Shown here: positions 1 to 64,000 of the stretch, piece after piece | Layout of the letters: each line of letters starts with the position of its first letter | Numbering within the stretch: position 1 is the stretch's first letter | NCBI GenBank assembly: GCA_026770705.1 | Contig: JANJGN010000102.1 | Coordinates: 186,001-250,000, forward strand | Reading direction: 5' to 3' | Source of the DNA: Isurus oxyrinchus | Taxonomy: Eukaryota | Length of the DNA: 64,000 bases | Program-made: the position numbers and the translations under genes | Notes under the pieces: generated by a model | The model's database searches: none | The model's input: only the letters and a program-made list of their open reading frames with translations | What the model was told of the DNA's origin: nothing

Positions 1-76
1 TGTGCGCGCGCATCTGTCTGCCTGTGCGCGCGCATCTGTCTGCCTGCGTGTGTCTGCCTCTCTCCCCGTGTGCCCG

Positions 77-121
<45 letters not shown>

Positions 122-148
122 GTGTGTGTGTATGTATGAGTGAGTGTC
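1..148. repeat. (TG)n-rich microsatellite / low-complexity sequence
   Basis: Long tgtgtg run with tgta and tgag variants. Confidence 0.9.
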
Positions 149-261
149 AGCCTGTGGGAATGCCTCCTGTAAAGTGCTAGATCTTGCTCGTCTGAGAGGC
201 TCAAATTCCAATTCCAGCTGCAGTCTAGGTTGATGCAGGAGAAGTTCTGAACTGGGTCAGG

Positions 262-361
262 NNNNNNNNNNNNNNNNNNNNNNNNNNNNNNNNNNNNNNN
301 NNNNNNNNNNNNNNNNNNNNNNNNNNNNNNNNNNNNNNNNNNNNNNNNNNNNNNNNNNNNN
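262..361. other. Assembly gap (100 N)
   Basis: Run of exactly 100 N. Confidence 0.99.
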
Positions 362-1044
362 GTTAAATATTCTGCAAATTAAAGGCAGGATTTGACCAGT
401 GTTTGTGACACCCCCTCTGGAATTAATATATCGTTGTTACTCGGGATCTTCCTCGCTGTGTGAGAGAGGGTCCTGCAGGGATCCGTGCTGGGCTGCTCGA
501 ATTTTGTGAGCTTGTACGTGTTTGAAAGGGGTTTTGTAGGATGGAGTTTGTGGTGGGTCCACCACGGCAGACTGGGTTAGTTGTGGCTGGGGCTGTGCAC
601 AAGGTGCTGTGTGGTTGCACAACTACTTGTAAAAGGGTTTAGCAATGCTGTTTCACTAATATTTAACAATGAAAATTAAATTATACAACTGACTCTCTAT
701 TCTCTCTCTCCTTAATGGTTCCTTCTCTCTTCGTTGTGGTGTCTGAAGTCCTCCTGCTACCCCCCAATGATCGTACCCGAGTGCCAGTCAGTGATGAGCT
801 ATTCAACTGCACAAGACATCACAGCTGCTCCTTCAACACCAGCTCTCCCTTCAAGCTTCAGCCCGTCTGCTGTGGTCCAGAGGCTAGGAGACGGGAGTCT
901 GCAGTTTCTGTTCAGTTTACACCAGAGGCCATTCGGCCCTTCTGCTCCAGGCCAGCCTCCTCCCACCCTCTCTTCATCTCCCCCTACCCTTCTACCCCTT
1001 TCTCCGTCGTATGTTTATCCAACCACCCCCCCCCCCCCCCCCAC

Positions 1045-1360
1045 TTAAGCACGTCAACACTATTCATCTCGACCCCCTCCCTGTGGGAGCGAGTTCCACA
1101 TTCTCCCTGCTCTCTGGGTAAAGATGTTTCTCCTGAATTCCTCTCCCCCTCGCCCCCCGCCCCCGCCCCCGATTGGATTTATTAGTGACTGTCTTATATC
1201 GATGGCTCCCTAGTCCTGGTCTCTCTTCCACAAGTGGAAACATCTCTATGTCCACCCTATCGAAACCCCCTTCATCATTTTAAAGAGCTCGATCAGGTCA
1301 CCCCCTCAGCCTCCTCTTTTCTAGAGTAAAAAGCCCCGGCCTGTTCAATCTTTCCTGATG
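1045..1360 (-). mobile_element. CR1-type LINE 3' fragment
   Basis: The reverse strand reads as the CR1 ORF2 C-terminus (LFxLEKRRLRGDLIE..., MFPLVEE...GHRYK, WNSL). Boundaries are approximate. Confidence 0.75.
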
Positions 1361-1477
1361 GTTTAATTCCTCTAAACTAAGAGGTTATAAATAAGTTAGA
1401 ATCTGAAGGGGGTTACGCCATCTGAGTCCCCACCCACCCCGTTAAACCCCGAATATTAATGCTTCCCCACACACGCA

Positions 1478-1483
1478 TTTATT
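1478..1483 (-). terminator. Candidate FTSJ1 polyadenylation signal AATAAA
   Basis: tttatt on the + strand, about 90 nt past the FTSJ1 stop codon in AT-rich 3' UTR-like sequence. Confidence 0.6.
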
Positions 1484-1573
1484 TACACTTTTAATTAATT
1501 GCTCATCAGTTTTTAAAAACAGCAGATGTGTAGTTGTGACTGAAACATTAAACTCAAAAGTTGGTCTTGGATT

Positions 1574-1864
1574 TTAAACGGGCTGGGTTACAGACAAGCC
1601 TCCGAATGCTCCGGCGATGTCACTCTCCTTGGCCAGGGGCAGCACTGTCGGCTCCAAGGGCAAGGGAGGCTGCTCTGAGGGTGAGTCGGGCCTCCCCGAG
1701 GGTGAGGGGGACTCCTCGGAGGGTGGGTCGAGTCTCTCCGAGGGCGAGGGGGCTCGCTCCTTGGCCAGAAGGTTATTCTTCTTCAAGAAACATGCCTCCT
1801 GATAGGGAGGGCGGATGGGAGGCTGGGTGGGTGGCGTGTAGGTGTACTCCTTACTGGGATCCAG
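1574..1864 (-). CDS. FTSJ1: FTSJ1 last coding exon (291 nt including TAA)
   Basis: [36 protein letters not shown] followed by a P/S/E-rich tail; acceptor ttccctgtag. Confidence 0.93.
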
Positions 1865-4800
1865 CTACAGGGAAGAGAACAGAAAGGGAAGAGTTACAAC
1901 CGAAACGTGAACCAACCAGACCCTTCCCACCGTCCCTCAGGTGTTGTCTGACTCAGGAGGCCATGGGATTCAGGGCCTCACTCCAGAGACCTGATCGTAT
2001 AATATGGACTCGCCATGCTGATGGGCGCAGTGCTGCATGAGGGTCAGTGTGGAGGGGGCGTGGCGCTACGTGGGGGTCAGTGTGGAGGGGGCGTGGCACT
2101 GCGGGTGGGTCAGTGTGGAGGGGGCATGGCGCTGCGGGGAGGGTCAGTGTGGAGGGGGCGTGGCACTGCGGGTGGGTCAGTGTGGAGGGGGGCGTGGCGC
2201 TGCGGGTGGGTCAGTGTGGAGGGGGCGTGGTGCTGCAGGAGGGTCAGTGTGGAGGGGGGAGGGGGCGTGGTGCTGCGGGAGGGTCAGTGTGGAGGAGGAG
2301 AGGGCATGGCGCTTCAGGAGGGTCAGTGTGGAGGGGGGCGTGGTGCTGCGGGAGGGTCAGTGTGGAGAGGGCGTGGCGCTGCGGAAGGGTGTGTGGAGGG
2401 GGGAGCGTGGCGCTGCAGGAGGGTCAGTGTGGAGAGGGGCGTGGCGCTGCGGGAGGGTCAGTGTGGAGAGGGCGTGGCGCTGCAGGAGGGTCAGTGTGGA
2501 GGGGGTGTGGCACTGCGGGAGGGTCAGTGTGGAGGGGGAGGGGGCGTGGCGCTGTGGGAGGGTCAGTGTGGAGAGGGCGTGGCGCTGCGGGAGGGTCAGT
2601 GTGGAGAGGGCATGGCGCTGCGGGAGGGTCAGTGTGGAGAGGGCGTGGCGCTGCGGGACGGTCAGTGTAGCGGGGGGGTGTGGCGCTGCGGGAGGGTCAG
2701 TGTGGAGGGGGCGTGGCGCTGCGGGAGGGTCAGTGTGGAGGGGGGGAGTGGCGCTGCAGGAGGGTCAGTGTGGAGAGGGCGTGGCGCTGCGGGAGGGTCA
2801 GTGTGGAGGGGCGTGGCGCTGCGGGAGGGTCAGTGTGGAGAGGGCGTGGTGCTGCGGGAGGGTCAGTGTGGAGGGGCGTGGCGCTGCGGTTGGGTCAGTG
2901 TGGAGGGGGTGTGGCGCTGCGGGACGGTCAGTGTAGCGGGGGGTATGGCGCTGCGGGAGGGTCAGTGTGGAGGGGCGTGGCGCTGCGGGAGGGTCAATGT
3001 GGAGGGGTGTGGTGCTGCGGGAGGGTCAGTGTGGAGGGGCGTGGCGCTGCGGGAGGGTCAGTGTGGAGGGGGCGTGGCGCTGCGGGAGGGTCAGTGTGGA
3101 GAGGGCGTGGCGCTGCGGGAGGGTCAGTGTGGAGAGGGCGTGGCGCTGCGGGAGGGTCTGTGTGGAGGGGCGTGGCGCTGCGGGAGGGTCTGTGTGGAGG
3201 GGTGTGGTGCTGCGGGGAGGGTCAGTGTGGAGGGGGGCGTGGCGCTGCGGGAGGGTCAGTGTGGAGGGTGCGTGGCGCTGCGGGAGGGTCAGTGTGGAGG
3301 GGGTGTGGCGCTGCGGGAGGGTCAGTGTGGAGGGGGGGCGTGGCGCCGCGGGAGGGTCAGTGTGGAGAGGGCGTGGCGCCGCGGGAGGGTCAGTGTGGAG
3401 AGGGCGTGGCGCCGCGGGAGGGTCAGTGTGGAGGGGGGCGTGGCGCTGCGGGAGGGTCAGTGTGGAGGGGGGGTGTGGCGCTGCGGGAGGGTCAGTGTGG
3501 AGGGGCGTGGCGCTGCGGGAGGGTCAGTGTGGAGGGGCGTGGCGCTGCGGGACGGTCAGTGTGGAGGGGGCGTGGCGCTGCGGGAGGGTCAGTGTGGAGA
3601 GGGTGTGGTGCTGCGGGAGGGTCAGTGTGGAGGGGCGTGGCGCTGCGGGAGGGTCAGTGTGGAGGGGCGTGGCGCTGCGGGAGGGTCAGTGTGGAGGGGG
3701 CATGGCGCTGCAGGAGGGTCAGTGTGGAGAGGGTGTGGTGCTGCAGGAGGGTCAGTGTGGAGGGGGCATGGCGCTGCAGGAGGGTCAGTGTGGAGAGGGT
3801 GTGGTGCTGCAGGAGGGTCAGTGTGGAGGGGGCATGGCGCTGCAGGAGGGTCAGTGTGGAGGGGCGTGGCGCTGCGGGAGGGTCAGTGTGGAGGGGCGTG
3901 GCGCTGCGGGAGGGTCAGTGTGGAGGGGGCATGGCGCTGCAGGAGGGTCAGTGTGGAGAGGGTGTGGTGCTGCAGGAGGGTCAGTGTGGAGGGGGCATGG
4001 CGCTGCAGGAGGGTCAGTGTGGAGAGGGTGTGGTGCTGCGGGAGGGTCAGTGTGGAGGGGGGTGTGGCGCTGCAGGAGGGTCAGTGTGGAGGGGCGTGGC
4101 GCTGCGGGAGGGTCAGTGTGGAGGGGCATGGCGCTGCGGGAGGGTGTTTCAGATGAAATGATAAAGCCGAGTGCCCTCTAAAGTGGATGCTGAAAATTCC
4201 ACTATTAGCGAGTCCCTCAGCAGCGCCTCGGGGGCGTCGGTCTGTATTCTTATGCTCTAGATTCCCTGGGGTGGGGCCTGTGACCCCCGAGTCCTGCACC
4301 CACTCTTCCGGCTCCTGAAGCCTTCTGACAGCTGTAAACAATGTCGGAACAGCAGGAGCCACTCGGCCCCCCGAGTGTGCTCTGCCTCTCAGCGGCCATG
4401 CCTGATCCGCTGAACTCCACATACCCGCCTTCGACCCCACATCCCTCAACACCTTTTTATTTTAAAAAAATCACTCAGATTTAAGATCAGCGATTGAGCC
4501 GTGGTTTGGGGAAGTGTCTTTGAAACTCTGACCACCCTTTTAGACTCTGCTCCCTCGTCCCAGACTCCCCCAACTGGCTTTCTTTCAGTGTTCTGGCCTG
4601 TTGTCGTTCTGTCAGCGTGACAGCGGCTCCCTGCCCCCACCTGTAGGGGATAGGTCTTGTCGGAGTCGTAGGCACTGAGGTCACCACATGCGAGGAATGG
4701 CACGATGAACCTATTGGGGCCTTCAAGCTGGTTAAAGTCCACATCTGGGGAAAGAGGGAGGAAAACACCGAGTGTAACGACAACTTACATTTATATAGCG

Positions 4801-7800
4801 CCCTTAACACAATGAGACATCCCTGTGGCGCTTTACCAGAGTGTCATGAAACAAAGTATGACCACCCCCATCCACCACCCGCCGTGAGCCACATGAGACC
4901 TTAGGGACAGTTGGCCAAAAGCTCAGTTTTAAGGTGTGTCTTAAAGGAGGGCAGAGAGAGGCGGAGAGGTTTAGGGAGGGAATTCCAGAGATCAGCCGCA
5001 CCGCTGCAACACCCCCCCCCCCCCCCACCCCGTCCCCAGGCAGCTGAAGGCACAGCCGCCAATGGTGGAGCGATGGGAATCGGGGGATGCTCAAGAGGCC
5101 GGAATTGGAGGAGTGCAGAGATCTCGGAGGATTCTGGGGGATTACAGAGATAGGGAGGGTTGTAGGGGTTGTAGGAGGTTACAGAGATAGGGAGGGTTGT
5201 AGGGGTTGTAGGAGGTTACAGAGATAGGGAGGGTTGTAGGGGCTGGAGTGAGGTTACAGAGATAGGGGGGGTTGTAGGAGGTTACAGAGATAGGGAGGGG
5301 TGTAGGGGCTGGAGGAGGTTACAGAGATAGGGAGGGTTGTAGGGGCTGGAGTGAGGTTACAGAGATAGGGAGGGTTGTAGGGGGCTGGAGGAGGTTACAG
5401 AGATAGGGAGGGGTGTAGAAGCTGGAGGACGTTACAGAGATAGGGAGGGGTGTAGGGGCTGGAGGAGGTTACAGAGATAGGGAGGGTGAAGGGACAGGAG
5501 GAGGTTACAGAGATAGGGAGGGGTGTAGGGGCTGGAGGAGGTTACAGAGATAGGGAGGGCGGTAGGGGCTGGAGAAGGTTAGAGATAGGGAGGGTTGTAG
5601 GGGTTGTAGGAGGTTACAGAGATAGGGAGGGGTGTAGGGGCTGGAGGAGGTTACAGAGATAGGGAGGGTTGTAGGGGCTGGAGTGAGGTTACAGAGATAG
5701 GGAGGGTTGTAGGGGGCTGGAGGAGGTTACAGAGATAGGGAGGGGTGTAGAAGCTTGAGGAGGTTACAGAGATAGGGAGGGGTGTAGGGGCTGGAGGAGG
5801 TTACAGAGATAGGGAGGGGTGTAGGGGCTGGAGGAGGTTACAGAGATAGGGAGGGTGTAGGGACAGGAGGGGGTTACAGAGATAGGGGTGTAGGAGCTGG
5901 AGGAGGTTACAGAGATAGGGAGAGGTGTAGGGGCTGGAGGAGGTTACAGAGATAGGGAGGGTGTAGGGACAGGAGGAGGTTACAGAGATAGGGAGGGATG
6001 TAGGGGCTGGAGGAGGTTACAGAAATAGGGAGGGGTGTAGGGACTGGAGGAGGTTACAGAGATAGGGAGGGTTGTAGGTGCTGGAGGAGGTTACAGAGAT
6101 AGGGAGGGGTGTAGAAGCTGGAGGAGGTTACAGAGATAGGGAGGGGTGTAGGGGCTGGAGGAGGTTACAGAGATAGGGAGGGTGAAGGGACAGGAGGAGG
6201 TTACAGAGATAGGGAGGGGTGAAGGGGCTGGAGGAGGTTACAGAGATAGGGAGGGGTGTAGGGGCTGGAGGAGGTTACAGAGATAGGGAGGGTTGTAGGG
6301 GTTGTAGGAGGTTACAGAGATAGGGAGGGGTGTAGGGCCTGGAGGAGGTTACAGAGATAGGGAGGGTTGTAGGGGCTGGAGTGAGGTTACAGAGATAGGG
6401 AGGGTTGTAGGGGGCTGGAGGAGGTTACAGAGATAGGGAGGGGTGTAGAAGCTTGAGGAGGTTACAGAGATAGGGAGGGGTGTAGGGGCTGGAGGAGGTT
6501 ACAGAGATAGGGAGGGTGTAGGGACAGGAGGAGGTGACAGAGATAGGGGTGTAGGGACAGGAGGAGGTGACAGAGATAGGGAGGGGTGTAGGGGCTGGAG
6601 GAGGTTACAGAGATAGGGAGGGGTGTAGGGGCTGGAGGAGGTTACAGAGATAGGGAGGGTGTAGGGACAGGAGGGGGTTACAGAGATAGGGGTGTAGGAG
6701 CTGGAGGAGGTTACAGAGATAGGGAGGGGTGTAGGGGCTGGAGGAGGTTACAGAGATAGGGAGGGTGTAGGGACAGGAGGAGGTTACAGAGATAGGGAGG
6801 GATGTAGGGGCTGGAGGTTACAGAAATAGGGAGGGGTGTAGGGACTGGAGGAGGTTACAGAGATAGGGAGGGGTGTACGGGCTGGAGGAGGTTACAGAGA
6901 TAGGGAGGGGTGTAGGGGCTGGGTGAGGTTACAGAGATAGGGAGCAGTGTAGGGGCTGGAGGAGGTTACAGAGATAGGGAGGGGTGAAGGGGCTGGACGA
7001 GGTTACAGAGATAGGGAGGGTTGTAGGGGTTGTAGGAGGTTACAGAGATAGGGAGGGTTGTATGGGCTGGAGGAGGTTACAGAGATAGGGAGGGGTGTAG
7101 GAGGTTACACAGATAGAGGGTTGTAGGGGCTGGAGGAGGTTACAGAGATAGGGAGGGTTGTAGGAGGTTACAGAGATAGGGAGGGTTGTATGGGCTGGAG
7201 GAGGTTACAGAGATAGGGAGGGGTGTAGGGGCTGGAGGAGGTTACAGAGATAGGGAGGGGTGTACGGGCTGGAGGAGGTTACAGAGATAAGGATGGGGTG
7301 TAGGGGCTGGAGGAGGTTACAGAGATAGGGAGAGATGTAGGGGCTAGAGGAGATTACAGAGATAGGGAGGGTTGTAGGGGCTAGAGGAGGTTACAGAGAG
7401 AGGGAGGGTTGTAGGGGCTGGAGGAGGTTGCAGAGATAGGGAGGGGTGTAGGGGCTGGAGGAGGTTACAGAGATAGGAGTGTAGGGGCTGGAGTGAGGAT
7501 ACAGTGATAGGGAGGGTTGTAGGGGCTGGAGGAGGTTACAGAGATAGGGAATGTTGTAGGGGCTGGAGGAGGTTACAGAGATAGGGAGGGTTGTAGGGGC
7601 TGGAGGAGGTTACAGAGATAGGGAGGGGTGTCGGGGCTGGAGGAGGTTACAGAGATAGGAGGGTTGTAGGGCCTGGAAGAGGTTACAGAGATAGGGAGGG
7701 TTGTAGGGGCTGGAGGAGGTTACAGAGAGAGGGGGAGGTGTAGGGGCTGGAGGAGGTTACAGAGAGAGGGAATGTTGTAGGGGCTGGAGGAGGTTACAGA

Positions 7801-10800
7801 GATAGGGAGGGTTGTAGGGGCTGGAGGAGGTTACAGAGATAGGGAGGGGTGTCGGGGCTGGAGGAGGTTACAGAGATAGGAGGGTTGTAGGGGCTGGAAG
7901 AGGTTACAGTGATAGGGAGGGTTGTAGGGGCTGGAGGAGGTTACAGAGAGAGGGGGAGGTGTAGGGGCTGGAGGAGGTTACAGAGAGAGGGAGGGTTGTA
8001 GGGGCTAGAGGAGGTTATAGAGATAGGGAGGGGTGTAGGAGCTGGAGGAGGTTACAGAGAGAGGGAGAGGTGTAGGGGCTGGAGGAGGTTACAGAGAGAG
8101 GGAGGGTTGTAGTGGCTGGAGGAGGTTACAGAGATAGGGAGGCTTGTAGGGGCTGGAGGAGGTTACAGAGATAGGGAGGGTTGTAGGGGCTGGAGTGAGG
8201 TTACAGAGATAGGGAGGGTTGTAGGGGCTGGAGGAGGTTACAGAGATAGGGAGGGGTGTCGTGGCTGGAGGAGGTTACAGAGATAGGAGGGTTGTAGGGG
8301 CTGGAGGAGGTTACAGAGATAGGGAGGGTTGTAGGGGCTGGAGGAGGTTACAGAGAGAGGGAGGGTTGTAGGGGCTGGAGGAGGTTACAGAGATAGGGAG
8401 GGTTGTAGGGGCTGGACGAGGTTACAAAGTGAGGGAGGGGTGTAGGGGCTGGAGGAGGTTACAGAGAGAGGAAAGGTTGTAGGGGCTGGACGAGGTTACA
8501 GAGAGAGGGAGGGGTGTAGGGGCTGTAGGAGATTACAGAGATAGGGAGGGTTGTAGGGGCTGGAGGAGGTTACAGAGATAGGGAGCAGTGTAGGGGCTGG
8601 AGGAGGTTACAGAGAGAGGGAGGGGTGTCGGGGCTGGTGGAGGTTACAGAGCAAGGGAGGTGTGTTGGGGCTGGACGAGGTTACAGAGATAGGGAGGGTT
8701 GTAGGGGCTGGAGGAGGTTACAGAGATAGGGAGGGGGGGTAGGGGCTGGAGGAGGTTACAGAGATAGGGGTGTAGGGGCTGGAGGAGGTTACAGAGATAG
8801 GGAGGGTTGTAGGGGCTGGAGGAGGTTACAGAGATAGGGAGGGGTGTCGTGGCTGGAGGAGGTTACAGAGATAGGAGGGTTGTAGGGGCTGGAGGAGGTT
8901 ACAGAGATAGGGAGGGTTGTAGGGGCTGGAGGAGGTTACAGAGATAGGGAGGGTGTAGGGACAGGAGGGGGTTACAGAGATAGGGGTGTAGGAGCTGGAG
9001 GAGGTTACAGAGATAGGGAGAGGTGTAGGGGCTGGACGAGGTTACAGAGATAGGGAGGGTGTAGGGACAGGAGGAGGTTACAGAGATAGGGAGGGATGTA
9101 GGGGCTGGAGGAGGTTACAGAAATAGGGAGGGGTGTAGGGACTGGAGGAGGTTACAGAGATAGGGAGGGTTGTAGGTGCTGGAGTGACGTTACAGAGATA
9201 GGGAGGGTTGTAGGGGGCTGGAGGAGGTTACAGAGATAGGGAGGGGTGTAGAAGCTTGAGGAGGTTACAGAGATAGGGAGGGGTGTAGGGGCTGGAGGAG
9301 GTTACAGAGATAGGGAGGGTGTAGGGACAGGAGGAGGTGACAGAGATAGGGAGGGGTGTAGGGACAGGAGGAGGTGACAGAGATAGGGAGGGGTGTAGGG
9401 GCTGGAGGAGGTTACAGAGATAGGGAGGGGTGTAGGGGCTGGAGGAGGTTACAGAGATAGGGAGGGTGTAGGGACAGGAGGGGGTTACAGAGATAGGGGT
9501 GTAGGAGCTGGAGGAGGTTACAGAGATAGGGAGGGGTGTAGGGGCTGGAGGAGGTTACAGAGATAGGGAGGGTGTAGGGACAGGAGGAGGTTACAGAGAT
9601 AGGGAGGGATGTAGGGGCTGGAGGTTACAGAAATAGGGAGGGGTGTAGGGACTGGAGGAGGTTACAGAGATAGGGAGGGGTGTACGGGCTGGGTGAGGTT
9701 ACAGAGATAGGGAGCAGTGTAGGGGCTGGAGGAGGTTACAGAGATAGGGAGGGGTGAAGGGGCTGGACGAGGTTACAGAGATAGGGAGGGTTGTAGGGGT
9801 TGTAGGAGGTTACAGAGATAGGAAGGGTTGTATGGGCTGGAGGAGGTTACAGAGATAGGGAGGGGTGTAGGAGGTTACACAGATAGAGGGTTGTAGGGGC
9901 TGGAGGAGGTTACAGAGATAGGGAGGGTTGTAGGAGGTTACAGAGATAGGGAGGGTTGTATGGGCTGGAGGAGGTTACAGAGATAGGGAGGGGTGTAGGG
10001 GCTGGAGGAGGTTACAGAGATAGGGAGGGGTGTACGGGCTGGAGGAGGTTACAGAGATAAGAATGGGGTGTAGGGGCTGGAGGAGGTTACAGAGATAGGG
10101 AGAGATGTAGGGGCTAGAGGAGATTACAGAGATAGGGAGGGTTGTAGGGGGTAGAGGAGGTTGCAGAGATAGGGAGGGGTGTAGGGGCTGGAGGAGGTTA
10201 CAGAGATAGGAGTGTAGGGGCTGGAGTGAGGATACAGTGATAGGGAGGGTTGTAGGGGCTGGAGGAGGTTACAGAGATAGGGAATGTTGTAGGGGCTGGA
10301 GGAGGTTACAGAGATAGGGAGGGTTGTATGGGCTGGAGGAGGTTACAGAGATAGGGAGGGGTGTAGGGGCTGGAGGAGGTTACAGAGATAGGGAGGGGTG
10401 TACGGGCTGGAGGAGGTTACAGAGATAAGAATGGGGTGTAGGGGCTGGAGGAGGTTACAGAGATAGGGAGAGATGTAGGGGCTAGAGGAGATTACAGAGA
10501 GAGGGAGGGTTGTAGGGGCTGGAGGAGGTTGCAGAGATAGGGAGGGGTGTAGGGGCTGGAGGAGGTTACAGAGATAGGAGTGTAGGGGCTGGAGTGAGGA
10601 TACAGTGATAGGGAGGGTTGTAGGGGCTGGAGGAGGTTACAGAGATAGGGAATGTTGTAGGGGCTGGAGGAGGTTACAGAGATAGGGAGGGTTGTAGGGG
10701 CTGGAGGAGGTTACAGAGAGAGGGAGGGTTGTAGGGGCTGGAGGAGGTTACAGAGATAGGGAGGGTTGTAGGGGCTGGACGAGGTTACAGAGTGAGGGAG

Positions 10801-13800
10801 GGGTGTAGGGGCTGGAGGAGGTTACAGAGAGAGGAAAGGTTGTAGGGGCTGGACGAGGTTACAGAGAGAGGGAGGGGTGTAGGGGCTGTAGGAGATTACA
10901 GAGATAGGGAGGGTTGTAGGGGCTGGAGGAGGTTACAGAGATAGGGAGCAGTGTAGGGGCTGGAGGAGGTTACAGAGAGAGGGAGGGGTGTCGGGGCTGG
11001 TGGAGGTTACAGAGCAAGGGAGGTGTGTTGGGGCTGGACGAGGTTACAGAGATAGGGAGGGTTGTAGGGGCTGGAGGAGGTTACAGAGATAGGGAGGGGT
11101 GTAGGGGCTGGAGGAGGTTACAGAGATAGGGGTGTAGGGGCTGGAGGAGGTTACAGAGATAGGGAGGGTTGTAGGGGCTGGAGGAGGTTACAGAGATAGG
11201 GAGGGGTGTCGTGGCTGGAGGAGGTTACAGAGATAGGAGGGTTGTAGGGGCTGGAGGAGGTTACAGAGATAGGGAGGGTTGTAGGGGCTGGAGGAGGTTA
11301 CAGAGATAGGGAGGGTGTAGGGACAGGAGGAGGTTACAGAGATAGGGGTGTAGGAGCTGGAGGAGGTTGCAGAGATAGGGAGAGGTGTAGGGGCTGGAGG
11401 AGGTTACAGAGATAGGGAGGGTGTAGGGACAGGAGGAGGTTACAGAGATAGGGAGGGATGTAGGGGCTGGAGGAGGTTACAGAAATAGGGAGGGGTGTAG
11501 GGACTGGAGGAGGTTACAGAGATAGGGAGGGTTGTAGGTGCTGGAGGAGGTTACAGAGATAGGGAGGGGTGTAGAAGCTGGAGGAGGTTACAGAGATAGG
11601 GAGGGGTGTAGGGGCTGGAGGAGGTTACAGAGATAGGGAGGGTGAAGGGACAGGAGGAGGTTACAGAGATAGGGAGGGGTGTAGGGGCTGGAGGAGGTTA
11701 CAGAGATAGGAGTGTAGGGGCTGGAGTGAGGATACAGTGATAGGGAGGGTTGTAGGGGCTGGAGGAGGTTACAGAGATAGGGAATGTTGTAGGGGCTGGA
11801 GGAGGTTACAGAGATAGGGAGGGTTGTAGGGGCTGGAGGAGGTTACAGAGAGAGGGAGGGTTGTAGGGGCTGGAGGAGGTTACAGAGATAGGGAGGGTTG
11901 TAGGGGCTGGACGAGGTTACAGAGTGAGGGAGGGGTGTAGGGGCTGGAGGAGGTTACAGAGAGAGGAAAGGTTGTAGGGGCTGGACGAGGTTACAGAGAG
12001 AGGGAGGGGTGTAGGGGCTGTAGGAGATTACAGAGATAGGGAGGGTTGTAGGGGCTGGAGGAGGTTACAGAGATAGGGAGCAGTGTAGGGGCTGGAGGAG
12101 GTTACAGAGAGAGGGAGGGGTGTCGGGGCTGGTGGAGGTTACAGAGCAAGGGAGGTGTGTTGGGGCTGGACGAAGTTACAGAGATAGGGAGGGTTGTAGG
12201 GGCTGGAGGAGGTTACAGAGATAGGGAGGGGTGTAGGGGCTGGAGGAGGTTACAGAGATAGGGGTGTAGGGGCTGGAGGAGGTTACAGAGATAGGGAGGG
12301 TTGTAGGGGCTGGAGGAGGTTACAGAGATAGGGAGGGGTGTCGTGGCTGGAGGAGGTTACAGAGATACGAGTGTTGTAGGGGCTGGAGGAGGTTACAGAG
12401 ATAGGGAGGGTTGTAGGGGCTGGAGGAGGTTACAGAGATAGGGAGGGTGTAGGGACAGGAGGAGGTTACAGAGATAGGGGTGTAGGAGCTGGAGGAGGTT
12501 ACAGAGATAGGGAGAGGTGTAGGGGCTGGAGGAGGTTACAGAGATAGGGAGGGTGTAGGGACAGGAGGAGGTTACAGAGATAGGGAGGGATGTAGGGGCT
12601 GGAGGAGGTTACAGAAATAGGGAGGGGTGTAGGGACTGGAGGAGGTTACAGAGATAGGGAGGGTTGTAGGTGCTGGAGGAGGTTACAGAGATAGGGAGGG
12701 GTGTAGAAGCTGGAGGAGGTTACAGAGATAGGGAGGGGTGTAGGGGCTGGAGGAGGTTACAGAGATAGGGAGGGTGAAGGGACAGGAGGAGGTTACAGAG
12801 ATAGGGAGGGGTGTAGGGGCTGGAGGAGGTTACAGAGATAGGGAGGGGTGTAGGGGCTGGAGGAGGTTACAGAGATAGGGAGGGTTGTAGGGGTTGTAGG
12901 AGGTTACAGAGATAGGGAGGGGTGTAGGGCCTGGAGGAGGTTACAGAGATAGGGAGGGTTGTAGGGGCTGGAGTGAGGTTACAGAGATAGGGAGGGTTGT
13001 AGGGGGTTGGAGGAGGTTACAGAGAGAGGGAGGGTTGTAGGGGCTGGAGGAGGTTACAGAGATAGGGAGGGTTGTAGGGGCTGGACGAGGTTACAGAGTG
13101 AGGGAGGGGTGTAGGGGCTGGAGGAGGTTACAGAGAGAGGAAAGGTTGTAGGGGCTGGACGAGGTTACAGAGAGAGGGAGGGGTGTAGGGGCTGTAGGAG
13201 ATTACAGAGATAGGGAGGGTTGTAGGGGCTGGAGGAGGTTACAGAGATAGGGAGCAGTGTAGGGGCTGGAGGAGGTTACAGAGAGAGGGAGGGGTGTCGG
13301 GGCTGGTGGAGGTTACAGAGCAAGGGAGGTGTGTTGGGGCTGGACGAGGTTACAGAGATAGGGAGGGTTGTAGGGGCTGGAGGAGGTTACAGAGATAGGG
13401 AGGGGTGTAGGGGCTGGAGGAGGTTACAGAGATAGGGGTGTAGGGGCTGGAGGAGGTTACAGAGATAGGGAGGGTTGTAGGGGCTGGAGGAGGTTACAGA
13501 GATAGGGAGGGGTGTCGTGGCTGGAGGAGGTTACAGAGATAGGAGGGTTGTAGGGGCTGGAGGAGGTTACAGAGATAGGGAGGGTTGTAGGGGCTGGAGG
13601 AGGTTACAGAGATAGGGAGGGTGTAGGGACAGGAGGAGGTTACAGAGATAGGGGTGTAGGAGCTGGAGGAGGTTGCAGAGATAGGGAGAGGTGTAGGGGC
13701 TGGAGGAGGTTACAGAGATAGGGAGGGTGTAGGGACAGGAGGAGGTTACAGAGATAGGGAGGGATGTAGGGGCTGGAGGAGGTTACAGAAATAGGGAGGG

Positions 13801-16800
13801 GTGTAGGGACTGGAGGAGGTTACAGAGATAGGGAGGGTTGTAGGTGCTGGAGGAGGTTACAGAGATAGGGAGGGGTGTAGAAGCTGGAGGAGGTTACAGA
13901 GATAGGGAGGGGTGTAGGGGCTGGAGGAGGTTACAGAGATAGGGAGGGTGAAGGGACAGGAGGAGGTTACAGAGATAGGGAGGGGTGTAGGGGCTGGAGG
14001 AGGTTACAGAGATAGGAGTGTAGGGGCTGGAGTGAGGATACAGTGATAGGGAGGGTTGTAGGGGCTGGAGGAGGTTACAGAGATAGGGAATGTTGTAGGG
14101 GCTGGAGGAGGTTACAGAGATAGGGAGGGTTGTAGGGGCTGGAGGAGGTTACAGAGAGAGGGAGGGTTGTAGGGGCTGGAGGAGGTTACAGAGATAGGGA
14201 GGGTTGTAGGGGCTGGACGAGGTTACAGAGTGAGGGAGGGGTGTAGGGGCTGGAGGAGGTTACAGAGAGAGGAAAGGTTGTAGGGGCTGGACGAGGTTAC
14301 AGAGAGAGGGAGGGGTGTAGGGGCTGTAGGAGATTACAGAGATAGGGAGGGTTGTAGGGGCTGGAGGAGGTTACAGAGATAGGGAGCAGTGTAGGGGCTG
14401 GAGGAGGTTACAGAGAGAGGGAGGGGTGTCGGGGCTGGTGGAGGTTACAGAGCAAGGGAGGTGTGTTGGGGCTGGACGAAGTTACAGAGATAGGGAGGGT
14501 TGTAGGGGCTGGAGGAGGTTACAGAGATAGGGAGGGGTGTAGGGGCTGGAGGAGGTTACAGAGATAGGGGTGTAGGGGCTGGAGGAGGTTACAGAGATAG
14601 GGAGGGTTGTAGGGGCTGGAGGAGGTTACAGAGATAGGGAGGGGTGTCGTGGCTGGAGGAGGTTACAGAGATACGAGTGTTGTAGGGGCTGGAGGAGGTT
14701 ACAGAGATAGGGAGGGTTGTAGGGGCTGGAGGAGGTTACAGAGATAGGGAGGGTGTAGGGACAGGAGGAGGTTACAGAGATAGGGGTGTAGGAGCTGGAG
14801 GAGGTTACAGAGATAGGGAGAGGTGTAGGGGCTGGAGGAGGTTACAGAGATAGGGAGGGTGTAGGGACAGGAGGAGGTTACAGAGATAGGGAGGGATGTA
14901 GGGGCTGGAGGAGGTTACAGAAATAGGGAGGGGTGTAGGGACTGGAGGAGGTTACAGAGATAGGGAGGGTTGTAGGTGCTGGAGGAGGTTACAGAGATAG
15001 GGAGGGGTGTAGAAGCTGGAGGAGGTTACAGAGATAGGGAGGGGTGTAGGGGCTGGAGGAGGTTACAGAGATAGGGAGGGTGAAGGGACAGGAGGAGGTT
15101 ACAGAGATAGGGAGGGGTGTAGGGGCTGGAGGAGGTTACAGAGATAGGGAGGGGTGTAGGGGCTGGAGGAGGTTACAGAGATAGGGAGGGTTGTAGGGGT
15201 TGTAGGAGGTTACAGAGATAGGGAGGGGTGTAGGGCCTGGAGGAGGTTACAGAGATAGGGAGGGTTGTAGGGGCTGGAGTGAGGTTACAGAGATAGGGAG
15301 GGTTGTAGGGGGTTGGAGGAGGTTACAGAGATAGGGAGGGGTGTAGAAGCTTGAGGAGGTTACAGAGATAGGGAGGGGTGTAGGGGCTGGAGGAGGTTAC
15401 AGAGATAGGGAGGGTGTAGGGACAGGAGGAGGTGACAGAGATAGGGAGGGGTGTAGGGACAGGAGGAGGTGACAGAGATAGGGAGGGGTGTAGGGGCTGG
15501 AGGAGGTTACAGAGATAGGGAGGGGTGTAGGGGCTGGAGGAGGTTACAGAGATAGGGAGGGTGTAGGGACAGGAGGGGGTTACAGAGATAGGGGTGTAGG
15601 AGCTGGAGGAGGTTACAGAGATAGGGAGGGGTGTAGGGGCTGGAGGAGGTTACAGAGATAGGGAGGGTGTAGGGACAGGAGGAGATTACAGAGATAGGGA
15701 GGGATGTAGGGGCTGGAGGTTACAGAAATAGGGAGGGGTGTAGGGACTGGAGGAGGTTACAGAGATAGGGAGGGGTGTACGGGCTGGAGGAGGTAACAGA
15801 GATAGGGAGGGGTGTAGGGGCTGGGTGAGGTTACAGAGATAGGGAGCAGTGTAGGGGCTGGAGGAGGTTACAGAGATAGGGAGGGGTGAAGGGGCTGGAC
15901 GAGGTTACAGAGATAGGGAGGGTTGTAGGGGTTGTAGGAGGTTACAGAGATAGGGAGGGTTGTATGGGCTGGAGGAGGTTACAGAGATAGGGAGGGGTGT
16001 AGGAGGTTACACAGATAGAGGGTTGTAGGGGCTGGAGGAGGTTACAGAGATAGGGAGGGTTGTAGGAGGTTACAGAGATAGGGAGGGTTGTATGGGCTGG
16101 AGGAGGTTACAGAGATAGGGAGGGGTGTAGGGGCTGGAGGAGGTTACAGAGATAGGGAGGGGTGTACGGGCTGGAGGAGGTTACAGAGATAAGGATGGGG
16201 TGTAGGGGCTGGAGGAGGTTACAGAGATAGGGAGAGATGTAGGGGCTAGAGGAGATTACAGAGATAGGGAGGGTTGTAGGGGCTAGAGGAGGTTACAGAG
16301 AGAGGGAGGGTTGTAGGGGCTGGAGGAGGTTGCAGAGATAGGGAGGGGTGTAGGGGCTGGAGGAGGTTACAGAGATAGGAGTGTAGGGGCTGGAGTGAGG
16401 ATACAGTGATAGGGAGGGTTGTAGGGGCTGGAGGAGGTTACAGAGATAGGGAATGTTGTAGGGGCTGGAGGAGGTTACAGAGATAGGGAGGGTTATAGGG
16501 GCTGGAGGAGGTTACAGAGATAGGGAGGGGTGTCGGGGCTGGAGGAGGTTACAGAGATAGGAGGGTTGTAGGGCCTGGAAGAGGTTACAGAGATAGGGAG
16601 GGTTGTAGGGGCTGGAGGAGGTTACAGAGAGAGGGGGAGGTGTAGGGGCTGGAGGAGGTTACAGAGAGAGGGAATGTTGTAGGGGCTGGAGGAGGTTACA
16701 GAGATAGGGAGGGTTGTAGGGGCTGGAGGAGGTTACAGAGATAGGGAGGGGTGTCGGGGCTGGAGGAGGTTACAGAGATAGGAGGGTTGTAGGGGCTGGA

Positions 16801-19800
16801 AGAGGTTACAGTGATAGGGAGGGTTGTAGGGGCTGGAGGAGGTTACAGAGAGAGGGGGAGGTGTCGGGGCTGGAGGAGGTTACAGAGAGAGGGAGGGTTG
16901 TAGGGGCTGGAGGAGGTTATAGAGATAGGGAGGGGTGTAGGAGCTGGAGGAGGTTACAGAGAGAGGGAGAGGTGTAGGGGCTGGAGGAGGTTACAGAGAG
17001 AGGGAGGGTTGTAGTGGCTGGAGGAGGTTACAGAGATAGGGAGGTTTGTAGGGGCTGGAGGAGGTTACAGAGATAGGGAGGGTTGTAGGGGCTGGAGTGA
17101 GGTTACAGAGATAGGGAGGGTTGTAGGGGCAGGAGGAGGTTACAGAGATAGGGAGGGGTGTCGAGGCTGGAGGAGGTTACAGAGATAGGGAGGGTTGTAG
17201 GGGCTGGAGGAGGTTACAGAGATAGGGAGGGGTGTCGTGGCTGGAGGAGGTTACAGAGATAGGAGGGTTGTAGGGGCTGGAGGAGGTTACAGAGATAGGG
17301 AGGGTTGTAGGGGCTGGAGGAGGTTACAGAGAGAGGGAGGGTTGTAGGGGCTGGAGGAGGTTACAGAGATAGGGAGGGTTGTAGGGGCTGGACGAGGTTA
17401 CAGAGTGAGGGAGGGGTGTAGGGGCTGGAGGAGGTTACAGAGAGAGGAAAGGTTGTAGGGGCTGGACGAGGTTACAGAGAGAGGGAGGGGTGTAGGGGCT
17501 GTAGGAGATTACAGAGATAGGGAGGGTTGTAGGGGCTGGAGGAGGTTACAGAGATAGGGAGCAGTGTAGGGGCTGGAGGAGGTTACAGAGCAAGGGAGGT
17601 GTGTTGGGGCTGGACGAGGTTACAGAGATAGGGAGGGTTGTAGGGGCTGGAGGAGGTTACAGAGATAGGGAGGGGTGTAGGGGCTGGAGGAGGTTACAGA
17701 GATAGGGGTGTAGGGGCTGGAGGAGGTTACAGAGATAGGGAGGGTTTTAGGAGCTGGAGGAGGTTACAGAGATAGGAGGGTGTAGGGGCTGGAGGAGGTT
17801 ACAGAGAGAGGGAGGGTGTAGGGGCTGGAGGAGATTACAGAGATAGGGGTGGGTGAGTGCCACAAGGGGATTTGAAACCGAGGATGAGAGTTTTAAAATG
17901 GAGGCGTTTCTGGACCAGCAGTCAGTGTGGGTCAGCAAGCACCTGAGGGGGTTTGGGGGTGGGGGGGCGGGGGAGGGGGGGGGGGGGGGGCGGACGGGCG
18001 GACAGGTGAACGGGACTCAGTGCGTTTGGACACGGGGGTAGCTGAATTTTTGGATGACCTCACGGTAAGAGAGCGGAAGCAGCCAGGAGTGCGTCGGAAT
18101 AGTTGAGTTTGGAGGCAAGAAACGTATGAACGAGGGTTTCAGCAGCAGATCAGCTAAAGAGAAACTGTTTCCGATGGCTGCAGGGTCCGTAAGCAGAGAG
18201 CCCCACGTTGAAGGCGATTGGCAAAAGTAGCAGAGGTAACAGCAGCAAAATGTTTTCCCGGCAGCGCGTGGTTAGGATTTGGGATGTGCTTCCTGAAAGG
18301 GCGATGGATACAGATTTAATAATTCCTTCCAAGCAGAAATTAGATAAATAATTGCACGAGAAAATATTGCAGGAATCTGCGGCAGGAGCAGGGACTAACT
18401 GGACTGCTGTTCAGCACTGCCAGCACAGAATCGAGAGCCCAAATGTCCTCCTTTTGATTGTAAAGTGTCGTGACTGGTTGCTGCGCTTCGGGGAGACAGG
18501 TTGGGAGGGATACTCAAACGGCGAATCCTGTACCAGGGTACGGACCCCGTGCGTCCTTACCGTAGCAGTGGTCCAGGAGGGGGTTAGACATGTTTGGAAT
18601 GTACCCCTCGGGTGGAGAGTAGCCACGACACACCACAAACGCTTCTGCGGGAGAAAAAAGCATTCGTCAGTCCTGCGCCCCAAACACCAAACATCGCTGA
18701 GGAGAGAGACACACGTTACTATCTTGCACTCATCTGGACAAACACAAGAGTGCCAAATTTCAGACGATCACGCCAATTTATACTACAGGAGAAAAGGGTG
18801 CTGAAAACGGGGGGTGGGAGGGTGTCCGGAACAAGGGGACAGAACCTTAAACTGAGAACCAGGCCGTTCAGGGGTGATATCAGGAAGCACTTCTTCACAC
18901 AAAGGGGAGTGAAAATCTGGAAACTCTCTCCCCCCCAAAATGCTGTTGAGGGTGGGTGGGGTGGGGGTTTCGGGGTTGGGGGTGGGTCAATTAGAAATTT
19001 CAAAACTGAGGTTGATTGATTTTTGATTCAGTTCAGAAGAGTCATATTGGACTCAAAATGTTAACTCTGTTTCTCCACAGATGTTGCCAGAACTGCTGAG
19101 CTTTTACAGCACTTTCTAGTTTTATTTCAAATCTCCAGCACTAGCAGTATTTTGTTTTTATTTGATAGTTTTGTTGGATAAGAGGTATGAAGAGCTACAG
19201 TAGATAGAGTGAAGATACAGATTAGCCACAATCCAAATGAATGGTGGGACAGGCTCGAAGAGTAGTTCAGCCCCTCCCTACCATCAAGGCAAATCTCTTC
19301 TGATTTATAAGCATCCGTCCACCTACGGACATTTCACATAACGATTAGACTCTAAGTGACCGCATGGTGAGCCCGATTACGACGACTCAACCTGAAGCTC
19401 GAACACTTACCGATGCTGGAGTTACGGCTGCTCCGTGGCTTTGCGCACGTGACCTCGTTGAAGAAGATCTTCAGCTGCGAGTACAACAGCGTGATGTCCT
19501 TCCCACGGAAGATCTGTTGGAATTGCAAAGCTGCAGGACTTAAACGCTGGCATAAACCTCCTCGTCTGAATGACCGGTTTCCCTCCAGTAAGTACTATTT
19601 ATCTCGCATTAATATAGTACCTTTGACAACATAAAACACCCCAAAGCATCCACAGGACCGTAATCCAACACACTCCACACTGAGTCAAAGCAGGATTAGG
19701 GTTAGGGATTGGTCAAGTGAAGTTCTAAGGAGCGGGTCAAAGAAAGAGAGAGAAGTGGAGAGGTTTTATCCATTTATTCATTCGTGGGATAAGTGTTCAC

Positions 19801-22800
19801 CCCTAACTGCCCTCGAACGAGTGATGGTGAGAAGCCCTCATAGTCTGAATTGCCTTTGAACTCCATGGCCTGCTCGGCCATTTCAGAGGGGCAGTTAAGA
19901 GTCTATCCCATTGCAGTGGGGTCTGGAGTCACATGTAGGCCAGACCGGGTAAGGACGGCAGATTTTCTTCCCTAAAGGACATTCGTGAACCAGATGGGGT
20001 TTTTACGACAATCCGGTTGTTTCGCAGTCACTGTGACTGAAATGAGTTGTAAACTTCAGAATGAATTAATTAACGGAATTTCAATGCCCCCTGCTATGTG
20101 GAAACTCATGTCCAAGGATCACTAATCCAGGCTTCCAAATTTCTAGTCCAGTAATACAAACACTGTCGGTGTGTCAGCGCCGAGGGGAGCGCCGTGCTGT
20201 TGGAGGGTCAGTGCCGAGGGGAGCGCCGTGCTGTTGGAGGGTCAGTACTGAGGGAGTGCTGCACTGTCGGGTGGTCAGCACCCAGACAGCGCCTTGCCGT
20301 CGGACAGTCAGCACCGGGGGAGCGCCGTGCCGTCGGACAGTCAGCACCGAGGGAGCGCCACACCGTCGGACAGTCAGTGCTGCACGATTGGGAGGGTCAG
20401 CGCCGAGGGAGCGCCGGCTGCGCTGTTGGAGGGTCAGCGCTGCACTGTTGGGAGGGTCAGCGCCAAGGGAGCGCCGCACCTTCGGAGAGTCAGTGCCAAG
20501 GGAGCGCCGCACTGTCAGACAGTCAGCACTGAGGGAGCACCGCACCATTGGCGGGTCAGTGGCGAGGTGGCACCACGCCGTCAGACGGTCAGCACCGAGG
20601 GAGCGCCGCACTGTCGGAGGGGCCATCAGGTGATGTTAACCTGCCTGTTGTGGGGGTGCGGTTGGATGTTAAGCATTCAGAGAGAAATATTGTCCTGTCT
20701 GGTGATTCATCAAGTTTGTGGGTTCTGTCTGGCTGCAAAAAGGGGACCACATTTGCCCGTACAATTTCCCAGTTTAATATCACGGCGTCCCCAGCCCTCC
20801 GACTGGATGCTCCCCATTGCCTCTCCCGTTCTGACCATCGCCTCCCAGGTTATACAGCCTGGGCCGATAATCGGTTACCAGTTTTCACCCTGGTTTCAGC
20901 TTTGCTTCGAACCAGACAGAAGGACATAAGCGCGACCCCGAGGGAGAGGGTTTCGGTCAAAGAAACTGTGGCAGTCCTGTCGGGCCCCCGTCGAACCCAC
21001 GGAAATCTGCCCTTTAGGGCCAAAATGAAGCGCCGTGTGGGGGAGACCTCCGAGCGGAGGCGTACCTTTGCTACGAAGGTCCCTCCATGTTTCAGCACGT
21101 GCGTGGTGATATTCAGAGCCTGCGAGATCAAACAAGCCACATGGTTAACATTTTCCCACAAACACAATTATCACCAAAGACTAACCATCACTCCCATTAT
21201 CGACTGGAATCCCTGACGACGGTTTGTTTGAACGAATCGGGCTTTACTGAGTTCAAAGGTTACCTGCAAGATGGCTGCCCTCTTGTTTCTCTCATTTAAA
21301 AAGGCTGCCCGCTCAGAGGTGCTCCAATGCTGCTTCTCGACATTCTGCGAGGTTACAACTATCCGCAGAGACTGAACAGGTCAGGGCTCTTTAGAAATGA
21401 GAAGGATGAGTGTGGGGGTGGGAGTGGGGGTGAGGGGGAAAGGGGTGACCTGATCGAGGTCTTTAAAATGATGAAGGGGGTTTCCATAGGGTTGACGTAG
21501 AGATGTTTCCACTTGTTGGCAGGCGAAGGGAGACCAGAACTGGTGGGGGGGGAAGGCATCAATATAAGACAGTCACTAATAAATCCAATCGGGGGGGGGG
21601 GGGGGGGGGAATTCAGGAGAAAGGTCTTTACCCAGAGAGCGGGGAGAATTTGGAACTCGCTCCCACAGGAAGGGGTCGAGGTGAATCGTGTTGATGTATT
21701 TAAGGGGGAGGCTGGATACACAGACGAGGGAGAAAGGAGTAGAAGGATATGGGAATAGGGGGAGATGAAGAGGAGGCTGCTGTGGATCAGAAACACCAGC
21801 ATGGAGCAGAGGGGCCGAATGACCTGCCTCTGTGGTGTAAATACTACCCTAAGGTGACTGTCCTTGTTTCCCGAATCTAAGACAGCCCTGTGTTTTAGAA
21901 CCAGTGATAAATATCCCTAACTATTTGGCACTCTGGCTCTATCCCACGCCTACCCGAGCGTCCTGGCCGGAGATAGTCACAAGTAAACGATCCCAAACTA
22001 GGCCCCACAGAGACATAATAGGACAAACACGCACTCTGTCTGTCTGGTGACAGGACACTATATGAACACGTTACAGTAAGAAAGCTGGTTTGAAGAGCAC
22101 TTACTGCGAGCAGGAGCTGTGCCTGAATGTACTCATCGATGTCATGGAGCCCAGTCACTGGAATGGACAGGAATACTGAAATAATTCTGTTAGACATCAC
22201 ATCAGCAACTCTGTACTGGTTCAAACCACACCGTCCCCATCAAACACTCCCAGGACAGGTACAGCACGGGGTTAGATACAGAGTAAAGCTCCCTCTACAC
22301 CGTCCCCATCAAACACTCCCAGGACAGGTACAGCACGGGGTTAGATACAAAGTAAAGCTCCCTCTGCATTGTCCCCATCAAACACTCCCAGGACAGGTAC
22401 AGCACGGGGTTAGATACAGAGTAAAGCTTCCTCTGCCCTGTCCCCAAGAAATACTCCCAGGACAGGTACAGCACGGGGTTAGATACAGAGTAAAGCTCCC
22501 TCTACACTGTCCCCATCAAACACTCCCAGGACAGGTACAGCACAGGGTTAGATACAGAGTAAAGCTCCTTCTACACCGTCCCCATCAAACACTCCCAGGA
22601 CAGGCACAGCACGGGGTTAGATACAGAGTAAAGCTCCCCCTACACCATCCCCATCAAACACTCCCAGGACAGGTACAGCACAGGGTTAGATACAGAGTAA
22701 AACTTCCTCTACACCGTCCCCATCAAACACTCCCAGGACAGGTACAGCACAGGGTTAGATACAGAGTAAAGCTCCTTCTACACTGTCCCCATCAAACACT

Positions 22801-25800
22801 CCCAGGACAGGTACAGCACAGGGTTAGATACAGAGTAAAGCTCCTTCTACACCGTCCCCATCAAACACTCCCAGGACAGGTACAGCACGGGATTAGATAC
22901 AGAGTAAAGCTCCCTCTGCATTGTCCCCATCAAACACTCCCAGGACAGGTACAGCACGGGGTTAGATACAGAGTAAAGCTTCCTCTACCCTGTCCCCAAG
23001 AAACACTCCCAGGACAGGTACAGCACGGAGTTAGATCCAGAGTAAAACTCCCTCTACACCGTCCCCATCAAACACTCCCAGGACAGGTACAGCACGGGGT
23101 TAGATACAGAGGAAAGCTCCCTCTGCATTGTCCCCATCAAACACTCCCAGGACAGGTACAGCACGGGGTTAGATACAGAGGAAAGCTCCCTCTGCATTGT
23201 CCCCATCAAACACTCCCAGGACAGGTACAGCACAGGGTTAGATACAGAGTAAAGCTCCTTCTACACCGTCCCCATCAAACACTCCCAGGACAGGTACAGC
23301 ACGGGGTTAGATACAGAGTAAAGCTCCCTCTGCATTGTCCCCATCAAACACTCCCAGGACAGGTACAGCACGGGGTTAGATACAGAGTAAAACTTGCTCT
23401 ACACCGTCCCCATCAAACACGCTCAGGACAGGTACAGCACAGGGTTAGATACAGAGTAAAGCTCCTTCTACACCGTCCCCATCAAACACTCCCAGGACAG
23501 GCACAGCATGGGGTTAGATACAGAGTAAAGCTCCCTCTACACCATCCCCATCAAACACTCCCAGGACAAGTACAGCACGGGGTTAGATACAGAGTAAAGC
23601 TCCCTCTACACCGTCCCCATCAAACCCTCCCAGGACAGGTACAGCACGGGGTTAGATGCAGAGTAAAACTTCCTCTACACCATCCCCATCAAACACTCCC
23701 AGGACAGGTACAGCACGGGGTTAGATACAGAGTAAAGCTCCCTCTACACCGTCCCCATCAAACACTCCCAGGACAGGTACAGCACAGGGTTAGATACAGA
23801 GTAAAGCTCCCTCTACACCGTCCCCATCAAACACTCCCAGGACAGGTACAGCACGGGGTTAGATACAGAGCAAATCTCATTCTAAAGCTTTGACCATCCT
23901 GCCTCAACTCCCAGCCTGGCCAATATGGGGTCAGATTAGGATTGGGAATTGGACCATGAACCCACCCCTGCTGGGGGCCATCCTGGGACTGCACTGAAAT
24001 CTGAGACACAGCCCGACTCTCTGGATCTGAAATCGTACCATCTGGTGCTCCATCACAAACCACCAAGTCCGCCGTCTGCCCCTCAAAATGTTTGATAATC
24101 TCTTGAGCTGTGGAGACCTACAAGACAAGAAGGAAAAGCAGGGCCTCAATGTTTAGTTTGTCAAAGGTGATATGAATGTCTTTGCAACGCCAGCATCTGT
24201 TGCCCGTCCCTAAGTGCCCCTCAAGAGGAATTGAAGGAATGGGAGCAGGCCATTCAGCCCCTCGAGCCTGCTCCGCCATTCAATAAGATCGTGGCTGATT
24301 TGATTGTGGCCTGAACTCCAATTTCTTGTCTGCTCCCCACCCCCCCCACCACCCCCTTCGCATAACCCTTAACTCCCTCGTTGATCAGAAATCTGTCTAA
24401 CTCAGCCTTGAATATGTTCAGTGACCCGGCCTCCACTGCTCTCTGGGCAGTGGGGGGGGGGGGGGGGGGTGGCGGAGGGGGGGAAGAATTCCACACCCTC
24501 TGAGAGAAGAAATTCCTCCTCGTCTCCGACTTCAACGGGAAACCCCTCATTCTGAAACTGTTCCCCCCCCCCACCCCGGTTCTAGATTCCCCCCCACGAG
24601 GGGGAGAAACATCCCCTCAGCATCCACCCTGTCAAGCACCCCCCTCTTCCCAACCCCCCGAATCTGACATGTTTCAATAAGATCACCTCTCATCCTTCTA
24701 AACTCCAGTGGGTAGAGACCCCAACCTGCTCAACCTTTCCCCATCAGACAAACCCCCTTCGTCCCAGGAATCAGCCGAGTGAACCTTCTCAGTGAACGGC
24801 TTCCAGTTCGGGTATATCCCTTCTTAAGTGAGGAGACCAAAACTGTACACAGTGTTCCAGCAGCGGCCTCACCAACGCCCTGTACAGTTGGAGCAAGACT
24901 TCCCAACTGTTACACTCCATCCCTCTCGCAATAAAGGCCAATATTCCCTTTGCCTTCCTAATGACTGGCTGTACCTGCAAACTCAACTCCTACAGCCTGT
25001 GTTGGTCCAACCTAGACTGCTTCCTGGGACGAGAGTGCAGCCCTATCAGGAGATAGGAGATTGAGTAGATTGGAACAATATTTTCTTTAATCCGTTTACA
25101 GGATGTGAACGTTGGTTGCCCATCCCTAATTGCCCCTTGAGAAGGTGGGGGTGAGCCGCCTTCTCGAACCGTTGCAGTCCGTCTGGTGTAGGTACACCCA
25201 CAGTGCTGTTAGGGAGTTCCAGGATTTTGACCCAAGCTCACAGGCATTCCTGAATGTGTTCCGTCCCCCAGGTTACCTTGGTGATGTCTCCCTGGATCTG
25301 GATGACCCCAGGGAGCGGAGCCATGGCCTGTAGATCCACGGCGACGATTTTGATTTCTGAGCTGTTGGGATCTTCCTTCCTGGGGGTGGGGTGAAGCAAC
25401 AGAATAGGAAAGTCAGGTGGGGGGTTTATTTGTCAAATATTCTAGCAAACCTCCTGTAGTGTCGGCCATAGTTAGTCAAGGATTTGGCAGCAATTTGGAA
25501 AACTCTACTTCACAGAGCCATCCACTGGTCAGCTCCAACACCTATACTGTGACGGTTTACATAGCAAAAATAACTTGGCTCCTCAGAGCCTCCCAGTGGC
25601 CATCACCTGCAACTATACCGTGACGGTTTACATAGCAAAAATAACTCGGCTCTTCAAAGCCTCCCAGTGGCCATCACCCGCAACTATACCGTGACGGTTT
25701 ACATAGCAAAAATAACTCGGCTCGTCCGAGCCTCCCAGTGGCTATCACCTACAACTATACCATGATGGTTTACATAGCAAAAATAATGTGGCTCCTTAGA

Positions 25801-28375
25801 GCCTCCTAATGGCTATCACCCGCAACTGCACCTTGACAGTGCACATAGCAAAAATATCTCTGCTCCTCGGAGCCATCCAGTGACAGTAGCCGCAGTTACG
25901 CCGTGATGGTTGACATAGGAAAAAAAGCTCTGCTCCACCCATGGCCGATGACAGGTCAGGTGAGTGGTCAAGAATGTGGCAGATGGAATACAACGTGGCA
26001 AAGCGTGAAGTTATCCACTTTGGTCAGAAAAATAAAAAGCAGAGTATTTTTTGAATGGTGGGAGACTGGGGAATTTCGGTACTCAGCGGGGTCTGGGTGT
26101 CTTTGTACATGAATCACAGAAAGTTAACATGCAGGTACAACAAGCAATTAGGAAGGCAAATGGTATGTTAGCCTTTATTGCAAAGGGATTGGAGTATAAG
26201 AGTAGGGAAGTCTTGCTGCAATTATACAGTGAGACCACCCTTGGAGTACTGTGCGCAGTTGTGGTCTCCTAATCTAAGGAAGGACATACTTGCCCTAGAG
26301 TGAGTGCAAGAAAGATTCGCTGGACTGATTCCTGGGATGCGGTGATTGTCCTATGAGGAGAGGTTGAGTGGAATGGATTGATATTCTCTGGAGAAGAATG
26401 TGAGATTGAAATGTTTAGGGTATCGGTTTTAGAGAGGGTTTGACAGGGTCGATGCTGAGAGGCTGTTTCGTTCCCCCGTCCCGGCTGGAGAGTCTAGAAC
26501 ACAGGGGGAGTCACAGTGTCAGGATAAAGGGGCGGCCATTTTGGACTGGGACGAGGAGGAATTTCTTCACTCCGAGAGGGCTGTAAATCCACAGAATTCC
26601 TCGATCCCAGAGGACGCTCAGTCGTCGAGTATGTCCGAGGCGGAGATCGAGCGGCAGGGGCGGGAAAGTGGAGTCGAGGTAGTAGGTCAGCCGCGATCGT
26701 ATTGGACGGCGGAGCAGGCTCGAGGGGCCGAATGGCCTCCTCCTGTCCCTGGGTCTTACAGTTGACAGCAAGACTGAATCAGCAAGTTTGACGTAGCCGT
26801 TTACAGTGGTAAAGGAAGACAATGCGGACCAAGGGTAGTGACCGAAGGTGGGGTCGGCGGACAGGAGTTGAGGCGGAGGGTTTTTGAAATGACACGCAGA
26901 AAAATGAGGTGGCTGAAAATGGGGGAAGACCCCTTGTCTGAAACTTACTTGAGTTTACGGCTCAGGACTTGACTCCAGCTTCCAGGAGCGGCACACAAAT
27001 CGACTGCCCTGCATACCCCTGGCGGGAGAAACATTTAATCTGTGCACTCGAAACTACAGCGTGAACTGTTTCTGTTAAAGAGTCAGAAGACCGAAGGAAA
27101 ACAAAATGTGTCGCTTCCTCCGCCCGCGCCCCTTGCTTTTCCAGCAGACAGCGCCGCATCCTGCCCCGCTGTGATTCTACGCGGGATCTTCCTTTTCCTG
27201 GCGGCCCTTCCCACCTCGAAAGCGCCCGCCTTGACCACCAGGTCCACTTGGGTGGGGTGGGGTGGGGGAAGGGGTTCACCCCCACCGAATGCCCTCCTGT
27301 CCCGTGCCAGCGTGGGCGTTTCCTCACGCAAAGCCACTCCAACACCGCCCCAACCCCTCCCATCTCCACTGGGGCGGTGAGCAGAAGGCTATTCGACTAC
27401 AACAGCCCAGACTTTGTGAACTGTCCCGAGTTCACAGGGACAACATCAAACTAAATTTGTGGCCGTTTTGGCACAGGAAGGGGGGGGTGGGGGCGTTCTG
27501 CCCTTTGAATCTGTGCTGGCTCTCTCAATCAAGCAATCTAGTCCCATTTCCCACCCTCCTCCCCGTCCCCCTCAGCTCTCTCCCCGTAGCCCTGCAAGTT
27601 TGGTTCCCTCAAGTGCTCGCCCGCTTTCTTTTTGAAACTGTCCACCGTCTCCGCCACCCTCGTGGGCAGCGAGTTCCAGGTCGTTACCTCTCGCTGTGTG
27701 TAAAAAAGAAAAAGTTCTCTCTCACATTCCCTCCACCACCTTACCCAAAACCTTACATCTGCGTTCCCCACTGGTCCTTGAGAACGGCTTTCCCTTGTCT
27801 ACCTTACCCAAACCTGTCCTAATCTTCCACGCCTCTATCAAATCTCCTTTGCTTCCCCCAGCTTCTCCAACCTAACCCTGGAGCCAAAGACGTCCTCCCC
27901 GCCCCCGTCTCTGGAAACCGTTCTGGTAAATCTCCCCCTGCACCCTCTCGCATCCTTCCTCAGGTGTGGAGACCAGAATTGGACGCTGTACTCTCTCACC
28001 AGAGCTTCACAAAAGTTTCATCCTAGCTTCTGAAGAGCAGTCACCTTCGTTGGACTCGAAACGTTAGCTGTTTCTCCCTCTCCACAGAGGCTGCTGAGTT
28101 TTTCTCCTGGCGCTTACTGTTTGTATTTCAGAATAACAACCACCGCACCCCCCCCAAGCTTTTGTACACAATATCTCGACATAAGAAGTTCAAGGCCCCA
28201 TGTGCTCTGGTGAGTGCGGAGTTTGCCTTGGTTTCTCTAATAGAGATGCGTTACCCTGAAAAAGGTTATACTCTTCGTCCAGCTGCAGCAACTTAAAGGC
28301 GCTCCTCGCTCTCCATCCCTCCTCTTTCGCCAGGCGATAGTAGATGTCGCGTTTATCCTTCGAGGAACGTCCCAT
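1574..28375 (-). CDS. FTSJ1: FTSJ1 / TRM7-family tRNA (C32/G34) 2'-O-methyltransferase, complete CDS of 1062 nt (353 aa): join(28375-28255, 27018-26949, 25379-25277, 24117-24039, 22157-22105, 21119-21066, 19513-19411, 18644-18561, 4744-4641, 1864-1574)
   Basis: All introns are GT-AG with compatible phases. The protein starts [33 protein letters not shown]. It has the SAM-binding [13 protein letters not shown] motif, [22 protein letters not shown], and the K-D-K-E tetrad (AFK, CDGAPD, FVAK, SSIEAF). Confidence 0.97.
2030..4145. repeat. GC-rich minisatellite, ~31-34 bp unit (gcgtggcgctgcgggagggtcagtgtggagggg), in the last FTSJ1 intron
   Basis: Direct tandem repeats visible in the sequence, with unit length varying in the G run. 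Confidence 0.95.
4641..4744 (-). CDS. FTSJ1: FTSJ1 coding exon 9 (104 nt)
   Basis: [35 protein letters not shown]; ctttccccag| ... |gtgggg. Confidence 0.97.
4780..18150 (-). mobile_element. L2-clade LINE 3' portion, split by a ~12.7 kb internal minisatellite
   Basis: The reverse strand at 17850-17945 encodes a degenerate VLADLHWLPV...FKxLIL.FKS.GL. The segment at 4900-5140 encodes the following RSS...AFS...WNSLP...SFKTxLKTxL. These are contiguous parts of the L2 ORF2 C-terminus. Confidence 0.85.
5140..17850. repeat. ~12.7 kb G-rich minisatellite, ~38 bp unit (ggaggaggttacagagatagggagggttgtaggggct), with higher-order duplications
   Basis: Continuous tandem array; rare unit variants recur at fixed offsets. 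Confidence 0.98.
18561..18644 (-). CDS. FTSJ1: FTSJ1 coding exon 8 (84 nt)
   Basis: [28 protein letters not shown]; ttttctcccgcag| ... |gtaagg. Confidence 0.97.
19411..19513 (-). CDS. FTSJ1: FTSJ1 coding exon 7 (103 nt)
   Basis: [34 protein letters not shown]; ccaacag| ... |gtaagt. Confidence 0.97.
20165..20625. repeat. CpG-rich ~30 bp tandem repeat (cagcgccgagggagcgccgcactgtcgga-like), SINE-derived
   Basis: Tandem units related to those at 40880-41035 (opposite strand) and to the single copy at 50716-50750. Confidence 0.8.
21066..21119 (-). CDS. FTSJ1: FTSJ1 coding exon 6 (54 nt)
   Basis: [18 protein letters not shown]; ctcgcag| ... |gtacgc. Confidence 0.97.
21370..21830 (+). mobile_element. 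CR1-type LINE 3' fragment
   Basis: [25 protein letters not shown]...WNSLPQE.VE, and a CR1-like 3' UTR. Confidence 0.8.
22105..22157 (-). CDS. FTSJ1: FTSJ1 coding exon 5 (53 nt)
   Basis: [18 protein letters not shown]; ttccag| ... |gtaagt. Confidence 0.97.
22229..23870. repeat. 69-bp tandem repeat (~24 copies)
   Basis: Unit accgtccccatcaaacactcccaggacaggtacagcacggggttagatacagagtaaagctccctctac; gives a 23-aa periodicity in the ORF track. Confidence 0.97.
24039..24117 (-). CDS. FTSJ1: FTSJ1 coding exon 4 (79 nt)
   Basis: [26 protein letters not shown]; cttgtag| ... |gtacga. Confidence 0.97.
24230..24985 (-). mobile_element. CR1-type LINE 3' fragment
   Basis: [16 protein letters not shown]...[22 protein letters not shown] and [12 protein letters not shown]. 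Confidence 0.85.
25277..25379 (-). CDS. FTSJ1: FTSJ1 coding exon 3 (103 nt)
   Basis: [34 protein letters not shown]; cccccag| ... |gtaacc. Confidence 0.97.
25540..25925. repeat. 71-bp tandem repeat (~5.5 copies, decaying toward the 3' end)
   Basis: The core gacggtttacatagc recurs at 25551, 25622, 25693, 25764, 25835 and 25906. Confidence 0.9.
25955..26750 (+). mobile_element. CR1-type LINE fragment
   Basis: [32 protein letters not shown], followed by a CR1 3' end. Confidence 0.85.
26949..27018 (-). CDS. FTSJ1: FTSJ1 coding exon 2 (70 nt)
   Basis: [23 protein letters not shown]; ctcccgccag| ... |gtaagt. Confidence 0.97.
28255..28375 (-). CDS. FTSJ1: FTSJ1 coding exon 1 (121 nt; acceptor 13 nt upstream of the ATG, exon starts at 28388)
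   Basis: [40 protein letters not shown](G); donor G|gtaacg; upstream acceptor ccctttcag. Confidence 0.97.
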
Positions 28376-28688
28376 CTTTACTCAGGAACTGAAAGGGACA
28401 GGTCACGGCATTAGCACGATGACGACAGGTTTTGCATCACAGGCCCACCGCAGCCCTGTCTGCCGCTTTCTAGCCCAATCATCGAACCACTCTAACGCCT
28501 TCCGCAGCCCCTTATAGGATCATAGACAATGTGCAGCACAGGAGGAGGCTACTCGGCCCATCTTGTCTGTGCCAGCTGGAAAAGAACCGTCCAGCTGAAT
28601 CGCACCCTTAGTTCCCTCGAGTGCAATTTTTAGATGCAATGGGGGTTCCTGCCTCCACCACCCTGTCAGACGGAGAGTTCTGGACCCT

Positions 28689-28931
28689 GCCAGTGCCCAT
28701 ATCACCACCCAGTGCCCATAACCCCATCCAATGCCCACCATCCCCATCCAGTGCTCATATCCCCATTCAATGCCCACCATCCCCATCCAGTGCCCAAAGC
28801 CCCATCCACTGCCCGCCATCCCCATCCGGTGCTCATAACCCCATCCAATGCCCATCATCCCCCATCCAGTGCCAATCTCCCATCCAATGTCCATCCCCAG
28901 CCTGTGCCCACCATCCCCATCCAGTGCCCAT
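28689..28931. repeat. ~18-19 bp tandem repeat (ccagtgcccaccatccccat), reverse complement of the 31095-32675 array, inside a CR1 fragment
   Basis: Tandem units visible; flanked by CR1 minus-strand sequence on both sides. Confidence 0.85.
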
Positions 28932-29224
28932 CAAAAATAACTTCATTCCCCCTGTCCCCACCCCTCCCCAATCCCCAATCCTTCTATTATTTACTTTAAA
29001 TCTATGCGCGCTGCTGATTTTTCTGCTAAGAGGAAATAGATCCTTCCAATCCACGCTTTCCAAGGCCCCTTAGAATTTTATAAACCTCGACTAAATCACC
29101 CCTCAGCCTCCTCTGTGCCAAGGAAAACAACTCTAGCCTACCTAATTTTTCCTCTTCAATAAACCTCCCCATTCCTCCCAATATCCTCAAAAAATCTCTG
29201 CACCAGAGACTGGGGAGGTTACCA

Positions 29225-29990
29225 TTGAACAGAAACTGAACTGGGCCCAGCCATATAAATACTGTGGCTACAAGAGCAGGTCAGAGGCTGGGAATCCTGC
29301 GGAGAGTAACTCACCTCCCGACTCCACCATCTACAAGGCACAAGTCAGGAGTGTGATGGGATACTCCCCACTTGCCTGGATGAGTGCGGCTCCCACAACA
29401 CTCAAGAAGCTCGACACCGTCCAGGACAAAGCAGCCCCAGCTTGATCGGCACCCCATCCACAAACATTCACTCCCTCCACCACCGACGCACAGGGGCAGC
29501 AGTGTGTGTGTACCATCGACAAGATGCACTGCAGCAACTCGCCAAGGCTCCTTCGACAGCGCCGCCCAAACCCACGACCTCTCCCATCTATAAGGACAAG
29601 GGCAGCAGACACATGGGGAACACCACCACCTGGAAGTTCCCCTCCGAGCCCCACACACACCATCCCGACTTGGAAATATATCAGCCGTTCCTTCACTGTC
29701 GCTGGGTCAAAATCCTGGAACCCCTCTTCCTAACAGCGCGGTGGGTGTACCTACACCACACGGACACAATCCTGGAACTCCCTCCCTAACAGCACGGTGG
29801 GTGTACCTACACCACACGGACACAATCCTGGAACTCCCTCCCTAACAGCGCGGTGGGTGTACCTACCCTACACCACACGGGGACTGCAGCGGCTCAAGAA
29901 GGCAGTTCACCACCACCTTCTCAAGGGGCAATTAGGGATAGGCAATAAACGCTGGCCCAGCCAGCGACGCCCACATCCCATGAAAGAATA
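29225..29990 (+). mobile_element. LINE 3' end (RT C-terminal region) sharing its tail with the local SINE family
   Basis: Degenerate QRLGILRRV...TIYKAQVRSVMxYSPLAW...LDTVQDKA...SLHHRRT, ending in gggcaattagggataggcaataaacgctggcc...catcccatgaa. Confidence 0.75.
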
Positions 29991-30589
29991 ATGTAACAGC
30001 AACCACGAAACTATCATCGATTGTTGTTAAAAACCCATCTGGTTCACTAATGCCCTTCAGGGAAGGAAATCTGCTGTCCTTACCCGGTCTGGCCTACATG
30101 TGACCCCAGATACCCGGCAATGGGAGCGGGGTGACCCTTACCTACCCTCTAAAGTGGCCCCAGCAAGCTACTCAGTTCAAGGGGCAATTAGGGATGGGCA
30201 ACAAATGCCGGGCTGGCCAGCGGTGCCCACATCCCATGAAAGGTTAATCTAAAAAAGCCCCTCCCTTGTGCGGTCACACCCTTCGAAGCCAGAGAAGCGC
30301 AGTACGTTAGCTGCAGGTCCAACGAGTGTTTTATACGGTTTGTAGCGCAACCTCCCCCTTGCTCCTTCCATCCTGCGCCTTGACCCATGAAGGAAACCGC
30401 CAATGGGCATGTGCCCCCTGACCACCTTCATGTACCTCCCTGCTTCCTTCTTCCTCACCCAGCTTTTACAAATAAAAATAAAAATCATTGCCCCTGAAGC
30501 CTTAACCCCATCTCCCCCAGCCCAGGTGCTGCCTGAGCTGCTGAGTGCTCCCTGCATGAAACTATCCTGAATTGAGTGAAAAAAGCATG

Positions 30590-31090
30590 CTCCTCTACCT
30601 AGACCAGTCAGCCATTTTGATCCAATGCCCCTCAGCCTCCCTGTCCGCCCGCCCCCTTTCTCTGTTGCCCAATCAGCGGCGCCCCGCCCCGCAAGGAGGC
30701 CCCCGGTTTTGCCAGGCGTCTGATGCGCGCCTGAGTGAAATTGCGACCTGAGCCCTCTAAATGTCCGGGAGAGGGACTTTTTTGAAAATCACCTTGAAGA
30801 TGATTTTAATTTTTTTTTAAAAAAGCCGTCTTAAAAATCCAGCAATTTTTTTTGTTGGTTTTTGGCTTCTTAAGGTTTGCTTTGCTTTTGCTGCCCTGTG
30901 CGTGGGGATGGGGGCTGGGGGTTGCAGTACCACCTCTGTCCAGCGGGAGAGGCAGGGAGCGCTATAGAGCACAGGCGCGCGACGCCCGCGGCGGTTGGTG
31001 CCTCCTCGCCACCAGCTCGCGCTCAGTTCAAACGGCCGGCGGCGCGAGGGCGACCGTTAGGCTCCTACAATCAAAATGGTGGCGGGAGGA
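30590..31090 (-). promoter_or_regulatory. CpG-rich probable FTSJ1 promoter / non-coding first exon region
   Basis: Dense CpG; CCAAT at 30669; GC box ccccgcccc at 30682; YY1-type CAAAATGGC on the minus strand at 30611-30619. Two candidate minus-strand donors (AG|gtagag at 30599, AAG|gtgatt at 30793). The first coding exon has an upstream acceptor, so a non-coding exon 1 is expected. Confidence 0.65.
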
Positions 31091-31094
31091 GCGG

Positions 31095-32675
31095 AGGATG
31101 GACACGGGATGGGATGGTGGACACTGGGGTGGGGACGTGGGCACTGGGTGAGGCTGGGCACTGGATGGGATGGTGGGCACTGGGTGAAGGTGGGCACTGG
31201 ATGGAATGATGGGCACTGGGTGAGGGTGGGCACTGGATGGGATGATGGGCACTGGGTGAGGGTGGGCACTTGGTGAAGGTGGGCACTGGATGGGATGGTG
31301 GGCACTGGATGGGATGGTGGGCACTGGGTGAGGCTGGGCACTGGATGGGATGGTGGGCATTGGGTGAGGGTGGGCACTGGATGGGATGATGGGCACTGGG
31401 TGAGGGTGGGCACTGGATGGGATGATGGGCACTGGATGGGATGGTGGGCACTGGATGGGATGGTGGGCACTTGGTGAAGGTGGGCACTGGATGGGATGGT
31501 GGGCATTGGGTGAGGGTGGGCACTGGATGGGATGGTGGGCACTGGGTGAGGCTGGGCACTGGATGGGATGGTGGGCATTGGGTGAGGGTGGGCACTGGAT
31601 GGGATGATGGGCACTGGGTGAGGGTGGGCACTGGATGGGATGATGGGCACTGGATGGGATGGTGGGCACTGGATGGGATGGTGGGCACTGGGTGAAGGTG
31701 GGCACTGGATGGGATGCTGGGCACTGGGTGAGGGTGGGCACTGGATGGGATGGTGGGCACTGGGTGAAGGTGGGCACTGGATGGGATGGTGGGCACTGGG
31801 TGAGGGTGGGCACTGGATGGGATGATGGGCACTGGATGGGATGGTGCGCACTGGGTGAAGGTGGGCACTGGATGGGATGGTGGGCACTGGGTGAGGGTGG
31901 GCACTGGATGGGATTATGGGCACTGGATGGGATGATGGGCACTGGATGGGATGATGGGCACTGGGTGAGGGTGGGCACTGGATGCGATGGTGGGCACTGG
32001 GTGAGGGTGGGCACTGGATGGGATGGTGGGCACTGGATGGGATGATGGGCACTGGGTGAGGGTGGGCACTGGATGGGATGATGGGCACTGGATGGGATGA
32101 TGGGCACTGGGTGAGGGTGGGCACTGGATGGGATGATGGGCACTGGATGGGATGGTGGGCACTGGATGGAATGGTGGGCACTGGGTGAGGGTGGGCACTG
32201 GATGGGTTGGTGGGCACTGGGTGAAGGTGGGCACTGGATGGGATGATGGGCACTGGGTGAGGGTGGGCACTGGATGGGATGGTGGGCACTGGGTGAGTGT
32301 GGGCACTGGATGGGATGGTGGGCACTGGATGGGATGGTGGGCACTGGGTGAAGGTGGGCACTGGATGGGATGGTGGGCACTGGGTGAGGGTGGGCACTGG
32401 ATGGGATGGTGGGCACTGGATGGGATGGTGGGCACTGGGTGAGGGTGGGCACTGGATGGGATGATGGGCACTGGGTGAGGGTGGGCACTGGATGGGATGA
32501 TGGGCACTGGGTGAGGGTGGGCACTGGATGGGATGATGGGCACTGGGTGAGGGTGGGCACTGGATGGGATGATGGGCTCTGGATGAGGGTGGGCACTGGA
32601 TGAGGGGCACTGGATGGGATGATGGGCATTGGGGGGTTGATGGGCACTGGATGCAGATGCACACTGGATGGGGAT
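31095..32675. repeat. 18-bp G-rich minisatellite (gggcactggatgggatggt / gggcactgggtgagggt alternating)
   Basis: Continuous tandem array of two interspersed unit types. Confidence 0.95.
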
Positions 32676-34179
32676 TTGAAGGAACAATCTCTTTTTTAAA
32701 ATATAAAAATGACCAAAATGAAGAAGGATTTTTCGAAGGCTTGCCCTAATTCTTTGCGGCAATTGGCATGGCCCTTTGGCATCTCCTGGGCCAAGCCTGA
32801 CCTTCCTTGCCAACTTCACCCTCTCCCCCTCGAAAACATTAAACCTCTCCAAGACTCCGACCGAGGCCAGTTTCTAGTAATTTGGTTTTCTCGGTGATGG
32901 TGACCATGACAACTATTCATCAGTTGTTTCCTTTTGGGAAGGATATCTGCCATTCTTACCCAGTCTTGCTTGCATATGACTCCAGACCTACATCAGTGTG
33001 TCCATGAAGAATGGGTGCCCTGATGTGAGGATCAGATGGGATCCCGACAAGAGCCCTGGCCTCCCTGTGGTTGCCTCCACCTCCTGTCACTTCTTCCTCT
33101 GAACCCACCCCAACCGGTGTTTGAGAAGAATGAGGTTTGTAGAAAGAATGAGAAAATGAATATAAACTAAATGAAGGTGGCAGTACAGGTCGAAAAAGCT
33201 ATTTTAAAAAGCGGGATTTATCAATGGAGATGCAGAATACATAAGTGAGGAAGTTCTGCTAAAACATTGGTTGGGCCCCAGCTGGAGTATTGAGTCCAAT
33301 TCCAAGCCCCGCACTTTAGAAAGGATGTCTTGGAGAGGTTGCTTGAGGGGAGATTTACCAGAATGGTTCCAGGATAATGTGGAGAGGCTGGAGAATCTGG
33401 GATTGTTCTCCTTAGAGAAGGTTAAGGGGGAGATTTACTCAAAGCGTTCAAAATCACGAGGAGTTCTGGTAGAGTAAATAAGGAGAAACTTTCGAATGGC
33501 AGGAGGGTGGGTAACCGGAGGGGATAAAGGTTGAAGAGAATTGGTAAAAGAATCAGAAGGAGAGATGAGGAGAATTTTTTACTTTACACAGCAAGTTGTT
33601 GTGATCTGGAAGGCACTGCCTGAAAGGGCAGTGGAAGCAGATTCAATGGAAATGCTCAAAAGGGGGAATTGGATAAATACTTAAAGGGGAAAAAATTGCA
33701 GGGCTGTGGTGGGGGGAGGGGAGAGCTTGTGGGTGGATGGGGGTGGAGATGTGCAGATCTTGTCTACAAAACCCTGCCTTCCTCAAATGTTGATGTCTTC
33801 CTATTTGATGTTGCTGATGTCCGTGTTTACACTGGGAACTGCCAATGTAAACATGTCACACTGTAATGACACCTCCCTGCCAGTGGCAGTGCTAGAGAGC
33901 CTCACATCACAGTACAAGAGAAACGCCCGTGCTCCAACCAGCTTCTACTTCTGCACTTCACGATAACTGTAAGTTTTGCGATTTTAATCGTTCAACTAAT
34001 ATTGTCAACAATTTTTGTGTTTAACCATTTATAGAATGATGGAATGAGTTTGGCAAAAGAATTGATTTATCTCTGTGAGCCCTGGTTCAATTATCTCTTG
34101 GCACATAATCCCACGTCTACTGAATATTTGCTTTACACTTCCATCAATGACCTTCACACATGTTCAGCCAACAAGAACA

Positions 34180-35850
34180 AATTGCATTAAAGTAACACCT
34201 TGAACATAACAAAGCATCTCAAGATGTTTCACAGGAATCTTCTCAATTTGGACACCCAGCCGAGTAAGAAGAAATTGAAACAGATGAGGTATGTTTCAGG
34301 GAGTATCTTAAAGGAGGAGAGAGCAAGAGGTGGAGAGGTTTACGGAGGGAATTCTAGAGCTTAGGGCCCCAGGCAGCTGAAGGCACGGCTGCCAATGGTG
34401 GAGCATTGGGAATCGGGGGATGCTCCAGAGGCTGGAATTGGAGGAGCGCAGAGATCTCGGAGGTTTGTAGGAGGTTACAGAGATAGGGTTGTAGGGGCTG
34501 GAGGAGGTTACAGAGATAGGGCTGTAGGGGCTGGAGGAGGTTACAGAGATAGGGTTGGGACTGTATGAGGCTGCAGAGATAGGGAGGATTGTAGGGTTTG
34601 GATGAGGTTACAGAGGTAGGCAGGGTTGTAGGTGCTGGAGGAGGTTACAGAAATAGGGAGGGGTGTAGGGGCTGGAGGAGATTACAGAGGTAGGGAGGGT
34701 TGTAGGGTTTGGATGAGGTTACAGAGGTAGGCAGCGTTGTAGGTGCTGGAGGAAGTTACAGAGATAGGGAGGGGTTTAGGAGCTGGAGGAGATTACAGAG
34801 GTAGGGAGGGTTGGGGCTGGAGGAGGCTACAGAGATAGGGAGGGTTGTAGGGGCTGGAGGAGGTTACAGAGATAGGGAGGGGTGTAGGGGCTGGAGGAGA
34901 TTACAGAGATAGGGAGGGGTGTAGCGGCTGGAGGAGGTTACAGAGATAGAGAGGGTTGTAGGGGCTGGTGGAGGTTACAGAGATAGGGAGGGTGTAGGGG
35001 CTGGAGGAGGTTACAGAGATAGAGAGGGTTGGGGCTGAAGGAGGCTACAGAGATAGGGAGGGTTGTAGGGTTTGGAGGAGGTTACAGGTAGGCAGGGTTG
35101 TAGGTGCTGGAGGAGGTTACAGAGATAGGGAGGGTTGAAGGGGCTGGTGGAGGTTACAGAGATGGGGTTGTAGGGGGTGGAGGAGGTTACAGAGATAGGG
35201 AGGGGAGTAGGGGCTGGAGGAGATTACAGAGATAGGGAGGGGAGTAGGGGCTGGAGGAGATTACAGAGATAGGGAGGGGAGTAGGGGCTGGAGGAGGTTA
35301 CAGAGATAGGGAGGGTTGTAGGGCTGGAGGAGGTTACAGAGATAGGGAGGGTTGTAGGGGCTGGAGGAGGTTACAGAGATAGAGAGGGTTGTAGGAGCTG
35401 GAGGAGGTTACAGAGATAGGGAGGGGTGTAGGGGCTGGCGGAGGTTACAGAGATAGGGAGGGGTGTAGGGGCTGGAGGAGGTTACAGAGATAGGGGAGGG
35501 GTGTAGGGGGCTGGAGGAGGTTACAGAGATAGGGAGGGTTGTAGGGGCTGGAGGAGGTTACAGAGATAGGGAGGGTTGTAGGAGCTGGAGGAGGTTACAG
35601 AGATAGAGAGGGAGAGTCAGGAGGGATTTGAAAACGAGAATGAGAATTAAAAATTGAGGTGTTGCTTAACCAGGAGCCAGTGTGGGTCAGCGAGAACAGC
35701 AAGGGGGATGATGGGTGAACGGAACTTGGTGTGAGTTGGGACATGGAGGCAGCAGAGTTTTGGAGGAGCTGAAGTTTATGGGGGTGGGAGGATGGTCAGG
35801 ACAGTGTTGGAATAGTCACGTCAAGAGGTAAAAGAGGCACAGAAGAGGGA
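34180..35850 (-). mobile_element. L2 LINE 3' portion with a ~1.15 kb internal 38-bp minisatellite (34465-35610)
   Basis: Same flanks and repeat unit as the element at 4780-18150. Confidence 0.85.
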
Positions 35851-35864
35851 TTTTTTAGGATGAT

Positions 35865-36300
35865 GGTGGCATCATGGTCATGTCACTGGACTAATAATCC
35901 AGAGGCCCAGGCTAAATGGGTTCAAATCCTACCACAACAGCTGGTGAAATTTAAATTCAGTTAATTAGTTTAATTACTTAATTAGTTAGTTTCATTAATG
36001 GGGACTATGATCTATCATCAATTGTAAAAAATCCAGGGGGAGGCAGTAGCTAATGCTCTGGGGACCTAGGGTTCAGTTTGCACCACAGCAGATGGTGAAA
36101 TTTGAATCTAATAAAAACCTGGTTCACTAATACCCTTTAGGGAAGTAAATCTGCCATCCTTACCCGGTCTAGCCTACATGTGACTCCAGACCCACAGCAA
36201 CGTGGTTGACTCTTAACTGCCCCTCTGCAGACAATTAGGGATGGGCAACAAATGCTGGCCTTGCCAGAGATGCCCACATCCCTTGAAAGAATAAAACAAT
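35865..36300 (+). mobile_element. tRNA-derived SINE(s), apparently nested
   Basis: B-box-like gggttcaaatcc; family body catgtgactccagacccacagcaa and tail gggatgggcaacaaatgctggcc. Other copies lie near 19770-20160, 30000-30250, 41720-42115, 55730-56070 and 63090-63365. Confidence 0.75.
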
Positions 36301-37379
36301 TAGCAGGGGGTGCCTGTGAACAAGATCTCTTGGTTTTGCCTGTTTGGTTTCTTGGTTCCTCATTGAGTGAACTTTATTTAATTATTTTTAAAAATCTTCT
36401 ACCTACTTTATTTTCAAATGACGCAGGATCAAAAAGACTGAATCTGTATGATTGGGAGGTTTCTTTCATTCTCTGTTCCTCCTTACACCACACATCTGGA
36501 GCGATAGAAGCTGACAAGAATTGTTTCTTGTGTAAAGGCTTTTCATCATGTGGCCTGCATTTTAAAATACGACAGAAACCTGTAAGTAAAATGGCTGCCA
36601 CACATGCCTACCCAAGAACAGTGCACACACACTGTCTCACTCTCTCCTTGTGTATTCCTTTCTGGAATGTGAAACTGAAGATCTTAACAGATAGGAGGCG
36701 GAGTAGACCATTCAGCCCCTTGAGCCTACTCTGCCATTCAATACGTTGACCTGCTGCCTCAATCCTGCCCTCTCCCCATATCACTTAATTCCCTGAGAGA
36801 TCAAAAATCAAACAATCTCAGTCTTCAAAATATTCAACGATGGAGCATCAGGGATAGGAAATTCCAAAGATTTCACTCTCTGCGTGAAGGTGTTTCTCCT
36901 CTTCTCAGTCCGAAATAATTAATTCCTTACCTTGAGACTGTGCCCCCGTATTTTAGATGCCCCGACCAGCAGAAACAACTCTCAGCGTCCACTCTGTCAA
37001 ATCCCTTCAGAATCTCATATGTTTCAAAGCAATTGTCTCTCATTCTTCTAAACTACAGAGAAGCAATTGTCTCTCATTCTTCTAAACTACAGGGAATATA
37101 GACCCAATTTATTCAGCCTCTCATCATAGGACAGCCCTCTCATCCCAGGGACCAATCTAGTGAGCCTTCGCTGTTCCACCTCCAATGCAAGAATATCCTT
37201 CCTTAAATATGGAATATCCCAGGTGTGGTCTCACCAAAACCCTGTACAACTGTAGCAAGACTTTTCTATTCTTGTACTCCCTTGCAACTAAGGCAAACAT
37301 GCCTTTGCTGTAGCTGCATGCTAACTTTCTGTGCTCCTCATACGAGTACACCCAAGTCTCACTAATCATCGCATTTAAA

Positions 37380-40300
37380 ACAAAAACAGAATTACCTGGA
37401 AAAACTCAGCAGGTCTGGCAGCATCAGCGGAGAAGAAAAGAGTTGACGTTTCGAGTCCTCATGACCCTTCGACAGAACTTGAGTTCGAGTCCAAGAAAGA
37501 GTTGAAATATAAGCTGGTTTAAGGTGTGTGGGGGGGGGGGCGCGGAGAGAGAGAGAGATGGAAGTGGAGGGGGGGTGTGGTTGTAGGAACAAACAAGCAG
37601 TGATAGAAGCAGATCATCAAAAGATGTCAACAACAATAGAAAAAAAGAACACATAGGTGTTAAAGTTGGTGATATTATCTAAATGAATGTGCTAATTAAG
37701 AATGGATGGTAGGGCACTCAAGGAATAGCTCTAGTGGGGATGGGGAGAGCATAAAAGATTTTAAGATATTTAAAAATAATGGAAATAGGTGGGAAAAGAA
37801 AAATCTATATAATTTATTGGAAAAAAAAGGAAGGGGAAAACAGAAAGGGGGTGGGGATGGGGGAGGGAGCTCACGACCTAAAGTTGTTGAATTCAATATT
37901 CAGTCCGGAAGGCTGTAAAGTGCCTAGTCGGAAGATGAGGTGTTGTTCCTCCAGTTTGCGTTGGGCTTCACTGGAACAATGCAGCAAGCCAAGGACAGAC
38001 ATGTGGGCAAGAGAGCAGGGTGGAGTGTTAAAATGGCAAGCGACAGGGAGGTTTGGGTCATTCTTGCGGACAGACCGCAGGTGTTCTGCAAAGCGGTCGC
38101 CCAGTTTACGTTTGGTCTCTCCAATGTAGAGGAGACCACATTGGGAGCAACGAATGCAGTAGACTAAGTTGGGAGAAATGCAAGTGAAATGCTGCTTCAC
38201 TTGAAAGGAATGTTTGGGCCCTTGGACGGTGAGGAGAGAGGAAGTGAAGGGGCAGGTGTTACATCTTTTGTGTGGGCATGGGGTGGTGCCATAGGAGGGG
38301 GGGGGGGGGCGTTGAGGAGTAGGGGGTGATGGAGGAGTGGACCAGGGTGTCCCGGAGGGAGCGATCCCTACGGAATGCCGATAGAGGGGGTGAAGGGAAG
38401 ATGTGTTTGGTGGTGGCATCATGCTGGAGTTGGCGGAAATGGCGGAGGATGATCCTTTGAATGCGGAGGCTGGTGGGGTGATAAGTGAGGACAAGGGGGA
38501 CCCTATCATGTTTCTGGGAGGGAGGAGAAGGCGTGAGGGCGGATGCGCGGGAGATGGGCCGGACACGGTTGAGGGCCCTGCCAACGACCCTGGGTGGAAA
38601 ACCTCGGTTAAGGAAGAAGGAGGACATGTCAGAGGAACTGTTTTTGAAAGTGGCATCATCGGAACAGATGCGACGGAGGCGAAGGAACTGAGAGAATGGG
38701 ATGGAGTCCTTACAGGAAGCGGGGTGTGAGGAGCTGTAGTCGAGGTAGCTGTGGGAGTCGGTGGGTTTGTAATGGATATTGGTGGACAGTCTATCACCAG
38801 AGATTGAGACAGAGAGGTCAAGGAAGGGAAGGGAAGTGTCAGAGATGGACCATGTGAAAATGATAGAGGGGTGGAGATTGGAAGCAAAATTAATAAATTT
38901 TTCCAAGTCCCGACGAGAGCATGAAGTGGCACCGAAGTAATCATCGATGTACCGGAGAAAGAGTTGTGGAAGGGGGCCGGAGTAGGACTGGAACAAGGAA
39001 TGTTCCACATACCCCATAAAGAGACAGGCATAGCTGGAGCCCATGCGGGTACCCATAGCCACACCTTTTATTTGGAGGAAGTGAGAGGAGTTGAAGGAGA
39101 AATTGTTCAGCGTGAGAACAAGTTCAGCCAGACGGAGGAGAGTAGTGGTGGATGGGGATTGTTCGGGCCTCTGTTCAAGGAAGAAGCTAAGGGCCCTCAG
39201 ACCATCCTGGTGGGGGATGGAGGTGTAGAGGGATTGGATGTCCATGGTGAAGAGGAAGCGGTTGGGGCCAGAGAACTGGAAATTGTTGATGCGACGTAAG
39301 GTGTCAGAGGAATCATGGATGTAGGTGGGAAGGGACTGGACAAGGGGAGAGAGAAGGGAGTCAAGATAACGAGAAATGAGTTCTACGGGGCAGGAGCAAG
39401 CTGAGACGATCGGTCTACCGGGGCAGTTCTGTTTGTGGATTTTGGGTAGGAGATAGAAGCGGGCCGTCCGAGGTTGGGCGACTATCAGGTTGGAAGCTGT
39501 GGGAGGGAGATCCCCAGAGGAGATGAGGTCAGTGACAGTCCTGGAAACAATGGCTTGATGTTCAGTGGTGGGGTCATGGTCCAGGGAGAGGTAGGAGGAA
39601 GTGTCTGCGAGTTGATGCTCAGCCTCCGCGAGGTAGAGGTCAGTGCGCCAGACAACAACAGCACCACCTTTGTCAGCGGGTTTGATGACAATGTCAGGGT
39701 TGGACCTGAGAGAATGGAGTGCAGTAAGTTCAGAGAGAGAGAGATTAGAATGGGTGAGAGGAGCAGAGAAATTGAGATGACTAATGTTGCACCGACAGTT
39801 CTCAATGAAAGGATCAAGAGAAGGTAAGAATCCAGAGGGAGGGGTCCAGGTGGAGGGAGAATATTGGAGGTGGGTGAAAGGATCCGTTGAATGGGGAGAG
39901 GACTCCTGCCCAAAGAAGTGAGCCCGGAGACGAAGACGGCGGAAGAAGAGTTCAGCATCATGCCGAGCCCGAAATTCATTGAGGTGAGGGCATAAGGGTA
40001 TGAAACTAAGTCCTTTGCTGAGCACTGAACGTTCAGCATCGGAGAGGGGAAGGTCAGGGGGTATAGTGAATACACAGCTGGGGCTGGGATTGGAAGATGG
40101 GGTGGGGACGGAGAGACAGGCAGGGGTGGAGGGTCCTAGATGGGTGTTGGTGTCGATGAATTGTTGGAGCTTGCGTTCCTTAGCACTTGAGAGAAAGAGA
40201 AAAAGTTTCTTGTTGAGGCGTCGGATGAGCCGAAGGATAAAATGAAACTGGGGGCACGCGCAGCTTTGAAAAAGGGTACGGCGGTGCTGCTGGAGGGAGA
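37380..40300 (-). mobile_element. Penelope-like retroelement (RT + GIY-YIG endonuclease), 5'-truncated, with one frameshift
   Basis: ORF 38259-40352 has IKPADKGGAVVV, FYLLPKIHK, GRPIVS, MDIQSLYTSIP, QIKGVAMG, LRYIDD and LPFLD. The end of ORF 37871-39064 has NLVYCIRC..CGLLYIGETKR.LGDRFAEH. Confidence 0.95.
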
Positions 40301-40486
40301 GGCATTTTAAAGCCTTTTGAAAATATTCTGCTTTTCTCACACTTCCCCACATTATACTGCAAAATTGGATACATTACTCTCGGCCTCTTTGTCTTAAGTT
40401 ATTAATGTAAATTGTAAATAATTGAGGCCCCAGCATTGATCCTGGTGACACTCCATGACATCCTGCCGGTCCTTACACAGTCTTCT

Positions 40487-40501
40487 CACTAGATGGCAGT
40501 A
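40487..40501 (+). promoter_or_regulatory. CTCF-like motif cactagatggcagta
   Basis: Close match to the CTCF core (C)CACTAGRTGGCAG in non-repeat sequence; motif match only. Confidence 0.35.
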
Positions 40502-40564
40502 TGTGATGGAAAATGCCATGTTTACCTCAACCTGGTCTCCATGCTGTTAATTGAGAAGAAGAAA

Positions 40565-41125
40565 GGCTTGCATTTCTGTAGTGCCTTCCACATCCCCTGG
40601 CCATCCAAAAGTGCTTCATAGCCATGGGAGTACTTTGTTGAATTGCAGGCACAGTTTTGTTGTAAAAAGCATGGCAGCTTTTGCGCACAGCAATCTTCCT
40701 CAAACAACAATGTAAAAATGACCAGATCACCAGTTTTTTGTAATGATGATTGAGGGATATATATTGGCCCATAATACCAGAGAGAACTCCCCTCCCCAAT
40801 TCTTCCTCAAAATGCAAATTTTTACATCTAGCTGAGAGGGCAGACAGAGCCACGGGTTTAAGTTGTTTTCTGACAATGTGGCACTCCCTCAATACTGACC
40901 CTCCAACAGTGCAGCTCTCCCTCAGTACTGACCCTCTGACAGTGCAGCTCTCCCTCAGTACTGACCCTCTGACAGTACAGTGCTCCCTCAGCACTGACCC
41001 CCTGACAGTGCAGCGCTCCCTCAGCACTGACCCTCCTCTCCCTTGCTTTTGTGCACTGGAGTGTCTACCTTGAATTTTGTGCTCAAGTCCTGGAGTGGGA
41101 CTTGAACCCATGACCTTCTGACTGT
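40565..41125 (-). mobile_element. SINE (Deu-domain-like) with a short internal ~30 bp tandem expansion (40880-41035)
   Basis: B-box gggttcaagtccc on the reverse strand; tail tgcatttctgtagtgccttccaca...aaagtgcttcatagcc. Confidence 0.65.
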
Positions 41126-42226
41126 GATGTGTGATTTTTGGATTCTAAAGGGACCAGATAATGTTGCCTGTGACAAACTGCTTCCCTTTGTCCAGAACAG
41201 TCAGGCTCGAGGCCATAGCCTGTGCTGGGAGGGTGGTAAATTCAGAACAAATCTGTGGAAATGATAGTTCAATGAACGAATAGTCAAACCTGTGGAGGAC
41301 GTTTCAGAGCGTGACAATGGAAGCAGGTATTATCAATTCTTTCAAATTAGATAAGATTTTTATCATAAAATATTTCCCAAAACTTTTGGCTTATTTTCCT
41401 TGTGCCCTCACTGGGTCTGTTGTAGATCAATCACTGCGATTAGTCAGTGATCCATTATCATTGCAGCAGTTCTCTTTTCCTAAATCACATTCCGCATGCT
41501 ACTATTCCCACCATCACAGAATGGGAGAAAGCACCCAAACAACACCAGCTCTCATTAAATAAGGAAGTGAACACAGAAAAAAATAGAGAATAATAGAGAC
41601 ACATGAGCATTCAGACCTCAAAATAGAAACAAAATCCCCATCCCTCCTAAAAGTGACCGTGAGAAGTGTGAATAAAACGTCATGGGAAGTGGACCAATTG
41701 ATGTCACTGTGAGCTTGGGTGCGGTCGCATAGCAGTTACTGGACTGGTAATTGAGAGGATCTTTAAACATGGGTTCAAATTGCACCAGAGCAGATAGGAG
41801 GGGACTTTAAATTCAATTAATTTAAAAATCTGGAATAAAAACTGGACTCTATAATGGTGACCATGTCATTGAAAACTCATCTGGTTCACTAATGTCCTTT
41901 AGGGAAGGAAATCTGCCATCCTTACCCAGTCTAGCCACATGTGACTCCAGACACACAGCAATGACGTTGACTGTAAAACCACTCTGTGAAATGGCCAAGC
42001 AAGCTGCTCGGTTGTATTCAAGAAGGTGGCTCACCAGCGCCTTCTGAAGGGACTGTTAGGGTGAGCAATAGGTACCAGGCTTGCCAGTGATGCCCACATC
42101 CGAGAATGAATAAATAACCACAGTGGGAATGAAGGGTAGTATTTTGAAACAGACTTATATTAACTCATTAACCAGTGTCACCAGAAGCATATTCGTGTAG
42201 CTAAACCAACCAGGATTTACTGAAAT

Positions 42227-43161
42227 AAAGGCAAAATACTGCAGATACTGGAAATCTGAAATAAAAACAGAAAATGCTGGAAAAACTCAGTAGGTCTGAC
42301 AGCATCTGTGGAGAGAGAGAGACAGGGATAACGTTTTGAGTCCGTATGACTCTTCTTCAGATCTAAAGGAAGGTAGAGATGTGTAATATGTACTGATTAA
42401 GGAGGCTTGTAGCGGTGAAGCTGATAGAAGGCCAACGATAGGTGGAGGCAAAGGAGACATGGCAAAAGAAGCAGACAGGTTAGAGTGGGGTGAGAGGAGC
42501 AGAGAAATTGAGATAGCTGATGTCACGCTGACAGTTCTCAATGAAAAAATCAAGGGCAGGTAAGAGGCCAGGGGGAAAGGTCCAGGTGGAGGCAGGTGAA
42601 ACGATCCATTGAACGGGGGAGGATTCCTGCCCAAAGAAGTGAGCACGGAGATGAAGGCGGCACAGGAAGAGTTCAGTATCGTGCTGAGTCCGGAATTCAT
42701 TGAGGTGAGGGCGTAAGGGTATGAAACTGAGTCCTTTGCTGAACACTGAATGGTCAGTGGGATGGGAAGGGGTGGTGGGTCCTGGATGGGCGTTGGTAAC
42801 AATGAATTGTTGGAGCTTGCGTTCCTTAGCACCTGAAAGAAAGAGACAAAGTTTCTTGTTAAGGCATCGGATGAGACAAAGAATAAAATGAAACTGGGGA
42901 CAAGGATAGCTTTGAGATAGGGTGAGGCGGTGCTGCTGGAGGGAGAAGTTGAATGTGTTCATATGGCAGTGCTGACACTGAGTGTTGATCTCAGGATGCG
43001 GAGAGAACAGCAGTCCAAGGAGCGTTGTATGTCCCAGAGATACCTGTAATCCTGGGTGGATTCAAAACATGAGGGATGGAACTTCAATTGGAATCCACGT
43101 GGGGTAAGTTGGAGATGGAGACAATCACTGAGGAAGGAAACATGGCTGTGAAAGCGATTTT
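42227..43161 (-). mobile_element. Internally deleted Penelope-like copy flanked by a 16-bp direct repeat
   Basis: Similar to the 5' part of the 37380-40300 ORF (SLQQHR...PQFHFIL.LIR.LNKKL). caggatttactgaaat occurs at both 42211-42226 and 43162-43177. Confidence 0.85.
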
Positions 43162-43248
43162 CAGGATTTACTGAAATGACTTCATGTTTGTGAAGACTGA
43201 GCTTAGTCTGTGTTCTTATCTGCGCAAGCTGACCGATTTTAAGGAGCT

Positions 43249-45496
43249 TGTTTGGGTTTTAAATGCAAAGAGCCCTACATGTCCTATCTGGCTTGTTGCG
43301 GTCATGTGACTATGTCATGAGGCAGTTTCTCTGGAGGCTGCCATCTTGACAGCAGTTCAATAAAGGCCTACAATGAGAAAGCACTGAGGAAGCACTGCTG
43401 TCTTTAAACACGAAACATGGTGTCAGAAGTGAAATTACAGAAAGTGAAAACAGAATTTAAAAAACCCTGGAACTGCTGCAGAAAAGACACAGATCAGACA
43501 CTCAGAAACGTTCAACTCTACTAAAAGCTGCTGAAAAAGGACTAGGTAAAACACATTCCGAAGGCTATAATAAATGAAAAGTGATATGTGGCTGAACTGG
43601 CATTTTTTCTACTTGCTATGACAAAGCTATGAACTTGCAATAGAGTTAATTAACAACCAGAGCCAATAAGAGTAGCCACACTTCTGACACTGCTGAGGAG
43701 GGACAGCTACAAATTGTATACCACCCTAAGTCTAACTGAAAAACAAAGAAAACAGGTGGCAGAGATTTTGAAAGCCTTGAAGAAATACTTTGAACCCGAG
43801 TGAATGTTACATATGAACGCAATGTATTCAACACTAGAGCTCAAGGAGAGACAAACCATTGAACAGTATGTGACTGCAGTAACACAGCTTGCAGAATCAT
43901 ATGTATTTGGACAGCTAAAATTTGATCTGATTAAAGATTGAATAGTCTTAGGCTTAAGAGACCCCTCAATGAGAGCAAGTCTACTTAAAGAGGAGAAACT
44001 TATGCTCAGCAAAACAATAGACGTATGTAAAAAAGCAGAGGTCAGAGCACATGTATGGCAGAGTAGACTAGGAGATACATTATGTTGAGAGACATTCTAG
44101 GCCAAAAGAATAGAGTAAGGGCAGGATGCAAATATTGCAGTTGATATCATACTAAGGAAAATAACAATTGCCCAGCATGGGGAAAGCAGTGTTTTAAGTG
44201 CAAGAAGCAGAATCATTTCGTATGCAAATGTTTGGCGAGAAAGAAGCAAAGCAAGCCTATACAGATGGCTATTGGAGAGATATCAGTAGTACATGATCCA
44301 ACAGGTTGATTCTGTAAAGTCAATGGGGGAATAAATGGTTTGTGACTGTTACAATGATGACTGCAGAAGGAGAGTATCCAGTGAACAAGAAGCGTCAGAT
44401 AGACACTGGTGCGTCATGCAAAATAATGATCTTCACAGTCCTGTGCAAAGTAGCCCAACATGGCAATCCAAAAACAAAGCCCTCAAAAATAAGGTTGAGG
44501 CTACATAATGGCAGATACTCATACTGAGAGGACAGGTTTGTCTGAGAGTCCAATGCAATGGCAAGAAGAAAAATCTAGATTCCAGATGCAACAGCCACTC
44601 ATTTCAGCTGAAGCAAGTCTAAAACTTTAGCTGGTAACCCTGAACAGAGAAAGGGTAACTAAAGACCCCAAAGGGAGGGCAGCAAAAGACCCCAGAGAGA
44701 GGGAAACAGAAGACCCAGAGAGAGGGAGACAATATTCAAGTAAACCACAAGATGGTTGCTGACCCCATCATTGCAATGAAATGCATGAGCCGAAGATAAA
44801 TGATGCAGTTCTACAGGAAAATGTTCACGTCAGAGCTGAACTGGAAGATTTGGAGCACAAGATTTAAGCTGAGTATATATAATTGAAAACGGGCAATAAA
44901 CTGAAATCTTCAATGAACCAAACTGTGCAAGACCTGATCAAACAAATTTCAGAGACGTTACTAAGGTACCAGGAGCAAATAATGACCCTCAATTCCACAG
45001 TTGGCAAAACAAAATAGGAGTTGAAAAAACTTAACCAGATGTACAGCCAGGCACAACAGCAGGCAGAAAAGGCACGTAAAGGAGTTGCCGCCCTGAAAAA
45101 CTCCTTGAAAAATCAATATGTAGCCATGAAAAAGCATGAGCTACCAACATGATCTGGAAGTTATCAACCCAGCAGAGACTGATTAGTAAAACAAACAGTT
45201 GTTAATGTGTCTGAATAGTGGGTAACTTGGGTAACTCACAGTTACATATTGCCATGCATGCAAATTTGTCTTTTGTTCTCTAGGAAAAGAGAGATGTTTG
45301 TATTTTTGTTCAGTATGAAAAGGTAGATGTTTGGGTTTGAAATGCAATCTGTTCTAGATGAACTATCTGGATTGCCGTAGTCATGTGACTATGCCATGAG
45401 GCAGTCTCTCCTGAGGCTGCCATCTTGGGAACAGTTCAATAAAGACTTACAATGAGAAAGCACTGAGGAAGCACTACTGTCTTTAAACATGAAACA
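43249..45496 (+). mobile_element. Gypsy-type LTR retrotransposon, non-autonomous (gag and protease remnants, no RT or integrase)
   Basis: 169-bp LTRs at 43249-43417 and 45328-45496 (TG...CA); 5-bp TSD GAGCT; PBS tggtgtcagaagtg; purine tract before the 3' LTR; zinc knuckle CPAWGKQCFKCKKQNHF..C near 44165-44230; protease IDTGASC near 44400. Confidence 0.93.
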
Positions 45497-45729
45497 GAGC
45501 TGTTTGGATGACTGTTTGCATGTAGAAGTTTGAGTACTCGGCCTCTGTGCTCTGACCAACGTGGGCTGACCTGGAGATTGTGAAAAAAAATTTCCACAGG
45601 CAAAGCAGTAAATACGTTCAGAACAACATCTCTACAAGCTTGAAGCTTTTCATTCTGTCAGCTAGCCAAGGAACGGGCAGCTGTCTGGCAGATCCAGAAC
45701 GGTAAATCTGTGTTTCAAAGATTTCTTTA

Positions 45730-45848
45730 TCACCCAGCTGAATTTCCCAACTCTCTAAGCTGAGAGATGCCAGTGAAAGCACTGACATATCAGAAGATAA
45801 TCAGCAGAGGCAAGATGACGTAATTAGAAGAAAGTGTACTGTCCTCCT
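45730..45848 (-). pseudogene. Possible degenerate connecting-peptide/TM exon of the alpha-chain gene (tentative)
   Basis: Good acceptor cttcttcattgcag; the phase-1 reading gives EEDSTLSSNYVILPLLIIF*YVSAFTGISQLRELGNSAG*. It matches the class II alpha TM glycine pattern only weakly and could be chance. Confidence 0.25.
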
Positions 45849-46149
45849 CTGCAATGAAGAAGTGACTGGGTTGTGTTGTTGTGGTGTTTAAACGGTCAAC
45901 CTCTGAATCACAGAATGGTTACAGCACAGCAGGAGGTTATTCAGCCCATCGTGCCCGTGCTGGCCCTCCAATGCACAGTTTACCCAGTGCCATTCCTTGA
46001 CCTTCTCTCTGTAACCCTGCACATTCTTCCTTTCCAGATAGAAGATTAATTCCTCTTAAACGCATGGATTGAACCTGCCTTCACCACACTCTCAGCCAGC
46101 GCATTCCAAAGCTTATCGTGCCCTGTGTGAGAATTATAAATCCTTTATC

Positions 46150-46930
46150 TGCAACCTGGTAATGCACTTAGGGAGGGCTAATAAGGCAAGGGATTAAACT
46201 ATGAATGGTAGGAACCTGGAAAGCGCTGAAGATCAGAGAGACCTTGGTGTACAGACCCCGAAGGTAGCAGAGCAGGTAGATAAGGTGGGTAAGAAGGGAT
46301 TTGGGATACTTGCCTTTATTAGCCAAGACATAGAATACAAGAGCAGGGAGGTTATGCAGGAACTGTATAAAATGCTGGTTAGGCTACAGCTGGAGTACTG
46401 CATGCAGTTCTGGTCACCACATTATATGAAGGATATGATTGCACTGGAGAGGGTGCAGAGGAGATTTACCATGATGCTGCCCTGGGCTGAAGGGTTTGAG
46501 CTATGAGGAAAGATTGGATAGGCTGGGGTTGTTTTCCTTGGAGCAGCGAAGGTTGAGAGGGGACCTGAAAGAGGTGTATAAGATTATGAGGGGCATAGAT
46601 AGGGTGGATAGGAAGGCACTTTTTCTATTAGAGGGGATAATAACCAGGGGGCATAGATTTAAGGTAAGAGGTAGAAGACTAAGAGGGGAATTGAGGAGAA
46701 ATTTTTTCACCCACATGTTGGAGGGTGTCTGGAACTCTCTGCCTGAAATGATGGTCGAGCCAGAAACTCTCGTTATATTTAAGAAGTATTTAGGTATTCA
46801 CTTGCATTGCCATGGCCTCCAGGGCTATGGGCCAAGCACTGGAAAATGGGATTAGTGTAGCTAGATCTTTGTTGACCGGCATGGACACGATGAACCAAGT
46901 GGCATCCTTCTATGTTGTAAACGTCTATGA
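46150..46930 (+). mobile_element. CR1-type LINE 3' fragment
   Basis: LEYCMQFWSPHY.KD.IALERVQRRFT; SYEERLDRLGLFSLEQRRLRGDL. Confidence 0.9.
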
Positions 46931-47409
46931 GTCTACCTTATATGTATTTATTAGGAATCTCTTTGTTTGTTGGGGTAGAAAATAGTAGCCATATATTGTC
47001 TCCAGATATTCGCATTTCAGTGCAGAATCTGGGTCAGCTCTTCTCCAGAGGCAAACATGTACCTATTCATTCATTGGGCCAGAAATTCCCTTGTATCTTT
47101 AATTACACGCAGAACTTGTAGATGCATGACAGAGCCAAGCTATTGCCTATGTAAGTCAGGTGTGAAATGGTTTGTTCTTCACTGTCTATCTGCCTGAATT
47201 GCGATCCTGTCTGCCGTTTTCTACAGGATTAGTATAATAAAGTTACATCAATTCTTCATTTGCCTGCTGCCCAAATTCAAACTATGCCAAGGGGAAGTAA
47301 TCCCAAATAATAGTACAGTTCAAACATAGAAGCTCCAAAGCAAAGTACTACAAGCCTGAACTGTGAGATAAAAACAGAAAATGGTGGAGATGTTCCGTAG
47401 GTCACGCCT

Positions 47410-49360
47410 AATAGAAACAGAAGGTGGCCGCTCAGCCCGTTGAGTTGGTTCCACCACCATTCAATGGAATCTTGGCTGATCTGTGATCTAATTCTCTATG
47501 CCTTTACCCCATATCCCTTAACACCATTGCACAACAAAACTCTATCAATCTCACATCTTTAAAATTGGCAGTCAACCCAGCATCAATTGTCATTTGCGAA
47601 AAGAGTTCCAAGCCCCACCACCCTTTGTGTGTAGAAATGTTTCCTCACTTCTCTCCTGAAAAGTCTGCCTCTCATTTTTAGACTTTGCCCCCTAGCCCCA
47701 GATGCTCCCAACCAGCAGAAATAATTTATCTCTCTCGACCCTTTGGAAGCGTTGTTGCAACTGTACAGGACATTGGCGAGACCGCAGCTGGACACAGTTT
47801 TGGTCCCCTTACTTGAGGAAGGATGTAGTTGCATTGTAAGCAGTTCAGAGGAGGTTCACTAGATTGATTCCAGAGGTGCGAGGCTTGTCTTATGAGGAGA
47901 GATTGAGCAGTTTAGGCCTACACTCGCTAGAGTTTAGAAGGATGAGAGGAGATCTAATTGAGGTTTTTAAGATGCTAAAGGGGATAGACAAACTAGACAT
48001 GGAGCAGATGTTTCCCCTTGTGGGGCATTCTAGAACGAGAGGCCATGGCTTAAGCGAAGGGGTGGTAGATTTAAATCAGAGATGAGGAGGAATTACTTTT
48101 CTCAAAGGGTGGTGAATCTGTGGAATTCACTACCTTAGAGTGCGGTAGATGCCGGGACGCTGAATATATTTAAGGACGAGATAGACAGATTTTTAATTAG
48201 TAATGGGTTGAAAGGTTATGGGGAGAGGGCGGAAAATTGGAGTTGAGGCCGAAATGAGATCAGCCTTGTATTGAATGGCAGGGCAGGCTCAAGGGGCTGA
48301 ATTGCCTACTCCTGCTCCTAGTCCTCATGTTCTAATGACCCAGCAGTTCCCCTTAATATCCTGAAAACTTTGATCAAACCTCCCCCTTAACCTTCTAAAT
48401 TTCAGAGATCTCCTCATAATTCAACCCTTGGAGTCCAGGGATCATTCTGGTAAATCTGTACTGAACTCCCTCCAAGGTCAATATATCCATCTTAAGGTGT
48501 GATGCCCAGAACTGCTCACAGTGACTCCAGGTGTGGTCTAACCAGGGCTTTGTGTAACTGAAACATGACTCCTACCCCCTTGTATTCTTGCCCTTGAGGT
48601 AGAAAGGCCTGCATTCTATTAGCTTTTTAAATTATTTTCTCTATTTGTTCAAGACATTTTAATGATCTCTGCCCCAAGTTTCTCTCTGGACCTTTCCACC
48701 ATATGTAAAGTCCCCTGGTTTCTCCTTTTTAAATCCAAAGTGGATGACCTCACATTTGCCGAGATTGAACTCCACTGGCTTCAACCACCAATATCTCTTT
48801 ATGACTTTGTGCTTCTGTGTACACTGCTTGCAATCCCACCTATCCATGTATCACCAATAAGTTTGGATATGTGTTTTTCTATCTCATTATCTAAATCGTT
48901 AATAAATAACGTGAATAGCTGAGGCCCCAACTCAGATTCTTTTGGGACACCATGAGTCAAATCCTGTCAATTCAGAATTCCTGCTCATTGTCCCTATCCT
49001 CTGATTCCTGGCGTTCAGGCAACTTCATAACCGGCGCAAAAATTTGCCTTCAAGCCATGAGCTTTAATTCTAGTTAGCAGTCTCTGAGAGGGAGTTTACC
49101 AAATGCCTTCGGGAAGTCCATATAAATTACACCCATAAACATTCCCATGTCCATTCCTTTAATCGCCTCTTCAAAAATTCCAGCAGGTTCGCCAGGCACA
49201 ACCTACCCTTTGCAAATCCATCCTGACTCTCTGATCAGCTGAAAATGTTTGAAGTGTTCAATCACTTCATCCTGTAAAGCAGACTCCAGTAAGTTGATGA
49301 CAACAGAGGTCAGGCCAATTGGGCTATCATTCCCTGGTTCCCCTCTCTCATCTTTCTTAA
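47410..49360 (-). mobile_element. CR1 LINE (minus strand) with a nested plus-strand CR1 at ~47750-48330
   Basis: Minus-strand CR1 RT and 3' sequence on both sides; the insert reads [30 protein letters not shown]. Confidence 0.8.
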
Positions 49361-49450
49361 GTGGAGAGAGAAACAGAGTTAACGTTTCAGGTCAAAATGT
49401 CTAAACTGGAAATATTCAGGTTTTCAGGTAACAGGTTTTAAGAAAATATA

Positions 49451-50076
49451 GGGCAGAATTTTTCTGTCGGCGAGCTGGGGCGGGGCCCGCTTGCCGATGC
49501 GGGATGACGTCAGGGGGAACCCCCAACATCATCCAGCCCCATTTAAATCTTCAGGAAGACGGGGGGACAGGACGATCAGCTGTCCACCTGCCAACCTGTC
49601 AGTGGCCAATTGAGGCCATTGACAGGGTAGTTAAATCAATTAAAGGCGCTGCCCGTCCAACCTTATGGCTGGCGGGCAGGCCAGGAGCCCCAGTGGGCTT
49701 CTGAAAAAACATGAAACCTCATCCACTGGCGGGATGAGATTTCATGTCGGTTTTAAAAATCTTTAATAAAGTTTTGGTGATACTTATTAACATGTCCCAT
49801 CTTGTGTGATATTGTCACATGAGGGGGACATGTTAATAATTTTTCTACCTTTCTATTTTTACACTTTCAAAAACTTTCAGTGCTCTCCTTGAGGCAGCAC
49901 TTAGTCTCAGGGAGATGTGCGCTTTTTCACGCACATGCGCGAAAGTGTGCACTCTGACAGTTGGGGAATTCCCCCCCCAATTAAAATGGCGGCGGGGCCC
50001 GTTTCAGCAGCAGCAATTGGCTGCCTGCCGCTGAGCTGGTGGGGCCCGCCCGCCCATCAAGGGCAAAATTCCAACC
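49451..50076. mobile_element. Non-autonomous DNA transposon (MITE-like)
   Basis: Imperfect TIRs gggcagaatttt ... aaaattccaacc; closely similar to the copy at 60119-61171. Confidence 0.75.
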
Positions 50077-50809
50077 ACAGAATACCAAATTGCAAATAGT
50101 AGGAGTAAAAGTCAGTTGCTCACAATGTAGTGGCTTCCACACTGGGGGAACCAAATGCAGATCAGATGACCACCCTGTGGAACACCTTTGTTCAGTCCAC
50201 AAGTGTGACTCTGAGCTTCCTTTCGCCTGCCATCAGAATTCTGCACCCCCACTCCCACTTTGACCTTCCTGAACTAGGTCTTCTGGATTACTCTTCTTGC
50301 ATTTGAAAGTATCACACCTACAAAGATTATGTCACCTGTTCTACCCAATTGGCATAAGTACTCTTTACCTCTGAGGATTGTGAACATTCCATCCTTTAGT
50401 ATATTTAAGGCTGGAATAGGAAGTTTTTTGGTCTCTCAGGAGATCAAGGGATATGGGAAGCAGACTGGAGAGTGGAATTAAGGTACAAGATTCGCCATTA
50501 TCATATTGAATGGCAGAATAGGCTCAATGGGCTAAATGGTCGCCTCCTCTTATTTCTTATTTTCTTAGGAAGGCCATGGAAATTCCATGCTTGTGCTTTT
50601 AAAAGGGACAGAGCTGTCCAGGCACCACTCCACCATATTCCTAGCTTGCTTTCATCAAGTCCCAGGTGTTAGTTGTGTCTCAGTGGCAGCACTCTCGTGT
50701 CAGAGGGTTGTATGTCCAGTGTTGAGGGAGTGCTGCGCTATCGGAAGTGCCCTCTTTTGAAAGAGAAGTTAAACTGAAGCCCTTCTCCCCTTTCAGGTAC
50801 ATGTAAAAC

Positions 50810-51319
50810 AACTGGCATTTATATAGTGCATTTAATGTAGTCAAACATCGCCAAGGAGCTTCAATCAAAATTTGACCTCAAGCCACATGAGGAGACGTTA
50901 AGGACAGGTGACCAAAAACTTGGTAAAACAGATCAGTTTTTAAGGAGTGTCTTAAAGGAGGAGCGAGCAGATTCCAGGGGAGGGAACTCCAGCGCCTAGG
51001 GCCCCAGGCAGCTGAAGGCACAGCCGCCAATGGTCGAGCGATGGGAATTTGGGGGATGATCAAGAGCTGGAATTGGATGAGTGCAAAGATCTCAGAGGGC
51101 TGTAGGGGCTGGAGGAGTTTAGAGATAGGGAGGGTTGGAGGGTCTGGGGGAGGTCACAGAGATGGGAGGGTTGTAGGGGCTGGAGGAGGTTACAGAGATA
51201 GGGAAGATTGTAGGGGCTGTAGGAGGTTACAGACATAGGGAGAGTTGCAGCAGCTGGAAGAAGTTACAGAGACGGAGAGTTGTATGCGTTCGAGAGGTTT
51301 ACAGCGATAGGGAGGGTTG
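50810..51319 (-). mobile_element. L2 LINE 3' end with ~5-6 copies of the 38-bp unit
   Basis: Same L2 tail as at 4780-5140; ends abruptly at an LTR. Confidence 0.8.
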
Positions 51320-53233
51320 TGTTGCATGTGCCTGCATTGTGATGTAAAGGTTCTCAGTAGAGCAATGGCTAATGTGAGACTGGAGAATATCACTACCCAC
51401 ACTATGATGTATAGAGTCACATGGTAATAGACTGAGAGAACAGTCTAGAGAGAAACTCTAGAAGCAACCCACCTGCATGAGACAGCACCATGCATGACAG
51501 TAACCTGGGATCTGTAAATAGTTAGCAGTTAAGAACTAAGGGTTCATGGTTAAATACAACAAGTCTCAAGATTTCATTGTTGAGCCACCACAGCTGGCGC
51601 CATTACACAACATGGTGACCAGCAGTGATAACACAACAAGACTGGCAGCAGTGGTTGCTTCTATAAGATGTCAAATCAGCGATGATATGAATGGTGGCAT
51701 TTTAAATGATGGACTCAGAACAGTATCCGTAGGTATGAAAACTAAATGCAGCTGTAGCCAGAATAGAGGGATGTTCACCAAAGAAGAAAACTTGAAGAAG
51801 CTATAGACCTACAGACTTAGAGGTTGAGGAATCCACCAGAGTGAGTGGAAGTCCATTGCAAGACCCCAAGTGATGCAGAGTAAAAAAGAAAAAACCTGGT
51901 TAAATTACAAAGACGGTGAGCAACACTACAATAAATTGCAAGACCCTGAGTAATGCTGAATCAAGATACTTAGTTAAATCACAAGGCAGTGTGCAGAACT
52001 ACAAAAATTGCAAGTCCCTGAGCGACCTAGGTTCAATGGGCCTGGTTTGTTCACAAAATGGTGAGCAAAAATACACAAAAGAAACTACTTACAAAATAGA
52101 ATAGGTGGCAGTCCCATGGCTCAGCATATCCATAGAGAAGCTGGAAGACAGCTGCAAGCTTAAGAAAAAACCTGCAGAAAAGAAACTTCAGAATAAAGAG
52201 AGAAAACTGCAGAGCACAGTTTAAAAAAAAAGAGTTTGCAGAGTTTTTAAAAAATTACTGCTGTTCTGAATATTTTTTTAAAATGGCAAGCAGAGCAAAT
52301 GGAAAGAAGCGCTGTAGCTTTAAGTTAACAAAAAAGCGTGCCTGTTGAAACACCCTAAGCACAAAGTTGAATGGATCTGCAGAGTTAAAAAAATTAAGTT
52401 TTCAGAAAGAATCACCCAGAAAAGAAATGCTGCTATTTTGAAGTTTTTAAAGTTTAGAAAAAGAAGGTCCACGATTGCTGGGGAGCTGATCAAAACCTGA
52501 AAGGTGTGGGTAGCTCACAACAAGGAAAACCGACAGCTGGAGACAGGCTATGGTGAAAAAAATTGGTTACTGCATTGACACACTTAAAGTGGCAACGGCA
52601 CTTAAAGCAGTAACTGCAAGCAAAAACAAACAGCCATGAGCTGAAAATTAGAAGAACCAGGCGCTTTTTGGTTAAGCAAATGGCAACACCAGACATAAGA
52701 GTGGTCTATCACACCCCCAATAAAGCGCTGAAGGGGACAAAAATCCCAGAGAGAAGGCAACATGAGATCCCAGAGAGAGAGTAACTCCCAATAAAGCGCT
52801 GAGGGCAACAAGAGATCCCAGAGAGAGGGCAACAAAAGACCCCAGAGCGAGGAAGCCAAATGTCCCCAGAGGGAGGGGAAGAAAAGACCCCAGAGCGAGA
52901 GAGACAGAAGTCCCCAGAGCAAGAAAGACGTAACCGCAAGATGGCTACCGACCATGCCAGTGCAATGAAATGCATGAGGAGAAGAGTTTAGCACATAAGA
53001 AAATGTCTGAGAAGCAGCCAAAAGGCTCAAAAACAGCATTTCTTGAAAATGCTGACACACTACCAAAACTGCAACAGCAGGCGGTGAAAAGTGCACAGAT
53101 GTCTGAGTGAAGGAAAGCTACCTGAGCTAACTCATAAGAAGCAAAATGTGCAAAAAGTAAATGAACCTTTTCTACAGGAAAATGTTCGCATCAGAGCTGT
53201 ACTGGAAGACTTGAAGCTTCAAGCTGAGTCAAT
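51320..53233 (+). mobile_element. Degenerate LTR element (5' LTR 51320-51612, PBS, internal region; 3' LTR missing)
   Basis: tgttg...caaca termini followed by tggtgacc; the internal 3' part is similar to 44660-44870 of the other LTR element. Confidence 0.65.
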
Positions 53234-53234
53234 G

Positions 53235-53503
53235 AGATAAAAACAAAAAACTGCGGATGCTGGAAATCCAAAACAAAATCAGAATTACCTGGAAAAACTC
53301 AGCAGGTCTGGCAGCATCGGCGGAGAAGAAAAGAGTTGACGTTTCGAGTCCTCATGACCCTTCGACAGAACTTGATTTCGAGTCCAAGAAAGAGTTGAAA
53401 TATAAGCTGGTTTAAGGTGTGTGTGTGGGGGGCGGAGAGATAGAGAGAGAGGGGGCGGGGGGTGTGTGGTTGTGTGGACAAACAAGCAGTGATAGAAGCA
53501 GAT
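53235..53503 (-). mobile_element. Penelope terminal fragment
   Basis: Near-identical to 37380-37614. Confidence 0.9.
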
Positions 53504-54043
53504 TTCTCTCTCTCTCTTTGGTAGTCCCTCAAAGCGGGACGGACACTTGCCATTGAACACATCTCGTTGCAAAAGGGCATGGAGTCTTTTAATGGGCCGA
53601 GGATGCAGCATTGCAGCTATTGCAAGGTGATCATCCGAATTAGAAAGATTTACGATTGTACAGTGTCTTAGAATGATCTGAGAGTGTTTAATATAGAGTG
53701 AATTATTTAAAGTGAAGCGAGTGTCAAAAGCAGCAGCCATTTTGCACTCAGGAAGCAGGGATGGGATAACAACAATTTATACAGCATGCTGATTGGTCGA
53801 CAAGTGAATTCTGGTTGGTGGAGGCGTTGCCATGGAGAATGCAGCATGGAACAGTTAACTGCCAAGCTTTGTTCAAATTCAAACTGGGCAGGTGGATTCT
53901 GATTGGTCAAGGCATTGCCCTGGTGAATGAACCAGGGAATGCCTTTTGTTTAGATGAACAAGGCACAATGTGTGGACATGCTCATTTTCAAACACATTCT
54001 TATTCTTGTCAAATGCAGTCCATGGTGACAACATCTAACATAC

Positions 54044-54325
54044 CTAATAAAACAGTAAGCGGTTTATCGAGACTCATATGATCTACTTGGCAGCTGTAGG
54101 TGTCTCCATTCTGTGGATCAATCCTGATGTATTTTAAGATGTTAAATATCCAGTCCGTCTCAACCATTAATTGTGATGAATTGACCGGCCCAGTGAATGA
54201 CCTCCCATTGATCAAGAAGATAATGTCAGTTTCGAAAGGGTAAAATTTTTCTGCGTAACAGAACAGAGTGTTTGACTCTCGTGGGGTGTAGTTTTCCTTG
54301 GTGTAAATGTGTACAACTGGCTTTT
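54044..54325 (-). CDS. WA: WA alpha2 Ig-C1 domain exon (282 nt, open frame), beta2-microglobulin-like
   Basis: KPVVHIYTKENYTPRESNTLFCYAEKFYPFETDIIFLINGRSFTGPVNSSQLMVETDWIFNILKYIRIDPQNGDTYSCQVDHMSLDKPLTVLL; C1-set motifs LxCxxxxFYP and YxCxVxH; donor G|gtatgt. Confidence 0.92.
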
Positions 54326-54449
54326 CAGTAACAGAAATAGTGAAAAACTGTAGCAACAACATGCATCCCTACTTTCACATAACATGTATTTTAAAAGACC
54401 CTGATATAACAGTGGCATTACTACTCATATTTAATCATTTGTTTGAGAA

Positions 54450-55730
54450 AGATGTAGTGTCAGATGACAGGCTCATGTCATACCGATATTTAAGAAGGGG
54501 AACAACACGTCCAGGGAATTATAGACTAGTCATCGGTGGTGCGAAAAGTAATGGTATCATTCCTAAAGGAGAGAATAGAAAAAGCACCTAGAAATGAGAA
54601 ATATAAAAATGAATAGCATAGCTTTCAAAAGGGAAAATCTTGCTTGAATTTTTTTGAGAAGTTAACAGAGAAAGTAGACGATCGTAATGTAGTAGATGTA
54701 ATTTATCTGGATTTTCAAAAGGCCTTCGATAAGGTGCCCCATAATAGACTGATGAATGAGGTCAGAGAATGTGGATCGGGGGACAAGTGGCAGAATGGAT
54801 TGCTAAATGGCTTCAAAAGGCAGAGAATGGGAATAAAGGGTAGTTATTCAGAGTGGCAGAAGGCAGGAAGTGGTGTTCCACAAGGATCAGTGCTGGGATC
54901 ACTGCTGTTCACAATTTACGTTAATGATTTAAACTTTGGAATCAAAAACACATTAAATTTGCAGGTGACACCAAATTGGGAAGATAGCCAATACAGAGAG
55001 GATTGCAACAAATTACAAGAGGACATTAATAAACTTGCAGAAGGGGCAAAAAACAGAAATAAATGTGAGGAGGTACATTTTGGTAGGAAGAATAGGGATG
55101 TCACATTACTTGCAAGGTACAAGTCTAGGTGAGGTAGAGGAACCATAAGACCATAAGACATAGGAGCAGAAATTAGGCCAATCGGTCCATCGAGTCTGCT
55201 CCACCATTCAATCATGGCTGATAAGTTTCTCAACCCCATTCTCCCACCTTCTCCCCATAACCTTTGATCCCCTTACCAATCAAGAACCTATCTATCTCAG
55301 TCTTAAATACACTCAATGACCTGGCCTCCACAGCCTTCTGTGGCAATGAATTCCTTGGATTCACCACTCTCTGGCTAAAGAAGTTTCTCCTCATCTCTGT
55401 TCTAAAAGGTCTTCCCTTTACTCTGAGGCTGTGCCCTCGGGTCCTAGTCTCTCCTACTAATGGAAACATCTTCCCCACGTCCACTCTGTCCAGGCCTTTC
55501 AGTATTCTGTAAGTTTCAATCAGGAACAAAGGGACCTCAGAGTATCAATACATCTATCATTAAAAAATACAGCAGAGGTTAGCAACACCATAAAAATAAA
55601 GCAAAATCAAGCACTGGGTTTTACTTCTAGAAGGATTGAATTGAAAAGTAGAGAATTTATGCTCAATCCTTATTAAACCTTGGAGTGACCATATTTAAGA
55701 GGATTGCATGCGGTTCTAGTTGCCATGACA
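54450..55730 (+). mobile_element. CR1 RT fragment in WA intron 2, with a nested minus-strand CR1 3' end (~55144-55521)
   Basis: VDVIYLDFQKAFDKVPH...SGVPQGSVLG.LLFTIYVNDL; aggaac is repeated on both sides of the nested copy. Confidence 0.88.
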
Positions 55731-56589
55731 TAGTGGTATTGTAACTGGATAGTATTCCAGAGGCCCAGGGTAATGCTCTAGGGACCTGGGTTTAAATCCC
55801 ACCATGGCAGCTGGTGGAATTTGAACTCAATAATAATCTGGAATTAAAAGTCAAATGATGACCATGAAACCATTGCCAATTGTGGTTAAAAACCCATCTG
55901 GTTCACTAATGGGAAGGAAATCTGTCACCCTTACCTGGCCTGGCCTACATGTGACTCCAGATCCACAGCAATGGGGCTGACTCTTAAATGCCCTCTGAAC
56001 AAGGGCAATTAGGGATGGGCAATAAATGCTGGCCCAGGCAGTGATGCCCACATCCTATGAATGGATATGAAATAACAAGAGGCAGAAAACACTGATGGGG
56101 GCAGTTTAGAAGCCCCCCTATTATTAGCCAAACTGTTGGGTAAAATATTATTCAAACTTGTAACAAAGGTAATGCAATACTCCTGGGGAACTTTAATCCT
56201 CATACAAGCTGGACAAATCAAATGAACTAAAGTAGTAGAGAACAAATTCATGGAATTGAGACAATTTCTGGAAAAAAAATAGACCATGGACCTAACCAGG
56301 GAAGCAGCTTTTTAGGTCTTCTTTTGTGTGAAATCAGGTTAATTAACAACCTCAATCTCTGATCCTGTGGAGCAGAGTGACCATAATATGAATTTCACAC
56401 TGAGTTTGAGAATGGCCTACTTAAGTCGGAAACTGGAGTATTGAACTTAAATAATGTATGAGGGGTGAGATGGCTAAGGTTGATTTGAATAAAAAATGCT
56501 CTCTGTCACTGAATGTGAGTGCACTAACTTTAGTGCTCATGCAACGTCGCTGCAAGTAGTTTTGTTTAAACTGTAAATGAGTGACTTAC

Positions 56590-56862
56590 TGTGGATGATG
56601 CTTTTAGCATTTGTCAGCTTTATAATTTCTTCAGTGATGGTTTGCAGTCGAGTGTTGAACCCACGAGCTCTCTCTGTATAATAAGTCACTTCTTCTTGGC
56701 CCAGTTCCTTTATCCCATCTGTCACATTCCCATTTAAAACAAACATTTGTGCTCCATAATCATAGAACAAAAAGGGAATGGAATTTATATTGAAGGTGTC
56801 TACATTTCTTTTTGAATCCGGCGTATAGCTGTAGTACAACCTTGCAGAAACAGATTCAACTT
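56590..56862 (-). CDS. WA: WA alpha1 domain exon (273 nt, open frame)
   Basis: EVESVSARLYYSYTPDSKRNVDTFNINSIPFLFYDYGAQMFVLNGNVTDGIKELGQEEVTYYTERARGFNTRLQTITEEIIKLTNAKSIIH; ttttctctgtctag| ... |gtaagt. MHC-domain size, strand-then-helix pattern, no Cys. Confidence 0.85.
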
Positions 56863-57494
56863 CTAGACAGAGAAAACAGCAGGCAAATCACAAAATGAAA
56901 TTAGACATTTGCATTTATATCGCACCTTATCATGTCTCTCCAAAGCATGGCTAAAGCCTTCATGCATATGGCAGTGACTGTTTATTGTATAAATATATAT
57001 GGCAGCCATTTTGTACCCAGTTCGATCCCACAAACAGCAGTAAATAGAATGGCCAATTCATCCATTTTGTGGTCTTGTTGCATGAAGGAGGAATGTTAGC
57101 CAGTACATCAGAGGGCCTCCCTGTTCCATTTCCTCTGGTGCCATGGGATCTTTAGTATTGATCTGAACAAGTGAACAGCACCTGAACTTAACATTTGATC
57201 TTGTCAGCTCTGACAATGCGGCAACCCCTCAATGTTTGACTGTCGGCCTAAACTATGAACCCCAGTCAGGGTATGAGTCTTAAATCCACAACCTGTGACT
57301 GAGTGAAATCATTGTACAATTTACCCTCTGTAGATCTGAGACATCGCTGAGAGACTGAAGCACTCAACATACAGCAAGTCCGATTGTAAGCAAAGAACTA
57401 TTGTTAAAATGTTAGATTGGAACACTTTTTTGAAATAAATGTTTTAATAAATTCAAGTAAATTAACTCTAAGATTACAATCATGAGACTCTCAC

Positions 57495-57582
57495 CCGTGG
57501 AGGCTGAATTCAGCAGCTCATACTCAGTGAGATATAAACAGACAATGGGATAAGGTTACAAAACTAGAATTTTCATTCCCAT
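57495..57582 (-). pseudogene. WA: WA leader exon with a premature stop
   Basis: MGMKILVL*PYPIVCLYLTEYELLNSAST(E), 88 nt; donor G|gtgaga whose phase matches exon 2. Confidence 0.7.
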
Positions 57583-59733
57583 TTCTTCATCCACCTGTTC
57601 CCTTTCAAATTTAAAACAATTTGGAGGATCTCTGAGTGTAGACTTTCCCATGGATAAGGGCTGGCTTGGAACTCAAACCCCACCCACCCCATACTGTGAA
57701 AGCAAACTGCACTGATGTAACTTGGATCTTACTTGGTGTAATTTTACTTGGACTCAAGAGCTCAAGAGGGGAGCAGCTCAGAGACTGGACTAGAAAAGTA
57801 CAAGACCAATTCTGGGATCCAAACACTCCACAGCAAGGGCTCAGGTTCCAAGCCCCCCCCCTCCCCAGTGTGTACACACAATACACTCACCAATCTCTGC
57901 CCATGTTACTGTTGTCAGTGAAGCGATGATTATTAGGGAGCTACAGAGTTCCATGTTGCTGAATGACCGTTTGTATCTCCAGGAGCTCTCAGGCAATGTG
58001 AATGGGGACCGAGTGTAACTCAGCACGTTGATTGATGAAGATTCAACTGCGCTGTGATTCAATGATGTAACTCAATCTTACCACCCAAACACATCATTGG
58101 AGTCTTATTTCGCAATCCTGTCATCCTAACAGCTTTAATTACTATCTTTATTCATCTATCATTTGGACTCAGTTCAGTAGTTGAACTAGTTGTTCAGGAA
58201 ACAGTTTGAATACATTTACCTGCGTAACAAACAGCATTCCTAGAGGCATGTTTAGCATTACAAAATTCCTGTGGGGTTTGGAGTGGGAGGAAGTGCATTC
58301 GTGGGGTGGGGTTAGAGTGAGAGATGAGTCGGTTATAGGGGGAGGGTATGGCGGATTTGAGCGTCCATCAAGAGAGCATGGAAAGAGATGGGATAATGGA
58401 AAACAAGGCAAATGAGCTGGTTTTGGGGAAGCTTTTAAAGAGGAATGAAAGACACCAAGATGGAGAGAATTCCAAAGTGTGGGAGCTCGGTGGGTGAGTG
58501 AATGGAGAGGCTAGAGAATGAGAAGAGTGGACAGCCAGCCTCTCCAGATGAACGGGATCCCAGGCTGGAACAGATGGGAGAGGTAGAGGGGCTTGCAGCA
58601 ACTGGAGAAATGATTTTCCTACTTTTTTTTATCTAGTTGACCATTGCAGCTACTCAGTCAGACTCCGATGTTTTGAATGTCATATCTTTTGGCACTTTTC
58701 AATCTGGAGTTTGCAGCTAAACTGTGCAGCTTCTCATCACAGAACACTGCTGAATTTCTGTTCCTTGTCCCCACCAGTCGGGGTATTGGCTTCTGGGGTT
58801 GCCTGGAACACATTGGCAAGAATCCCAGTGCCCAGTGATGGTTCTACCCCTCCAGTCCTCATCAATGAGCCTGACTGGTTGGGCAGTCACCATGGCGTCC
58901 TGGAATAGATACAATATATCAGATATCAGATTAATAACTCTGCCCCAGAGGGCTGACTCCAATCTTCCATTATGAGACATAGTATCTTGGGAACCAATTA
59001 GATCGCAAAGAGACTCCACTATTCATTCAGTTAGATTTAGCATCAATAAATGCAAAAATCAGGTTTGTTTTAATACTTTTTTCTCCCCACCCCACTGTCT
59101 TTCCAGTGGAATCCCCGAATGGGATGCGCATACGTGCTGGCCACCTTAACTTCTTCGACAGCACCTTCCAAACCCGTAATCTCTGCCATCTAGAAGGACA
59201 AGGGCAGCAGACACATGGGAACACCGCCACCTGGAAGTTTCCCTCCAAATCACACACCATCCTGATTTGGAACTATGTCACTGTTCCTTCACTGTTGCTG
59301 GGTCAAAATCCTGGAACACCTTCCCTAACAGCACTGTGGATGCACCTACACCATGTGGACTGCAGCGGCTCAAGAAGGCGGCTCACCACCACCATCACCT
59401 GAAAATATGTCCCAGGATTGACACACACAGCACATCAAAGGGTATCTGCCAGTCAGTATTTATGATGAGGCCATCCCTTTAAGGGAAACCATCCCTTTAA
59501 TGGAAGTTTTGTAAGGCTAAGATATTTGTCTGTCAAAGTGACATTGCCAAAAAGCTCACAGGTGTAATCAGTGTGTGTTTCTGTGACCGAGGAGCTTTAG
59601 TGGGTGGAGCCAGAAACTACAATAGAGTTGTTTGTGTCGGAGGAACTCAAAGCAAGTTTTAATGAACTCCTCTCCTTAATCAGTCTCATCTTTACTCCAG
59701 CCTTGCTCAGAAATCATTCGCCTTCCTTTCAAG
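57583..59733. promoter_or_regulatory. Shared divergent promoter region between WA and WB
   Basis: Lies between two oppositely oriented leader exons; contains a LINE/SINE-tail fragment at ~59140-59400. Confidence 0.65.
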
Positions 59734-59815
59734 ATGCCAGTTTTCTACAGATGGATCTTTGTGGCTGTTACTGCAGCAGTTGTCTCTATTCTGGATGAGG
59801 TGGATGGTTCGAGTG
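59734..59815 (+). CDS. WB: WB leader exon (82 nt)
   Basis: MPVFYRWIFVAVTAAVVSILDEVDGSS(D); aagATG context; donor G|gtaatt. Confidence 0.8.
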
Positions 59816-62570
59816 GTAATTGGGTTTATTGACCCTCCCTCACTTTAACATTCTACCTGAGAGGTTTTGTCAAAGTACATTGGAGAGAAACTATATATAA
59901 CAGTCATTGGTTCAGTACTGGGAGAGTTGTCAGGAAAGAGTATGCTCCACCAGAAACAGTGATGGAAGCAGAATGCAAAATAGCTTCGAAAAAAGGAAAT
60001 GAGTTAAATTATAAGGAGGAAAGAGAAGCTTACAGGAAAAGAATAGGGGAATGGGACTAAGGAAAGAGCTCTTCCAGATGTGCTGAGCTGAATGGCCTCC
60101 TTCTGTCCTCCAGAATCTGGCCTGAATTTTTCTGTCGGTGAGTTGGGGGTGGGGCCTGCTCGCCAACGTGAAAATGACACGGGATGACGTCAAGCGGAAC
60201 CCCCGACATCATCCCGCTCCATTTTAATATTCAGGAAGGCAGGCGAACAGCGAAATCAGCTGTCCGCCTGCCGAACTGTTAATGGCCAATTGAGGCCATT
60301 GACAGGATAATTAAGACAATTAAAGGTCCTGCCCGTCCAACCTTAAGGCAGACAGGCAGGCCAGGAGCCCCAGCGGGCTTCTGAAAAAACATGAAACCTC
60401 ATCCACTGGCGGGATGAGGTTTCATGTCTGTTTTTAAGAAGTTTAATAAAGTTTTAGTCATATTTATTATCATGTCCCATCTTGTGTGACATTGTCACAT
60501 GAGGGGGACATGTTCATAATTTTTTTATTTTTCTATTTTTGATGTTTATAAAGCTTTCACCGATCTCCCTGAGACAGCACTTAGATGGGACATGTTAATT
60601 AAAAGCACAGAAAATTTATTAAACTTTTTAAAAACAGACATGAAACCTCACCCGCCAGTGGATGAGGTTTCATGCTTTTTCAGAAGCCCGCTGGGGCTCC
60701 TGGTCTGTCTGCCAACCTTAAGGGCAAGACCCTTAATTGGGTTAACTACCCTGTCAATGGCCTCAATTGGCCATTGACAGGTCGGCAGGCGGACTGCTGA
60801 TTTCGCTGTCCGCCCGCCTTCCTGAATATTTAAATGAAGCGGGATGACGTCACTCCCGCATCCCCGACATCATCCCACGTCGGTGAGCAGGCCCCGCCCC
60901 TAACTTGCCGACGGAAAAATTCTGGCCTTAGTCTCAGGGAGGTGTGCTCTTTCATGCGCATGCATGAAACAGCGCACTTTGAGAGTTGGGGAATCCCTCC
61001 CCCCCCGCACAGGAAGCGCATAGCGCTTCCCATCGGGCAGGCTGCTGGGCGGGCCTTAATTGGCCACCCTCTCAAAATGGCGACAGGGTCCGCTTCGGTG
61101 GCGGTGATTGGCTGCCCGCCCGTTGCTGAGCCGGTGGGGCCCGCCAACCCATCAAGGGCAAAATTCTGTCCTCTATATCTGATTATTCTATCAGGGCCCT
61201 CCAGGCCACTCTACTGCTAAATTGATATGCACCATACCCACTTTATGCCCGAGGACTGTCAGAGTGCCTGTTAATTATTATTAATTAATTTTAAGTAGTG
61301 ATTGAGTATTTAATTGTGTTCAGATGGAGATTCACTGCTGCTCATACTTTTTTTCATCCATTCTTTGGATGTGGGCATCGCTGGCTAGGCCAGCATTTGT
61401 TGCCCATCCCTAATTGCCCTTGAGAAGCTGGTGGTGAGTTACCTTCTTGAACCTCTGCAGTCCNNNNNNNNNNNNNNNNNNNNNNNNNNNNNNNNNNNNN
61501 NNNNNNNNNNNNNNNNNNNNNNNNNNNNNNNNNNNNNNNNNNNNNNNNNNNNNNNNNNNNNNNNNNNNNNNNNNNNNNNNNNNNNNNNNNNNNNNNNNGT
61601 GTACACGTATGTATATGTGTGTATGCATACGTATGTGTGCATGTATGCGTGTGTATATATTTATGTANNNNNNNNNNNNNNNNNNNNNNNNNNNNNNNNN
61701 NNNNNNNNNNNNNNNNNNNNNNNNNNNNNNNNNNNNNNNNNNNNNNNNNNNNNNNNNNNNNNNNNNNNNNNNNNNNNNNNNNNNNNNNNNNNNNNNNNNN
61801 NNNNNNNNNNNNNNNNNTGCATGTCTGTAAATAAAAGCTTATGCAGCATGTAAGGATTAGCAACCGGCCTATTGTTCACCACCTGGCTTTCTGGAATAGA
61901 ACAAACCTACCAATTTCTATTGCACTAGGATCCTTCTTCTTAAAAAATATTGAACAACACTATGAATATCTCTCTCGCCCTCAGTAGCAATCCTATTGAG
62001 AGACACCCTTTGCGCCCACCCCACCCACTGAACCATCTCCCTTCTCTGGAAGCTGTACCACATGTACGGTGCTGAGTGGATGCTTTCACTGTACAGGACA
62101 GAAAGTGTGAATGAAATTACAGTCATGACTACAGTACATGGCATAATGCTACACTTGTATTATCTGATGAGCAGTACGTGGCACAGAAGATCCATGCCTC
62201 TGATTTAAAAACTACCGAGATCTGACCCTAATACAAGACCAGGGTAGAAGATAGTCGTTTTTTTATATCCATTTCTGTGATCTGTTGTGTTTTTCAGATC
62301 TGCATATTTTCCACGTGCAGTCTGAATGCATCTATCATGATAATAAACCAGCCAATTTTTCTTGGCAAGATGGTTATGATGGCATTACGATTTTGTACTA
62401 CGATTTCACTAATAAAACATTTGTTGCGGTTCAGTCTATTGCACAAACTGAGGTGGATAGGCGGAATTCAAACACGGATTATGTTGCATCAGTTCCACGC
62501 CGTATCCAGAGTCTCTGTAACAAGATTAAACAAACAGCTATAACAAGCAACCTCACCATGGAAAAAATGG
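59734..62570 (+). CDS. WB: MHC W-category beta-chain (WB)-like gene, 5' part: join(59734-59815, 62298-62570); continues beyond the window
   Basis: Signal-peptide exon and beta1 exon, both phase 1, with canonical splice sites and no lesions. Confidence 0.85.
60119..61171. mobile_element. MITE-like element interrupted by an inverted partial copy of its own family (60584-60927)
   Basis: TIRs ggcctgaatttt ... aaaattctgtcc; tta is duplicated at 60581-60583 and 60928-60930 relative to the uninterrupted copy at 49451-50076. Confidence 0.85.
61464..61817. other. Two assembly gaps (61464-61598 and 61668-61817) around a (TG/TA) simple repeat
   Basis: N runs in WB intron 1. Confidence 0.98.
62298..62570 (+). 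CDS. WB: WB beta1 domain exon (273 nt)
   Basis: DLHIFHVQSECIYHDNKPANFSWQDGYDGITILYYDFTNKTFVAVQSIAQTEVDRRNSNTDYVASVPRRIQSLCNKIKQTAITSNLTMEKM; conserved Cys pair; tgtgtttttcag| ... |gtaaga. Confidence 0.9.
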
Positions 62571-62871
62571 GTAAGATACTTCATAAAACTAGCAGTTTAC
62601 ATTTAAACAAATGTCTCAAAGCACTATGCCCAGAGAGAGGGGCGGAAGTGAGAGAGAGATAGTGAAGATAGAATAGAAAAGTGGTTAAAGAGGTAGGTTT
62701 TGGAGAATGACATGGCAGGCCAGAGGGTTTGGGAAGAAAACGCTAGAAAAATACGGACATGACAATGGAATGATGAGCCACTAATGGTGGAACAGATGGA
62801 AATGAGGGCAAACAATAGTTCAGGCTCGGAGCTCTCAGCAGGACTGTGGGGATGAACCTGAACAAAATTCC

Positions 62872-63075
62872 TCCATCCCGTCAAACACACCCAGGGCAGG
62901 TACAGCACGGGGTTAGATACAGAGTAAAGCTCCCTCTACACCGTCCCCATCAAACACACCCAGGGCAGGTACTGCACAGGGTTAGATACAGAGTAAAGCT
63001 CCCTCTACACTGTCCCCATCAAACACTCCCAGGACAGGTACAGCATGCAGTTAGATACAGAGTAAAGCTCCCCCT
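62872..63075. repeat. 69-bp repeat, ~3 copies (same family as 22229-23870)
   Basis: Same unit sequence, located in WB intron 2. Confidence 0.92.
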
Positions 63076-64000
63076 GGATCCTGCTGGATAGGCCAGCCTT
63101 ATTTGCCTTGTTCAGAAGGCATTTTAAGAGTCAACCACATTACTGTGGGTCTGGAGTCACATGTAGGCCAGACAAGGTAAGGGCAGCAGATTTTCTGAGT
63201 GAACCAGATGGGCTTTTACAACAATTGACAATGGTTTCATGGTCATTATCAGACTTTTAATTCCAGATTTTTATTGAATTCAAATTTCACCATTTGCCAG
63301 GTCCCCAGAGCATTACCCTGGGTCTCTGGAATATTAGCCCAGTGATAATACCACTATGCCACCACATCCCTCCTGTCCACAGTAAGTACACAATCCATGT
63401 AAACCTATACCACATTCTGAAACCAAGTGACAGATGCCACCTCAACCAGATGGTATGGATCTCTCCTCAACTCTCCCCAGATGCTTGTCACACTGAGCCA
63501 ACCAGTCTCACTGCACTCCGCCTTTCACACGAGGGTTTCCAATCTCCACTCTTCAAGGGCTCGCTTTGGAATCTTCTGCCAAATCCACGCTTTCTCTCAG
63601 ACTCCTTCCACAAAGATTCACCTCCAGGGTTTTCGAACTCTCTTTCTGATGTTCCTCTGCCCTGGGTTGCCACATGCATCCAAGTTGTCTTCTACACACT
63701 CTCTCTCAATGACTCAGTTGTCAACACTACCACTGCTTAACATGCCCATAGCAAAGAGGTACAGATCTTCAGTTGTCTCTTTAGACATTCTTGCCTCTTG
63801 CAAGCTGTTCTAACTTTAAACCTACTTTCTGCAGTTTTTGTCTCTATAAATTTGAAGTTTGGAGCCTTTCTGCCCTTCACTCTTAACTTCATTAACAGGA
63901 AATTTTCCAGGTTCCTGTCCTTCCTTTGACTTCTTTGGAATTTCCCCTCTTCCACTCCCCTGGATTCTTTGGGTTTTCTTTGTCATGGGACTTGCTATCT

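Follow-up and report, generated by a model that had tools for sequence, protein, structure and literature searches.

The FTSJ1 edge of the elasmobranch W cluster in Isurus oxyrinchus, with a first alpha gene that is probably a pseudogene

A window of 64,000 nucleotides on contig JANJGN010000102.1 (scaffold C102) of Isurus oxyrinchus is probably the end, at FTSJ1, of the W-category MHC cluster already described in elasmobranchs, with a first alpha gene that is likely to be a pseudogene in this species. Since no membrane-anchor exon is found for this gene, WA, and TG stands at the splice acceptor of its alpha2 exon, it is, as judged from its sequence, most likely a pseudogene. The anchorless WA, which did not turn up in literature listings that exclude supplements and subscription journals, is the sole new point; the rest of the neighbourhood has already been published. 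The features concerned, in window positions, are:

1574..28375, minus strand: FTSJ1 (tRNA 2'-O-methyltransferase, Trm7 orthologue), 10-exon gene model, ATG at 28375
28255-28375, 26949-27018, 25277-25379, 24039-24117 and 22105-22157, minus strand: FTSJ1 coding exons 1-5
21066-21119, 19411-19513, 18561-18644, 4641-4744 and 1574-1864, minus strand: FTSJ1 coding exons 6-10
28376..54043, no strand: 25.7-kb interval from the FTSJ1 ATG to the WA alpha2 exon, about 60% interspersed or tandem repeats
37377..40373, minus strand: Penelope-like retroelement and its 3' end, with RVT_1 and GIY-YIG Pfam matches both just under cut-off
53238..53503, minus strand: cut-off Penelope 3' end, its edge at 53499-53503 having 4-5 bp in common with the flank
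54044..54325, minus strand: WA (DS5-like) alpha2 Ig-C1 exon, with Y8, F37, L55 and W61
56590..56862, minus strand: WA alpha1 exon, 90 of 91 residues identical to published white-shark WA DS5L
57891..57954, minus strand: WA signal-peptide exon with start codon at 57954, from tblastn with the catshark orthologue and a 57891-56862 joint in a close relative's RNA
59734..59815, plus strand: signal-peptide exon of WB (Nds5-like), the gene that stands head-to-head with WA
62298..62570, plus strand: WB beta1 exon, gene model

The W assignment rests on sequence, that is, on near identity to published white-shark sequences. Relative to white-shark WA DS5L (PMC8713811, Datasets S1-S3), alpha1 differs at a single residue and alpha2 at six, and WB beta1 differs from white-shark WB Nds5L at 3 of 91 residues. 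The preliminary description had enlisted the FTSJ1 linkage in support of the assignment; the assignment holds, and synteny is not needed for it. In Dataset S2 numbering, the WA alpha2 Ig domain has W61, the W-category alpha mark, together with Y8 and L55, and F37 replaces the Ig tryptophan (the category has F or L here). Position 57 is V in place of the category's F or Y; published DS5 sequences of white shark and houndshark have V here too, and V57 appears to be a trait of the DS5 subgroup that gives no ground for excluding WA. The signal, alpha1 and alpha2 exons of a class II-type layout were found and the CP/TM/CY exon was not; WA thus appears to be a W-category orthologue by descent, but an incomplete member. 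Its start had been placed at an ATG at 57582, wrongly: this ATG is intronic, since the spliced RNA of the relative joins 57891 to 56862 and sets the start at 57954. Two longer NCBI proteins (P0001 and P0002) that might have been taken for forms with an extra Ig domain are actually a DS10 ectodomain fused to DS5; DS10 has its own TM exon on this scaffold.

The published white-shark WA includes a CP/TM/CY region (PMC8713811), whereas here no match to such an exon follows alpha2 within 450 kb. Genome-wide, a 50-aa white-shark tail query gave no TM-exon match among five candidates scored, and a 29-nt exon-start pattern gave none at two mismatches; as a positive control, a 50-aa control TM exon was recovered. 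The TM motif is carried by 16 of 19 DS5-like relatives. In the close relative, RNA joins signal, alpha1 and alpha2 and then enters the start of the TM exon, a sequence with no placement anywhere in 41.5-61.4 kb of the window. A 1062-nt DNA contig of the same relative aligns over 341 nt and departs from the window at 53499, leaving at least 721 bp without a window counterpart. This departure falls at the edge of the cut-off Penelope 3' end, which at 53270-53503 is 92% alike to the 3' end of the element at 37377..40373, and the edge at 53499-53503 would be the site at which the CP/TM/CY exon was lost. The alpha2 acceptor, at 54327-54326, is TG where the relative's DNA has AG. The exons that are present are all open, with no stops or frameshifts. 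Following the split from the close relative, then, the CP/TM/CY exon may have been deleted and the acceptor mutated, with a deletion that ends at, or was caused by, the Penelope 3' end.

The partner gene is arranged head-to-head with WA, as in the white shark, the two ATGs (57954, minus strand; 59734, plus strand) lying 1780 bp apart. WB has the class II-type chain layout, its TM exon falling just outside the window: the beta2, TM and tail exons run to about 71.8 kb (window position) in an open frame, and its splice sites are canonical. It differs from the published white-shark WB (PMC8713811) at 7 of 292 modelled residues. It carries C36S and P145L at positions where C and P are found in all three relatives, P145L falling within the C1 'F-F-P' motif; beta2 has P57 and, in place of W61, S61, as in published Nds5L (most WB have G61). 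A W pair has been shown to form a surface heterodimer in the tiger salamander (PMC8713811), and the intact orthologue of the relatives would be expected to contribute to a membrane heterodimer of class II type whose domain interfaces are of class I type.

FTSJ1 itself is an ordinary intact FTSJ1/Trm7 orthologue, closer to these than to FTSJ3/Spb1 or MRM2. The model encodes 353 aa in an open frame, with GT-AG at every intron. In a PDB sequence search the top matches for exon 1 were human FTSJ1 (8y2o_B, E 8e-18) and yeast Trm7 (6jp6_B, E 2e-13), FTSJ3/Spb1 reaching only 1e-7; FtsJ Pfam matches on two exons both fell below cut-off. Exon 2, at one point suspected to be absent, is present at 26949-27018. 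A genome-wide search for the FtsJ family missed small FTSJ1 exons on C102 and is uninformative for copy number.

Both FTSJ1 and WA (exons within 54044-57954) are on the minus strand, as had been stated, and the assembly has no gap and no N between 28375 and 57954. The further statement that no recognisable host gene separates them is borne out by Pfam and tblastn scans, which detected only repeats. The stretch from 28.3 to 54.1 kb holds 281 stop-free frames of at least 45 aa, of which the 130 of at least 60 aa outside a tandem array at 31.0-32.9 kb were scanned with Pfam; three matched (the RT and the GIY-YIG domain of Penelope, and Cornifin in low-complexity sequence, below threshold), and no host gene was detected in these frames, though small or unusual exons could escape and genuine W alpha1 and beta1 exons were missed in the same scan. 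No further W exon was found in the interval by tblastn with W proteins. The RT and GIY-YIG domains of the Penelope-like element at 37377..40373 are divided between two frames. Within the 450 kb examined, 60% of the interval sequence is repeated elsewhere.

On the scaffold as a whole the order is WDR13, FTSJ1, WA-DS5/WB-Nds5, WA-DS10/WB-DS1, WB-DS3/WA-Nds3 (duplicated copies), TSR2, WNK and HUWE1, with markers in scaffold positions at:

C102:184.5 kb: WDR13, single exon found
C102:240-471 kb: W exons
C102:504 kb: TSR2
C102:587 kb: WNK
C102:820 kb: HUWE1-type DUF913

The Nds3 section contains near-identical duplicated segments spaced about 70 kb apart. No W exon was found off C102 among the 20 of 21 matches examined. 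Scaffold C21 carries beta2-microglobulin together with exons of class II-like and class I-like type; C102 is unplaced, so linkage between the two is possible.

The FTSJ1-W linkage is already published, in the supplement of Verissimo et al. (2023, PMC10751288). As listed in Suppl. Fig. S3 of that paper, FTSJ1 and WDR13 lie beside W genes in white shark (chromosome 35), catshark (21), sawfish (43) and lungfish (8), which answers the question of whether W genes occur near FTSJ1 in other lineages. The elasmobranch cluster listed there has WDR13, FTSJ1, TSR2, WNK3 and HUWE1 as flanks, in the listed order found here, with WDR13/FTSJ1 on one side and TSR2/WNK/HUWE1 on the other, and multicopy WA and WB. 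The published cluster is on another chromosome than the MHC, which is on chromosomes 19, 13 and 34 of white shark, catshark and sawfish respectively; in the present assembly the scaffold with beta2-microglobulin and class II is a different one from C102. Relative to the published cluster, the present locus adds a further lamniform, an FTSJ1-proximal WA lacking the TM exon, and the Nds3 duplicates. The chromosome 8 genes of lungfish (Fig. S3d), beside FTSJ1, WDR13 and PORCN, are outside the MHC; lungfish also has a second, MHC-linked W pair on chromosome 9, of which the matches examined in this shark show no counterpart off C102. The preliminary description had tentatively placed an FTSJ1-W link in bony fishes/coelacanth. 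This is right for lungfish but not for coelacanth, in which WA/WB are placed amid the MHC genes zbtb9, cuta, b3galt4, pfdn6, rgl2 and tapbp (Suppl. Fig. S4). Reedfish was rejected as support: its ftsj1 and the MHC share chromosome 1, but ftsj1 lies 61 Mb away from psmb8a in a different set of genes, and none of the neighbours that have a name is MHC-like, several of the next loci being unnamed. For mammals, PMC8713811 reports no W genes.

For elasmobranchs and lungfish, the published paper speaks of 'early translocations'. Because the linkage is common to shark and lungfish, its age is by parsimony that of the jawed-vertebrate ancestor, as the preliminary description had reasoned, and a W pair would have stood beside FTSJ1, alongside an MHC-linked pair, before cartilaginous and bony fishes split. 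A misjoin between FTSJ1 and WA deserves next to no credence. The interval is repeat-rich and spanned by no single public contig, but it is ungapped, the relative has matching single-copy pieces along 41.6-59.2 kb that diverge by about 2-3%, and W genes have these neighbours also in the three other elasmobranch assemblies and lungfish of the published figure.

The absence of an exon from the assembly is weak evidence alone, because the assembly is incomplete nearby: most of WDR13 is missing from the same scaffold, the one exon found being next to a 100-N gap at 262-361. Collapse at the Penelope repeat, or a variant confined to one individual of a species whose WA-DS5 is normal, is nevertheless an unlikely source of the missing TM exon. 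The junction is at a high-copy repeat, which crossing contigs enter by only 20-28 letters, below the 31-letter bridging bar, and the best DNA runs (X1 and X2) are a single sample, possibly the source of the assembly. However, short-read contigs from these runs pass 53499 unbranched and with no differences, at single-copy depth (11.7 in X1 and 13.5 in X2, where the alpha2 contig has 12.4 and 19.7), and a contig from another sample (X17, depth 2.2) also crosses without differences. The TG acceptor, moreover, is a lesion of its own that lies in unique DNA, and X1 and X2 show no alternative letter there. Alternatively WA might be alive but anchorless, using an in-frame cryptic acceptor at 54316 and running on into the intron as far as a stop codon 12 codons beyond alpha2, to give a secreted chain that pairs with membrane-bound WB. 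Three open exons, an intact signal peptide, two ATTAAA signals past alpha2 (53692 and 53593) and the TM exon and open frame of WB would all suit such a chain. It is nonetheless very unlikely: it has to accommodate two independent lesions, an acceptor 9 nt downstream that removes the first three alpha2 residues, and substitutions at near-invariant alpha2 positions. The five private residues of this copy include T172I (T in 19/19 relatives) and I145T (I in 18/19), although the excess over the two in the close relative is not significant. The partner itself carries P145L and C36S, and no transcript was seen. RNA-like runs X17 and X19 of this organism cover the WA exons barely or not at all; as the WB start is uncovered too, they were left out as evidence on WA expression.

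An expressed, secreted WA would matter more than a pseudogene, because beta2-microglobulin is proposed to have originated from a W alpha gene that lost its CP/TM/CY region, an anchor loss that the class II-first model needs. That an anchor-lost, secreted WA with an anchored WB is a living re-run of this event is, however, highly improbable. The linkage extends the published synteny by one species and lends support to an ancestral jawed vertebrate with two W loci, of which one lay in the MHC and the other next to FTSJ1, as published data already implied; the adjacency is likely to be positional inheritance, with no functional tie of tRNA methylation to W molecules. The anchorless WA most likely reflects the usual birth-and-death turnover of a non-classical MHC cluster, in which a W subgroup can be lost in one lineage yet transcribed in a close relative.

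FTSJ1 and the nearest W-category MHC alpha gene, WA-DS5, both lie on the minus strand, as the preliminary description held and as exon models confirm. The end point that it gave for WA, 57582, is an intronic ATG, since an RNA contig of a related organism, B, splices 57891 to 56862. FTSJ1 exon 1 has human FTSJ1 and yeast Trm7 as its best matches, and the beta gene, WB, starts on the plus strand 1780 bp from WA.

Features of the FTSJ1-WA region (window coordinates)
28375 (ATG) to 1574, minus strand: FTSJ1, 10 coding exons, all GT-AG, 353 aa, intact
53238-53503: truncated Penelope 3' end, entered by contigs of runs X1, X2 and X17
54044-54325, minus strand: WA alpha2 (exon model)
56590-56862, minus strand: WA alpha1 (exon model)
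57891-57954, minus strand: WA signal exon (exon model)

The W genes of the window differ very little from those published for white shark, which marks the animal as a lamniform close to that species. Set against the rows of Datasets S1-S2 in Okamura et al. 2021 (PMC8713811), alpha1 shares all but 1 of its 91 residues with white-shark WA DS5L, and alpha2 departs from that chain at 6; beta1 has 3 differences from WB Nds5L. Alpha2 of WA carries Y8, F37, L55 and W61, with V at position 57 as in the white-shark and houndshark DS5 rows (PMC8713811), and WB beta2 carries P57 and S61. These residue matches and diagnostic residues mean that the W assignment, as judged from sequence, is independent of synteny, and the support that FTSJ1 linkage had been expected to lend it is not required. 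The WB frame is open and its splice sites are canonical, yet it carries C36S and P145L.

Of scaffold C102 (1.84 Mb of a 4.98-Gb genome), positions 1-650000 were examined, within which the window occupies 186001-250000. From the FTSJ1 ATG to WA alpha2 there are 25.7 kb without any N, 60% of which recurs elsewhere in 450 kb; that the interval as a whole is a misjoin is most improbable. The proposed absence of a host gene from it holds for the 130 of 281 stop-free frames put through Pfam, where three matched, two of them a Penelope element and one low-complexity sequence, in a test that is not exhaustive because real alpha1 and beta1 exons escaped the same run. Most of one FTSJ1 intron is taken up by a tandem array (5142-17848), 12.7 kb long, in which a 37-bp unit recurs about 348 times, and other arrays lie at 2039-4145, 22228-23870, 31107-32653 and 34574-35612. 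FTSJ1 and WA are most likely neighbours by inheritance of position, and nothing points to a function in common.

WA-DS5 lacks an exon for the connecting peptide, transmembrane and cytoplasmic segments (CP/TM/CY). This segment is terminal in 16 of 19 DS5-like relatives, the other three being one partial model and two with short non-TM tails. Neither tblastn nor a motif scan of 450 kb turned it up, and a protein search and a 29-nt pattern found no copy in the assembly; a control TM exon of equal length was recovered, but as a self-match. RNA-like contigs of B (run X15) join signal, alpha1 and alpha2 and continue past 54044; the letters there encode the beginning of the known CP segment and match nothing in 41.5-61.4 kb. 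We consider it likely that this FTSJ1-proximal WA decayed in this lineage, which would have involved a deletion at the Penelope end and an acceptor mutation: the alpha2 acceptor (54327) is TG in the window versus AG in B. Alpha2 differs from B at 7 positions, 6 of them residue-changing; four alpha2 changes and one in alpha1 are private to this lineage, two at near-invariant sites, and are too few for a selection test.

An artefact of the assembly or the individual could also remove the TM exon, and most of neighbouring WDR13 is indeed absent from the assembly, a point against a pseudogene. A 1062-nt DNA contig of B tracks the window as far as 53499, beyond which it carries 721 unlike letters, and contigs of the window's own organism cross 53499 with 0 differences into Penelope (X1 to 53475, X2 to 53476, X17 to 53479). 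These extend 20-28 letters into the repeat, below the 31-letter bar for bridging, and X1 and X2 are a single sample, so the junction is support rather than proof; an artefact is unlikely. A secreted chain would suit WA exons without stops, an in-frame cryptic acceptor at 54316 and ATTAAA signals downstream of alpha2, all counterpoints to a pseudogene, and is decidedly improbable. Decay remains the favoured reading, and the lack of an anchor in WA is a minor new finding; no earlier report was found in the literature searched, and supplements or other journals could hold one.

In the cloudy-catshark and whale-shark DS5-like models (P0008, P0019), alpha2 is likewise followed by a short tail without a TM, which probably reflects modelling on draft assemblies and possibly independent anchor loss. 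NCBI models of basking and white shark (P0001, P0002) fuse WA-DS5, TM included, to a WA-DS10 ectodomain, a four-domain read-through across a WB gene in which the DS10-to-DS5 joint is predicted. The internal alpha1 acceptor (window 56718) of one model is used in B's RNA, spliced to the DS5 signal exon.

Left of FTSJ1 lie one WDR13 exon and exons of the OST-alpha, EBP, UBC and amino-acid-transporter families, together with what we take to be a PORCN-like exon, to which Pfam gave no match. The ubiquitin-conjugating-enzyme and OST-alpha-family genes are at G000:C102:117457-119785 and 172267-174163. A 100-N gap (window 262-361) stands just past the FTSJ1 3' end, where most of WDR13 belongs, and a stricter search found one WDR13 exon in the genome (sites: window 262-361, L059:4509-4760); the assembly is therefore incomplete beside FTSJ1. 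To the right follow WA-DS5/WB-Nds5, WA-DS10/WB-DS1, WB-DS3/WA-Nds3 (including duplicated, partly broken copies), TSR2, a WNK gene and HUWE1. Segments about 70 kb apart in G000:C102:346543-485501 are 98-99.6% identical and hold duplicates of WA-Nds3 and of WB remnants, the cause being either a duplication of recent date or a second haplotype kept in the assembly. The first WA-Nds3-like copy (G000:C102:321640-321925, 330456-330560) has an alpha2 frameshift and stop and another stop past the TM; the alpha2 exons of two later copies are open. An uninterrupted TSR2 domain match at G000:C12:9540329-9540565 probably derives by retroposition from the TSR2 on C102, which has introns. Scaffold C21 carries beta2-microglobulin, class II-like exons (called by W37 and W61) and class I-like exons (weak matches). 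The W locus is on C102 and the MHC markers on C21; C102 is unplaced, so in this assembly the two could still be linked.

The FTSJ1-W linkage is real and was previously known in sharks. As far as the text labels of its supplementary figures tell, Suppl. Fig. S3 of Verissimo et al. 2023 (PMC10751288) places WDR13, FTSJ1, WNK3 and HUWE1 on white shark chr35, WDR13, FTSJ1, TSR2, WNK3 and HUWE1 on catshark chr21, WNK3, TSR2, SIT1, FTSJ1 and WDR13 on sawfish chr43, and FTSJ1, WDR13 and PORCN on lungfish chr8. The same paper describes elasmobranch W genes as multicopy, syntenic and outside the MHC, with some lungfish W genes having the same neighbours. The suggestion that FTSJ1 lies near W genes in bony fishes or coelacanth is borne out for lungfish chr8 and fails for coelacanth, whose W pair, like a second lungfish pair, is given an MHC location (Fig. 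S4). Axolotl W genes are reported on chr1p, off the MHC (PMC12619710), none are reported found in newts (PMC12863176), and a 2026 preprint discusses the possibility that the X-equivalent region was anciently tied to the MHC. Since FTSJ1-linked W genes are common to elasmobranchs and lungfish (PMC10751288), the suggested dating is the parsimonious one: an FTSJ1-linked W locus would already have been present in the jawed-vertebrate ancestor.

What the first reader, a model, noticed from the sequence alone, without database searches (positions are those of the whole stretch)
54044..54325. Alpha2 domain carries beta2-microglobulin signature residues
Seen: LMVETDWIFNILKY aligns without gaps to human b2m L54-S-F-S-K-D-W60-S-F62-Y-L-L, keeping L54, D59, W60 and F62 but with V at the F56 position. 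The usual C1-set core Trp is replaced by Phe (DIIFLING, versus b2m EVDLLKNG and class II xVTWLxNG), and the domain ends GDTYSCQVDH. Established: b2m W60 and F56 pack under the class I platform. Inference: a class-I-like interdomain contact in a chain that also has its own alpha1 exon, so this is not B2M itself.
Basis: partly seen in the sequence, partly recalled or inferred. Interest (0 to 1): 0.8.

Follow-up and report, generated by a model that had tools for sequence, protein, structure and literature searches.

The report
Shark W-category MHC alpha-2 exon
This is the immunoglobulin-like exon of a shark "W-category" MHC alpha-chain gene, whose beta-2-microglobulin-like residues are the published hallmark of that family, and this particular copy looks like a damaged duplicate.

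Summary
HMMER aligns its D-W-x-F to human b2m D59-W60-x-F62, L to L54, V to F56, and F to L39 at the core-Trp site.

The interpretation also holds. Contigs from RNA-containing runs join this exon to an alpha1 exon (56590-56862), and that exon to a leader (57891-57954). It is therefore not B2M.

It is not new. These residues are the defining features of W-category WA chains (Okamura et al. 2021, PMC8713811). The exon is 56-80% identical to 18 elasmobranch WA-like proteins, including the published species Triakis scyllium. In those, Y7, F36, D57, W58 and F60 are present in 18 of 18. V at the F56 site is the shark norm (16 of 18), not a peculiarity.

New detail on this copy:
- Its alpha2 acceptor reads TG, not AG.
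- No connecting-peptide/transmembrane exon lies in the 54 kb downstream.
- It is unique at two otherwise conserved sites (T32, I59).
- Every transcript contig matches a 97.5%-identical variant, not this copy.

It is probably a decaying duplicate.

The parts
54044..54325 (-). WA alpha2 (Ig C1-set) exon, 282 nt, phase 1 at both ends. It carries the b2m-like residues: Y7, F36 at the core-Trp site, L52, V54, D57, W58 and F60 (numbered from the K encoded at 54323-54321).
   Evidence: Translation; Pfam C1-set E 5e-16; b2m column alignment; transcript joint 54325<->56590 and a contig leaving the window at 54044; 56-80% identity to 18 WA homologues.
54326..54327 (-). Last two intron bases before the alpha2 exon. 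They read TG on the coding strand where AG is expected.
   Evidence: Sequence. Read laying reports the skipped part as 'CA..AC' on the + strand, which is GT..TG on the coding strand, with no ambiguity in the cut (both = 0).
54317..54318 (-). Nearest in-phase AG, 9 nt inside the exon. If used, it would drop three codons (K-K-P). Its use is not observed.
   Evidence: Read from the sequence. No joint to 54316 is among the 15 listed (6 more joints were not shown).
56590..56862 (-). WA alpha1 exon, 273 nt. The acceptor is ..tctag| and the donor is |gtaagt, both phase 1. It has no Cys pair (alpha-chain type).
   Evidence: Sequence; tblastn shows 56-78% identity to alpha1 of P0003-P0007; joints 54325<->56590 and 56862<->57891.
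57891..57954 (-). WA leader exon (MELCSSLIIIASLTTVTWAEI plus the first base of the next codon). It is intact, with donor |gtgagt.
   Evidence: tblastn to homologue signal peptides, e.g. 76% over 21 aa to P0004 and P0007 and 60% over 45 aa to P0006; sequence; joint 56862<->57891 in run X1, depth 8870.
62298..62570 (+). Beta1-type exon of the divergently transcribed partner gene (presumed WB), 273 nt, phase 1 at both ends, with two Cys about 64 residues apart.
   Evidence: Sequence and splice sites. Pfam and PDB give no significant match; the best is ULBP6/RAET1L class-I-like alpha2 at E 0.29-0.35. Its identity as WB rests on architecture and was not confirmed by homology here.

Best explanation
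The stretch is the alpha2 exon of a W-category MHC alpha-chain gene (WA) of a shark. The gene runs on the minus strand as leader, alpha1 and alpha2. It lies head-to-head with a beta1-type exon of a presumed WB gene about 4.3 kb from its start codon.

The b2m-like residues are inherited family characters, not a peculiarity of this gene. They are Y7, no core Trp (F36), L52, D57, W58 and F60.

In the model of Okamura et al. 2021, they let the alpha2 domain dock under the alpha1/beta1 platform of the WA/WB heterodimer. This is the way b2m W60, F56 and L54 dock under the class I platform. That step is inferred and was not shown here.

V at the b2m F56 position is the usual elasmobranch state.

This particular copy is probably (about 0.65) a decaying or truncated recent duplicate, not the working gene:
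- Its alpha2 acceptor is TG.
- No connecting-peptide/transmembrane/cytoplasmic exon lies in the 54 kb downstream.
- It alone has T32 and I59 at otherwise conserved sites.
- All transcript contigs come from a 97.5%-identical variant that is spliced on to a connecting-peptide exon absent from the window.
For: Identity:
- C1-set E 5e-16.
- The word search gave 1 hit among 4 candidates. With that hit's longer isoform as query it gave 18 hits among 32 candidates, all elasmobranch. Two are Triakis scyllium 'MHC class II alpha chain like protein' entries, from the species of the 2021 paper.
- Alpha2 identity is 56-80%. Alpha1 identity is 56-78% to P0003-P0007.

Signature:
- Y7, F36, D57, W58 and F60 are each 18 of 18. 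L52 is 12 of 18. V54 is 16 of 18.
- These are the residues the paper lists as WA/b2m-specific: W61, L55, Y8, and F/L at position 37.
- Column agreement with b2m is shown.

Architecture:
- Phase-1 splice sites.
- Joints alpha1->alpha2 in 3 of 4 runs and leader->alpha1 in 1 of 4 runs. Exon-to-intron depth contrast is about 1000-fold in X1.

Copy status:
- TG acceptor.
- tblastn with the C-terminal parts of 10 homologues at E up to 1000, plus regex scans, found no TM exon.
- The 29-base continuation of the transcript beyond 54044 is absent from the window at up to 3 mismatches.
- All 7 alpha2 differences are shared by 3 of 4 runs, and the 2 covered ones by the fourth. Six of the 7 are non-synonymous.
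- T32 versus I in 17 and V in 1 of 18 homologues. I59 versus T in 18 of 18. The transcribed variant has the family residue at both sites.
Against: - By HMMER score the exon is closer to class II beta-2 domains (67 bits single sequence; 83.9-88.3 bits with the WA profile) than to b2m (45-47; 74.9). The overall domain is therefore not uniquely b2m-like.
- W at this column is also invariant in class II beta-2 (paper).
- The paper's main text gives F/Y at position 57 for WA. This exon and 16 of 18 elasmobranch homologues have V.
- I made no tree and no structural alignment, so clustering with b2m rests on the paper.
- The partner exon was not confirmed as WB by homology.
- Against pseudogene status: all three exons are open and the other splice sites are good. 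An in-phase AG lies 9 nt downstream. A contig of depth about 22 in X1 carries the window's letters at 54220 and 54229. Contigs cannot show absence of a rare transcript. The TM exon could lie beyond the window start. The variant could be an allele of this locus, not a paralogue.
Confidence: 0.9

Rival explanations
1. The working WA gene itself. The transcribed 97.5% variant would be simply another allele of this locus. The connecting-peptide/TM exon would lie more than 54 kb downstream, beyond the window start. The TG would be either a private null mutation of the assembled haplotype or a rare non-canonical 3' splice site.
For: Leader, alpha1 and alpha2 are open with otherwise canonical phase-1 sites. 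Intron contigs in X1 are about 99% identical to the window (records 4, 5, 7, 8). The transcript's exon start is exactly at 54325.
Against: Four runs from four studies all show the same seven differences, and none shows the window version as a main contig. No TM exon or its 29-base start lies anywhere in 54 kb. Earlier scan notes give 12.7-18.3 kb for whole WA genes nearby (untested). There are derived residues at two sites conserved in 18 of 18 and 17 of 18 homologues.
Confidence: 0.25
2. A true beta-2-microglobulin gene or a b2m duplicate.
For: b2m is among the strongest PDB matches. RefSeq names the closest short hit 'beta-2-microglobulin-like'.
Against: Transcript contigs join the exon to an alpha1 exon, and that to the leader. 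Full-length homologues have alpha1 and a TM region. The RefSeq 'b2m-like' protein itself contains an alpha1 domain.
Confidence: 0.01
3. The Ig exon of a conventional class II chain (alpha2 or beta2). The Trp would then be the class II beta-2 interface Trp and not a b2m character.
For: Class II beta chains give the highest single-domain HMMER scores. Class II beta-2 has an invariant W at the same column (paper).
Against: The core Ig Trp that class II alpha2 invariably keeps (paper) is F here and in 18 of 18 homologues. The upstream membrane-distal exon has no Cys pair, while the exon on the opposite strand does. All 18 word-search hits form one elasmobranch family that includes the Triakis scyllium entries.
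Confidence: 0.03
4. A naturally TM-less WA chain. The copy would make a secreted alpha1-alpha2 protein by reading through the alpha2 donor, adding 14 residues and then a stop.
For: No TM exon is in the window. An X1 contig runs from the exon across the donor to 53507 at depth 252. Heterodontus RefSeq models P0001 and P0002 end two residues after the same donor.
Against: The read-through contig carries 8 differences from the window, so it belongs to the variant. It is about 3.5% of the spliced depth, as expected of unspliced RNA. The RefSeq models also lack a signal peptide and may be incomplete predictions. The TG acceptor argues for decay.
Confidence: 0.05

Closest known systems
W-category MHC alpha chain (WA), Okamura, Dijkstra et al. 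2021 PNAS (PMC8713811); database examples Triakis scyllium P0005 and P0009
   Same: Leader/alpha1/alpha2 exon layout with phase-1 introns. W at alpha2 position 61, L55, Y8 and F instead of the core Trp at 37. Divergent pairing with a beta-type gene. 76% alpha2 identity to both Triakis entries.
   Different: V, not F/Y, at position 57, though this is shared with 16 of 18 elasmobranch homologues including both Triakis entries. This copy has a TG acceptor, no CP/TM/CY exon in the window, and private T32 and I59.
Beta-2-microglobulin (class I light chain)
   Same: Same columns for Y10, L39 (F here), L54, D59, W60 and F62. The alignment is ungapped from residue 52 to the end of the domain. 45-47 bits single sequence and 74.9 bits with the WA profile.
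   Different: b2m has no membrane-distal domain and its Ig exon follows the leader. Here the exon follows an alpha1 exon. F56 is V, and S61 is I in this copy (T in the family).
Class II beta-chain beta-2 domain (e.g. HLA-DP beta, I-A beta)
   Same: Highest HMMER scores (67 bits; 83.9-88.3 bits with the profile). It has a W at the same interface column according to the paper.
   Different: I did not test the class II beta-2 core-Trp residue; this exon has F at that column, as do 18 of 18 homologues. Class II beta-2 follows a beta1 exon with a Cys pair. This exon follows a Cys-free alpha1 exon, and the homologues carry the TM region that the paper assigns to alpha chains.
Heterodontus francisci 'beta-2-microglobulin-like isoform X1/X2' (XP_067880249-51; P0002, P0001)
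   Same: 76% identical over alpha2. It has alpha1 plus alpha2 and ends just past the alpha2 donor without a TM region, as a read-through of this copy would.
   Different: It has F at the b2m F56 column and T at L54. It has no recognisable signal peptide. Its locus could not be fetched.

Membership tests
W-category MHC alpha chain (WA) | Trp at alpha2 position 61 (the b2m W60 column), the residue the category is named after | tested here: met
   W58 of the exon aligns to b2m W60 in 5 of 5 and 2 of 2 printed alignments. W is present in 18 of 18 homologues. The definition was read in the paper.
W-category MHC alpha chain (WA) | No Trp at the Ig core position 37; F or L instead | tested here: met
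   F36 aligns to b2m L39. F is present in 18 of 18 homologues. The transcribed variant has L. The paper gives F/L37.
W-category MHC alpha chain (WA) | L55 and F/Y57 (b2m L54 and F56 columns) | tested here: inconclusive
   L is present (12 of 18 homologues). Position 57 is V, as in 16 of 18 homologues, with F in 2. The paper's main text says F/Y57. Its Fig. 3 and Dataset S2 could not be seen.
W-category MHC alpha chain (WA) | Tyr at alpha2 position 8 (b2m Y10 column) | tested here: met
   The Y of HIY aligns to b2m Y10. Y is present in 18 of 18 homologues.
W-category MHC alpha chain (WA) | Class II alpha-type architecture: signal peptide, alpha1 and alpha2 in one transcript | tested here: met
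   Exons at 57891-57954, 56590-56862 and 54044-54325. Joints are seen in contigs of a 97.5-99% identical transcript.
W-category MHC alpha chain (WA) | Connecting peptide, alpha-type transmembrane region with conserved glycines, and cytoplasmic tail | tested here: not met
   No such exon lies anywhere in the window (tblastn with 10 homologue C-termini at E up to 1000, regex, and the 29-mer). The transcribed variant does continue into a connecting peptide. It may lie outside the window or be lost in this copy.
W-category MHC alpha chain (WA) | Head-to-head pairing with a WB gene | tested here: inconclusive
   A phase-1, 273-nt beta1-type exon with a Cys pair lies on the opposite strand at 62298-62570. 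There was no significant Pfam or PDB match, and no WB homologue was retrieved.
W-category MHC alpha chain (WA) | Alpha2 clusters with b2m in phylogenetic trees | not tested
No b2m or class II alpha sequences could be obtained as stored proteins. HMMER scores rank class II beta-2 at or above b2m.
W-category MHC alpha chain (WA) | Sequence similarity to published WA proteins | tested here: met
   76% (alpha2) and 66% (leader plus alpha1, 122 aligned residues) to Triakis scyllium P0005. Alpha2 identity to the other elasmobranch proteins ranges from 56% to 80%.
Beta-2-microglobulin | Ig exon spliced directly to the leader; no membrane-distal domain | tested here: not met
   Joint 54325<->56590 to an alpha1 exon in 3 of 4 runs. 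The leader joins alpha1 at 56862<->57891.
Conventional MHC class II alpha chain | Invariant core Trp at alpha2 position 37; no conserved W61/F57 | tested here: not met
   F at position 37 and W at position 61. The criterion is from the paper. No class II alpha chain is among the best 60 PDB matches in either search.
Conventional MHC class II beta chain | Beta-2 domain preceded by a beta1 exon with a Cys pair (a recalled family character, not checked in a paper here) | tested here: not met
   The upstream exon has no Cys.

The most novel reading that the evidence does not exclude
This copy, like the Heterodontus RefSeq models that stop right after alpha2, could be a living transmembrane-less WA chain. 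That would be a soluble alpha1-alpha2 light chain that still docks by its b2m-type Trp loop. It would be a present-day analogue of the step in which a WA alpha chain lost its CP/TM/CY region on the way to b2m, as proposed in the 2021 class-II-first model.
Probability: 0.04. Interest if true: 0.55.

Novelty: new member of a known kind. Interest (0 to 1): 0.12.

Why it matters
The W-category is the proposed intermediate between MHC class II and class I, and its b2m-like alpha2 domain is the main argument for that. This exon adds one more shark copy that carries the signature.

It also shows, across 18 elasmobranch sequences, which signature residues are truly fixed and which are not. Y, F at the core site and D-W-x-F are fixed. 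L varies, and V usually replaces F/Y. That slightly refines the published generalisation but changes no concept.

The copy-specific defects matter only for annotation. The gene should not be counted as a working WA without further evidence.

Tried and rejected
- B2M proper: rejected on the alpha1->alpha2 joint.
The real leader is 57891-57954 and is intact.
- A second alpha2-like exon in the window: none (tblastn).
- TM exon: not found. In one search only the 10 of 19 proteins that contain the IVC motif supplied C-terminal queries.
- One search ran all 19 proteins, but I printed rows for only 5 (P0003-P0007).
- P0001 was left out of alignment A1 because it is an isoform of P0002 with the same alpha2. 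Counts are therefore out of 18 rows, and P0015 and P0019 are near-duplicates of each other.
- Alpha1 and beta1 exons gave nothing significant in Pfam or the PDB.
- Findings look-ups by words and by sequence were blank.
- I also left unused the third search for homologous proteins, since exon-length queries cannot reach full-length WB or b2m.
Exons were searched one by one, and the database protein P0002 served as the full-length query.
- Supplements of PMC8713811 were not opened. Its SI Fig. S11 (great white shark cluster), Dataset S2 and Fig. 3 (position 57, subgroup names) may bear on whether this very copy and the V57 state are already shown there.
- Two literature searches found 1 and 3 papers. 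Only PMC8713811 was read: outline and all four parts of Results and Discussion. The other two were seen as listings only.

Full report
**What is there.** The finding lies on the minus strand. Frame 1 of window 54040-54329(-) is a stop-free Ig domain that holds all three quoted strings: LMVETDWIFNILKY, DIIFLING and GDTYSCQVDH. Pfam calls it C1-set (E 5.2e-16, 59 bits). No second such exon is in the window (tblastn).

**Alignment to b2m.** phmmer against PDB sequences matched 1195 distinct chains at E up to 0.01. In the printed alignment to 8bp6_A, which begins with human b2m, the stretch from SSQL to the end is ungapped. Counting the chain's residues gives:
- window L52 = L54, V54 = F56, D57 = D59, W58 = W60, F60 = F62;
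- the F of DIIF = L39, which is the Ig core-Trp site;
- the Y of HIY = Y10.

The Trp fell in that column in 5 of 5 printed alignments. It did so again in 2 of 2 with a profile of the family.

**Result against a simple 'b2m-like' reading.**

| Match | Single sequence | WA profile |
|---|---|---|
| Class II beta chains | 67 bits (HLA-DP beta) | 83.9-88.3 bits |
| b2m | 45-47 bits | 74.9 bits |
| Class I alpha3 | 21-39 bits | 34.6 bits |

- No class II alpha chain is among the 60 rows shown in either search.
- The 2021 paper states that class II beta-2 domains invariably carry W at this same column.
- The b2m likeness is therefore a matter of a residue set, above all the missing core Trp together with W61, and not of overall score.

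- Alpha1 exon: 56590-56862(-), 273 nt, acceptor ..tctag| and donor |gtaagt, both phase 1, no Cys.
- Leader: 57891-57954(-), MELCSSLIIIASLTTVTWAEI, donor |gtgagt.
- Alpha2 exon: 54044-54325(-), donor G|gtatgt.
- On the opposite strand, 62298-62570(+) is a 273-nt phase-1 exon with two Cys, a beta1 type.
- The layout is therefore a divergent alpha/beta pair, as the paper describes for WA/WB in sharks. The partner's identity as WB was not confirmed by homology.

**Relatives.**
- The word search with the exon found 1 protein among 4 candidates: Heterodontus 'beta-2-microglobulin-like isoform X2', 76% identical.
- Its longer isoform P0002 as query found 18 proteins among 32 candidates, all elasmobranch (sharks, skates, sawfish). 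RefSeq names them variously class II alpha- or beta-like.
- Two of them are Triakis scyllium 'MHC class II alpha chain like protein' entries. That is the species in which the W-category was defined.
- Alpha2 identity to the window is 56-80%. Alpha1 identity is 56-78% to P0003-P0007.
- In the 19-row alignment A1 (P0001 left out as an isoform of P0002), Y7, F36, D57, W58 and F60 are each 18 of 18.
- L52 is 12 of 18 (T in 4, V in 2). V54 is 16 of 18 (F in 2: P0002 and P0006).
V at the F56-equivalent site is the elasmobranch norm, including both Triakis entries.
- The paper's main text says WA has 'L55 and F/Y57'. I could not see its Fig. 3 or Dataset S2.

**The literature.** I read the outline and all four parts of Results and Discussion of Okamura et al. 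2021 (PMC8713811).
- It names the category after this Trp.
- It lists W61, L55, F/Y57, Y8 and F/L37 as shared between WA alpha2 and b2m.
- It shows WA/WB pairing and heterodimer behaviour for tiger salamander chains.
- It reports a tree joining WA alpha2 with b2m.
- It mentions a great white shark cluster of three presumable WA/WB pairs.

Searches for 'W-category' with 'MHC' and 'microglobulin' (1 paper) and with 'shark' (3 papers) turned up nothing that changes this.

**Transcripts.** Twenty coded runs hold part of 54000-58000. I laid the contigs of X1, X2, X4 and X6, from four studies, on 52150-58149.
- Their kind is only guessed as RNA. X1 shows GT..AG joints and about 1000-fold more depth on exons than on introns, so it holds RNA.
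- Joint 54325<->56590 (alpha1 to alpha2) is present in X1 (depth 7114), X2 (17.8) and X6 (21.7), but not in X4.
- Joint 56862<->57891 (leader to alpha1) is present in X1 only (depth 8870).
- The second refutation condition, exon spliced straight to a leader, is therefore also not met.
- At 54044 an X1 contig continues with 29 bases that are not in the window. Read with the exon's last base, they give D-QPPAQPHSG, which resembles the connecting peptide of the homologues.

**This copy versus the transcribed one.**
- Every contig over alpha2 differs from the window at the same seven places. All seven appear in X1, X2 and X6. The two places covered appear in X4.
- Six of the seven are non-synonymous: T32I, I35T, F36L, R41K, I59T and N72D, written window-to-transcript. 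Alpha1 has one non-synonymous change (T22I) and one silent change.
- At T32 the homologues have I in 17 and V in 1 of 18. At I59 they have T in 18 of 18. The window is thus alone, and the transcript has the family residue.
- At R41 and F36 it is the transcript that departs from the family.
- The intron's last two bases in the window are TG, not AG (skipped ends 'CA..AC' on the + strand, both = 0).
- The homologues place the exon border at the same K|KP. The next in-phase AG is 9 nt inside the exon.
- No CP/TM/CY exon is found anywhere in the window. tblastn with 10 homologue C-termini at E up to 1000 and regex scans found none. The 29-mer was absent at up to 3 mismatches.
- Points the other way:
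  - All three exons are open.
  - A contig of depth about 22 carries the window's letters at 54220 and 54229 in X1.
  - Contigs cannot prove absence.
  - The TM exon could lie beyond the window.
- My estimate is about 0.65 for a decaying or truncated duplicate, about 0.25 for an allele of a working gene, and about 0.05 for a TM-less product.

**Mechanism.**
- Shown: family membership, conserved residue set, exon order and transcription of a near-identical copy.
- Inferred from the paper and from class I structures: the W/D/L/F loop of alpha2 packs into the underside of the alpha1/beta1 sheet of the WA/WB dimer, as b2m does under class I.

**Earlier scan notes.**
- The 'nonsense codon in the WA leader' (s1-866973) is contradicted by my data. 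That site is intronic, and the true leader is intact.
- Follow-up agents on neighbouring windows called other WA copies intact or dead members of a subgroup named WA_Nds3L. They said the cluster starting at 62298 matches a published great white shark cluster. I did not test those claims.
- The scan had thus already found this family on neighbouring DNA of the same genome.

**Verdict.** This is one more shark copy and probably a damaged one. Interest is low.

Noticed in passing
The real leader is at 57891-57954. One low-depth X1 contig (depth 15) retains this intron part and joins 57497 to 56864.
   Followed up: yes
window 56718 (-), joint 56718<->57891: An alternative acceptor inside alpha1 (AG at 56719-56720) is used in X1 at depth 968, about 11% of the main joint. 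It is in frame and would remove the first 48 codons of alpha1. It was seen on the transcribed variant only.
   Followed up: partly
window 53507-54073 (-): An X1 contig (567 nt, depth 252, 8 differences from the window) runs from the alpha2 exon across its donor into the downstream intron. This is either unspliced RNA or an alternative 3' end of the transcribed variant.
   Followed up: partly
window 54644-55132 (+) and 55230-55529 (-), in the alpha1-alpha2 intron: ORFs with a reverse-transcriptase look (YLDFQKAFDKVPH; motif recalled) indicate retroelement fragments. Bins 53150-53549, 55150-55549 and 55750-56149 draw contig depths of 10^4-10^5 in all four runs, as expected of dispersed repeats.
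   Followed up: no
window about 2000-18000: A long stretch has GC 0.57 and GC skew near +0.79 in every 2-kb bin from 6 to 18 kb. It lies where a WA 3' end might have been expected.
   Followed up: no
P0001/P0002 (Heterodontus francisci XP_067880249-51) and other hits: RefSeq names for these WA-like proteins are inconsistent: 'beta-2-microglobulin-like', 'DP alpha-1 chain-like', 'B-L beta chain-like' and 'A beta chain-like'. Automatic annotation does not recognise the W-category.
   Followed up: partly
window 62298-62570 (+): The beta1-type exon has H-V-Q-S-E-C and W-Q-D-G-Y-D-G strands. Its only PDB matches, not significant (E 0.29-0.35), are to the alpha2 domain of the class-I-like ULBP6/RAET1L.
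   Followed up: partly
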